Source of the DNA: Squalus acanthias
Taxonomy: Eukaryota
Length of the DNA: 64,000 nt
NCBI GenBank assembly: GCA_030390025.1
Contig: CM059441.1
Span: forward strand, 21,514,001 to 21,578,000
Direction: 5' to 3'
Shown: one piece after another, positions 1 through 64,000 of the stretch
Numbering within the stretch: the stretch's first letter is position 1
Layout of the letters: the number at the start of each line of letters is the position of its first letter
Notes under the pieces: generated by a model
Seen by the model: the letters and a program-made list of their open reading frames with translations, nothing else
Told to the model about the DNA's origin: nothing
Databases searched by the model: none
Program-made: the position numbers and the translations under genes

Positions 1-409
1 GGCTGCACCGTAACAGTAGCTCGCCGACAGACTCGGCATTGAAATCAACGTAAGGGCGTGAAGTTGCGGTAATTACCCACTCGTTACCCAATAAACACGG
101 CAGAAAAAAGTAGGCTGGTGCATTCAGGTGTAAATGAATTTTCAATGGCGTGATAAGTCATAACTACTGCCAAACAACCACTCTAGGCCCTGAAAATTTA
201 ATTTTACAAGTGTGGAGTCTCATTCCTTCAGAATTTAATGAGTGTTGGAGATTTAAAAATACATTTTTTAACCTTTTCTGTCTGTCTCTTTTATCCCTCT
301 CTCTTAATTCCATCTTTATTTCCCAATCTTTATTTTGTTTTCTGTACGTGATTTAAATCTAATTGGTACTTCCTGGTTTATAATTCCTGGTTTCCTGCGG
401 GGGTATAAT

Positions 410-990
410 TGGGCTCTGTAGCGCCCATTTCTTCCTGCTGCCTCCTGCTGTGTGCCACCTTCTCCTGAAAAGAAAGAGGGATGTACGTCAATGAGTGTCA
501 TGCAATATGTTTAGGTGATGTGGCTGTCATGGTTGAATAGCTTACAGTGTGTGCAAGCTGTGAGATGTGGATGTGAGGTTTGCAACAGTGCTAAGGTGTG
601 AGGGTGAGATAAGCATATAAATGTTAAGTATCAGTCCTGATTGCCAGACATTGTTGGTAGGTGAGTGATGGGGATGTAGTGAATTGAGCAGTGGAGGATG
701 CTAGTGATGCAGTTGGAAGGATATGGCCTTTGAAGATACACTCACTGACCTTGACAACTTGTGTGAGATCACTAAACTTCTTCCTGCACTGCATCCAGGT
801 CCTTGGGGCTATACTCTTGGCATTGATCTCCACCGCTATCACTTCCACTGCTGTCTGAGCATGTGCCTGGAGGGCCTCCGCGCCCCCCCTGAGGATACAG
901 GACATCTCTCCTTCTTTCCACCTCTTCCACCAAGATCTCCAGTGCAGTGTCCGAAAAACCATTGTTGATTCTTCCACAGCACGATATTCA
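410..990 (-). pseudogene. Second, truncated Harbinger Myb/SANT gene fragment (also 19300-19880)
   Basis: WEEIAVEINA.SIAPRTWMQCRKKFSDLTQVVK followed by an intron and a KVAHNRR-like exon. Confidence 0.7.
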
Positions 991-1378
991 GAATGATCTC
1001 AGCACCACCATAGAATCATAGGGCTAGAAATCCATTTTAGCCCAGGAATGGGCGGTAAAATTAGAAAAGTTGGAGAATTAGCGCCTTGCGCTAATGCTTT
1101 AGACTGCACGCAAAATTCGTGCTCACTGATAAAAGAAATGATTGGAGTCCTAATTCAAGTCTTAAAGCCCAATCTCATTGGCGTTACACTCAAAGGGTGG
1201 GCCAATATCGGGTGCAATCTAATCTCAAGTCATGATTGCCACAGGCTTTTTTCAGTACTTAAAGGGGAGGTTCATTCATGCTGCAGAACCTCATTCTCAG
1301 CATTGCTAGCTGTGCAGCTGCCTCAGCAAGCAGCAGCAGGTCAAGAAGAAGGAGCTGGTGGACTGAAGCAGCTGTACT

Positions 1379-2498
1379 GGTTCATTCTTGGACTGGCAAA
1401 CAGTAGCCAGTGGTGTTCCGCAGGGGTCGGTGCTGGGAGCAAGTGTAACATATCAAAGTTTGCAGATGACACAAAGATGGGAGGGAAAGTAGAAAGTGAG
1501 GAGGACATAAAAAACCTACAAGGGGATATAGACAGGCTGGGTGAGTGGGCGGAGATTTGGCAGATGCAATACAATATTGGAAAATGTGAGGTTATGCACT
1601 TTGGCAGGAAAAATCAGAGAGCAGGTTATTATCTTAATGGCGAGAAACTGGAAAGTACTGCAGTACAAAGGGATCTGGGGGTCCTAGTGCAAGAAAATCA
1701 AAAAGTTAGTATGCAGGTGCAGCAGGTGATCAAGAAGGCCAACGGAATGTTGGCTCTTATTGCTAGGGGGATAGATTATAAACACAGGGAGGTATTGCTG
1801 CAGTTATATAAGGTATTGGTGAGACCGCACCTGGAATACTGCATACAGTTTTGGTGTCCATACTTAAGAAAAGACATACTTGCTCTCGAGGCAGTACAAA
1901 GAAGGTTCACTCGGTTAATCCCGGGGATGAGGGGGTGGACATATCAGGAGAGGTTGAGTAGATTGGGACTCTACTCATTGGAGTTCAGAAGAGTGAGAGG
2001 CGATCTTATTGAAACATATAAGATTGTGAAGGGGCTTGATCGGGTGGATGCGGTAAGGATGTTCCCAAGGATGGGTGAAACTAGAACTAGGGGGCATAAT
2101 CTTAGAATAAGGGGCTGCTCTTTCAAAACTGAGATGAGGAGAAACTTCTTCACTCAGAGGGTAGTAGGTCTGTGGAATTTGCTGCCCCAGGAAGCTGTGG
2201 AAGCTACATCATTAAATACATTTAAAACAGAAATAGACAGTTTCCTAGAAGTAAAGGGAATTAGGGGTTACGGGGAGCGGGCAGGAAATTGGACATGAGG
2301 CTGAGTTCGGATCGGTTGAGGCCCTGTGGGTGGCGTAGCGGGCCCAGGGGCTGAGTGGCCGGGTCCTGCTCCTACTTCTTGTGTTCTTTAGATTTGAGGT
2401 GAGGATCAGATCAGCCATGATCTTATTGAATGGCGGAGCAGGCTCGAGGGGCCAATTGGCTTACTCCTGCTCCTATTTCTTATGTTCTTATGTTCTTA
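1379..2498 (+). mobile_element. 5'-truncated CR1 LINE (RT C-terminus and 3' UTR), present in duplication copy 1 only
   Basis: [15 protein letters not shown], (TATGTTCT)n tail, TSD TGTACT; empty site at 20260-20265. Confidence 0.93.
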
Positions 2499-2505
2499 TG
2501 TACTC

Positions 2506-5500
2506 ATGGCAGATCCACGCCCCAGGGAGAGAGCCCGCAGATCCTGTGATCAAGCATTGGAGGCGTTGGTGTTCGCTGTGGAGAGACAGAGGGCGGTGCT
2601 CTACCCTGCTAATGGCAGGAGGTCCTCGCCGCAAGTCTTCCGCACCATGTGGAGGGAGGTAGCACAGCACATCTCATAGAATCATAGCAAGTTACAGCAC
2701 GGAAGGAGGCCATTTCGGCCCATCGTGTCCACGCCGGCCAACAAAGAGCTAACCAGCCTAATCCCACTTCCCAGATCTTGGTCCGTAGCCCTGCAGGTTA
2801 GAGCATCCCAAGTGCACATCCAAGTACTTTTTAAAAGTGGTTCGGGTTCCTGCATCTACCACCCTTTCAGGCAGTGACTTCCAGACCCCCACAACCCTCT
2901 GGGTGAAGAATTTTCCCCTCAAATCCCCTATAAACCTTCCACCAATTAATTTAAATCTATGCCCCCTGGTTTTTGACCCCTCTGCTAAGGGAAATAGGTC
3001 CTTTCTATCCACTTTATCTATGCCCCTCATAATTTTATACACCTCAATAAGGTCTCCACTCAGCCTCCTCTGTTCCAAGGAAAACAGACCCAGCCTATCC
3101 AGTCTTTCCTCATAGCTAAGATTCTCTACTCCCGGCAACATCCTTGTAAATCTCCTCTGTACCCTCTCTAGTGCAATCACATCTTTCCTGTAATGTGGTG
3201 ACCACAACTGCACGCAGTACTCTAGCTAAGGCCTAACTAGTGTTTTATACAGTTGAAGCATAATCCCCCTGCTCTTGTATTCTATGCCACGGCTAATAAA
3301 GGCAAGCATTCCCTATGCCTTCTTAACCACCTTATCGACCTGGCCTGCAACCTTCAGGGATCTGTGGACATGCACTCCAAGGTCCCATTGTTCCTCTACA
3401 CTACTCAGTGTCCTACCATTTAATGTGTATTCCCTTTCCTTGTTAGCCCTCCCAAAATGCATTACCTCACACTTCTCCGGATTGAATTCCATTTGCCACT
3501 GTTCTACCCACCTGACCAAGTTATTGATATCTTCCTGCAGTCTACAGCTTCCTTCTTCAGTATCAACCACACAGCCGATTTTAGTATCATCTGCAAACTT
3601 CTTAATCATACCCCCTATAGTCAAGTCTAGATCATTGATATATACCACAAAAAGCAAGGGACCTAGTACTGAGCCCTGCGGAACCCCACTAGAAACAGCC
3701 TTCCAGTCACAAAAACACTCATCAACCATTACCCTCTGCTTCCTGTCTCTTTGCCCTGGATCCCATGGGCTTTTAACTTCGTGACCAGTCTGCCATGTGG
3801 AACCTTATCAAAAGCCTTGCTAAAGTCCATATACACTACATCAAACGCACTACCCTCATCTACCCTCCTTGTTACCTCCTCAAAAAATTCTATCAAGTTT
3901 ATCAGACACGACCTTCCCTTCACAAATCCATGCTGACTATCCTTGATTAATCCGTGTCTTTCTAAATGAAGATTTATCCTGTCCTTCAGAATTCTTTCCA
4001 ATAATTTTCCCACCACCGAGGTTAGGCTGACTGGCCTGTAATTACTTGGTCTATCCTTTTCTCCCTTTTTAAACAAGGGTACCACATTAGCAGTCCTCCA
4101 GTCCTCGGGCACCACACCTGAAGCCAGAGGCCGGGCAGCTCTGTAGTCCCCAGGACCCACACACAGTGCAGGAAGTAATTTAACGACCTCACTCGGGTGG
4201 TCAGGGTGATTCAATGCTTCAACAAATGCTACATACCACCATCTAAAACAGTCCTTACAGACTGCCCAAAGCACCACACCCCCAGCACTCACCCACCAAC
4301 AATCTCTACCTACCAACACTCACTCCCATATCTTGCACCTTGCACACAATGACAACTCTTCAACCATGGCAGGCACATCACCCAAACACATTGCTCCACA
4401 CTCAGTCACACGCTTTCCTTTCTCTTGCAGGCCATGGTGGCTCACAACAGGAGGGAGCAGGAGCGCACAGGCGGGGGACAAGCCGACACCCAACCACTGT
4501 CTGTGCTGGAAAATACAGTGCTGCAGATTATTGGACGCCAGGTGGTGGGCACCGTGGCCATCGGCGACATTGACCCCCTTGGGGACAACAACGGTATGTT
4601 CATCCCTACTCCTTCTTCTCACATGCCACTTCCCCCTCACCCCACAAGCGTTTTGCACTTCCCAGCTAATCATGCTGTATGCATGTATTTCTCCCTTCCT
4701 GGCCCACTCCCCTTACCTTAACCTGACACATGTGCCTTTATGCTTTCAGGTAATGAACAAGCACCTGATTAACCTGTCCCTGAGGGCACTGTAGAGAGTG
4801 AGGCGGGAGAAGAACACACCGTGTCACTGCATGTCTCACCCGCAGGCACCAGCTCAGACACTGGCACTACGCGTTCTTTAGAGGCTAGTATAGTAGCGGG
4901 ATCTACACAGGGTGAGGCACTGGGGACAAGTGGGCTGCAGCAAGGCCAGGGGGAAAGGGTAGTTCAGGGGCCAGCTCCCCGGAGGGCGAGTTCTCATGCG
5001 AGTTCTGCTGCACAGGACTCAGATGAGGACCTCGATGGGTAGGTGTTTAGAGGAAGAGTAATGGGCATGCACACGGAGATGATAGGTGCAATGGCAAGGG
5101 TGCCCGAGAGCCTCTCGGCAATGATAAGGAGCGTGGAGGAGTCCGCCTCCAACATTGCGCAGAGCTCTGCGCACACCATGGAGCCCATCATTTCCAGTCT
5201 GTAAGGGATGGTAGACTGCCAGAGAGACCGTGGCGACCCACACCTGATGCCGCGTGTCATGGGCGATCTGGCAGCTTCCATTGCAGCACAGGCAGAAGCG
5301 ACGCAATGTCTTAGTGCTGTAATGCAGTCTATGCTTGGTGGTATCCAATCTCAGACTGCTCTCATGCAGTCTCAGTTTGATGCCACGCAAGCTCTGACTG
5401 CTGCCATCGTGCCTGGGTCTACCACCATCGAACGGGGCTTTCACGGTGTCACAGCAGGCCAGCAATCTGTGCTCCAACAGGTTGCTAGGGTTGCTGAGGT

Positions 5501-5855
5501 GCTGCCTTGGGGGAGTGGCAGTGGGCCAGTGCAGCAGGAAGCTGCTGTCCTCTCTCAGGACGACAGCATTCCTGCTCCCACCACTGCCACTCCGCCATTG
5601 CCCTTGTCGCTGTCTGTCATCCAGCCAGCCCAGACTGCTGCCGCCCATGCTGAGGTGGTGCAGTCTATAGCCGGGACTTCCAGGCCCAGAGCTGGTCAAG
5701 GGTGTCCTGCAAGACCATCTGAAGGCTTCCGCTCGGACACTCAGCAGCCTTCCACCAGCCCTGCTGCAGCCACTGGGCCAACACATCATAAGAGCACTAG
5801 AGTAGGGAAAGGCACAGTAACGACAGACACTAAGGGATTGCACAAGTGTGGATAG
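2506..5855 (+). pseudogene. Harbinger Myb/SANT-like (MSANTD-type) accessory gene, multi-exon, disrupted
   Basis: MADPRPRERARR..ALEALVFAVERQRAVLYP..WREVAQ..RTHTQCRK.FNDL; split by a CR1 at 2676-4128 and by in-frame stops. Confidence 0.8.
2676..4128 (-). mobile_element. CR1 LINE RT fragment (orthologous copy 20437-23516)
   Basis: [35 protein letters not shown]; tail at 2676. Confidence 0.9.
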
Positions 5856-6009
5856 TTAATATTTTTGTTGTAAATATGTTTTCATTGATTATCGATAAAT
5901 TTATTAACTCAGTTTGGATTCTTTTGTGATGTGTCGCATTTCAGCTTTGCACTGTGATATGGCCTGCGACAGGGATGGAATGATGGGGATGTGGTGAGCA
6001 ACGGGGATC

Positions 6010-7142
6010 TGGGGTTTAATTCATTGGTACCAAAGTCTGATGAGGCAGTCACGGACCGCCCTTCTGGAAGGCCGATTGAGTGGCTGCCTCCTACCCTCGC
6101 TCGTGTTCCTCCTCCTCCTCGTCCTCCTCATCTTCCTCTTCCTCCTCCTCTCCCGCTTCCTCCTCCTGAGATGGTCCTGCAATCCCTGGTAGCAAGTTTT
6201 GGGCCCTCATAATGGCTAAGTTGTGGGGCATGCAGCAGATCACCACGAAATGGGACACCTGCTCAGCCGAGTACTGGAGGGCTCCTCCCGAGCTGTCAAG
6301 GCAGCGGAACCGTTGCTTCAGCAGGCTGATGGTCTGCTTGACGATGTTCTTGGTGGAGGCATGGCTCTCATTATATGAGTGCTGGGCAGGAGTGTTGGGG
6401 TTGCGGAGGGGGTCATGAGCCAGGTGGAGAGCGGATAGCCCTTGTCTCCGACCAGCCAGCCGCGAGCTTGACGTGGTGGCTGGAAGAGTGCTGGCACACC
6501 GGTGTGGCGAAAGATGAAAGCATCGTGGCTGCTGCCAGGATAGCAGGCATTGACATTAAGGATTAGCTGTCTGTGGTCGCACACCAACTGCACATTAATT
6601 GAGTGGCAGCCTTTGCGGTTACGGAAGATCTCAGGATTGTTATGCAGTTCCCACAAAGCCACGTGGGTGCAGTCAATGGCGCCCTGCACCATGGGGAATC
6701 CCGCTATCCTGGCAAAGCCACATGCACGTTCGTCCTGCTTCTCTCTGGTGATGGGGAAGGAAATGTAGTCCCTTCTCCTACTGTAGAGAGCCTCTGTGAC
6801 CTCCCGGATGCAGCGATGGACGGGAAACTGCGAGATGTTGGCTATGTCTCCTGTTGCAGACTGGAAGGATCCACTGGTGAAGAAATTGAGGGCGACGGTG
6901 ACCTTGCCACTGAGAGAGCCGTGGTTGCACTGATCTGAGGCTCGAGGTCTAATTGCAGGAGGTGGCAGAGTTCTGTGAACACCTCCTTGCTGAAGAGGAG
7001 CCTTCTAATACACTGCCCCTCGCTTAATTGGAGGTAGGAGACGTGCACTCGGAATACCCTCGGAGGGTAAGGCCTCCTGTTGAGAGGCCTGATGGCCCTC
7101 CTACTCCCTCTGGGCACAGGTTCTCACGATATTGGGCCCCCT
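6010..7142 (-). pseudogene. Harbinger (HARBI1-like) DDE transposase, frameshifted
   Basis: [52 protein letters not shown], acidic C-terminal tract. Confidence 0.88.
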
Positions 7143-7469
7143 GCTGATGCGCGCAGCCAATGAACAGAGCTGGCTGCACGCAGAAATCATGGAAATGAAC
7201 AGGCAGCACGAAGTTGGCGCCCTGCCTGCATTGCAATTAACGGGCGCGGGTTAATCGCACATCGCGATCCCTGCATCCATTTTATCCAATTTAACCCCCT
7301 GCATGTCTCATTGAGGATTCTTCAGTCTGATTTGCTTAAGAGCCTCGCTGTTTCTTGGGCTGCTCAGAAATGCCACAGACCTCCTGTAGAGGGAACCGCG
7401 CTGGACCTGACACCAGAGGACAGCAGGTCTACGCTCGAAAGCCTGCAAAAACTCTGTGGGCAGCTGTCA

Positions 7470-8980
7470 GCGTAGTGAACAGTGAGCGCCGTTCCTTAGC
7501 CTCTGTGTTTTCAGCCTGCTTGTCCGACATCCAATCCCGGATGAGCCAAAATACCTTCCAATTAAACATTGGGAAGACCAGAGTCATTGGGGGAAAAATT
7601 CAGTTGGTTTGCGCCTCCTGTTAGCGCCTTAAGAGGGTGTTAATGGGGCGCAAAGCAACTAGCACCCGGGCGCGGCGAAGTTTGCGCCGCTCGCAAAATT
7701 AACTAGACACTTTGCGGCGGCGCTAAACACTACCACCACGATCTCCTGCGCCGGCAGATCGTGACGTCAGTCGAGTGCGCAGCGCCCCGGTAGCGCCCCG
7801 GAGCGGATATTGAGTGGCAGCCCCTGCCTTATCGCCTGCCGCTAGCAACGACAGGTTGAGGGGAGCGTTTTGCAGTCAGGAAGGGACTGGGGGAGCGCTA
7901 TTTAAATGTGACCGCTTCCTGCCTTTTTTTGTTGGTGACATTTTTGAACCACGCATTCTGAGAGAGAGAGAGAGAGAGACTTCTGGAGAGATTCAACGCT
8001 GTGTGCAGGAGTTTTGAGTACTGAGCAACAATTTGCAGGTTCATTTTGATTTGCCCTTCCTTGTATCGATTTAGAAGAGACTGTGGGGGTTGCACTCTAA
8101 GCTCTTTCCCTGGTAGACTCCATTGTTCTTTCAAGCAGATTTGATATACAGGTCTCTCCAGGCCGTGATTCAAGGCTGCAATGAGCAGGATGTGGATGGA
8201 AAGCAAGATCAACCCTACCCTTTAAGAACTGGCCGGCGCCATTGTGTCTGTGTTCCATTGCTGACTGACATCACATGAGCTTCACCAGCGCTCTGAGTTA
8301 GCGCCTTGCTCCTCGGCCTTTGCGCCTTAAGACAGATGTGTAGCGCCTGATTTAGTGCACCAATCACCTCCAGGGACGATAAAAGTCAAGTTTGCAGTCG
8401 GAGGCAATAATTAGCGCCAGGCGATAATCTTTGCGCCCGGCCGATAATTGCGCCCCAAATGGGGTGATACTGAATTTCTCCCCCATTGTCTTCGACCCCA
8501 CCACAAAATCCGTTCCCTAGCCACCGATTCCATCTCCCTCCCTGGCCGCTGTCTGAGGCTGAACCAGACTCTGCGCAACCTCTTTGTCCTTCTCTACATT
8601 GGCACCCAGTCCCCAAATGCCTCAATTTTAAAATTCTCCTCCTCCTGTTCTAATCCCTCCATGGCTTCGCGCCTCCCTCTCCTTGTAACCCACTCTGTGA
8701 ATTCTGTGTTCCTCCAACTCTGGCTTCTTGTGCATTCCCCCACTTCCTTCATCCCACCATTGACGGCAATGTCTTCAGCCGTCTAGGTCCTAAACTCCGG
8801 AATTCCCTCACTAAAGCTCTCCACTCTCTTTGACCAAACATTTGGTCACCTCTCCTAATGTCTGCTTCTTTGGCTCGGTTTCAATTTTTTTCTCATTACG
8901 TTTCTGTGAAGCATCTTGGGACGTTTTACAATGTTAAAGGTGCTATATAAATGCAAGTAATTGCTGTTGTTGATGTTGAT
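7470..8980 (+). mobile_element. L2-clade LINE 3' fragment, split by a MITE in copy 1 (uninterrupted at 26865-27475)
   Basis: CLSDIQSRMSQNTFQLNIGKT, LHWHPV; 3' tail aaaggtgctatataaatgcaagt(tgt)n shared with the SINEs. Confidence 0.75.
7589..8484 (-). mobile_element. Non-autonomous Harbinger (~0.9 kb), copy 1-specific
   Basis: TIR GGGGGAAAAATTCAG, TSD ATT; empty site at ~26981; inverted sister copy at 28587-29479. Confidence 0.9.
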
Positions 8981-10878
8981 CCCACTAATGAGGGAACAAC
9001 AATAAATGAACGTGCTTCTCAAGCCACTGCTGTGGTCAATGAGAGGAATCTCCCTTTAGGTTTGTTCAGAGTGAAAACTTTCTGCATGTACAACAGATTG
9101 CTTCAGAAGCCTGAAATTTCCCACTGGTTTCAAAGGTTAAGAAATTTTTGTTGCACAGAGAATGCTACGAGTGAATGTTCTATCCTAAATGAACACAAAT
9201 TCAGTTTTAGCACAATTCCATTAACTCCTCAAATACTTTAAGGGTTGAAAGAGTTGGGCGCTGAATAAAATGTGTGTTCAAGTGTGTTGCAGCTTGCGAT
9301 GGACATGGTGGTTTGAAACTGCAAGAAAAATGTGTTGTTATTCTCAGGGTGGATGTGTGACAGAAACCTGTGAATGTACAATGTCAGGAGGTGTTAGTTA
9401 CTAAATGAAGGGTAGTGTGTGCAAGTGGTTGAACAAGAACTACAATATTACTGGGCTTTTTATAGGCAAGCATCATGGGTGCTGGTCCATTTATTGGACA
9501 CCAGATGATGCAGATGGAAGAAACAGTGGACAGGTGTACAGGGGCATACGAGCCACACCATGGTGTGGACAAATGACCCCAGAGGGAAACATTACTAAGC
9601 TAGATGTAGTTTTATAAATCTTAAAGAGAAGGAGAGGCTAAAGCTGAGCAAAGACTTCTTAACTGATCTGCATGATGTGCTGCCAAAAGACCTGAAGAAG
9701 CAGTCAACAGTTAAACTGTGCTGTTAGGTGAAGTCATAGTTACCACAGCTCTCAACATTGACATACCTTCCAGGAACTGAGTGGCAGATATCTCAGGAGT
9801 CAATGGAAAGGCTGTCAACTGTTGCACAAGGCACATTACAAGGAATAAGATGCTGCCAAAGTCATAGTGAAAGAGGAGGTAGTAGAATTACTGGATGAGA
9901 TAAAAATTGATAAAGAGGAGGTACTAGAAAGGCTGTCTGTACTTAAATAAGTCACTGATAAGTCACCAGGACTGGATGGGATGCATCCTAGGATGCTGAG
10001 GGAAGTTATGGAGGAAATCACAGTGGTACTCGCCATAATTTTCCAATCCTCCTTCGATACGGGGGTGGTGCCAGAGGACTGGAGAATTGCAAATGTTACA
10101 CCCTTGTTCAAAAAAGGGTGTAAGATTAAAGCCAGCAACTACAGGCCAGTCAGTTTGACCTTGGTAGTGGGGAAGCTTTTGGAAATGATAAACAGGGACA
10201 AAGTTAACAGCCACTTGGACAAGTGTGGATTAATTAAGGAAAGCCAGCACTGATTTGTTAAAGGCAAATCATGTTTAATTAACTTGATTGAGTTTTTTGA
10301 TGAGGTACCAGAGAGGCCATTTGATAAAGTGCCACATAATAGGCTTGCCAGCAAAGTTGAAGCCCATGGAATAAAAGGGTCAGTGGCAGCATGGATACGA
10401 AATTGGTTAAGTGACAGGAAACAGAAAGTAGTGGTGAACGGTTGTTTTTCAGACTGGAGGAAGGTTTGCAGCGGTGTTCCCCAGGGGTCGGTACGAGGAC
10501 CACTGCTTTTATTGATATATATTAATGACTTGGACTTGGGAGTACAGGGCACAATTTCAAAATTTGTAGATGACACTAAAGTTGGAGGTATAATGAACAG
10601 TGAGGAGGAGAGTGATAGACTTCATGAAGACATAGACAGGCTGGTGAAATGGGCGGACACGTGGCAGATGAAATTTAACGCAGAAAAGTGCGAAGTGATA
10701 CATTTTGGTAGAAAGAATGAAGACAGGAAATATAAACCAAATGGTACAATCCTAAAATGGGTGCACGAACAGAGAGACCTGGGGGTTATATGTGCACAAA
10801 TCATTGACGGTGGCAGGGCAGGTTGAGAAAGCAGTTTAAAAAGCATACGGGATCCTGGGCTTCATAAATAGAGGTATG

Positions 10879-11624
10879 GGGGAGAAATTGGGTATCGCCC
10901 CGTTAACTTTAGTGGGAGCGCCAAAGTATCACCGGGCGCTACCCAATTATAACGGACGCGAACTTCCGGTTCAGCGCTCCAGGAGGAAGTGGAGTGTTAA
11001 ATCGAGGGCTACCACTTCCCTTGGAGCGTTAAACCAGGCAAGAGGGGCGGTAGCGGCAGAGCGCGGCACAATGTCCAGTGCAGCGTGCTGGGATCAGAGG
11101 CTCCTTCCCCCCCTTAAAGGGAAGGGCCATTGCTGCAGGCTCTGCAAGAAATCGAATCCCCTGATCGTCGACGGCACCTCCGATCGACGCTGATCAGCCC
11201 CAAGCTCTCTCACAGAATGCAGGGCTGACCAATCGCAGCACCTGAAAAATAGAAAAAGAAGCAGAGTCTTGATGAAACATTTTTCACCTCCCGCACCGAC
11301 AATCCCTTTAACTACTGCTCCCCAAGCGGCCATCCGCGGTGATACCGCCTCCTGCAGGAGCCGGTGTTGACGCCCGGCGATGCTGCAGATGGCGGAAGCC
11401 AAGTTCGCATCCGGGGCGGTACCGGGGCGCTGCGCACCGGATGACGACACGATCTTCGGAGCTCAGGAGATCGTGGCGTTAGGGTTTACCGCCGCCGTTA
11501 ACCTGCAGGGGATGTTTGCGGGCATTGGTACTCTCGCCGCGCCCGGTCGCAAAGCAGGTAGCACCCCGTTATCGTCCCCCGAAGGCGCTAACAGGAGGCG
11601 CAAACCAGGGGAATCTCCAGCCCC
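10879..11624. mobile_element. Harbinger-type MITE
   Basis: GGGGAGAAATT...CTCCAGCCCC termini; the CR1 sequence resumes on both sides. Confidence 0.75.
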
Positions 11625-11692
11625 TGGAGTACAAAAGCAAGGAAGTTATGATGAACCTTGAAAAACTCTGATTCAGCCTCAACTGGAATATT

Positions 11693-12334
11693 TGGCCCAG
11701 AAATTCGGCTCCCTGGCTTCCTGCGGGTGCAAGGATCCCGCACGCACCTCCTTACCGCACCTGCCGTTGACCTCTGGGCCCACGGGGACTTCAGCTCCTG
11801 GGCCTACCCCAACCTGTCAAATCTATGAATTGAAATCGGCCCCAAAACAACACCTAAACTTCAAATAAATTTTTTTAAAAACCATCACATTTTTAAAATT
11901 ACTATAAGTTAAATAAATTAACTACTTTAAACAAAAATTTAAATTTTTGAAATAATTAAAATACTTTTTAACAGAACTAAAAATAAACTTACCTTTCTTT
12001 AAAGTATCTAAAGAAGATAAACCTGTTGAAAAAATTTTTAAATTGTAATTAATTAACCACTTACCTTGTTGAAAACGGGTCTTGCGCCTCCTTTTTAAAA
12101 GCGCAGCTTCTTCAATACTTACCCTCCCGGAGAAACCTGAAAAAAACCCTAAGTTTGCTGCGTGCACGCAGCCTCTACCACGCACGCGGTTAACCTCTGA
12201 ACTGCTCCCTTCACGAGACCGGAAGTTCAGGTTTCCCGCGCATGCGCAGTGCATGCAGGAAACCGGCACTTCAGGAGGCATTACGGGTGAGTACACAGTG
12301 CATACACACCCGGCAAGGGCCGAATTTTTGGCCC
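11693..12334. mobile_element. Harbinger-type MITE with AT-rich core (inverted relative at 30657-31420)
   Basis: GGCCCAGAAATTCG...CGAATTTTTGGCCC, TSD ATT. Confidence 0.8.
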
Positions 12335-12880
12335 ATTGTGTCCAATTCTGGGCACCGCACTTTAGAAAGGCTGTGATGGTCTCAGAGAGGGTGCAGAAAG
12401 ATTTACGAGAATGATTCCAGGGATGAGGGACTTCAGTTACGTGGATAGACTGGCGAAGCTGGGGTTGTTCTCCTTAGAGCAGAGAAGGTTGAGAGGAGAT
12501 TTGAGAGAGGTGTTCAAGATCATGAGGGGCCTAGACAGAGTAGATAGAGAGAAACTGTTCCCATTGGCGGAAGGTTTGAGAACCAGAGGACACAGAATCA
12601 AGGTATTTGGTAAAAGAACCAAAGGCTACATGAGGAAAAACCTTTTTCCGCAGCGAGTGGTTAGGATCTGGAATGCACTGCCTGAAACGGTGGTGGAGGC
12701 AGATTCAATCCTGGCTTTCAAAAGGGAATTGGATAAATACCTGAGGGGAAAAATTTGCAGGGCCACAGGGAAAGGGCAGGGGAGTGGGACTAGCTGAAGT
12801 GCTCTTGCAGAGAGCCAGCACGGGCTCGACAGGCCGAATGGCCTCCTTCTGTGCTATAACCATTCTAGGATTCTATGATT

Positions 12881-13573
12881 AAGCCCGCCCACTGCGTTTT
12901 CCAGTCCAATTAGAGGAAGTGGGTCTGGTGATGTCATTTCATGAAGCGTCATCAGCTGGTTTCCTTAAAGGGGCCATGGCCAACTTTATATTGACATTTG
13001 TGCTGACAGTGTTCTACAGCATTGAAGTGCTGCAAACACTGACAATCACTGCACAGAGGCACAGGGCTACACCCAGGTTCTCCCATGACTCCTTCCATAT
13101 GCTTATGGAGGGAGTCAGAGCACGCAGGGAGGTCCTCTTCCCTTCCGATGGAAGAAGGGACCTCCCCAGGAGACCAACACAGCCTGGTTGCACATTGCAG
13201 AGGAGGTCACAAGCAGGGATGTCGTCAGGAGGACCTGGGTGCAGTGGCGCAAACCTTTCAATGATCTCATTATATCACGAAACGTTAGTACAAAGCCACA
13301 CTCACCTTCATCCTGCTGTGCCTCTCATCACATCCCCATCACTCTGCCTTCCCTACCCTACCCTTGCACATCCTTACACACACCAAATTACCTTGCACCT
13401 CCACCTATCCCTCTCTCTCTATCTACATTATCACATCCCCATCTCATTAGCCATCCCTCACACTCACCCTCATCCTGGTGCAGTCAGACCAACTAACAAC
13501 ACACAAGGGTAGGCACTTGTGTGTTTTATCTAATGTTCATGTAAAGTTTCTGTAATGTGCTGTCAAACATTAA
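12881..13573 (+). mobile_element. Fragment of another Harbinger with Myb/SANT exon 1; related sequence continues at 57585-58799
   Basis: PRFSHDS..LMEGVRARREVLFP..WLHIAEEV..RRTWVQWRK.FNDL; 13290-13573 matches 57585-57840. Confidence 0.7.
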
Positions 13574-16500
13574 GGGGGAGAAATTCGGTATCGGCCCGTT
13601 TGGGGCGCTATTATCGGCCGGGCGCAAAGTTTAGCACCCGGCGCTAATTATCGCCTCCGACTGCAAACTTGGCCTCTATCGCCCCTGGAGGTGATTTGAG
13701 CGCTAAATCAGGCGCTACACACCTGTCTTAAGGCGCTAACGTCGAGGAGCGAGGCGCTACCTCAGAGCGCTACCGAAGCTCAGGTGATGTCAGTTAGCAA
13801 TGGACCACAGACAGACTGGAGCCGGCCAGTTCTTAAAGGGGAGGGTCGATGTTGCTGTCCAGCCACGCCCTGCTCATTGCAGCCTTGAATCTCGGCTTGG
13901 AGAGACCTGTAAAGCAATTGTGCTGGAACCACCAATGGATAGGCCCAGGGAAAGAGCTCAGCGCTTCAGCGACCGGGCCTTGGTGGCTCTGGTTGGCGCT
14001 GTGGAGCGGCGACGGGCAGTTCTCTACCCACAGAGTGGCAAGAATCCATTGCCCCGTGAATACAGAAGAGTCTGGAGGGAGGTGGCTCAGCACGTCTCCT
14101 CGAGGAGCCTGGTGCCAAGGACCCACACCCAATGTCGTAAGAAGTTCAACGACCTCACTCGGGTGGTCAGGGTGAGTGGCTGCTTTTCAATACCTCTACA
14201 TCCCTCCATCTCAACTTCACTCTGTGCCCAGAGGGTTTAAAAACCCCAAATACCCAACACTCATCCAAGACCTATAGCCATCTCATAAAACACACACGCA
14301 CATTCCACACCTTGCATACATTAATGGCTATTCAACTATGGGAGGCACATCAGGCAAGTACATGGCTGCATACATTAAGGGCTATTCAACTCTGGGAGGC
14401 ACATCAGGCAAGCACATGGCTGCATACATAAAGGGCTATTCAACTATGGGAGGCACATCAGGCAAGCACATGGCTGCATACATTAAGGGCTATTCAACTC
14501 TGGGAGGCACATCAGGCAAGCACATGGCTGCATATATTAAGGGCTATTCAACTCTGGGAGACACATCAGGCAAGCACATGGCTGCACATTCACTCAGACG
14601 CCGTCCTTTTTCTTGCAGGCCAAGCTCTCTCATAACAGGCGGCAGCAGCAGGAGGAGGACCGGCTGACCTACCCTTGAACCCTGCTGCTTTCAGATAGTG
14701 AACCACCAGCTGATCAGCCTTTCCTCAACCTATCAGTGTCAGCGACGCCCCAGGCGAGGAGGAAGAGAGGGAGCCCATTCTGACACTGGGACCACGCCTT
14801 CCCTGGAGGGGAGCAGAGGGGTAGGGCCTGATGAGGGCGGAGCTCCGGGACCCAGCGGGCTGCAGCAACGCAATGGGGGTAGGGAAGCTCGGGGGCCAGC
14901 TCCCCGGAGGGCGAGTAGGCAAGCGAGTCCTGCTGCACAGGACTCAGATGAGGACCGCGTCATCGCGGCCATGAATAGCCAGGCCTTGAGCATGCACACT
15001 GAGCTCATGGGTGCAATGGCAAGGGTGCCCGAAAGCATGGATGGACTGGCTAGGAGTGTGGAGCAGTCCGCTGCAGCACAGGCCGACGCAACGCAACGGC
15101 TTAGTGCTGCAATTCAGTCATTGGCTGTTGCCATCTCGTCTCAGACTGCTCTCATGCAGTCTCAGATTGATGTCACGCAAGCACTGACTGCTTCCATCCT
15201 CACTGGGTCGGCCACATTGCCCCGGGGCTCTCACGGTGCCGCAGCAGGCCAGCAATCTGTGCTCGAGCAGATTGCTCCGGATGCTGAGGTATTGCCCCGT
15301 GGGAGTGCCAGTGTGTCGGTCAAGCAGGAAGGTGCTGTCCTCTCTCAGGATGACAGCATTCCTGCTCCCACCACTGGCACTTCCCCATTGCACTTGCCAC
15401 GGCCTGCAACATAGCCAGCCCAGACTGCTGCCGCCCATGTAGAGTTGGTGCAGTCTGCAGCCGGGGCCTCCAGGCCCAGAGCTGGTCGAGGGCGTCCTTC
15501 AAGGGCATCTGCAGTGTCTGGATCCAGCATTGAGCAGCCTTCCACCGGCCTTGCTGCAGCCACTGGGGCCCCATTACAGAGGAGCAGTGGGGTGGGAAGG
15601 GGGAAAGTGCGCAGGGGATGGAGATCACCCTCGAAGGGCAAACAGTAGGAGGTCTAAATAAATGGTGAGAATGTTTGTGGTAAAGGTCGAGGTTCGTGTG
15701 ATTACATTTGTTTACTGTTTTTCCGTTTATCTCCATCTTGTGAGAACGAGTTCTGTTTGTTCATGATTTGTTGTGTTGGTTTCTAATTGTTAGTCCTGAA
15801 TAAATGACACACACAGAGTTTGATAAAGTAAAAAGTTTTTGTATTCAAAATATACATTTTTGGCCTTTGGAATCATTCCAGCTTTGGCCGGCAATAGGGG
15901 GTGCGGGTTGCTTTCCATGATGTTGTTCTCCATGCCAGAAGACATCTTCTGAGTAGGGGCCTAGAAGCGGAATCTTATCAGCCGTTCACGGACGGCCCTT
16001 GCACTGGCAACATTGTGGCCTCCGTCCCACGTTGGTGCTGCTGCTGATCCTCCTCCTCCTCCTCCTCCTCTTCCTCTTCCTCCTCCTCAGGTGGTGCACC
16101 AATCCCTGGTGGCATTGGCTGGGTCCTCAGGATTGCCAGGTTGTGAAGCATGCAGCTCACAACTATGAACAGGGAGACTCGCTCAGGAGAGTACTGCAGG
16201 GCTCCTCCTGAGTGGTCCAGACAGCGGAACCGTTGCTGCAGCACGCCGATCGTCTGCTCAATTATGTTCCTGGTGGCGAGATGGCTCTCATTATACCGCA
16301 GCTCGGCAGGGGTGTTGGGGTTACGGAGCGGTGTCATCAGCCAGGTGCAGAGTGGATAACCCTTGTCCGCGAGGAGCAATCCACTTGGGTGATGAGGTGC
16401 CTGGAAAAGGTCTGGCACACCAGTCTGGCGCAGGATGAAAGCATTGTGGCTGCTGCCAGGATAGCGGGCATTGACGGCGAGTATGAGCTGTGTGTGCTCA

Positions 16501-17261
16501 CAGACCAACTGCACATTTAAGGAGTGGAAGCCCATTTTCATGCGGTGACCGCAATGTCACATGCGTGCAGTCAATGGCACCCCGCACCATGGGGAAGCCC
16601 GCTATCCTAGCAAAGCCCAATGCGCGTTCATGCTGTTTGGCCCGGGTCATGGGGAAAGAGATGTACTGGCGTCTCCTTTTATACAGTGCATTTCTCACCT
16701 CCCGGTTACAACAATGGACAGCGAACTGGGAGATATTGGCGATGTCCCCAGTAGAAGCTTCAAAGGAGCCGCTAGCAGAAAAGTTCAGAGCCACTGTCAC
16801 CTTCACTGCCACCGACAGAGACGTCCTGGTCCTCAGTTGACGCTGCAGATCTGGCTGCAGCAGGTGGCAGAGCTCAGTGACCACCTCCTTGCTGAAGCGC
16901 AGCCTTTGCAAACACTGCTCCTCAGACAAATGAAGGTATGAGAACTGCTCCCTGAATACCCTCGGAGGGTAAGTTCTCCTGTGCAGAGGCCTGTTGGCCC
17001 TCCTCCCTCTGGCCATGTTTGCCAGTCTCTCTCTGCGTCTCTGCTGCCTCCGATTCTGCAAGTGCAGGACGACAACCCGATTCAGTGCAGCCCCCACAGT
17101 CTCTTCTAAATCGCTGCAATGAAGGTCAAATCAAAATGAACCTGCAAAGTGCTGCTCAGGACCCAAAACTCCTACACACAGCGTTGAATCTCTCCAGAAG
17201 TCTCTCTCCTTCTCAGAATGCGTGGTGCAAAAATGTCGCTGAGAATAAACGCAAGGAAGCG
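13574..17261. mobile_element. Harbinger element with convergent Myb/SANT (+, from 13935) and transposase (-, 17097 to ~15960) genes; right end missing
   Basis: Left TIR after TAA (GGGGGAGAAATTCGG). Myb exon 13935-14171 intact. Transposase D(GAIDCTHV)-D(LADKGY)-E(IIEQTIG) with a frameshifting deletion near 16540. Confidence 0.88.
14314..14590 (+). repeat. 54-bp tandem repeat, ~5 copies, in Myb intron 1
   Basis: Unit GGAGGCACATCAGGCAAGCACATGGCTGCATACATTAAGGGCTATTCAACTCTG. Confidence 0.92.
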
Positions 17262-19285
17262 GCCTTCCATCAGCCTTGCTGCAGCCACTGGGGCCCCATT
17301 ACGGAGGAGCAGTAGGGTGGGAAGGGGGAAAGTGCGCAGGGGATGGAGATCACCCTCGAAGGGCAAACAGTAGGAGGTCTAAATAAATGGTGGGAATGTT
17401 TGTGGTAAAGGTCGAGGTTCGTGTGATTACATTTGTTTACTGTTTTGCCGTTTATCTCCATCTTGTGAGAACGAGTTCTGTTAGTTCAAGATTTGTTGTG
17501 TTGGTTTCTATTTGTTTGACATGGAGAAACTGTTTGCTTGGTGGGGCAATCTAGTCTAAGGCGACATATTCTAAAAATTAGAGCTAAACCATTTAGATCT
17601 TTGTTGGGTAAGGATATCAAAGGATATGGATCAAAGGCGGGTAAATGGAGTTGAGGTACAGAGCAGCCGCGATCGAGGGGTTGAATGGGCTGCTCCTGCT
17701 GCTATGTTCCCATGTAACCCGCCCATTATAGAATCCTCCCAACTTTCATTCCATTGGTATAAAACGGTTGTTACAAGAAAAGGAAGGGATGAAATGGGAA
17801 AGGCTAAAAAAAAGCACTTTGCTGCAGGGCACCAGGGACAATGGTTTTCACACAAGAACACAGAGGCAGTCAAACTTATCCAGTGAAGCACCAAGGGGCT
17901 CTGACACAGACCCAATGCATTTGTTGCTGGCAACCTCGACTAGACTATTGAAAATGTATTTAATAAAGTAGCCAAGTCAATCTTTTTCTGTTGCCAACTG
18001 TCCACAATCACAGCTGCTGGGAAACATTTGTTGCCTGTGAGAAAATGGTGCTACATGTATTCAAGAGCAACACAACTTGCTCCTTTTCCCATCACACGTG
18101 CAATAGTGCTGGGGGAGGGAGGAGTGTGATCTCAACACAGCTCCAGCCCATCACAAGCTTTTCCTCAATTTGTTGCCAGTTCCAGGATTCTGTTCAGACC
18201 TGACATGTAAAATAATGCATCGTTCTCAGTATCAGTGAATCTGATGCCTTAAATATTTTCTTTTTCAGTTCATCAATGAATCAGATCGTCACAGCTTGAC
18301 CAATGTGGTAAAATGAAGATTCCCTGGTTACACCGACCTTGATGGAATTGTGTGTCCGGATCAAGTATTCATTATTCATCCAGCTTTGTACATTTTTTAT
18401 GCCAATTGTACAGAATAAAATGGATTTCGGCATTAAATCAAGTTGACCATTTAATTAGTGGAGGAAAAATCAAAGCCTAAACCACGGCGCCGTCCTTTAA
18501 GTCGTTGTCTCTCTATCTACATCTTAATAATAATTTATCTGTGTATCCACTTCCTGTCCGCACAACTTGACTTCTTGTTTCATATTTTTGTCACAATTTT
18601 GGTGTCAATTTTTAAACCTGAAAATATCACTAACACATGAACCATATTCTGAAAGAAATAGGAAACTTGACTTAATCATTCACTGGAAACCAATAGCTCT
18701 AATAATATGTTGCACTTTTACATGGGATGGAACAATGGCCCGGATATTGCGTGGAGAATAACGGTAAGGCTAACAGAGCTCACCGTTATTATGGAGTAAA
18801 TGGGACAGCAAGTTCCGGAGTACGCACACACGCAGTTAAACGCTGACATCCGGAAGTTGCGTTCCACGTTACCCTGTTCCTCCACAGGCTGCACCGTAAC
18901 AGTAGCTCGCCGACAGACTCGGCATTGAAATCAATGTAAGGGCGTAAAGTTGCGGTAATTACCCACTCGTTACCCAAGAAACACGGCAGAAAAAAGTTAG
19001 GGCTGGTGCATTCAGGTGTAAATGAATTTTCAATGGTGTGATAAGTCATAACTACTGCCAAACAACCACTCTAGCCCTGAAAATTTAATTTTACAAGTGT
19101 GGAGTCTCATTCCTTCAGAATTTAATGAGTGTTGGAGATTTAAAAATACATTTTTTAACCTTTTCTGTCTGTCTCTTTTATCCCTCTCTCTTAATTCCAT
19201 CTTTATTTCCCAATCTTTATTATGTTTTCTGTACGTGATTTAAATCTAATTGGTACTTCCTGGTTTATAATTCCTGGTTTCCTGC

Positions 19286-22200
19286 GGGGGTATAATTGGG
19301 CTCTGTAGCGCCCATTTCTTCCTGCTGCCTCCTGCTGTGTGCCACCTTCTCCTGAAAAGAAAGAGGGATGTACGTCAATGAGTGTCATGCAAGATGTTTG
19401 GGTGATGTGGCTGTCATGGTTGAATAGCTTACAGTGTGTGCAAGCTGTGAGATGTGGATGTGAGGTTTGCAACAGTGCTAAGGTGTGAGGGTGAGATAAG
19501 CATATAAATGTTAAGTATCAGTCCTGATTGCTAGAGATTGTTGGTAGGTGAGTGATGGGGATGTAGTGAATTGAGCAGTGGAGGATGCTAGTGATGCAGT
19601 TGAAGGATATGGCCTTTGAAGATACACTCACTGACCTTGACAACTTGTGTGAGATCACTAAACTTCTTCCTGCACTGCATCCAGGTCCTTGGGGCTATAC
19701 TGTTGGCATTGATCTCCACCGCTATCTCTTCCCACTGCTGTCTGAGCATGTGCCTGGAGGGCCTCCGCACCCCCCCTGAGGATACAGGACATCTCTCCTT
19801 CTTTCCACCTCTTCCGCCAAGATCTCCAGTGCAGTGTCCGAAAAACCATTGTTGATTCTTCCACAGCACGATATTCAGAATGATCTGAGCACCACCATAG
19901 AATCATAGGGCTAGAAATCCATTATAGCCCAGGAATGGGCGGTAAAATTAGAAAAGTTGGAGAATTAGCGCCAGGCGCTAATGCTTTAGACTGCACGCAA
20001 AATTCGTGCTCACTGCTCAAAGAAATGATTGGAGTCTTAATTCAAATCTTGAAGCCCAATCTCATTGGCGTTACACTCAAAGGGTGGACCAATATCGGGT
20101 GCAGTCTAATCTCAAGTCATGATTGCCACAGGCTTTTTTCAGTACTTAAAGGGGAGGTTCATTGATGCTGCAGAACTTCATTCTCAGCATTGCTAGCTGT
20201 GCAGCTGCCTCAGCAAGCAGCAGCAGGTCAAGAAGAAGGAGCTGGTGGACTGAAGCAGCTGTACTCATGGCAGATCCACGCCCCAGGGAGAGAGCCCGCA
20301 GATCCTGTGATCAAGCATTGGAGGCGTTGGTGTTCGCTGTGGAGAGACAGAGGGCGGTGCTCTACCCTGCTAATGGCAGGAGGCTCTCGCCGCAAGTCTT
20401 CCACACCATGTGGAGGGAGGTAGCACAGCACATCTCATAGAATCATAGAAAGTTACAGCACGGAAGAGGCCATTTCGGCCCATCGTGTCCACGCCGGCCA
20501 ACAAAGAGCTAACCAGCCTAATCCCACTTCCCAGCTCTTGGTCCGTAGCCCTGCAGGTTAGAGCATCCCAAGTGCACATCCAAGTACTTTTTAAATGTGC
20601 TTCGGGTTTCTGCCTCTACCACCCTTTCAGGCAGTGACTTCCAGATCCCCACAACCCTCTGGGTGAAGAATTTTCCCCTCAAATCCCCTATAAACCTTCC
20701 ACCAATTACTTTAAATCTATGCCCCCTGGTTTTTGACCCCTCTGCGAAGGGAAATAGGTCCTTTCTATCCACTTTATCTATGCCCCTCATAATTTTATAC
20801 ACCTCAATAAGGTCTCCACTCAGCCTCCTCCATTCCAAGGAAAACAGACCCAGCCTATCCAGTCTTTCCTCATAGCTAAGATTCTCTACTCCCGGCAACA
20901 TCCTTGTAAATCTCCTCTGTACCCTCTCTAGTGCAATCACATCTTTCCTGTAATGTGGTGACCACAACTGCACGCAGTACTCTAGCTAAGGCCTAACTAG
21001 TGTTTTATAAAGTTGAAGCATAACCCCCCTGCTCTTGTATTCTATGCCAGGGCTAATAAAGGCAAGCATTCCGTATGCCTTCTTAACCACCTTATCATCC
21101 TGGCCTGCAACCTTCAGGGATCTGTGGACATGCACTCCAAGGTCCCATTGTTCCTCTACACTACTCAGTGTCCTACCATTTAATGTGTATTCCCTTTCCT
21201 TGTTAGCCCTCCCAAAATGCATTACCTCACACTTCTCCAGATTGAATTCCATTTGCCACTGTTCTGCCCACCTGACCAAGTTATTGATATCTTCCTGCAG
21301 TCTACAGCTTCCTTCTTCAGTATCAACCACACAGCCGATTTTAGTATCATCTGCAAACTTCTTAATCATACTCCCTATATTCAAGTCTAGATCATTGATA
21401 TATACCACAAAAATCAAGGGACCTAGTACTGAGCCCTGCGGAACCCCACTAGAGACAGCCTTCCAGTCACAAAAACACTCATCAACCATTACCCTCTGCT
21501 TCCTGTCTCTTTGCCCTGGATCCCATGGACCAGTGTAAGGGTTCGTGCCTGTGTCTCAGACGGTGCTGGTGCGAGGTTAGGCCTTCGTTGCCTAATACTT
21601 TTGCGTGCTCTGGTCTCCGGCCAGCCTTATTGCAATAAGCACCTGTGAGTGGTTCGACCCACTCACCCTTACGGTTCTAACACTGGACTTAGGTGCAGGA
21701 GCAGTAATGCAGAGAAAACTCAAATAGACCCGGTTGAATAGTACGAAATGGAAATCTTTATTGCATAGCGTCCAAAATCATGAAGTACATGTCATAGGCG
21801 CAAATCAACGAGAGTACAAGTATACATACATTCATAAAGCTTGGTCTATGGAAATGAAGAACGCACGGCACATCGTAAAAAAGGGGAACACATTATACTT
21901 TATCCTTAATAAAGCCACCCTCCCTTATCAATACCTACACTACGTCTAGATTTGTAGGATCGGGAAACATCTCATGTTACTCGTGTTACTTCGGATAATT
22001 TTTAAAGTGAGGCACTCAGCTCGTTTCGCTGCAGCGCCTGACTGTCACGTGTTTGGAAGGGTCTCTGTACCCCACTTGTTTATTTTCGCTGCTGCGACAA
22101 GCAGGCCAGACTCTCTGTTGTCATGAGGAACTCGACAGAACTCGGACACGTTTGTAGAATTCAAAGAAGAGTCTTCCTGTTCCCGACTCCGGTTGTCGGT

Positions 22201-25200
22201 AGATTTCAATGAAAAGTTCTTTATTATATTTTCGGGCGCGGTCGGGGTTTACTGACCGTGGCGGCACGTGGATTCTTCTTCTTTTCTTGTCGTCTCATCT
22301 CGTCTCTTCGGGCCTCCGGGTCCAGACACCGTTTACCGACACTCGGGATGGTGCACCCCGTTACTTGCCCTTGTCGTGGCGGCTCGTTCCGATTGAGCTC
22401 CACCCAACATTGGAATAACCGACCAGTATGGCTAAAAGTCAACAAAGTCCAGAGAAAACACAAAGGCTGCTCGTCCAGCAGAGCGATACCCGAGGATCAG
22501 GATAAGAGAATAAGAGCCAGCCGGGAGAAAAATAAGAGACCGATGGACATTTGTTCTCTATAGTTATGGTGCTGTGTCCCCTTATCTCCCGCTCAAATCT
22601 TAATGTTTGTCCTTTGTGTAATATTGGCGCACAAAACTCCCAGCATGGGGCGATTCTTCTCTTTAACGGGTTTCGGTAGCACCTGAAACTGGCCAACTAT
22701 CCGTTAATGTTTTCCCCATTGTTGACCCAGCCAGGAGTCTCCCTGACTGGTTTTGGGGCCTCCCCGAATACTGACTTAATCACCCGTCAATGTCTCTCTC
22801 ATTGTAGAGCCGTGGGGGTATTTGTGTATTGATGTGTCTGGATGGGCCTTCGATTGCCCAGTACAATGGTCCTTACTGTGCATAGGAAAAAGATTCCAGC
22901 ACTTATATCTTTGCTATTGTTTCAAATGCAAACGGGTTGCATCCTGTCTTTATCAGTGTTTACCGAGTATGATCCAATCTTATACTGAAATGTATATTCG
23001 ACGCCATCTTGTCTGCCCACTGTGTTTCTGGAAGCTTCTGCCACGATGCGTGGTGGCCATTTTACAGGCTTCTGTGTCCTTTATTATCAGGACAGCATTT
23101 CGTTTAATAAAACTGATCAAACGAATCTGCTTCTCTTATGTTATTTCGAATCGCGATAATTGCGAAACTTTACACAGTCTGCCATGTGGAACCTTATCAA
23201 AAGCCTTGCTTAAGTCTATAAACACTACATCAAACGCACGACCCTCATCTACCCTCCTTGTTACCTCCTCAAAAAATTCTATCAAGTTTGTCAGACACGA
23301 CCTTCCCTTAACAAACCGTGCTGACTATCCTTGATTAATCCGTGTCTTTCTAAATGAAGATTTATCCTGTCCTTCAGAATTCTTTCAATAATTTTCCCAC
23401 CACCAAGGTTAGACTGACTGGCCTGTAATTACTTGGTCTATCCTTTTCTCCCTTTTAAACAAGGGTACCACATTAGCAGTCCTCCAGTCCTCGGGCACCA
23501 CACCTGAAGCCAGAGGCCGGGCAGCTCTGTAGTCCCCAGGACACACACACAGTGCAGGAAGAAATTTAACGACCTCACTCGGGTGGTCAGGGTGAGTCAA
23601 TGCTTCAATAAATGCTACATACCACCATCTGAAATACAGTCTTTACAGACTGCCCAAAGCACCACACCCCCAGCACTCACCCACCAACAATCTCTACCTA
23701 CCAACACTCACACCCACATCTTGCACATTGCACACAATGACAACTCTACAACCATGGCAGGCACATCATCCAAACACATTGCTCCACATTCAGTCACACA
23801 CTTTCCTTTCTCTTGCAGGCCAAGGTGGCTCACAACAGGAGGGAGCAGGAGCGCACAGGCGGGGGACAAGCCGACACCCAACCACTGTCTGTGCTGGAAA
23901 ATACAGTGCTGCAGATTATTGGACGCCAGGTGGTGGGCGCCGTGGCCATCGGCGACGTTGACCCCCTTGGGGACAACAACGGTATGTTCATCCCTACTCC
24001 TTCTTCTCACATGCCACTTCCCCCTCACCCCACAAGCTTTTTGCACTTCCCAGCTAATCATGCTGTATGCACGTATTTCTCCCTTCCTGCCCCACTCCCC
24101 TTACCTTAACCTGACACATGTGCCTTTATGCTTTCAGATAATGAACAAGCACCTGATTAACCTGTCCCTGAGGGCACTGTAGAGAGCGAGGCGGGAGAAG
24201 AACACACCGTGTCACTGCATGTCTCACCCGCAGGCACCAGCTCAGATACTGGCACTACGCGTTCTTTAGAGGCTAGTGTAGTAGCGGGATCGGCACAGGG
24301 TGAGGCACTGGGGACAAGTGGGCTGCAGCAAGGCCAGGGGGAAAGGGTAGTTCAGGGGCCAGCTCCCCGGAGGGCGAGTTCTCGTGCGAGTTCTGCTGCA
24401 CAGGACTCAGATGAGGACCTCGATGGGTAGGTGTTTAGAGGAAGAGTGATGGGCATGCACACGGAGATGATAGGTGCAATGGCAAGGGTGCCCGAGAGCC
24501 TCTCGGCAATGATAAGGAGCGTGGAGGAGTCCGCCTCCAACATTGCACAGAGCGCTGCGCACACCATGGAGCCCATCATTTCCAGTCTGTAAAGGATGGT
24601 AAACTCCCAGAGAGACCGTGGCGACCCAGACCTGATGCCGCGTGTGATGGGCGATCTGTCAGCTTCCATTGCAGCACAGGCAGAAGCGACACAACATCTT
24701 AGTGCTGTAATGCAGTCTATGCTTGGTGGTATCCAATCTCAGACTGCTCTCATGCAGTCTCAGTTTGATGCCACGCAAGCTCTGACTGCTGTCATCGTGC
24801 CTGGGTCTACCACCGTCTACCGGGGCTTTCACGGTGTCACAGCAGGCCAGCAATCTGTGCTCCAACAGGTTGCTAGGGTTGCTGAGGTGCTGCCTTGGGG
24901 GAGTGGCAGTGGGTCAGTGAAGCAGGAAGCTGCTGTCCTCTCTCAGGATGACAGCATTCCTGCTCCCACCACTGCCACTCCACCATTGCCCTTGTCGCTG
25001 TCTGTCATCCAGCCAGCCCAGACTGCTGCCGCCCATGCTGAGGTGGTGCAGTCTATAAACGGGCCTTCTAGGCCCAGAGCTGGTCGAGGGTGTCCTGCAA
25101 GGCCATCTGAAGGCTCCCGCTCGGACACTCAGCAGCCTTCCACCAGCCCTGCTGCAGCCACTGGGCCAACACATCGTAAGAGCACTAGAGTAGGGAACGG

Positions 25201-26696
25201 CACATTAACGACAGACACTAAGGGATTGCACAAGGGTGAATAGTTAATATTTTTGTTGTAAATATGTTTTCACTGATTATTGATAAATTTATTAACTCAG
25301 TTTGGATTCTTTTGTGATGTGTCGCATTGCAGCTTTGCGCTGTGATATGGCCTGCGACAGGGATGGAATGATGGGGATGTGGTGAGCAACGGGGATCTGG
25401 GGTTTAATTCATTGGAACCAAAGTCTGATGAGGCAGTCACGGACCGCCCTTCCGGAAGGCCAATTGAGTGGCTGTCTGCTACCTCGCTCGTGTTCCTCCT
25501 CCTCCTCGTCCTCCTCATCGTCCTCCTCATCTTCCTCTTCCTCCTCCTCTCCCTCTTCCTCCTCCTGAGATGGTCCCGCAATCCCTGGTGGCAAGGGCTG
25601 GGCCCTCATAATGGCCAAGTTGTGGGGCATGCAGCAGATTACCACAAAATGGGACACCTACTCAGCCGAGTAATGGAGGGCTCCTCCTGAGCGGTCAAGG
25701 CAACGGAACCGTTGCTTCAGCAGGCTGATGGTCTGCTTGACGATGTTCTTGGTGGCGGCATGGCTCTCATTACGAGTACTGGGCAGGAGTGTTGGGGTTG
25801 CGGAGGGGAGTCATGAGCCAGGTGGAGAGCGGATAGCCCTTGTCTCCGACCAGCCAGCCGCGAGCTTGATGTGGTGGCTGGAAGAGTGCTGGCACACCGG
25901 TGTGGCGCAAGATGAAGGCATCGTGGCTGCTGCCAGGATAGCAGGCATTGACATTAAGGATTAGCTGTCTGTGGTCGCACACCAACTGCACATTAAGTGA
26001 GTGGCAGCCTTTGCGGTTACAGAAGATCTCAGGATTGTTATGCGGTGCCGCAAAGCCACATGGGTGCAGTCAATGGTGCCCTGCACCATGGGCAATCCCG
26101 CTATCCTGGCAAAGCGACATGCGCACTCGTCCTGCTTCTCTCTGGTGATGGGGAAGGAAATGTAGTCCCTTCTCCTACTGTAGAGAGCCTCTGTGACCTC
26201 CCGGATGCAGCGATGGATGGCAAACTGCGAGATGTTGGCTATGTCTCCTGTTGCAGACTGGAAGGATCCACTGGTGAAGAAATTGAGGGTGACGGTGACC
26301 TTGCCACTGAGAGAGCCGTGGTCATCCTGATCTGAGGCTCGAGGTCTAATTGCAGGAGGTGGCAGAGTTCTGTGACCACCTCCTTGCTGAAGTGGAGCCT
26401 TCTAATACACTGCCCCTCGCTTAATTGGAGGTCGGAGAAGTGCTCTCGGAATACCCTCGGAGGAAAAGGCCTCCTGTTGAGAGCGCTGATGGCCCTCCTC
26501 CTCCCTCTGGGCACAGGTTCTCACGATATTGGGCCCCCTGCTGATGCGCGCAGCCAATGAACAGCGCTGGCTGCACGCAGAAATCATGGAAATGAACAGG
26601 CAGCACGAAGTTGGCACCCTGCCTGCATTGCAATTAACGGGCGCGGGTTAATCGCACATCGCGATCCCTGCACCCATTTCATCCAATTTAACCCCA
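19286..26696. mobile_element. Duplicate of the composite Harbinger at 399-7299
   Basis: Same termini and TGC flanks; Myb from 20267, transposase ~25395-26540 (-). Confidence 0.8.
21534..23174 (-). mobile_element. Solo LTR, family A (1641 bp), copy 2-specific, inserted in CR1
   Basis: TGTAA...TTACA termini, CAG(T) target duplication, AATAAA on - strand at ~21757; inverted homolog at 61154-62802; empty site near 3785. Confidence 0.85.
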
Positions 26697-28586
26697 TGCA
26701 TGTCTCAGTGAGGATTCTTCAGTCTGATTGGTTTAAGAGCCTCGCTGTTTCTTGGGCTGCTCAGAGATGCCACAGACGTCCTGTAGAGGGAGCCGCGCTG
26801 GATCGGACGCCAGATGACAGCAAGTCTACGCTCAAAAGCCCTCAAAAACTCTATGGACAGCAGTCAGCGTAGTGAACAGTGAGAGCCGTTCCTTAGCCTC
26901 TGTGTTTTCAGTCTGCTTGTCCAACATGTAGTCCCGGATGAGCCAAAATATCTTCCAATTAAACATTGGGAAGACCAGAGCCATTGTCTTGGACCCCACC
27001 ACATAATCTGTTCCCTAGCCACCGATTCCATCGCCCTCCCTGGCCGCTGTCTGAGGCTGAACCAGACTCTGTGCAACCTCTTTGTCCTTCTCTACATTGG
27101 CACCCAGTCCCCAAATGCCTCGACTTTAAAATTCTCCTCCTCGTGTTCAAATCCCTCCATGGCTACGCGCCTCCTTCTCCTTGTAACCCCCTCTGTGAAC
27201 TCTGTGTTCCTCCAACTCTGGCTTCTTGTGCATTCCCCCACTTCCTTCATCCCACCATTGACGGCAATGTCTTCAGCCGTCTAGGTCCTAAACTCCGGAA
27301 TTCCCTCACTAAAACTCTCCACTCTCTTTGACCAAACATTTGGTCACCTCGTCTAATGTCTGCTTCTTTGGCTCGGTGTCAATTTTTGTCTCATTACGTT
27401 TCTGTGAAGCGTCTTGGGACGTTTTACTATGTTAAAGGCGGAATATAAATGTAAGTAATTGCTGTTGTTGATGTTGATCCCACTAATGAGACAACAACAA
27501 TAAATGAACGTGCTTCTCAAGCCACTGCTGTGGTCAATGAGAGAAATCTCCCTTTAGGTTTGTTGAGAGTGAAAACTTTCTGCACGTACAACACATTGCT
27601 TCAGAGGCCTGAAATTTCCCACTGGTTTCAAAGGTTAAGAAATTTTTGTTGCACAGAGAATGCTGCGAGTGAATGTTCTATCCTAAATGAACACAAATTC
27701 AGTTTTAGCACAATTCCATTAACTCCTCAAATACTTTAAGGGTTGAAAGAGTTGGGCGCTGAATAAAATGTGTGTTCAAGTGTGTTGCAGCTTGCGATGG
27801 ACATGGTGGTTTGAAACTGCAAGTAAAATGTGTTGTTATTCTCAGCGTGGATGTGTGACAGAAACCCGTGAATGCACAATGGCAGGAGGTGTTAGTTACT
27901 AAATGAAGGGTAGTGTGTGCAAGTGGCTGAACAAGAACTACAATATTATTGGGCCTTTTATAGCATCATGGGTGCTGCTCCATTTATTGGACACCAGATG
28001 ATGCAGATGGAAGAAACAGTGGACAGGTGTACAGGGGACATACGAGCCACACCATGGTGTGGACAAATGACCCCAGAGGGAAGCATTACTAAGCTAGATG
28101 TAGTTTTATAAATCTTAAAGAGAAGGAGAGGCTAAAGCTGAGCAGAGACTTCTTAACTGATCTACATGATGTGCTGCCAAAAGACCTGAAGAAGCAGTCA
28201 ACAGTTAAACTGTGCTGTTAGGTGAAGTCATAGTTACCACAGCTCTCAACATTGACATACCTTCCAGGAACCGAGTGGCAGATATCTCAGGAGTCAATTG
28301 AAATGCTGTCAACTGTTGCACAAGGCACATTACAGAAGCCTTCCAAAGGCAGGCACATGGGTACACAACATTCAGCAATACCAAACAGACACAGCAGCCA
28401 AGGCTGTTTGCTTCTCACTGTGTTTGTAGGTTCCCAAAGGTGCAGGGCTGCTCCTTCCCCATAGCCCTGAAATTCTTTCCTTTTCAAGCATATATCCAAT
28501 TCACTATTCAGGATAGTTTAGGGCAGTTTTCCACAGAAACAATTTGGAGACGTTGTTACTTTAAATGTTGTGTTTTAAAGTATAAT

Positions 28587-29479
28587 GGGGGAAAAATTCA
28601 GTATCGCCCCGTTTGGGGCGCAATTATCAGCCGGGCGCAAAGATTAGCGCCTGGCGCTAATTATCGCCTCCGACTGCAAACTTGACTTTTATCGCCCCTG
28701 GAGGTGATTGGAGCGCTAAATCAGGCGCTACACATCTGTCTTAAGGCGCAAAGGCCGAGGAGCGAGGCGCTAACTGAAAGCGCTGGCGAAGCTCATGTGA
28801 TGTCAGTCAGCAATGGAACACAGACACAATGGTGCCGGCCAGTTCTTAAAGGGGAGGGTTGATCTTGCTTTCCATCCACATCCTGCTCATTGCAGCCTTG
28901 AATCTCGGCCTGGAGAGACCTGTACATCAAATCTGCTGGAAAGAACAATCGAGAGGTCTAGCGAAAGAGCTTAGAGTGCAACCTCCAGAGTCTCTTCTAA
29001 ATCGATACAAGCAAGGGCCAATCAAAATGAACCTGCAAAGTGCTGCTCAGTACCCAAAACTCCTTCACTCAGCGTTGAATCTCTCCAGAAGTCTCTCTCT
29101 CTCTCTCTCAGAATGCGTGGTTCAAAAATGTCACCAACAAAAAAAGGCAGGAAGCGGTCGCCTTTAAATAGCGCTCCCCCAGTCCCTTCCTGACTGCAAA
29201 ACGCTCCCCTCAACCTGTCGTTGCTAGCGGCAGGCGGTAAGGCAGGGGGCGCCACTCAATATCCGCTCCGGGGCGCTACCGGGGCGTTGCGCACTCGACT
29301 GACATCACGATCTGCCGGCGCAGGAGATCGTGGCGGTAGTGTTTAGCGCCGCCGCAAAATGTCTAGTTAATTTCGCGAGCGGCGCAAACATCGCCTCGCC
29401 CGGGCGCTAGTTGCTTTGCGCCCCATTAGCGCCCTCCTAAGGCGCTAACGGGAGGCGCAACCAACTGAATTTTCCCCCC
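28587..29479 (+). mobile_element. Non-autonomous Harbinger, internal deletion derivative of the 13574 family
   Basis: TIRs, TSD AAT; left part matches 13574-13965, next part matches 17085-17260. Confidence 0.9.
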
Positions 29480-29999
29480 AATATATTCATCCAAGTTTAA
29501 AAAAAAGGGGAAGGAGGGTTTGAAATGATGAGTAGTTAAGATGCAAATGAGCTAACTTTGGTGTTGCTTCCTCATAGACTGTAAATAATAATCAATTTGT
29601 TAGGTTATCTTGGTAATCAATAAGCACACTGCACCTATTTGTTTGGGGAGATGCTGGTCCCAGGTGCTCAGTAGAAGATTTGGCAGGCTTTTATTTTCTG
29701 GTTGTGAATAGTGGGAGATAAATTACACAGAGGTAGGCACACAAGAAGAGGCTTTTTGAAACAGCAAGGCTACAAAAGCACTCAGGTTTGGTAAAGAGAA
29801 ACTTGTGAGGGCTTCACTAAGGTGAAGAAGTTAGAAATATTCGAGGATTCTTTGTCTAAGTGAGGTAAAGATGATCCACTGAAGTGGGGTAGCATACCAA
29901 AAAGATGGATTGAGACTCTTCGAGCTTTCGCACAGAACCCTTACAGTAAGAGGCATTGGAGATAAGACTAGTCACTGTTGTTACATAGGCAACTGTGGC

Positions 30000-31537
30000 A
30001 GCCAACTGACGCTCGGCGGCAAAGGGATGGCTCTTGCGTTCACGACACTGACAGCTTCCCACAGAGATTTTTCGGGCTTTTGAGCGGAGACATGCTGTCA
30101 TCGGGCGTCTGATTCAGTGTGGCACCGTCTACAGGGGATCTGTGGCATGTGTGAGCAGGCTAAGAAAAAGCGAGGCTCAACAACCAATCAGATTGAGGAA
30201 TCCTCACTGAGACACGCAAAGTCTAAACCAGGAAGTATAAACCAGGAATTAGGAATTAAATTTAAATCATGTACAGAAAGCGAAACACAGATTTGAGAAA
30301 GAGGGATGGGATTCAGAGAGAGAGCGATAAAAGAGAAAAGACAGGAAAAGTTAAAAAAAAATTAATTTTTTTTCAACATTAATTAAATTCAGAAGGAATG
30401 AGACTCCACACTTGTAATATTAAATTTTCTGGACCAGAGAGGCTGTTTGGCAATAATTATGACTTATCACGCCAATGAAAATTCACTTACACCTGACTGC
30501 ACCAGCCCTAACTTTTTCTGCTATGTTTATTGGGTAACTAGTGGGTAATTACCACAACTTCACACCCTTACATTGATATCAATGCCAAGCCTGTTGGCAA
30601 GTTACTGTTATGACGCAGCCTGTGGAGGGGCAGGGTAACTTGAAATGCAACATATGGGGCCAAAAATTCGGCCCTTCCCGGGTGAGTACACAGTGCGTAC
30701 TCACCCGTAATGCGTCCCGAAGTGCCGGTTTCCTGCATGCACTGCGCATGCGCGGGAAACCGGAACTTCCGGTCTGGTGAAGGGGGCGGTTCCTAGGTGA
30801 ACCGCGTGCGCGGTAGAGGCTGCGTGCACGCAGCGAACTTAGATTTTTTTTCAGGTTTCTACGGGAGGGTAAGTAGTGAAGAACCTGTGCTTTTAAAAAG
30901 GAGGGGCAGGACCCGTTTTCAATAAGGTAAGTGGTTAATTAAGTATAACTTAAAAAATTTTCAACAGGTTTATCTTTTTTAGATACTTTAAAGAAAGGTA
31001 AGTTTATTTTTATCACTTTTAAAAAGTATTTTAATTTTTTCAAAAATTTAAATTTTTGTTTAAAGTGGTTAATTTATTTAACTGTAGTTATTTTATAAAT
31101 GTGATGGTTTTTAAAAAAAATTATTTTAAGTTTAGCTGTTCTTTTGGGGCCGATTTCAATTCACAGATTTGACAGGTCTTCCTGTCAAATCTTTGAATGA
31201 AAGATGGTCTGCTGCCATTGGCTCTCCATGGCCCACATGATCCCAGGGGACGCATCGCACTAACTACGCCCCTGGGACACGCAAGCACTGCGTGCCGGCT
31301 CTTGGAGCAGGCCCAGGAGCTGAAGTTCCCGTGGGCCCAAAACACAACGGCAGGCGCGGTAGGTAAGTGCGCGCGCGATCCTTACCCCCGCAGCAAGCCG
31401 GAGAGGCGAATTTCTGGGCCATGGATTTCCGCGTTTAAATGCGCGTGTGCATACTCTGGAAATTGCTGTCCCATTTACTCCATAATAACAGTGAGTGCTG
31501 TTAGCCTTACCGTTATTCTCAACACAAAATCCGGCCA
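30000..31537. mobile_element. MITE (inverted relative of 18737-19285) with a nested MITE at 30657-31420
   Basis: Reverse-complement match to 18737-19280; nested element has GGGCCAAAAATTCG..GAATTTCTGGGCC termini and ATG TSD. Left boundary approximate. Confidence 0.65.
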
Positions 31538-32129
31538 ATAATTCAATACCTGAAGGAATGAAACGTGACACTTTTAATTGTTCAATTTCTGGGCCAGTGA
31601 ATTTGATTGGTAGTCATTAACAATGATCACAATGTTAAAAGGGTACTTACCCTGTTAATGACTAGAATTAACTTTCTGTGGCGAGTTTAATGGGTAATTA
31701 ATGGGCAAATGTAGCAACTTCTTGAAACACATGTAGAGGTTAATGGCGAGCTGCCGTTTTCATGAAGGTAACGGCGGAGCGGCGCATATCAGTCAGTAAC
31801 TTGTGGCGATTCGCAATTCATGGGGTGTCTCTTGATCGCCACAAGTTGCTGGCTGATTGGCACATTAATGAAGGTATGTGTTGTTCACACATCGTTATTT
31901 TTCCAGCAATAGTACAGGAAATAAGACATGTCAGGGTGATTCAATAGCAATGCATAGCCTGCTTGGCCACACCTCCCAAGATGTTAATAACCATATCAGC
32001 AGTCATTGAACACCCTCCTGGCAGCAATTGTCTACAGCTCATCAAAGAGACAGATATCGAGCGGTGTCTTCTGCAGTCGAGATGAGAATTAAGAGCTGGA
32101 TGACTGATCTCAACTTTACAAAGAAAACG

Positions 32130-32166
32130 ATGTGGATTCTGATTCTTCTCATTTGTTCCCTGCCCG
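32130..32166 (+). CDS. Exon 1, signal peptide [12 protein letters not shown]
   Basis: ATG with A at -3 (aaacgATGtgg), hydrophobic leader, strong donor G|GTGAGT, phase 1; joins in frame to VSGALWA. Confidence 0.85.
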
Positions 32167-35100
32167 GTGAGTGACAGCCAGAGCGGGATATTCAGATAAT
32201 CAGTGTTAGTTTGAGTCTAGTGTACGGTTTATAGAGCAGAGAGGTTTAAATATTTGTAGACATGTAAAGGCACAAAATACCCAGCAAAAATATACATGAA
32301 TAATATTTGTGTGAAGTCTTGTAATCTCTTTTTGACTGTACTATTATACCACACAAATATTGTAGGGGGTGGTGGTTTGTGTCAGCTTTACCTCTGACTT
32401 CTGAGCGGTTCGAATCGCTCCCAGTCCCTTGGTTCTAGACCTTGGACTTATTTTGGGGTTGTGACAAAAGGTGCAGCAGACAACTGAGTTTGATGAAAAG
32501 AACTTCAATCTTTATTCAAAAGGTAAAACACAAATAATAACACTCTTAACACTCCAAAGGTGGGGAACACTTCGGTACAAGCGAGGGAAATGACAGTAGA
32601 ACAATACTTCACCCCTCCCAACCCCACTTTACTAGCTAAGTTAGGTTTTGAAGGACCAGGGATAATGCTCACCAATCCTTTGACAGTTGGGCTAAATCGC
32701 GGTTTTGGGGTTCACTGTTTATAGCGGTTAGTGTCTGCCGTACCCCGTACGCGGTAGAGGACTTCACCTGCGTCTCTGGTCAGTCTTCGCGAGTCCGCTG
32801 ATGCGGTAGGATGTCGTTTTGGATCTATCTGGTGAGTACCCAATTTCTTTGGTTTAGCAGTAGGGTTTAGAGTCTTTGGGGAAAATCTTACCCAGGGGTA
32901 AGTCAGGAGTAGATTGTAGAGTGGAAACTTTGCGGTTCTTCGGGTTTTCTTCCCTTGAGTTGGTCTTTATTGGTCGCGGTGGCCTGTTATTACCCGGTCT
33001 GTTGGGGGTAATATGCGGTTGTTGGTTACTTGAGGCCTTTGGTTTCCGCAATGGTTTTAGGCCTTGTCTAGTGTGTCAGTCGACCTCGTGGAGCCGTCGG
33101 TGACTTGTTGCTGCTTGTTCCTCCGGGTGACTGTGTTGGGACCGTTGTTGGAGGTCCGTCGAGGTGGTATCTTCACGAGCTGAACTCAGGTGTGTCTGAG
33201 TGGTGAGCGATGCCGACTCGCTTCCAGCTCGGTTTGTCTTCTTCCTGGTTTCTTCTTCTTCTGATGACCACGGACCTTGAACTGCTTAACAGGCCTTCAA
33301 TTATACGGAATTGAAGTGGCCTTATCTACCCGCCAAATCTACTCAGTTCATTGTCTGGTTTTGGCGGGCTCGTAAATCGGTAACGACTTACTAGCACGTT
33401 AACTGTTTTTTTAACAAGCCTTCAATCTCACGCATTGAACATGGCCTTATCTACCCGCCAAATTTACTCAGTTCATTGTCTGATTTTGGCGGGCCTGTTA
33501 CCAGTAACTGCTCTGTAAGTGTCAAATGGCCTTTGGGATGGTTTGCATCCTGTCGATCTTCTTGGTTGATCACTGGTGATTGATTTCGTATTTTGGGTTT
33601 CTAGGCTGGACTCGGTCTTTTCTATAGAATGGTCCTGAGTGGGTTTTATTATGCATGTTTGTGATGGGCCCTGTAATCGGTTTGATGGGGCCTGTTATTT
33701 TGGGTGGGACTGTCTTCTCCCAGGGTCTATTGTACAAATGTTAATGTCTGCTGGGGCTTGAGTGGGGTCATCCCGGTTCCCCAGACAGTGCAATTAACTG
33801 CAATACCCAAAACTGCTTTTACAGAGGTCGACCCCACCTCCTTGTCCCTTTACAGGCCCAGACATAGTTTTAAAATGCCAAAACTTGGTTTTTGGTCTTA
33901 AATTCCTTAGGTTAGGCCCAAATGCATTTTTATCACTCTGAGGTAGTTCCAAAGTCCTTTTTCCTTCGGTTTTTGGGGATCTGCAAAATTTTGGAAACCT
34001 TACAATATTTAGCAACATATACTAAGCTGCATTATTCATTGTGAATGGAAAATAAGGCCCATTTAATTTTTGAAATGCTACATAAGTAACATAATCAAAA
34101 TGCAAAGGTAACCCATTTTAATCTGTGAAAAGTTATTTTTTTTAATGTAGTCTGCTGTCCGATATACACTGAAGACTGCAGCAGTAATAATCCCTCACAC
34201 TGAACATGTCTCGAGTTTGCAATTGTTTCTGTTATTTAAAGTACAGCTGATGAAATATTGTTTCATGAGGCTCTGTCAGTGACACTGTTCCTCACTGGTA
34301 GAGGGTTGGTCTATATTACTCTTCCAGTAAGTAACCACTTTCTTCTCACTCTTTAACTCTAACCAAGTAGATTTAGTTTTTTCACTCCCGCCCCATATTA
34401 ACCTTATGTTGTAATGGAATTTGTGATAAATACAACTCTCCTCCGTTTATGATGAATGTAGTTTGTAACCAGCAATGTTGAACTCTCAGTCCCACCCTAC
34501 CCTAAGTCACGACTGTTAATTCTATTATATGAAATCTCCCCATAAAAAATTGTGCCTCCATCTTACCAATTTTACACAGAATACTTTATGTACTTATGTA
34601 ACTGACCCGTGCCACTGTCTGCTTGGTAATCTTCCTCTTTTCAGTCCTGCCTCTTTCTGATCTGATATTCCTTTACCTCCCCATTTCCCTCTTTTATCTT
34701 TCCTATTTCCTTTGTCCTTTCTGCTCTTCTCTCTGCCTCTTTAACCTCCCACCTGCCATTTTAGTGTAAACTCTTTCCCCACAGAACAAGCTCCCCTCCG
34801 AGCAAGGCAATTGGGCCAGTAACAAATTCTAACCAGCACTCCCTCAATACTGCACTGGAGTGTCAGCCTAAATTTTATGCTTGGGTCCCAGGAGTGGGCC
34901 TTGAACCCACATTCTACTGACTCTGAGGCATTAGTGCTAACACTGAGACACAGATGATATTTCAAAAATAAATCATTGGCTGTGAAGTGCTTTGGCACAT
35001 CCTGAGGCTGTGATAAGGCACTATATTAAAGTTTTCTTTTATCACAAACTAGAAGGAATTCAACTGTGTTAATAGATGGTGTGGAGAGATTCCTCTGTAC

Positions 35101-38100
35101 AGAGTGGTAACTCTTATTAAAATGTATCTGTTTGTATTAAGCGGCTATTTCCTGTTCAATTTCTGAAATGTTGTCTCCTCAGTTTCAGGTGCATTGTGGG
35201 CAAAAGCTGAAGTAAGAGGAGTTGTGGGAAGAGCGATCACAATAGATTGTCACTATAACAAATGGTACCAGTCACATGTGAAATATTGGTGTCACGGCTG
35301 GACTCAGCATTGTTCAGCTGTAGTAAAAACAAATGAGCAACCTGGATGGAATGGAAGAGTGTCAATCACAGATAACAAGACAGCAGGAATATTTGTTGTT
35401 ACTATGAAGGATCTTCGTCCAGAATATACAGGATGGTACAGCTGTGGGATTGAACGAGATCCCGCCCTCGATCTATTGTTTTATGTAAAGCTACAAATAT
35501 CTTACGGTACATTTCTCAGCGATTTTCTTTATTACTCTCGACTGAAATGTCTGATCAATGTTTTATCTGGGAGGAAACATGACAGCTCCAATATCCCGAG
35601 GCTCCGCAGCAGTGCAGAGTCTCACAGGTAGCGGGCAGAGGTCGGGAAATCCGACTCATGTTGCACATTCCCAATTCGTGGCCTGTCCAACTAGCTGACC
35701 AAGAATTTCAAGTATTATGGGACGAACAATTCCTTTAACTACAGAGTATTGTGCCAGACATCAGGAGGAATTTTAAACCACAAAACGGGTGGGTTGGGGT
35801 CGGGTGGGAGGTTAAAGTGATAAAAATCTGAATCTCGACCCCAACCCGCCTCCAACCCGCCCACTTCCGGTTTTAATGGAGGCGGGACGGTGCTGGCAGC
35901 CAACTCGCTCCCAGGAGGCGGGTCGCCCATTTTAATATTGTAATGAGGCTGGCGTGCCTCAGATTTAATCACCATTACAAATTTAACTGTGGCTGGTCAG
36001 GTTTCTCAGGCCTCGGGGACCCCGCCAGCTAAAGTAAGGCGACACTGCTGGATCCAGCAGGTAAGTGAAAAGCTTTGTAGTTGCACAAGGGTATGCACAT
36101 GTCTGGTTGAGAAATTGTTATGCTGTTAAGTTTCTGTTCTTTAGCAGAATCACATGAAATATATTACGTTGCACCACTTTCCCGTGTTGCCCATTCTTGG
36201 TTGCTGGTGGCAACTCGCCTTTCCAGCAGCTTGTTCATGAATGGGAAGACATGAATTGAGGGGGAGCAATGGGGGGATGTGCAACGTGTGGTTGGTTGGT
36301 AGCAGGTCTGCTTTGTGTCAGTGGGATTGGAGGAGGGCGGGGCAGTTGAGACTGGCCGTTGGAGGTGGTTGTTACATCGGTCCAGTGGTGGTAACTAACT
36401 GAACCTTACAGCTATAAGGGAAACGCTGGCATCGCGGGCAGCAATGTGAGTGACTGGTGCTGCGTTGGTGTCGCAATCTCCTTCCTCCTCCTCCTCCTCC
36501 TGCTTCTTTTCCTCTTCTTATCTTCCTCTTCCCTCTCGGATTCGTCCGTAGACAATGTGTGCTCAGCGCCTTGTTCCTCATGCAGCTCCAATCTTGCTGC
36601 TGCGCAATGTTGTGCAGAGCGCAGTAAACCACGATCATTCTGGAGACCCTGGCTAGTGAGTACTGAAGGGGCCTCCAGATCGGTCCAGGCAAATGAAGTG
36701 CATCTTGAGGTTGTGAGTAGAAAAGTGCTCAGGGACAGGCTCGCAAGCAGAAGCATTTCAAGATAGACTGTCCAGTCACCAAGCAAATTTTGGCCTAACT
36801 GTTTCTGAGCACAGTTTGTGGCAAGGACAGAACTGAAGGCCCACCAATTCCCATTAAAAGTGTTGGTGAATCTGGTCACCTTTGTGTTTTGGCTACTCCT
36901 TTGAGACAGAGATAAAGGGGGGAATTTTAACCACCGCCACTCCCCAAACGGGCAGGAGAGCGTCGGGTGGGAGGTTAAAATTGGTAAAAATGTGCAACCC
37001 AACCCGCCATGAACGTGCTTACTTCCTGTTTAACCACGGCGGGTTTGGGGGGGTCCGAGTACCCCGCGCTGGAGAGGCGGGTCAGCGATTATAATATTTA
37101 AATGAGGCTCAGTTCCTCAGATTTAGGGAGCCCTTTGAATTTAACGGCAGCGGCCCGGGTTTCCCAGGGCTGCTGATTGGAGGCGGGAGCTGCCGGATCC
37201 AGCAGGCAAGTGCTTTTCCAGCACTGCTTGTGGGCCAGGAGGAGCAGGAATGCTTCCCTCCAGCTCCTTAACAAACCTTCTGCTGCTATCTCTCCCTCAT
37301 CGCCTCGCGCTCCTAGCCCCACCCCCAACAATTCCTGATCTTCTACTGCAGGCTTTCCCGCCCGGCAGCCAGCCAGCCTCTCAATCTGGCCCACAGCCGG
37401 GTGGGAAACGGAGTAAAGGAATGCTAATGAGGTCCTGCTGTTAAATTCGGCACGACCTCCACCCTCCCGGCATTTCCGGGTTTCCCGACCACACACTCGC
37501 TCCCTCCCCGGCTCCCCGTAAATGTCGGGACCAAAGGATTCCTTTTCAGCTGCAGTTAACTGAAAACAATCACAATTACACTCCCGATCTAAAGTCACTA
37601 AAATGTAACAGATATCTGCCAATTTTATTCCCGCATATTCTGCTGTGGTTTTCTTGGACTCTCTCCAACTAATTCATGTTCAAGAGACAAACGATTCAAC
37701 AGCATTGGAGGCTGGCTACCTGCTATTGAGAGAAATTGTTAGCCCTGATTTTTCACGCTGGCACATCCTCAGTATCATTGCTGCTGGAGAGGTAGATGTG
37801 CCGGTGAGATTCCAACATGGCAGGCCCTGGCTGAGATACAGAAGTGCTGGAAATTGGAGAGTATTTGATTTTTAGATGTTCAGTCAGTATCTGAATGTTT
37901 GTTTCTTTCCCACAGAATCCGTGTCAGTTCCTGTACTTAGAATTTTATCGCCACCAAATGTCTCATGTTTTGGGGGCTCAGTGTCAGTCTCCTGTGAGTC
38001 TGTCCAGGGATCTCTTCCCATTCAGTACACATGGTACAAAAAGACCCCGTCTGAAGATTCAAAGATCTCTGACACCAATAAACTGGATCTACATTGTCAA

Positions 38101-41100
38101 TCCTTCAAACAGCAACATCATCAATATTACTGCACAGCCTCAAATAATCAGGGGAAAAAATCCAGTGAAATGGTTGACGTGTCAGTCTTCAACAGAGCAG
38201 GGAAGACCTGCAGTTATGTGACACAAATCAGCGACATTGGTAAGTGTTACTTTAAACAAACAAAGTGGTTAACAAATTTTTTTAATTAATGTCAATCCAT
38301 ACTGGTCGCTAGTTAATTACATTCAGTCACTGAGAGAAACTGCAAAAAAAATTGCATTTATATAGCACCTTTCACGACATCCCAAGGCACTTTACAGCCA
38401 ATGAAGTACTTGCAATGTGTAGGCATTGTTGCACTGTGTTTTTTGCTGTTTTTTACTGATGGTTGGTTGAGGGATAAATGTTGGCCAAGACACCGGGAGA
38501 ACTTTGCTGCTCTTATTCGAAATAATGCCATGGGAACTTTTATGTCCAGCTGAGAGGGCAGATGGCGTCTTGGTTTAATGTCTCACCTGAAAGACAGCAC
38601 CTCCAACAGTGCAGCACTCCCTCAGTACTGCACTGGAGTGTCAGCACAGATTATGTGCTCAATTCTCTGGACTGGGACTACGAACCCACAATCTACTGAA
38701 CCAGAGGTGAGGGTGCTACCACTGAGCCACAGCTGACACAATAACAATAATGACCATATTTCAAAAGTAAATCATTGGCTGTGAAGTGCTTTGGCACATC
38801 CTGAGGATGTGATAAGGCACTATATTAATGTTTTCTTTCATCACAAACTAGAAGGAATTCAACTGTATTAATAGATGGAGTGGAGAGATTCCTCTGTACA
38901 GAGTGGTAACTCTTATTAAAATGTATCTGTTTGTATTAAGCAGTTATTTCCTGTTCAATTTCTGAAATTTTGTCTCCTCATTTTCAGGTGCATTGTGGGC
39001 AAAAGATAATGTAACAGGAGTTGTGGGAAGAGCGATCACAATAGATTGTCACTATGACAAATCGAAGTACCAGTCACATGTGAAATATTGGTGTCATGGG
39101 ATGACTCACTGTTGTTCAGATTTAGTAAAAACAAATGGGCCACATGGAAGAATGTCCATCACAGATAACAAGACAGCAGGAATATTTGTTGTTACTATGA
39201 AGGATCTTCGCTCAGAAGATACAGGATGGTACAGCTGTGGTATTGAAAAATCTGGCATCAATCCAATGTTAGCTGTAGAGCTACAAATATCTTACGGTAC
39301 ATTTCTCAGCGATTTACTTTATTACTCTCGACTGAAATGTCTGATCAATGTTTTATCTGGGAGGAAACATGACAGCTCCGATATCCCGAGGCTCCGCAGC
39401 AGTGCAGAGTCTCACAGGTAGCGGGCAGAGGTCGGGAAATCCGACTCATGTTGCACATTCCCAATTCGTGGCCTGTCCAACTAGCTGACCAAGAATTTCA
39501 AGTATTATGGGACGAACAATTCCTTTAACTACAGGCTATTGCGCCAGACATCATGTGTGATGCTCACCACATTTTCCTGTCTCTGAATTGTATTAAATGT
39601 CACAATGTCAGATGTTTGCATTCAGACTAAAACTAATAGTCAGACAATAACAAAAGCAGTGAGCAGCAAGTCGTTACTAATGGTATGAATTCCTAGAAAA
39701 TAATAAAAATAGAATCAATCCACAGAGCTTAACAGGTTTCATAGGCTTCCTGATATGATGTGTGGCTCACATCATCAATGAGATACTTTGGTCTGCCGAA
39801 CAGTTTTCAACATTTCAAGCAAACTGAACTAGAATTGAAAAGCTAGGTCACGGTTTTAATGGTAAAGGAAGCCTCTTTATTAATTGTTGAGACAGTATCT
39901 TCCTCCCAAGCATAACCTCTGATGCATCAACTATTAAATACAACGGCCTGGATATTAACTTCGAGGCATGTCCGGGTCCGAACTGTTTTCGGGCCGTATC
40001 AAATTATCCAGCCTCTGTCTCCTATACCTTCTTCTGCCGTGACCTCTCCCCCCCACCCCCAACCAGCAATCGGCCAACTCCCACACCCCACGATCGGCTA
40101 ACCTCCCCCCCCCGCGATCTCCCCCTCCCTTCCTCGCTCCTCGCTGCCGTACACCGAGCATCAACCACCGATCTTCTAGCGCAGGCTTTCCCTCCCGGCA
40201 GCCGGCTCACCTCTCAATCTGGCCCACTGAGGGACGGGAAACGGCAGACAGGAATTCGAATGAGATCCTGCCGTTAAATTCGGCACGACATCCACCCTCC
40301 CGGCATTTCCAGGTTTCCCGACCACACACACGTTCACTCCCCGCCTCCTCGCAAATGTCGGGACCAAAGGATTCCTTTTCAGCTGCAGTTAACTGAAACA
40401 ATCACAATAACACTCCCGATCTAAAGACACTAAAATGTAACAGATATCTGCCAATTTTTTCCCTCATATTCGGCTGTGGTTTTCTAGGACTCTCTCCAAC
40501 TAATTAATGTTCGAGAGTCAAACAATTAAACAGCATTGGAGGCTGGCTACCTGCTACTGAGAGAAATTGTTAGCTCTGATTTTCCCGTTGACACATCCTC
40601 AGTATCATTGCTGCTGTTCTGATCGGGAGCCCTGCTATGTTCTGATATAATGGCAGACATGGTAGTTCAGGCTGCTCGGAGGGTGGAGAGACATGGAGAG
40701 GTAGATGTGCCGGTGAGATTCCAACATGGCAGGCCCTGGCTGAGATACAGAAGTGCTGAAAATTGGAGAGTATTTGATTTTTAGATGTTCAGTCAGTATC
40801 TGAATGTTTGTTTCTTTCCCACAGAATCCGTGTCAGTTCCTGTACTTAGATATTTATCGCCACCAAATGTCTCATGTTTTGGGGGCTCAGTGTCAGTCTC
40901 CTGTGAGTCTGTCCAGGGATCTCTTCCCATTCAGTACACATGGTACGAAAAGACCCCGTCTGAAGATTCAAAGATCTCTGACACCAATAAACTGGATCTA
41001 CATTGTCAATCCTTCAAACAGCAACATCATCAATATTACTGCACAGCCTCAAATAATCAGGGACAAAAATCCAGTGAAATGGTTAACGTGACAGTCTTCA

Positions 41101-44100
41101 ACAGGGCAGGGAAGAACTGCAGTTATGAGACACAAATCAGTGGCATTGGTAAGTGTTACTTTCAACAAATAATATCATGCGAGTCAGCAGAGAGTGCTGT
41201 GAGTTTGGGTCAGTGTGAGTTCGGGTCAGTGTGAGTTCGGGTGAGTGGGGTGTAGGGTGCTCTTTTCAAACTTTAACTCTGTGGGTTGTAGTTAATAAGG
41301 CCTTTCTGGTGCAGAGTGACTGTTGGTAAACCATTTAACTGGTGTAATTTAGAGGGATTGATTTAATTTAAATCCAATTAATTAAAGGGGATACAGGCAT
41401 CTATAATCGGGCAGAGAGTGTCCATAACTAACAATAAAAAATGTAATTAATTACATAGAATGGAGCAGGTGATGTGTTACTGTTGCGAGATGTGGGAGCC
41501 GGTGGACCCCATTGAGGCTCACGGTGATTACATCTGTGACAAGTGTCTGCTGCTACAGGAACTCCAGCTCCGTGTTGATGAGCTGGAGTCTGAGCTTCAG
41601 ACACTGCGACACATCAGGGAGGGGGAGAAGTACCTGGACTCTGTGTTTCAGGAGGTGGTCACACCTATGAAGTTAATTAATTCAGATGTAGCCCATGGTC
41701 AGGGACAGGACGGTGTGACTACGAGTGAGGCAGGTACGGGGATCCAGGAGGTAGTGTTGGAGGAGCCGCAGCCCTTGCTCTTGTCCAAAAGGTTCGAGGT
41801 TCTTACTCCCTGTGGGGACTGGAGCAGGGACTGCAGGGAGGATGAGCAACCTGGCCATAGCACTGTGGAACGGGGGGCCATTCAAGAGGGGGGAGTAAAT
41901 AGAAATGTTGTAGTGGTAGGGGATAGTATTATTAGGGGGATAGATAGAGTTCTCTGCAGCCGAGAGCGAGAGTCCCGTAGGCTGTGTTGCCTGCCAGGGT
42001 GCCAGGGTTAAGGACATCTCCTCTGGGCTGGAAAGAAACTTGCAGTGGGAGGGGGTGGATCCAGTTGTCGTGGTCCATGTTGGTACAAACGACGCAGATA
42101 GGACAAGGAAGCCGGTTCTGTTAAAGGAGTATGAGCAGCTAGGGGTCAAATTAAAAAACAGAACCTCAAGGGTAATAATCTCTGGATTATTACCTGAGCC
42201 ACGAGCGAATTTGGCTAGGACAAATAAAATTAGAGAGTTAAATGAGTGGCTCAAAGACTGGTGTGGGAGAAATGGGTTTTGCTTCCTGGGACACTGGCAC
42301 CAGTACTGGGGCAGGAGGGAGCTGTTCCGTTGGGACGGGCTTCACTTGGCCAGTGCTGGGACTAGAGTCCTGGTGGATCATATAACTAGGGCTGTAGAGA
42401 GGGCTTTAAACTAACTAGTGGGGGGGAGGTTCCTAGAGAGCAAATAATAAAAATGACAACAGAGAAGGTCATAGACTTAGGTAGCAGTGGGGAAATTAAA
42501 AACCAGAGTGTGTCAGGAAGGGGCAGAAGGTATGGAGTAAAAGGTAAAGTAATAAAAAGGGCAAAAGCAGGAACTAAGTGTCACAAAACATATTTGAAAG
42601 TTCTCTATCTGAATGCACGTAGCATTCGTAACAAAATAGACGAGTTAATGGCACAAATAACTACATATGAGTATGATCTTGTGGCCATTACAGAAACATG
42701 GCTGCAGGGTGACAATGCCTGGGAATTAAACATACCAGGTTATTTAACAATCAGGAAGGACAGGCAGGAAGGAAGGGGAGGTGGGGTGGCTATGTTAATA
42801 AAGGAAGGAATCACTGTAATACAGAGAAATGATACTGGGTCAAAAGATCAGGATAATGAAACAGTTTGGGTGGAGATAAGGAATAATAAGGGGAAAAAAA
42901 CACTAGTGGGCGTAGTCTATAGGCCTCCGAACAGTTGCAACTCTGTTGGACGGAGTATCAATCAGGAAATAGTTGAGGCTTGTCATAAGGGAACATCTAT
43001 AATTATGGGGGATTTTAACTATCATATTAATTGGACAAATCAAATTGGGCAGGGCTGCCTTGAGGATGAGTTAATTGAGTGTATTAGGGATGGGTTTCTT
43101 GAGCAGTATGTAACTGAACCGACCAGGGGGCAAGCAACCTTAGATCTGGTCCTGTGTAACGAGACAGGATTAATTAAAAATGTCCTAGTAAAGGATCCCC
43201 TTGGAATGAGTGACCATAACATGGTTGAATTCCATATTCAATTAGAGGGTGAGAAGGTTGGATCTCAAACAAGCGTGCTAAGCTTGAATAAAGGAGACTA
43301 TGAAGGTATGCGAGTGGAATTGAGTAGAGTGGATTGGGAAAATAGATTAAAGGGTAAGACGATACATGATCAGTGGTGTATATTTAAGGATCATGATGTG
43401 GAGATGCCGGCGTTGGACTGGGGTGGACAAAAATGAGAAGTCGCACAACACCAGGTTATAGTCCAACAGATTTATTTAATTAAATAAATCTGTTGGACTA
43501 TAACCTGGTGTTGTGCGACTTCTCATTTTTATATTTAAGGAGTTATTTTACAACTTCCAAAAAATATATATTCCACTGAGAAGAAAAGGGTGTAAAAGAA
43601 AAGACAGTCATCCGTGGCAAAGTAAAGAAATTAAGGATAGTATTCGACTAAAAACAAGAGCTTATAAGGTAGCCAAATCTAGTGGGAGGATAAGGATTGG
43701 GAAAACTTTAAAAGACAGCAAAAAATAACAAAAATTGATTAAGAAAGGGAAGATAGATTATGAAAGTAAATTAGCAAAATATATAAAAACAGATAGTAAG
43801 AGTTTTTATAGTTATATAAAAAAAAAGGGTGGCTAAAGTAAATGTTGGTCCCTTAGAGAATGAGACTGGGAAATTAATGGTGGGAAATATGGAGATGGCA
43901 AAAACACCGAATGAATATTTTGTATCAGTCTTTACAGTAGAGGACACTAAGAATATCCCAACACTGGACAAACAGGGGGCTATAGGGGGGGAGGAGCTAA
44001 ACACGATCAAAATCACTAAGGAAGTGGTACTCGGTAAAATAATGGGACTCAAGGCGGATAAATCACCTGGACCTGATGGCTTACATCCTAGGGTCTTGAG

Positions 44101-47100
44101 GGAAGTGGCGGTAGGGATTGTGGATGCATTGGTAATAATTTTCCAAAACTCCCTGGACTCAGCAAAGATCCCGGCAGACTGGAAAACTGCTAATGTAACA
44201 CCCTTATTTAAAAAGGGCAGTAGACAGAAGGCTGGAAACTATAGACCAGTTAGCCTAACATCTGTGGTAGGTAAAATTTTGGAGTCCATTATTAAGGAGA
44301 CAGTAACGGGACATTTGGATAATCATAATTTAATAGGACAAAGTCAGCATGGTTTTATGAAGGGGCAGTCATGTTTGACAAATTTGCTGGAGTTCTTTGA
44401 GGAAGTAACATACAGGGTGGATAAAGGGGAACCAGTGGATGTGGTGTATTTAGACTTCCAAAAGGCATTTGACAAGGTGCCACACAAAAGATTATTGATT
44501 AAAATAAAAAATCACGGGATTGGGGGTAATATTCTGGCATGGATAGAGGATTGGCTATCTAACAGAAGGCAGAGAGTTGGGATAAATGGTTCATTCTCAG
44601 ACTGGCAATCAGTAACTAGTGGTGTTCCGCAGGGGTCAGTGCTGAGGAGGGGGCCGAGTGTAACATATCAAAGTTTGCAGATGATACTAAGATGGGAGGG
44701 AAAGTAGTGAGTGAGGAGGACAGAAAAAATCTGCAAGGGGACATAGACAGGCTAAGTAAGTGGGCAGAGATTTGGCAGATGGAATACAATACTAGAAAGT
44801 GTGAGGTTATGCACTTTGGCAGGAAAAATAGTAGAGCAAGTTATTATCTAAATGGCAAGAAACTGGAAAGTACTGAAGTACAAAGGGATCTGAGGGTCCT
44901 GGTGAACGAAACTCAAAAGGTTAGTATGCAGGTGCAGCAAGTGATTAAGAAGGCAAATGGAATGTTGGCTTTCATTGCTAGGGGGATAGAATATAAAAAT
45001 AGGGAGGTATTGCTTCAGTTGTACAAGGTATTGGTGAGACCGCACCTGGAATACTGCATACAGTTTTGGTGTCCATACTTAAGAAAAGACATACTTGCTC
45101 TCGAGTCAGTACAAAGAAGGTTCACTCGGTTAATCCCGGGGATGAGGGGATGGACATATGAGGAGAGGTTGGGTAGATTGGGACTCTACTCATTGGAGTT
45201 CAGAAGAATGAGAGGCGATCTTATTGAAACATATAAGATTGTGAAGGGGTTGGATCGGGTGGATGCGGGGAGGATGTTCCCGATGATGGGTGAAACTAGA
45301 ACTAGGGGGCATAGTCTTAGAATAAGGGGCTGCTCTTTCAAAACTGAGATGAGGAGGATCTACTTCACTCAGAGGGTGGTAGGTCCATGGAATATGCTGC
45401 CCCAAAAAGCTGTAGAAGCTACATCATTACATAAATTTAAAACAGAAATAGACAGTTTCCGAGAAGTAAAGGGAATTAAGGGTTACGGGGAGCAGGCAGG
45501 AATTTGGACATGAGTCTAGGTTCGGATCGGTCATGGCCCTGTGGGTAGCGTAGCGGGCCCGGGGGCCGTGTAGCCTGATCCTGCTCCTATTTTGTGTGTC
45601 CAATTCTGTTAGATTCAGGAGATGGTTCTGTGATAGTAGATGAATTTTTTAAATTAATGTTTATCCAAACTGGTCGCTAGGTAATTACATAGGATTACAT
45701 AGGATATACGGCACAGAAACTGGCCATTCGGACCAATCAGTCCATGCCGGCGTTTATGCTTCACTTGAGCCTCCTCCCGTCTTTCCTCATCTAACTCTAT
45801 CAGCATAACCCTCTATTCCCTTTTCCCTCATATGCTTGTCTAGCCTCCCCTTAAATGCATCTATACTATTCGCTTCAACCACTGCCTGTGGTAGCGAGTT
45901 CCACATTCTCACCACTCTCTGGGTAAAGAACTTTCTTCTGAATTCAATATTTGATTTTTTAGTGACTATCTTATATTGATGGCCTCTAGTTATGCTCTTC
46001 CCCACAAGTGGAAACAGTCTCTCTGTATCCACTCTATCAAAATCTTTCATAATTTTAAAGACCTCTATTAGGTCACCCCTCAGCCTTTTTTCAAGAGAAA
46101 AGAAACCCAGACAGTTCATCCTTTCCTGATATGTATACCCTCACATTTCTGGTATCATCCTTGCAAATCTTCTCTGGTTTGTGATTTTTTAAAATTAATG
46201 TCTATCCAAACTGGTTGCTGGTTAAGTTCTTTCAGTCTCTCAATTATGAACTAGGCCACTGATTTGCATGTTTCATGGAAAATGGACGGAATCATAAAAT
46301 ATGATCCTAAAACATGCGTAAACATTGCAGAAAGTCCAGTAATCCCATGAGATTAAAATTGAATGTGATTGACTGAGTCTTCATAAACTAACCTGACGAT
46401 TTCATAGAATCATAGAAATTTACGGCACAGAAGGAGGCCATTCTAGCCGATGGAATTGTGAACTGCAACCGCCAACCTGTTGTGTCCTAGTTTAGGAGGG
46501 ATGTCAAGGGTAGAGTGCAGAAGAATTGAACTAAAATGATACCCGGGCTGAGATGTTTTAGTTAAGAGGAGAGAAAATTATTAGGGGTTTTGATAAGGTA
46601 AGTTGGGACTAACTATTTCCACTAGTCAGTGAGCCAGCAACTAGAGGGCATAAATTTAATATCATCACCAAAAGGACAAAGGGAGAAGTTAGGAGAATGT
46701 TCTTGGTGCCAATGGTTATTAGGGAATGGGACTAAGTGGGGAGCTCTTTCATCTACACACAAAGGGTGGTAGAAGCCTGGCACTCTCTTCCGGAAACGGC
46801 AATTGATGCTAGATCAATTGTTAATTTAAATCTGAGATTGTTAGCTTTTTGTTAACCAAAGGTATTAAGGGATATGGGCCAAAGGCGGGTATATGGAGTT
46901 AGATCACAGATCAGCCTTGATCTCCTTGAATGGCGGAACAGGCTCGAGGGGCTGAATGGCCTCCTCCTGTTCCTATGTTCCTAGAGGCCAGCATAAGAGC
47001 GATGGGCTGAATTTCCTTCTTCTGTGCTTTAAAATTCTATGATTCCAAATTACCAGCCAGAATCTCAGAATTCCATGTACTAAAAACTGAATTACTCAGT

Positions 47101-50100
47101 CACCGTAAAGCAATGACCCTGGTTCTGACTTAAGAAGGACTTTAGACTATTTAAATGTAGCGGTTTAATTTTCCGCAGAGTGGGAAGCAACATGCTCACC
47201 ATTGGTTGTGTTGAGAAACATCAAAACGGTTAGAAAACAAAGAGAAATGCATTTTCTCCTGAGCAGTTATACATATAAATTAACACATGCAAATATTGAC
47301 TGCGGCTGTATGCTGATGTGGTCACTTGCTTTATCTGTTGAGAAGAAGGATGTCAGCAGCAGGTAGAAATTTCACCTGTAATCTGCATTTGTACTGTAGG
47401 TGTCAGCAGTGGCTCAGTTGCTAGCGCTCTTGCCTCTGATACCAGTAGGTTGTGGGTTCAAAGCCTGCTCCAGAGATATAATTCAGGCTGAAACCACTGA
47501 CCAGCACTGAGGTAGTGCTACACTGTTGGAGGTGCTGTTGCCTAGATGAGACCTTAAACTGAGGACCCATCTGCCCCCTCAGGTAGAAGTGAAAGATCCC
47601 ACAGGCACTCTTCAAAGGAAAATAGGTAAATTTTCCTGTGTGTCCTGGCAAGCATTCATCTCTCAACCAACGTCATTAGAAAATAGATGATCAGATGATT
47701 TATCATATTGCTGTTTGAGGGACCTTGCTGTGGGCAAATTAGCTTCCGCGTTTCCCTATATTACAACCGTGACTACACTTCAAAAAAGTACTTCATTGGT
47801 GGTGAAGCACTTTGGGACATCCTGAGAATGTGGAAGATGCTGTATCAATGCGAGTTATTTCTTAGATTTTGAAACAAATTATTTACTTGAAACACACCTG
47901 AGCCAATGATCTGAGTGCTCACTGGAGGTGGGGAGCCTCTCCCGCCAGCAACACCGATCACTATAATTAAATGGACAGAAAATCGCTGGCAGGATTTTAC
48001 TGCCCCAATAGTAACTCTGTGCCACCAACTCTCAGATATGGGAAAGAAACAGAAATTATCAGTAAAAATGGGCCACGGCCAGGTGTCAGCAGCATCTCTC
48101 CTTGCTACCAGAGAGGGGGAAATTACACAGGAATTAAATCATCCAAATCCATTATATCAACCAGGCTTTTACTCAAGTAATGAGGCTCCATTTGACAATA
48201 GTGCTCTCTTGGTTGACTACAAGTGAAAATGAGGTGAATCTGAATTTTATTCCCTTGTTTCAATAGGACCTGAATATTCTTGTGAAGTTTTTTCAACAGT
48301 ATCACCAACAACTACACATTCCACAAGTACAAATATAATTTCCACTGATAATCGAAACCAAACTTCAGGATCCAAATCGCCGAGCAGGTACAATGTTCTC
48401 ATTGCTGGTGTTTTGATTGGCACTGCTTCCATGTGAGAGATTAAATGTTCTTTAATAATTTTATCATAAGGGGTGAAAATCATTTATTATTTCGGAATGT
48501 AGCTCATCAGAATGAAAATGGTGGCTGGGTTTACATCATGCTGTTGTGTTAGCTTCCGAACGAAGGTGCTATCTTTGTTGGTAGGAAATACGAATAAGAA
48601 GTAAGCACCTCCATTTTGCCGCCCCTCAGATGGTGCTCCTTGCAGTATTCACCATGATTACTTCACCACTAACCTAACCTCATGCCGACATCTGTTCTGG
48701 TGTGGCACTGATAGAAAAGTTTCTGCTGGTGAAAGGGAGCAATCACAGCGATATATCTGCACAGCCCTTGATATCACTAGTGAGCGACATCTTGCAGCTT
48801 TGGTCCAATTCTCAGTGTCGGTCACTACAACTGCAGGAAGTTTCTTTTCTTAAAATGTGTTCCTGGGAGGTGGGCAATGCTGACAAGGTCACATTTATTG
48901 CCCGTCGCTAGTTGCCCTGAGAAGGTGGTGCTGGGCCTTCTTCTTGATCTGCTGGCCAATGGTGTTAAGTAAGAAATTCCATGATTTTGAGTTAATAACA
49001 ATAAAGAAACAACAGTATAGTTCCAAGCCAGAAAAGTGTGTAACTTTGAGGAGGTGGTGTTCTCATGATGTTGGATGTCTTGCCCTTTTTGGCGGTACAG
49101 GCCATTGGGCTCAGAGGTGATTTTAAGTTAAGCTGGGAAAGTATTTTTTTAATTGATTCTCAGGATGTGGGCGTTGCTGCATTGTGTCCTGTAGATAGTA
49201 GGCACTGTAGCCACCGTGCGCCAGCGGTGGAGGGGGTGGATATTGAACTCAGTGGCAGGGCACTGACCATATGGACTGCTTTGTCTTAAATAGTGGTGAA
49301 CCTCTTGAATATTGTTACAGCTGCACCCATCCAAGGTGAGTATTCCATCACACTCCTAACTTGAGCACTGCAGATGATGGAGAGACTTTCAGAGATCAGG
49401 GGGTGGGTGAGCCACTCGTTGCAGAGTACCCAGCATCTGCCCTGCTTTTGTAGCCACAGTGTTGGCGTGGCTGGTCCAGTTAAGCTTCTGGGCAATAGCG
49501 ACCCCTAGGATGTTGATGGCAGGAGACTCGTTTTTAGTGGTGCCCCTTTAAGTCAGGGCTTGGAGAAGGTTTTCTCCAATTCATATTCTCTGGCTATATA
49601 TTTCACCCAATGTGTTTGGATGTAAATACTCAATTAACATAACTCACTTCTCATTTCTGTATTATTAGCCCAAGCTGTAGGCAATAAGCAACAGAAATTG
49701 TAGCCCAATGTAAACACTAAGGAATTGGGTCTTTGAAGTTACAACAGTAATAAGGTATTGTCATCAGGTATTCTTTTGTTCTGTTTTTATTATATGAAAC
49801 TTACCACGCTTTAAACATGGCTCAGTGTTAGCACACACGCCTTCTGAGTCAGAAGGATTGTGGGTTCATAGTCCCACTCCAGAGGCTTGAGCACAAAAAT
49901 CTAGGCAGATACTCCAGTACATTACTGAGGGAGTGCTGCGCTGTCAGAGGTGCCATCTTTCAGATGAGACGTTAAACCCAGGCCTCATCGGCCCTCTCAG
50001 GTGGACGGAACAGATCCTGTGGCAATTTCTGAAGAAGAGCATGGGAGTTCTCCCTGGAGGCCTGGCCAATGTTTATCCCTTAACCAATATCACTAAAAAA

Positions 50101-53100
50101 ACAGAATATCTGGTCATTATCACATTGCTGTTTGTGGGAGCTTGCTGTGCGCAAATTGGCTGGCACGTTTCCTACATTAAACAGTACATTTAAATGTACT
50201 TCATTGGCTTTGGGACATCCTGAGGTCGTGAAAGGTGCTATATGAATGCAAGTCTTTCTTTCTTTAAACAAATAGCCAAGAATCAATTGAGAACCAGTCC
50301 GATTCTCTGTACCACAGCCTGGTTTACATTGTGCTCGGTGTGCTGGGGGCCCTTATTCTTGTGCTTGCTGTTCGTCTACTTTCCTACCTGATGCAAAACA
50401 ACAAGGGTGAGTTTCTATTTTTCTTTAATCATTTCATTATATGTCAATAATTTGCTGCAGAATTAAGGAGAACATAGTTCGTTGTAATCAACAAACACCT
50501 ATGATTGTAATATTCTGCACATTCTAGTCTAGATGTATTTGCTGGAGAAATAACCAATGTGTATTATCAAACTACCCTCCACTCACTGCATTTTTCTGAG
50601 AAATCATCCTGTTTTTATTGGGAGAAGTTGCTGTAGTTTTGGTCATGAGTTCTGTTTCCTCTAGTTTGTAGAGACTCTTTTTAAATAGACTCTGTAGACT
50701 GTTTGCTGTAGTGCACTGTTTAAATAGACTCTGCTGAGTAAATAAACTTTGTTTGCTTTACTGTTTGCTTATTAAATATATTTTGCTTGCTGTAAAATAA
50801 ACTAATCCCGCCGCACCTCCAACTCATTGGCTGATACAGTGCAACTCATTGGCTGATACAGTTATGTCAATAGACACCCTGATTTCTCCGTGTGATAAAA
50901 TGTTTTGCCTCCCACTGATGGCACAACAGATCAGGACCTCATTTTCAGGGTAGAATTAATCGGTCTTTGACTCGCAAAGCCCTAAATACACGGGAGGCTA
51001 ATTTACACCTTCACGTCTTGGGCGATAATCTGACAGAGCGCCTCGTAGAAATCAACGGGATGAAAATCGGGTTCTACAACAGGCAGGTGATCTGCTGCAT
51101 CAGACGGTGAGGGTGAAAGTTACCTCCATTCTTTCTGAATATTATGCATAATAACCAGAGCAGTTTTACGCTCTATGTAGGGAATCATGGGTGCAATGCA
51201 GATGAGGTTCACATGAATGTAGATCTATGTAAGGCTGTGTACGCTGAAACACATGCTCAGTTTGGACATTTTAAACATATTAATCGTTCCTGTTATAGCT
51301 TTCAACAGTAACATTGTAATTTTTCAGATACAAACTACATTATGAGTCATGGAGGAGAGAGCACTCTTAATGATAATCAGGTAAGGATATTAAGTATGAA
51401 TTCTCTGAGTAATGTTTGGAAATTTGCAAAACTGGATTACATAGAATTTACAGCACAGAAACAGGCCATTCGGCCCAACTGGTCTATGGAGGACACAAAT
51501 AAACTCCCAGAGATGTCGGGAACATAGGGTCTAATGAGAGGGAAGAACTGAATGAAATCAGTATTTGTAGGGAAATGGTGTTAGGGAAATTGACGGGATT
51601 GAAGGCCGATAAATCCCCAGGGCCTGATAATCTACATCCTAGGGTACTTAAGGAAGTGGCCCTAGAAATAGTAGATGCATTGCTGGTCATCTTCCAAAAT
51701 TCTATAGTCTCTGGAACAGTTCCCATGGATTGGAGGGTAGCTAATGTAACCCCACTATTTAAAAGAGGTGGGAGAGAGAAAACGGGGAATTATAGACCGG
51801 TAAGCCTGACATCGGTAGTGGGGAAAATGCTAGAGTCCATTATAAAAGATGTAATAGCAGAACACTTGGAAAACAGTGACAGGATCGGACAAAGTCAACA
51901 TGGATTTACAAAAGGTAAATCATGCTTGACTAATCTACTGGAATTTTTTGAGGATGTAACTGGTAGAATAGATAAGGGAGAACCAGTGGATGTGGTGTAT
52001 TTGGACTTTCAGAAGGCTTTCGATAAGGTACCGCATAAGAGATTAGCGTGCAAAGTAAAAGCACATGGGATTGGGGGTAAGGTACTGATTTGGATAGAGA
52101 ACTGGTTGGCAGACAGGAAGAAAAGAGTTGGAATAAACGGGTCTTTTTCCGAGTGGCAGGCAGTGACTAGTGGGGTACCGCAGGGATCGGTGCTAGGACC
52201 CCAGTTATTCACAATATATATTAATGATCTAGACGAGGGAACTAAATGTAATATCTCCAAGTTTGCAGACGACACAAAGCTGGGTGGGCATGTGTGTTGT
52301 GAGGAGGATGCAGAGCAACTCCAGTATGATTTGGACAGGTTGGGTGATTGGGTGCCAGCATTTATGCTCCACACGAGCTTCCCACAAACCCATTTTCATC
52401 TAACCCTATCAGCATATCCTTCTATTCCTTTCTCCATCATGTACATATCTAGCTTCCCCTTAAATGCGTCTACGCTATTCACCTCAACTACTCCTTGGAT
52501 TGGCTACAATCTTTAATATCATTACTGATGGGCACAGAGGGAGGTTGGCCTTGGCTCTAATGCTAGAAATGAGCCTTTGTTAATTGTTTAACCCAGTCTT
52601 TGGATTTGTGATGACTTTTCTCAGTCTACATTTTCATATATTCCTGTGAAGTCCCAAGTACTAATGCAAAAACTGAAAAAACTCTTGAACAGGAAAAGGC
52701 CATCAGGAGCAACCAGCCCCTCTGCTCTGCTCTCTAAGGTCGACCTCACCTACCCACTTTCTCACTATATCTGTCAATGCTTTCCCGCTCCAAAATCTCT
52801 CTTAATGGCCCCAATTTTCCAGGGCCTCTGACCGCGTACGCTGCCGTTAGTGCCCCGCAAGTTTCTGCGTGCGATGCGCATGCGCCAAAACCTGGAACTT
52901 GCGATCTGTCAAGTTTCAGCTTGACAGATCATACGAATCCCCGGGAAATGGACATTCGCTGGCAGAGAGTTGGGCTATTTGCCCAGCGAATGCCCACGAA
53001 ACTTACGCCTGGTAAAAGCAGGCGTAGGGCTTTCTTTTTCCAGCGTAAGGGTTTAAAGAAATATTAAAATAAATGTTTTTTAAATCATTTAAACTTTAAA

Positions 53101-55982
53101 AAACCTTTAAAATTAGTTCAGGTTCTTTTGGACACTTTAAAAATATTTTTCAAAAAATTAAATTTTAGTTTTAAATGTTTAATTACGTTGTATTTTAATT
53201 AATTTTGATCATGTAATTATTTATTTTTATTTAAGTTGTGTGAAATTTGTGATTTTTATGTGATTCCTATTAAGCTTATGGGGATTCTGTACGCAAATGG
53301 AATCTCCATAAGCATAATGAGGATCCCCCTTTCTCATTGGTTGGGCCGGCCCACGTGATCGCAGGGACGCTTGTGAACCGCATTCGCTCCTGGGATACGT
53401 GGGCCTTTATGCAGGCGTACGCCTGCAGGCCCAGGAGCGCGAGTCTTCATAGGTACCGGACCATCAGGTAGGTTCGCACTTTATTGCAGTTCGGAGGCAT
53501 TCGCTCACTGGAAGCTTCCAACTGCAAATTCAGGCCCATTGTCTCTTAAATCTATTCATCAATAGTCTTTCCTTGTAATATTTTACACAGCTCTATTGAG
53601 TGCAGAAAGTTTGACCTGACTTACTGCCTTAATTTCAATTTGACATCCCAAGTATTTGAACCTTTTGCTGCAGTGAATAATTTGACTGGGTCAATTTTAT
53701 TCATTAACTTCATAATCTTAAAAATCTCAATTTCATCACCTGTCTCTCCTCATGTCCAAAGACTGTACTATACCAGTGAGGACGTTACAAATTTCAGGTC
53801 TGCCACAGATATTCTCTCATGTTAGCATCACCAGTCTCTCCCATAAGTGGAACCACATACCTTACAATCTGGAATTTACTGTGGCTAGATGTACGACAAC
53901 ATAACAATGAGATCCGCCCATTATATGAACTGGATGTTGTCATCCTTCACTTGGGCTTCTCCAGTCTTCTGCTAGGTGGACTGATTGACCTCATCACCCC
54001 GTAGAGTCAACATAAAATCAAGACAGTGGTTTATGCACAGAGCTGAACAAAGTCGCATTTCCAGACTTGAACTTCATCTATAATGATGCGGAGATGCCAG
54101 TGTTGGACTGGGGTGGACAAAAGTGAGAAGTCGCACAACACCAGGTTATAGTCCAACAGTTTTATTTGAAATCACAAGCTTTCGGAGCGCTGCTCCTTCG
54201 TCACCTGACGAAGGAGCAGCGCTCCGAAAGCTTGTGATTTCAAATAAAGCTGTTGGACTATAACCTGGTGTTGTGCGACTTCTCACTTTCATCTATAATG
54301 CTTCACATAACCTACAAAACAACAGACACACTGCGCTATCCCAAACAGGGGGCTAAATGCTCAGTTTTGTTTCCCTTTGTGAGACAAACAGCACAGCACC
54401 TAGACTGTTGAGAACTTTGTGACCCAGGAGGGTGAAGCCTCAAAGTTTTAAAATATTTTTACACTAGTGACCCTCTATTGGCATTGCCCAAAGTACTTCA
54501 AGAGCAGGGCTCTGGTCAAATGTGGCCTGGAACATGACAGCCCAATGTTGACAGTGGTAAATAAGGAATTCCCAAATGTTGTCTTGGAATGATGATATAA
54601 AAGCATTACTCAAAAATTGTAAAACTGGAAATTAGGTTTTTGGGCCAGGAAGTTGCACGTGCATTATTTTAACATCTTAACCTCCTCCAGTTCTACAACT
54701 CTCCAAGAACTCTGCGTTCCTCCAACTCTGGCATTCTGCATCCCCCACTCCCTTAACCCCACCATTGGTGGATTTGACTTCAGACACCTCGGCCCTAAGC
54801 TCGGGAATTCTCTCCCTAAACCTCTCCGCTGCGCTCTCCTCCTTTAAGACGCTCGTCAAAATCTTTTTGCCTTAAAACCTTAAAAGCTTTTGGTCAACTG
54901 CCCTAATGTCTCCTTCTTTGGCTTGGTTTCAACTTTTAACTGATTACGCTCCTGTGAAGCTCCATGGGACGTTTTACTACATTGAAGGTGCTACATGAAT
55001 GCACATTGTTGTTGTTGTAAATATTGATGTCGTTAATAGATGCAGTTCGGATCACTGCTACTTCACCTATGAGATGGTAATATGTAAGGTGTTATCATAC
55101 GCTCTTGGAAAATTAAAAACTTATGGAAAGAGTGAACAGGCTGGGGCTCTTTTCTGAAAATAGAAAACTGAGGGGTGACCTGATAGAGGTCTTCACGATT
55201 ATGATAGGGTTTGATAGTGTCGACGTAGAGAAGATGTTTCCACTTGCGGACGAGACCAGAACTATGGGCCATAAATATAAGATAGTCACTAATAAATCCA
55301 ATAGGGAATTCAGGAGAAACTTCTTTACCCAGAGAGTAGTCAGAATGTGGAACTTGTTACCACAGGGAGTAGTTGAGGTGAGAAGCATAAATGTATTCAA
55401 GGGGAAGCTGGATAAGCACCTGAGGGAGAAAAGAATAGAAGGATATGTTGATGGGGTTAGATGAAGAGGGGTGAAAGGAAGCTCGTGTGGAGCATAAACA
55501 CCGACATGGACCCGTTGGGCCTGAGCTGTAAATAATTTGTAATAATTTGTAGTACTTTGTAAGCCGATTTGTAATAATCTAGAAATAGATTTCTCCTCTT
55601 AACTGCACAAATCACCATTCAACTTAATCAGAAATAAATTGGACCTTGTATTATTTTATTTTAGCAATTGGCAGCAGCAGCAGGGAGCACTTTATACGCA
55701 AGTGTAAAGCACATTCGATGTAGCTCAGTAGAAACGCCCAGCGAGGGAACTGCCCAGTTGAGTAACGACGAAAATGAAATCACGTATGCAACAGTGCAGT
55801 TTCAAAAGAGATCGACAGCACGGAACGGTGAGGTGGCAAGGCACTCAGTTAACAACGAGGACAGTGTCATCTACAGTGGTATCAAGATTCAAAGCCAGCC
55901 CCCAAAGAACAATAGAGAACCTCCATCACTTGATACTCCACAGGACTCTGAAATGGCAATTTATGCTGACGCTAGATCTTAG
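32130..55982 (+). CDS. Spliced gene for a CD300/pIgR/MDIR-like Ig-superfamily receptor, V-C2-V-C2-stalk-TM-ITIM tail, 646 aa. Exons: 32130-32166, 35183-35506, 37916-38239, 38988-39296, 40825-41148, 48267-48387, 50276-50406, 51328-51380, 55665-55982
   Basis: All eight introns are GT-AG. Phases 1,1,1,1,1,2,1,0 join into one open frame of 1941 nt ending TAG. The domain order is that of a type I immune receptor. No transcript evidence is available. Confidence 0.85.
32361..34004 (-). mobile_element. Solo LTR, family B (1644 bp), antisense in intron 1
   Basis: TGTAGG...CCTTACA termini, perfect 4-bp TSD ATAT, AATAAA on - strand at ~32511. Confidence 0.85.
35183..35506 (+). CDS. Exon 2, Ig V domain 1 (CD300/pIgR/TREM-type)
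   Basis: [41 protein letters not shown], with the extra C-C' cysteine pair typical of CD300/pIgR V domains. Acceptor ctcctcAG (alternative tttcAG 6 nt downstream); donor G|gtacat. Confidence 0.92.
35763..36690. mobile_element. Harbinger remnants in intron 2 (MITE end plus transposase C-terminus on - strand)
   Basis: [22 protein letters not shown] plus acidic tract at 36370-36690. Confidence 0.65.
36917..37532. mobile_element. Harbinger-type MITE; a related element with the same right end lies at 39945-40365
   Basis: GGGGGGAATTTTAAC start; shared ...AAATGTCGGGACC end. Confidence 0.6.
37916..38239 (+). CDS. Exon 3, Ig C2-type domain 1
   Basis: [33 protein letters not shown]; acceptor ttcccacAG, donor G|gtaagt; phase 1-1. 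Confidence 0.92.
38338..38740 (-). mobile_element. tRNA-derived SINE with L2-type tail
   Basis: Reverse complement has an A box (GTGGCTCAGTGG), a B box (GGTTCGTAGTCC) and tail gtgaaaggtgctatataaatgca. Confidence 0.82.
38988..39296 (+). CDS. Exon 4, Ig V domain 2
   Basis: Paralog of exon 2 with intact EDTGWYSC; acceptor ttttcAG, donor G|gtacat; phase 1-1. Confidence 0.9.
40825..41148 (+). CDS. Exon 5, Ig C2-type domain 2
   Basis: 324-nt paralog of exon 3 with the same splice sites. Confidence 0.92.
41179..45600 (+). mobile_element. Near full-length CR1 LINE in intron 5: ORF1 (zinc finger + SGNH esterase) and ORF2 (APE endonuclease + RT), disrupted
   Basis: ORF1 CYCCEMW..CDKC, GDSIIRG, HVGTND, DGLHL. 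ORF2 [35 protein letters not shown]. Frameshifts and a 140-bp insertion. Confidence 0.93.
43391..43530. mobile_element. Penelope-type terminal fragment forming a perfect 102-bp palindrome (43429-43530)
   Basis: TSD ATATTTAAGGA; same family as 54086-54287; removing it restores CR1 ORF2 ([11 protein letters not shown]). Confidence 0.8.
45686..46175 (-). mobile_element. CR1 3' fragment
   Basis: [26 protein letters not shown]; tail at 45686. Confidence 0.85.
47400..47862 (+). mobile_element. tRNA-derived SINE
   Basis: A box gtggctcagttg, B box ggttcaaagcc, L2-type tail. Confidence 0.8.
48267..48387 (+). CDS. Exon 6, Ser/Thr-rich stalk [40 protein letters not shown]
   Basis: Acceptor ccttgtttcaatAG, donor AG|gtacaa. 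Phase 1 in and phase 2 out bridges exon 5 to the TM exon exactly. Mucin-like composition. Not in the ORF track. Confidence 0.8.
49818..50261 (+). mobile_element. tRNA-derived SINE immediately upstream of the TM exon acceptor
   Basis: A/B boxes, (TTTC)n tail, TSD CTTTAAACA (49809-49817 and 50262-50270). Confidence 0.88.
50276..50406 (+). CDS. Exon 7, transmembrane exon [44 protein letters not shown]
   Basis: Long hydrophobic segment; acceptor aaatAG, donor G|gtgagt; phase 2 in, phase 1 out. Confidence 0.87.
51328..51380 (+). CDS. Exon 8, short cytoplasmic exon [18 protein letters not shown]
   Basis: Acceptor tttttcAG, donor CAG|gtaagg; phase 1 in, phase 0 out, as required by exon 9. Confidence 0.78.
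51489..52350 (+). mobile_element. CR1 RT fragment embedded in an antisense CR1 3' end (51437-52496)
   Basis: ORF 51575..52516: [30 protein letters not shown]. Confidence 0.85.
52807..53537. mobile_element. Harbinger-type MITE with AT-rich core
   Basis: GGCCCCAATTTTC...CAAATTCAGGCCC termini. Confidence 0.65.
54086..54287. mobile_element. Penelope-type inverted terminal (pLTR) fragment, 84-bp arms
   Basis: Arms 54120-54203 and 54206-54289 with one mismatch; TSD TTCATCTATAATG (54073-54085 and 54288-54300). Confidence 0.82.
54201..54237 (+). ncRNA. Minimal type I hammerhead ribozyme motif
   Basis: Stem I UCAC/GUGA, core CUGACGA, extra A, stem II GGAGC-AGC-GCUCC, GAAA, palindromic AGCU stem III, then U. 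Matches the minimal hammerheads known from Penelope-like elements. Confidence 0.75.
54670..55020 (+). mobile_element. L2 LINE 3' fragment
   Basis: Homologous to 8690-8980; (tgt)n tail. Confidence 0.7.
55125..55545 (+). mobile_element. CR1 3' fragment
   Basis: [23 protein letters not shown]. Confidence 0.85.
55665..55982 (+). CDS. Exon 9, cytoplasmic tail with tyrosine motifs TLYASV (ITSM), ITYATV (ITIM), VIYSGI (ITIM-like), AIYADA
   Basis: Acceptor ttattttAG; same frame as ORF 55668..55982; stop TAG. Confidence 0.87.
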   Translation, partial: QLAAAAGSTLYASVKHIRCSSVETPSEGTAQLSNDENEITYATVQFQKRSTARNGEVARHSVNNEDSVIYSGIKIQSQPPKNNREPPSLDTPQDSEMAIYADARS

Positions 55983-56261
55983 GAAAACCTTTCATGTGGT
56001 ACATGTGTTGCTTATTGTTTTACTTTGCATTTCAGTTGCATTGAATTTCAGCTGCTATGAGCTGCCCACATACTTTGTCCAACGCATTCTGTAACTTCTG
56101 AGTTGCTCTCTCCAATTCCACTGCTCCTTCCAGTTTGGTATCATCAGCACACTGATGTAAATGAGAAATAGTAGCGGTCATAATACCGGGACTTGCAGCA
56201 CCCCACTTAGTACCCATTCCCCTCCCACACCTCTACCCCACCATAGCTCCTCTAAGGGGTT

Positions 56262-57205
56262 AGCTTTGGCTCAGCATCAAAATCTTGACTCTCAGACAGA
56301 AAGTCGTGGGTTCAAGCCCCCCTCCAGAGCTTGAGCCCATAATCCAGGCTGATACCGACAGTGCAGCATTCCCAGATGAGGGAGTGCTGCACTGTCGGAA
56401 CTGCCATCTTTTGGGTGAGACGTTAAACTGAGGCCCCTCCTGCCATCTCAGGTGGATGTAAAAGATCCCACAGAACTATTCAAAGAGTTCTTCCAGTGTC
56501 CTGGCCAATATTTATCCCTCAACCAACATCACTTAAACAGATTATTTGTTCATTCATCTAATTGCTGTTTGTGGGACCTTGCTGTACACAAATTGACGGC
56601 CGCATTTCCTTACATAATTACAGTGACTACATCTCAAAAATGCTTCATTGGCTGTGAAATACTTTGGGGTGTCCTGAGGTAACATAGAAACATAGAAGAT
56701 AGGAGCAGGAGTAGGCCATTCGGCCCCTCAAGCCTGCTCCGCCATTCAATGCGATCATGGCTGATCATCCAAATTCAGTACCCTGTCCCTGCTTTCTCCC
56801 CATATCCCTTGATCCCTTTAGCCTGAAGAAATATATCTAACTCCTTCTTGAATATATTTAATGAATTGGCCTCAACTACCTTCTGTGGTACAGAATTCCA
56901 CAGGTTCACCACTCTCACGGTGAAGAAATTCCTCCTCATCTCAGTCCTAAATGGCTTACCCCTTATCCTTAGACTGTGACCCCTGGTTCTGGACTCACCC
57001 GCCATCGGGAACAGCTTTCCTGCATCTAGTCTGTCTAGTCCTGTTAGAATTTTATAAGTTTCAATGAGATCCCCTCTCATTCTTCTAAACTCTAGCGAAT
57101 ACAAGCCAAATCGACCCAATCTCTCTTCATACGCCATTCCTGCCATCCCAGGTATCAGTCTGGTTATGAAAGGTGCTGTATAAATTGCAAGTTCTTTTTT
57201 TCTCT
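56262..57205 (+). mobile_element. tRNA-derived SINE split by an antisense CR1 3' fragment (56681-57162)
   Basis: SINE head at 56262; SINE tail resumes at ~57163 (ggttatgaaaggtgctg); CR1 ORF 56775..57146. Confidence 0.8.
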
Positions 57206-57584
57206 TTTCTAATGAGCATTAGTTTCTTGGTACCATTCAGACAGTTTCTTATCCATTCCCAGGGTTCACCCTGAATACCCAGAGCTTTGGGTCTAACTAA
57301 TAGCTTTCATGAGGGACATTGTCAAATGCCTTTTGAAAATCATAGGGCTTTCTAGATTCCACTGGAGATGTTACTTCCTCAAAGAAGTCAAGAAGGTTGG
57401 TCAGGCGATACCTTCCCCTTCCGAATCGATGTTACGCTTTACTAGGTTATCATTCTGCAGATACTTCTCGAGTTTACTCTCAACAATAAGTTCCACTATT
57501 TGCAATGAATGGAAGTGAGACTAATGGATCTGTAGCTGCCTGTGTCGGTTTTATTAGTGGGGAGCCAGTGGAGCAGCTTCTGAA

Positions 57585-58799
57585 AGGCCACACTCAACCT
57601 TATCCTGCTGTGCCTCTCATCACATCCCTATCACTCTGCCTTCCCTACTCCTGCACGTCCTTACTCACACCAACTTACCTTGCACCTCCACCCATCCCTC
57701 TCTATCGAGATTATCACATCCCCGTCTCACTTGCCACCCCTCACACTGAATCATACCAACTAATAACACACTGGGTAGGCACTTGGGTGTTTTATCCAAT
57801 GTTCATGTAAAGTTTCTGTTAATGTGCTGTCAAACATTAAAACCTTTATTTTCAATACTGTGCGTTCTTGGGCAGATTTGTGTGCACCTTTGGAAGTGGC
57901 TTAGCGAGTTGCAGTGAATGGTGAGACATAACGGTACCCCCCGCAATGGTGGTGGGTGTGAAAGGAATGGCTTGGACATTGTAGGGATGCTTTATGGTGT
58001 TGGTGTGGGGTGGTGCCAACCTGGCGTATCATGTGGCAGCCAAGGTGTACAGCGTCAAGTGAAGTGAATGTGGCCATGGTAAAGCCATCCCTGGCCTCCC
58101 GGGCAGCAATGTGCTCGGGTGCTGATGCCCTCTGTCCTGTGCCGCAACAGGTGATTGCGGAGAAGGTTGGTGTTGTTGTTGGTGCCGCTGGTGTGCCTGG
58201 TTCTGCTGTTGTTGGGGCTGATCATGGTCAGGTTCTGAGGACCAAGGTGAAACAGTATAAACGGTACCCATGCTAATGGAATACATGGCATGTGAAGTTG
58301 AGATGACAGAAGCAAGCTGTCAATGGTGAGAGAGGTTGGTCCAGTGAGATGACACTGGATAGAGAGTTTACTCCAAACATTTTCAGCCTACATAAAGCTC
58401 AATCTGTGTTCCAAATGGAGTAAGCAACAGCTGCTGAGCTTGGAAAGTGAGCAGTTGTGAGGTGGGAGCTTTTATAGCACATTTCATTCAATGACCATTC
58501 AATTCCCGCCTCAGCTTATCAGACATGATGCCTGAGCAGCGTGGACCCCATGGGAGAACAGTTACAGAGAAAAGGTAAGGGTAAATGCATTATTAATGAT
58601 CTTTCAACAAGGCAATAATCAGCTTAATTGGGTTTCCTGCCGCCGCATGTCGGGTCTACTCAGTGCTGACAGGCCCGACATTGGGAAAGGCGCGTGGCAG
58701 TGGGTTGACAGTGGGGTGCTGACCCAATAGAAAAAAAAACACTTTTCCACCCGATCCGCCACCGATCCCACCCGATGACCCCCCGGAATATTCCGCCCC
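57585..58799. mobile_element. Degenerate Harbinger right half
   Basis: Matches 13290-13573; Q-rich minus-strand remnant; ends gaatattccgcccc. Confidence 0.55.
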
Positions 58800-60795
58800 T
58801 AGAGACAGAAAATATAATTTAAAATTCTGCATAGATTCCAAAAGGCTAAATCATGCTTAACTAACCTGATAGACTTCTTTGAAAAGGTAACAGAGAGAGT
58901 AGAAAAGGGTAATGTAGTAGATGTCATATACATAGATTTAAAAAAAACCTTTGATAAGGTACCACACAGTAGGCTCATGACAAAGGTTAGGGCATGTGGA
59001 GTCTGGGGACAAATAGCCGAATGGATAGTAAATTGGCAAAAAATATAAAACAGTAGTTATTCAGATGGAGGAAAGCAGTGTTCCACAAGGATCAGTGCTG
59101 GGACCACTGTTATTCATAATTTACATTAATGATTTGGACTTAGGAATAAGTAACTCAATATCAAAATTTGGAGATGATACCAAACTGGGGGATATAGCTA
59201 ACACTGAGGAAGAATTCAACATAATACAAGACATTAGAAAACTTGCAGACTGGGCAGTTAAGTGGCAAATGAACTTCAACATAGATAAATATGAGGTGAT
59301 GCACTTTGGTACGAAAAACAGAAACATCACCTACACCTTAGAGAATAAGGGGTAAAAATTGGTTAGGGCCCCAAATGGGGCGCTCCCTTCGCTTATTTTA
59401 GCGCCCCAAAAAAGTTAGCGCCCCTGCGGCCGATTTTCCCAGGTAGCGCCCCGAGAAGGAGGAGGGGCGCTACTGAAAGCACCCCACGTCCCTCTTGGGC
59501 CGCTGCGAGCCAATATTGCGGCACTACGTGCCACAGCGCATATCACGCCACGGTACTGCAGGCCTTCCTCACCTTATTAAAGGGGAGGGGCCTGGCGCAG
59601 CGCGTCCCGGTGCCCAGCCGGGTCACCAGGGATCGGGAGTGCCGGTAAACGAGCCCGGCACTCAAGAGGAGTGCCGGGCTCATGGAGAGCAACCAGCACC
59701 CTGCAGGGGGGGCTGGGGACAGCAACGGGGGCAGGTGCTGGCAGGCGACCAGCAACAAAAGTGGCTGCCCGCCACCTCCCCTTTAACTAGCGCCGCCCCA
59801 GCTGCAGCTAGTCCCCCCTGACCCCGGCGGACATAGCGTCCGGCGGTAAGTCGGGGGGGGGGGGCGCCACCCAATATTACAGCCGGGGCGCTGCGCACGG
59901 CAATGACGTCATCGGCGGTGACGCAGCGCCGCTAATGGTTAGCGCCGCCGCTAACCTCCCGCTGAATTTTGCGGGAGGCGTTAGCGGCGCTGCGCCCAGG
60001 CGCTAGTTGATTTGCGCCCCGTTAGAGCCCTCTTAGGGTGTTAACGGGAGGCAGCCATCAACCGAATTTAGCCCCCTAAGAATCTGAATGGGGTAGAAGA
60101 GCAAAGGGATCTAGGGATACAGGTGCACAAATCATTAAAAAAGCAGCATCGCAGGTCAGCAAAGCAATTCAAAATGCTAACAAAGCACTGGGATTTATTT
60201 CTAAGTGTATAGAATTCAAAAGTAGTGAAGTTATGTTAAACTTGTATAGGACCCTGGTCAGGCCACACTTAGAGAACTGTGCACAACTCTGTTCACCATC
60301 CTATAAAAAGGACATAGAAACACTGGAGAAAGTACAAGGATGGTACCAGAACTGGTAGTTTACAGCTATGGGGAAAGATTGAACAGGTTGGGACTTTTAT
60401 CTTTAGAAAAGAGAAGACTTGGAGGACACCTGATAGAGGTCTTTAAAATTATGAATGGGTTGGACAGCGTAGATGTGGAGAAAATGTTTCCACTTGTGGG
60501 AGAATCCAAAACTAGGGGCCATACATACAAGATAGCTATTAATAAATCTAATCGGGAAATAAGGAGTGGTTAGAATGTGGGACTCGCTACTACCGGAAGT
60601 GGTTGAGGCAAATAGCTTAGATGCTTTCAAAAGGAAACTAGATGAGTATATGAGAGAAAAGGGAATAGAAAGATTTGCTGAAAGGCTGAGATGAGGTTGC
60701 TAGAATAGGAGGAGACTCGTGTGGAGTATAAACACCAGCAGACTGGTTGGGCCGAATGGCCTGTTTCTGAGCTGTATGTTCCACGTAATTCTATC
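58800..60795 (+). mobile_element. Old CR1 RT fragment interrupted by a Harbinger MITE (59349-60076, TSD TAA)
   Basis: [26 protein letters not shown]; MITE termini GGGGTAAAAATTGG..CGAATTTAGCCCC. Confidence 0.82.
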
Positions 60796-61153
60796 TAAGT
60801 TCTTGCCATTGTATTTAAATGAGTGCAGCTTTATTCATTGCAGTTGGAAAGTTCTTTTTTCAAATAGATGCAGCTTCCTTCAGTCTTAAATTCCCACGGA
60901 ACCATTTTGAATGTATGTACAATTGTAGTATTTACACATTAAAAATTGAAAGTGATATTTTACTGTGATATCAATTTATTCACTAGTGTTTATACAAAGC
61001 ATGTTATACTCTAATTTTTACAAACATAAATAAAATGCAGTAATAAAAATATGCGCAACCATAACTGCGTCAATACAAATATCATTTGAACAAATGTAAC
61101 ACTAAAACATTTCTCATACGATTTGTATAGTAACTGATAGGATTTCTTCCTAT

Positions 61154-62802
61154 TGTAAAGTTTCGCAATTATCGCGATTCGAAATAACGAGATAGAAGCA
61201 GATTCGTTTGAGCAGTTTATTTAAACGAAATGCTGTCATGATTAAACAGGACACACAGAAGCCTGTAAAATGGCCGCCGCGCATCGTGGCAGAAGTTTCC
61301 AGAAGTACAGTGGGCAGACAAGATGGCGTTCGAATAAACATTTTCGATAAGCACTGATAAAGACAGGATGCAACCTGTTTGCATTTGTGACAATAGCAAA
61401 AGATATGAGTGCTGGAATCGTTTTCCATGCACAAGTAAGGACCATTGTACTGGGCAATCGAAGGCCCATCCAGACACATCAACACGCAAATACCCCCACG
61501 GCTCTACAATGAGAGAGCCATTCTCGGGTGATTAAACAAATATCCGGGGCCCCCAAAACCCAGCCAGGGAGGCTCCGAGCCGGTTCAACAATGGGGAAAA
61601 CATTAACGGGTAGTTGGCCAGTCTCAGGTGCTACCAAAACCCGTTAAAGAGAAGAATCACCCCATGCTGGGAGTTTTGAGCGCCAATATTTCACAAAGGA
61701 CAAACATTAAGATTTGAGCGGGAGATAAGGGAACACAGCACTATAACTATAGACAACAAATGTCCATCGGTCTCTTATTCGCTCGAATCGGCTCTTATTC
61801 TCTTACTCCCTTGATTCGATTCTTATTCGCTTGATTCGTGCTCTTGTTTCTCTGGACTGTTGACTCTGGACTTTTAGCCGCACTGGACGGTGATTCGAAT
61901 GTTGGGTGGAGCTCAAACGGAACGAGCCGATTCGACGAAGGCCGGTAACCGGGTGCACCATCCCGAGTGTCGGTAAACGGTGTTCTGGACCCGAAGGCCC
62001 GAAGAGACGAGACGAGACGAGATGAGAAGAGAAGAAGAATCCACGTGCCGCCGCGGTCAGTAAACCCCGACCGCGCCGAATTTATACGAACTCTACAGGT
62101 TACTGCACGAACTGGTCAAAGACTCTTCTTTGAATTCTACCGGCAACCGGTGTCGGACACAGGAAGACTCTTCTTCGAACCGGGCCCGAGCACTGTTGAG
62201 TTCTTCATGACAACGGGGAGCCCAGCCTGCTTGCAGCAGCAGCGAAAGTAAACAAGTGGGGTACAGAGACCCCTCAAAACACATGACAGTCAGGCGCTGC
62301 AGCGAAACGAGCCGAGCGCCTCACTTTAAAATTCTCCGAAGTATCACGAGTGGTGAGCATGTTTCCCGATCCTACAAATCTAGATGTAGTGTAGGTATTA
62401 ATAGGGGAGGGTGGTTTTATTAAGCATAAAGTATAATGTGTTCCCCTTTTTACGATGTGCCGTGCGTTCTTCATTACCATAGACCAAGCTTTATGAATGT
62501 ATGTATACTTGTACTCTCGTTAATTTGTGCCTATGACATGTACTTCATGATTTTGGACGCTATGCAATAAAGATTTCCATTTCGTACTATTCAACCGGGT
62601 CTATTTGAGTTTTTCTCTGCATTACTGCTCTCGCACCTAAGTCCAGTGTTAGAACCGTAAGGGCGAGTGGGTCGAACCACTCACAGGTGCTTATTGCAAC
62701 AAGGCTGGCCGGAGACCAGAGCAAGCAATAGTATTGGGCAATGAAGGCCTAACCCCGCACCAGCACCGTCTGCGATACAAGCACGACATAGAACCCCTTA
62801 CA
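61154..62802 (+). mobile_element. Solo LTR, family A (1649 bp)
   Basis: TGTAAA...CTTACA, perfect TSD CTAT, AATAAA at ~62566; interrupts the Penelope RT (ISSY|LDSIFSPLV). Confidence 0.88.
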
Positions 62803-64000
62803 CTATCTCGACTCTATTTTTTCTCCCCTTGTCCAGTCTCTTCCCACCTACATTCTCTAGAATCTTCTGACGCCCTCCGCCACTTTAACAGTTTCCAGTT
62901 TCCTGGCCCCAACTGTCTTCTTTTCACTATGGACGTCCAATCCCTCTACACCTCTATCCCCCACCAGGATGGCCTGAGGACACTCCACTTCTTCCTTGAA
63001 CAGAGGCCCAACCAGTCCCCATCCACCACCACCCTCCTCCACCTGGCTGAACTTGTTCTCACGTTGAACAACTTCTCCTTTGACTCCACTCACTTCCTCC
63101 AAATTAAAGGTGTTGCTATGGGAACCCGCATGGGCCCTAGCTATGCCTGCCTTTTTGTGGGATATGTGGAACATTCTTTGCTCCAGTCCATTCAGGAGCC
63201 CTCCCTCACCTCTTTTTCCGGTACATTGACGAATGTATTGGTGCCGTTTCCTGCTCTCGCCCTGAACTAGAAAATTTCATTCACTTTGCTTCCAATTTCC
63301 TGCCTTCCCTCACCTTCATATGGTCCATCTCCGACTCTTCCCTTCCCTCCTTGACTTCTTTGTCTCCATTTCTGGGGCTAGGCTATCGACAAACATCCAC
63401 TACAAGCCCACTGACTCCCACAGCTACCTAGACTACACTTCCTCTATTCCAGTTTCTCCGTCTCCACCGCATCTGTTCTGACGATCCCACCATCCATACT
63501 AGTGCTTCCGATATTTCTTCCTTTTTCCTCAACCGAGGATTCCCCTCTACCGTGGTTGGCATGGCCCTCGACCGTGTCCGTTCCATTTCCCGCACTTTGG
63601 CTCTCACCCCTTCCCCTCCCTCCAGAACCACGATAGGGTTCCCCTTGTCCTCACCTTTCACCCCACTAGCCTCCACATTCAACGGATCAAACTCTGCCAT
63701 TTCCGCCACCTCCAGCGTGATCACACCACCAAATGCATCTTCCACTTCCCTCCCCTTTCTGCATTCCGAAGGGACCGCTCCCTCCACAACACCCTGGTCC
63801 ACTCCTCTATCACCTCCAACAGCCCCTCCCCATCCCACGGTACCTTCCCGTGCAAGTGCAGGAGATGCAACACCTGCCCTTTTACCTCCTCCCTTCCCAC
63901 TGTCCAGGGCCCCAAACACCCCTTCCAGGTGAAACAGCGATTTACTTTTACTTCTTGCAATTTAATATACTGTAGTCGCTGCTCACGATGCGGTCTCCTC
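62803..64000 (+). mobile_element. Penelope-like element, RT and start of the GIY-YIG endonuclease, frameshifted; runs off the window
   Basis: LFTMDVQSLYTSIP, KGVAMGTRMGPSYACLF, RYID, YKPTD, NLIYCSRCSRCGL. Confidence 0.9.

What the first reader, a model, noticed from the sequence alone, without database searches (positions are those of the whole stretch)
32130..55982. Intact four-domain (V-C2-V-C2) inhibitory-type immune receptor built by internal cassette duplication
Seen in sequence: nine exons assemble into one 646-aa frame across ~24 kb of mostly TE DNA. The leader, stalk and TM exons are absent from the ORF track. Established knowledge: CD300/pIgR/TREM-type V domains joined to C2 domains define the modular domain immune-type receptors (MDIRs) of cartilaginous fish. 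Inference: an alternating V-C2-V-C2 ectodomain, made by a recent doubling of a V+C2 unit, may be an undescribed architecture and shows domain modularity being generated.
Basis: partly seen in the sequence, partly recalled or inferred. Interest (0 to 1): 0.75.

Follow-up and report, generated by a model that had tools for sequence, protein, structure and literature searches.

The report
Shark immune receptor with fused cassettes
An unbroken shark gene predicted to encode an inhibitory immune receptor with four antibody-like domains; the layout is already on record in skates and other sharks, and this copy likely arose when two different V+C2 units were joined at a short repeat, not by a recent doubling.

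Summary
The gene is in the sequence. It is the last of 13 leader-V-C2 genes in a 0.7-Mb paired-receptor cluster and the only one with two cassettes.

The 'undescribed architecture' claim fails. Skate MDIR5 is V-C2-V-C2-TM (60% identical over 446 aa). MDIR3 is V-V-C2-V-C2-TM with ITIM-like motifs. Of 120 listed homologues, 11 are exactly V-C2-V-C2-TM, 7 of them with two or more ITIM-like motifs.

'Recent doubling' also fails. V1 and V2 fall in different V subfamilies (p-AU 0.0013) and differ as much as paralogues do. The join lies at a dispersed repeat whose body is not the copy that normally precedes V, which fits repeat-to-repeat unequal crossover. A paralogue 600 kb away looks like a one-cassette contraction of this gene.

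Whether exon 3 is spliced to exon 4 remains open. Verdict: new member of a known family (MDIR), with a well-resolved breakpoint as the only point of interest.

The parts
32130..32166 (+). Exon 1, leader (signal peptide start)
   Evidence: ATG and GT donor, phase 1; all 12 other cluster genes have a homologue
32361..34004 (.). Insertion in intron 1, absent from the paralogues at this site
   Evidence: Paralogue alignments break at 32361 and resume at 34004
35183..35506 (+). Exon 2, V1 domain, V subfamily A; tandem in-frame acceptors at 35183 and 35189
   Evidence: Pfam V-set; PDB best hits pIgR, CD300, NKp44, TREM2; tree
37916..38239 (+). Exon 3, first C2-type domain
   Evidence: Pfam Ig_3/Ig_2; 92.6-97.8% identical to paralogue C exons
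38240..38344 (+). Post-C intron remnant, left side of the cassette join
   Evidence: Aligns to paralogue post-C introns up to 38341-38344
38345..38740 (.). Dispersed repeat at the join (SINE-like, label recalled); crossover inferred near 38723-38760
   Evidence: Many genome-wide matches from query position 100 on; 79-85% identical to the pre-V copy of 9 paralogues over 38551-38722, where these are 93-96% alike, then 97-98% from 38761
38988..39296 (+). Exon 4, V2 domain, V subfamily B, sister to paralogue g03
   Evidence: Pfam V-set; 94.2% to g03, 85.8% to V1; 98/97 support
40825..41148 (+). Exon 5, second C2-type domain
   Evidence: 96.3% identical to exon 3; Pfam
41172..45640 (.). LINE-type retroelement DNA in intron 5
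   Evidence: Endonuclease- and RT-like ORFs by inspection; homology to paralogues stops at about 41172; g03-like post-C intron resumes near 45640 by eye
48267..48387 (+). Exon 6, Ser/Thr-rich stalk; read-through of its donor gives a 16-residue end and a stop
   Evidence: C2-to-stalk joint in RNA-guess contigs
50318..50406 (+).
   Evidence: hydropathy 2.7 over 21 residues
51328..51380 (+). Exon 8, membrane-proximal cytoplasmic exon
   Evidence: TM-to-exon-8 joint in one RNA-guess contig
55665..55982 (+). Exon 9, cytoplasmic tail with TLYASV (ITSM-like), ITYATV (ITIM), VIYSGI (ITIM-like) and stop
   Evidence: four paralogues carry a 94-97% identical exon

Best explanation
This is an open-frame MDIR-family gene predicted to encode an inhibitory cell-surface receptor with two V+C2 cassettes, likely formed when unequal crossover between two copies of a short repeat joined the cassette of one gene copy to that of a diverged copy. 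SHOWN: exon layout, open frame, domain classes, tail motifs, cluster membership, position of the join, V1 and V2 in different subfamilies. INFERRED (origin): a private repeat about 105 bases behind a C exon recombined with the repeat that precedes V in intron 1 of the family, which removed one stalk/TM/tail and one leader. Phase-1 symmetric exons kept the frame. Later a copy of the two-cassette gene lost cassette 1 by crossover between the two pre-V introns and became paralogue g03. INFERRED from established paired-receptor biology (function): the V domains bind ligand and the conserved C2 domains and stalk act as spacers. Ligand binding leads to tyrosine phosphorylation of the tail and recruitment of SHP-1/SHP-2-type phosphatases, which dampens the Arg-TM activating siblings. 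Two different V domains would give one receptor two specificities or greater reach. The likeliest ligands are microbial or damaged-cell surface molecules such as lipids (CD300/TREM analogy, recalled, untested).
For: Open frame and phases. Whole predicted protein aligns end to end with MDIR5 (60% over residues 1-446), MDIR3 (50% over 13-632) and catshark V-C2-V-C2-ITIM models (63-66% over 1-629). Cluster of 13 genes, 5 with the tyrosine tail and 6 with an Arg-bearing TM exon. V exons have pN above pS in 62 of 66 pairs (means 0.124 vs 0.080), C exons in 18 of 78 (0.033 vs 0.050); pairs are not independent. AU test rejects V1+V2 (p 0.0013) and the whole cassettes (p 0.0034) as one clade. The repeat at the join differs from the orthologous pre-V copy along its body and switches to pre-V flank at its far end. 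g03 matches cassette 1's intron at 34956, 34968 and 35030 and cassette 2 at all 7 diagnostic sites from 35040 to 35182. Repeat-bounded hybrid genes are described for KIR (PMC3606631, passages).
Against: C exons alone (p 0.15) and the post-V intron (p 0.29) do not reject the two cassettes as sisters, and the pre-V intron only weakly (p 0.04). The two cassettes are 98-99% alike in the intron next to V and C, and share an intron block found otherwise only in g03 and g12; this fits doubling within one sub-lineage followed by conversion of V1. g03 carries a V1-like patch at 35448-35470 and one cassette-2-like site at 35008 inside its cassette-1-like stretch, so conversion blurs the history. No paralogue shows the postulated private repeat behind C. 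No function was tested.
Confidence: 0.7

Rival explanations
1. Same receptor, but made by an old doubling inside one gene (crossover between alleles or sister chromatids at the same two repeats), after which V1 and part of its intron were overwritten by a subfamily-A paralogue.
For: Cassettes 1 and 2 share the 37337-37586 intron block with only g03 and g12; exon-adjacent intron is 98-99% alike; the region shows patchwork conversion.
Against: Needs extra events. The shared block is only 90% identical. Cassette 1 carries a 650-base intron block (36063-36713) shared with 10 other paralogues and absent from cassette 2 and g03. Even if true, it is not recent.
Confidence: 0.2
2. The gene is expressed mainly as a two-domain receptor that skips one cassette (leader to V2, or C1 to stalk), or as a soluble form ending in the stalk exon read-through, so the four-domain protein is minor or absent.
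For: All skips keep the frame. Intron 3 is a hybrid of two introns. One RNA-guess contig of another organism joins the leader to a V2-like exon, though it may be a paralogue. The stalk read-through is open in all 13 stalk exons examined.
Against: Both cassettes keep GT-AG sites and open frames although they are as far apart as paralogues, while 3 of the 12 paralogues have a frameshift in V or C. C-to-V junctions are present in the MDIR3 and MDIR5 protein records.
Confidence: 0.15
3. Assembly artefact: two paralogues mis-joined at a repeat.
For: The join lies in a repeat inside a cluster of 90-98% identical genes.
Against: No N in 864 kb. The join is unique in the genome. DNA contigs of two samples from two studies hold the private repeat pieces (38382-38475 with 1 difference in both; 38473-38566 and 38625-38731 with none in X5), and both show contigs covering the A-run at 38343; one sample may be the assembly's source, and bridging by 31 letters on each side is not shown. 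g03 is itself a cassette-1/cassette-2 recombinant, which is simplest if the two-cassette gene existed.
Confidence: 0.04

Closest known systems
Clearnose skate MDIR5 (ABC86800.1, 501 aa)
   Same: Leader-V-C2-V-C2-stalk-TM; 60% identity over residues 1-446.
   Different: Arg-bearing TM and short tail without ITIM-like motif; its first C2 belongs to a skate-specific subtype.
Clearnose skate MDIR3 (ABC86797.1, 701 aa)
   Same: Ends in V-C2-V-C2-TM with three ITIM-like motifs; 50% identity over residues 13-632.
   Different: One extra N-terminal V domain.
RefSeq models XP_038676042.1 (Scyliorhinus canicula), XP_041050568.1 (Carcharodon carcharias), XP_055510908.1 (Leucoraja erinacea)
   Same: Exactly V-C2-V-C2-TM with 2-3 ITIM-like motifs; 66%, 64% and 51% identity nearly end to end.
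   Different: Automated models, named 'pIgR-like' or 'uncharacterized'. Their domains do not group with this gene's, so one-to-one orthology is not shown.
Mammalian CD300, pIgR, TREM, NKp44
   Same: Best solved-structure hits for V1 by sequence; extra cysteine pair in both V domains; paired activating/inhibitory logic of CD300 and TREM (recalled).
   Different: No C2 domains in CD300/TREM and V-only tandem domains in pIgR (recalled). Tweety and EBP50 family genes, recalled as CD300 neighbours, lie on other contigs.
KIR hybrid genes and Xenopus XFL receptors (process analogues)
   Same: Repeat-bounded recombination makes hybrid genes (PMC3606631, passages); intergenic exon recombination makes many domain architectures (PMC2413239, passages).
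   Different: Unrelated Ig subtypes; the KIR hybrids in the passages read are gene deletions and hybrids, not added cassettes.

Membership tests
MDIR | Ig domains homologous to skate MDIR domains | tested here: met
   C exon 67-68% to MDIR5/MDIR3; V2 59% and 52% to the MDIR5 V domains; whole protein
MDIR | V domains related to CD300/pIgR/TREM (PMC3031540, passages) | tested here: met
   PDB search: pIgR, CD300 and NKp44/TREM chains make up the 28 hits
MDIR | Multigene family of activating and inhibitory receptors | tested here: met
   13 genes; 5 tyrosine tails, 6 Arg-TM exons, 2 with neither found; signalling class is inferred from motifs
MDIR | Variable number of modular ectodomains (recalled from Cannon 2006, not read) | tested here: met
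   One or two cassettes in this cluster; 1 to 9 cassettes among 120 homologues
MDIR | Expression of the spliced multi-domain transcript in immune tissue | tested here: inconclusive
   Family joints V-C, C-stalk, stalk-TM, TM-tail seen in RNA-guess contigs, gene of origin unknown; exon 3-4 joint open
Inhibitory (ITIM) receptor | Cytoplasmic (I/V/L/S)xYxx(L/V) motif and uncharged TM core | tested here: met
   ITYATV, plus TLYASV and VIYSGI; one Arg near the inner end of the TM
Inhibitory (ITIM) receptor | Phosphatase recruitment and inhibition | not testable with these tools
   Needs cell assays
pIgR proper | V-only tandem ectodomain and Ig transcytosis (recalled) | tested here: not met
   Two of four domains are C2-type; transport not testable
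CD300 proper | Single V domain; linkage to TTYH2/NHERF1 (recalled) | tested here: not met
   Four domains; Tweety hits on C18, C24, C2143 and EBP50_C on C18, C1505, none on C17

The most novel reading that the evidence does not exclude
One cluster preserves both directions of MDIR modularity at base resolution: a SINE-to-SINE crossover that added a V+C2 cassette from a different V subfamily, and an intron-to-intron crossover that removed it again (g03). Tandem cassettes would then arise repeatedly in sharks (domains group by species in Heptranchias, Scyliorhinus, Pristiophorus and this genome) while skates keep an old fixed pair, so shark MDIRs would be a germ-line combinatorial system that pairs two ligand specificities on one inhibitory tail.
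Probability: 0.45. Interest if true: 0.45.

Novelty: new member of a known kind. Interest (0 to 1): 0.24.

Why it matters
The architecture itself teaches nothing new. The value is modest. MDIRs are little studied: one paper in the held library matched the full name and one matched MDIR+skate+CD300. This locus gives a mapped breakpoint and a likely contraction product that show how cassette number changes. It also gives a natural pair for ligand tests: two positively selected V types on one inhibitory tail beside single-V activating siblings.

Tried and rejected
RNA support for the exon 3 to exon 4 joint: no RNA holder was on record; 5 of 21 listed runs were RNA guesses. Four were laid on 32000-51500 (15 of 189 joints shown) and two again on 37880-39330 with two DNA runs (15 of 36 joints shown). 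The joint was not among the rows shown, and the RNA contigs on exon 3 carried paralogue-type letters. The lists were cut and crowded by repeats and tissues are unknown, so this is no evidence either way.

Alternative TM acceptors 50253, 50281 and 50292 break the frame.

CD300-type linkage was not found. The one IL10-family hit is on the same contig but about 6 Mb from the cluster, too far to weigh. The flank scan covered the 150 longest of 1477 low-repeat ORFs, so synteny is sketchy.

The original MDIR paper (Cannon 2006, seen only in reference lists) is not held. What I say of its content is recalled, and its figures or supplements may already show the V-C2-V-C2 layout and exon structure. Searches for shark-specific treatments listed nothing further on MDIR architecture; subscription journals are largely absent from the library. 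No earlier scan notes were found nearby. No fold or complex prediction was run.
Full report
OBSERVATION. The window lies at G000:C17:21514001-21578000 in a 3.7-Gb genome. The closest named relatives of the C exon are sawshark proteins at 92% identity and every listed hit with a source name is from a cartilaginous fish, so the organism is inferred to be a shark. Nine exons with GT-AG introns join into one frame with only the final stop. Two in-frame acceptor choices give 646, 644, 632 or 630 aa. The upstream V1 acceptor (35183) matches the leader-V junction of MDIR3 and MDIR5. The TM acceptor at 50276 is private to this gene; the four inhibitory paralogues can only use the 50318 equivalent, an RNA-guess contig of another organism uses it, and the sawshark model runs from stalk straight into the TM. 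I therefore prefer 632 aa. Exons 2 and 4 are V-set and exons 3 and 5 are C2/I-like by Pfam. The tail holds TLYASV, ITYATV and VIYSGI.

CONTEXT. Searches of the own genome with V, C and tail exons and BLAST over 864 kb without gaps show 12 further leader-V-C2 genes between 20.87 and 21.51 Mb, each with its own leader and one cassette, plus remnants. Four carry the same tyrosine tail, six carry a TM exon with an Arg and a short tail (activating type, inferred), and for two (g03, g07) no TM exon was found. Three of the 12 have a frameshift in V or C (g03, g08, g09) and g10 has one extra base in the tail exon; these could be assembly errors. This gene is the only one of 13 with two cassettes. V exons show an excess of replacement changes (62 of 66 pairs among the 12 in-frame V exons) and C exons do not (18 of 78 pairs among 13); pairs are not independent.

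IS THE LAYOUT NEW? No. The C exon found 134 longer proteins, of which the best 120 were listed and parsed with HMMs built from this family's exons. 65 of 120 hold an adjacent V-C2-V-C2, 11 are exactly V-C2-V-C2-TM, and 7 of these have two or more ITIM-like motifs. Many are automated models, and some clearly fuse neighbouring genes because they have internal TM segments. But the named skate records MDIR5 (V-C2-V-C2-TM) and MDIR3 (V-V-C2-V-C2-TM, three ITIM-like motifs) are among them; that they came from cDNA is recalled. The predicted protein aligns with MDIR5 at 60% over its first 446 residues and with catshark, great white and little skate models nearly end to end. PMC3031540 (passages) describes MDIRs as multigene activating/inhibitory receptors similar to CD300, TREM and pIgR.

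HOW WAS IT MADE? Not by recent doubling. V1 and V2 are 85.8% identical over their length; V1 is closest to g09, g01 and g08 (93%) and V2 to g03 (94%). In a tree of all 14 V exons they lie on opposite sides of a 100/99 branch and holding them together is rejected (p-AU 0.0013; whole cassettes 0.0034). C exons (0.15) and the post-V intron (0.29) do not reject it, and the pre-V intron does so weakly (0.04). Synonymous distances between the cassettes equal the family means. The join is sharp: post-C intron homology ends at 38341-38344 and a dispersed repeat begins at once. Paralogues have a repeat of the same family before V. The copy here is only 79-85% identical to theirs over 38551-38722, where nine of them are 93-96% alike, and identity rises to 97-98% from 38761 (g03, g08 and g10 and cassette 1 were left out because their copy is truncated or interrupted). 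That is the pattern expected if a private repeat behind a C exon crossed over with the pre-V repeat near its far end (inference). Paralogue g03 shares this gene's leader region (95.6%), follows cassette 1's intron to about 35030 and cassette 2 from 35040 on, apart from one site at 35008 and a V1-like patch at 35448-35470. The simplest reading is that g03 is a contracted copy of a two-cassette gene, which makes the arrangement at least as old as that split (about 4-6% divergence). Against pure fusion, the two cassettes are 98-99% alike next to the exons and share an intron block with only g03 and g12, so old doubling plus conversion stays possible.

ACROSS SPECIES. In trees of domains from 17 hand-picked proteins of the 120 and 5 of the 14 local cassettes, C domains group by species in Heptranchias, both Scyliorhinus genes and Pristiophorus (starred). 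They group by position in skates (starred) and, for the first C and second V, in Carcharodon and Cetorhinus. This fits repeated origin or homogenisation in sharks; the tree cannot separate the two.

REALITY OF THE JOIN AND EXPRESSION. DNA contigs of two samples from two studies hold pieces of the private repeat and of V2 with 0-1 differences and cover the A-run at 38343; one may be the assembly source and no listed piece bridges the join. RNA-guess contigs show V-to-C, C-to-stalk, stalk-to-TM and TM-to-tail joints that may come from any paralogue. The exon 3-to-4 joint remains open.

MECHANISM. Most likely an inhibitory paired receptor: variable V domains bind ligand, C2 domains and the glycosylated stalk hold them away from the membrane, and the phosphorylated tail recruits SHP-type phosphatases. 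The anatomy is shown; the signalling follows from established ITIM biology (recalled); ligand and cell type are untested. Repeat-bounded hybrid genes in KIR (PMC3606631, passages) and combinatorial architectures in Xenopus XFL (PMC2413239, passages) are known parallels for the process.

VERDICT. Observation confirmed with a small correction; family assignment supported; novelty of the layout refuted; 'recent doubling' replaced by a likely older fusion at a repeat. New member of a known kind, interest 0.24.

Noticed in passing
window 48388-48438 and paralogue stalk exons: Reading through the stalk exon donor gives a 16-residue, partly hydrophobic end and a stop in all 13 stalk exons examined: a possible soluble or GPI-type form.
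   Followed up: no
G000:C17:20.68-20.81 Mb (L063, L067, L070, L117, L119): Eight more distant V-set exons without a C2 partner of this family, three in tandem within 6 kb: a second, V-only CD300/pIgR-like group beside the cluster.
   Followed up: partly
L112:3782-4144, L091:6525-6872, L100:8243-9466: The cluster is flanked by AdoHcyase-family, G-alpha and CCD48-family exons. AHCYL1 and GNAI3/GNAT2 lie on human 1p13 near the CD300-like gene TMIGD3 (recalled, untested), a possible synteny lead.
   Followed up: partly
L081:5470-6583 (G000:C15:31.06 Mb): An orphan copy of the last exon with flanking intron and 3' sequence (97% in the exon, one stop) on another chromosome, with no other exon of the gene in the 10 kb fetched.
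   Followed up: yes
G000:C17:21289076-21289347 and 21356346-21363339: Remnants: an Arg-TM exon with no V or C nearby, and a C exon split by an insertion followed by stalk and TM exons.
   Followed up: no
window 1-9840 and 18887-28334: A block of about 9.8 kb of transposon DNA is duplicated at 95-98% identity upstream of the gene; it holds LINE-like and transposase-like ORFs by inspection.
   Followed up: no
TM exons of g01, g04, g08, g10: The four other inhibitory genes have near-identical TM exons, while this gene's is 86% identical to them: its TM region is a separate lineage.
   Followed up: no
P0001-P0012: Public models with up to nine V-C2 cassettes in a row in thorny skate and six in Mustelus; real arrays or fused gene models, not checked.
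   Followed up: no
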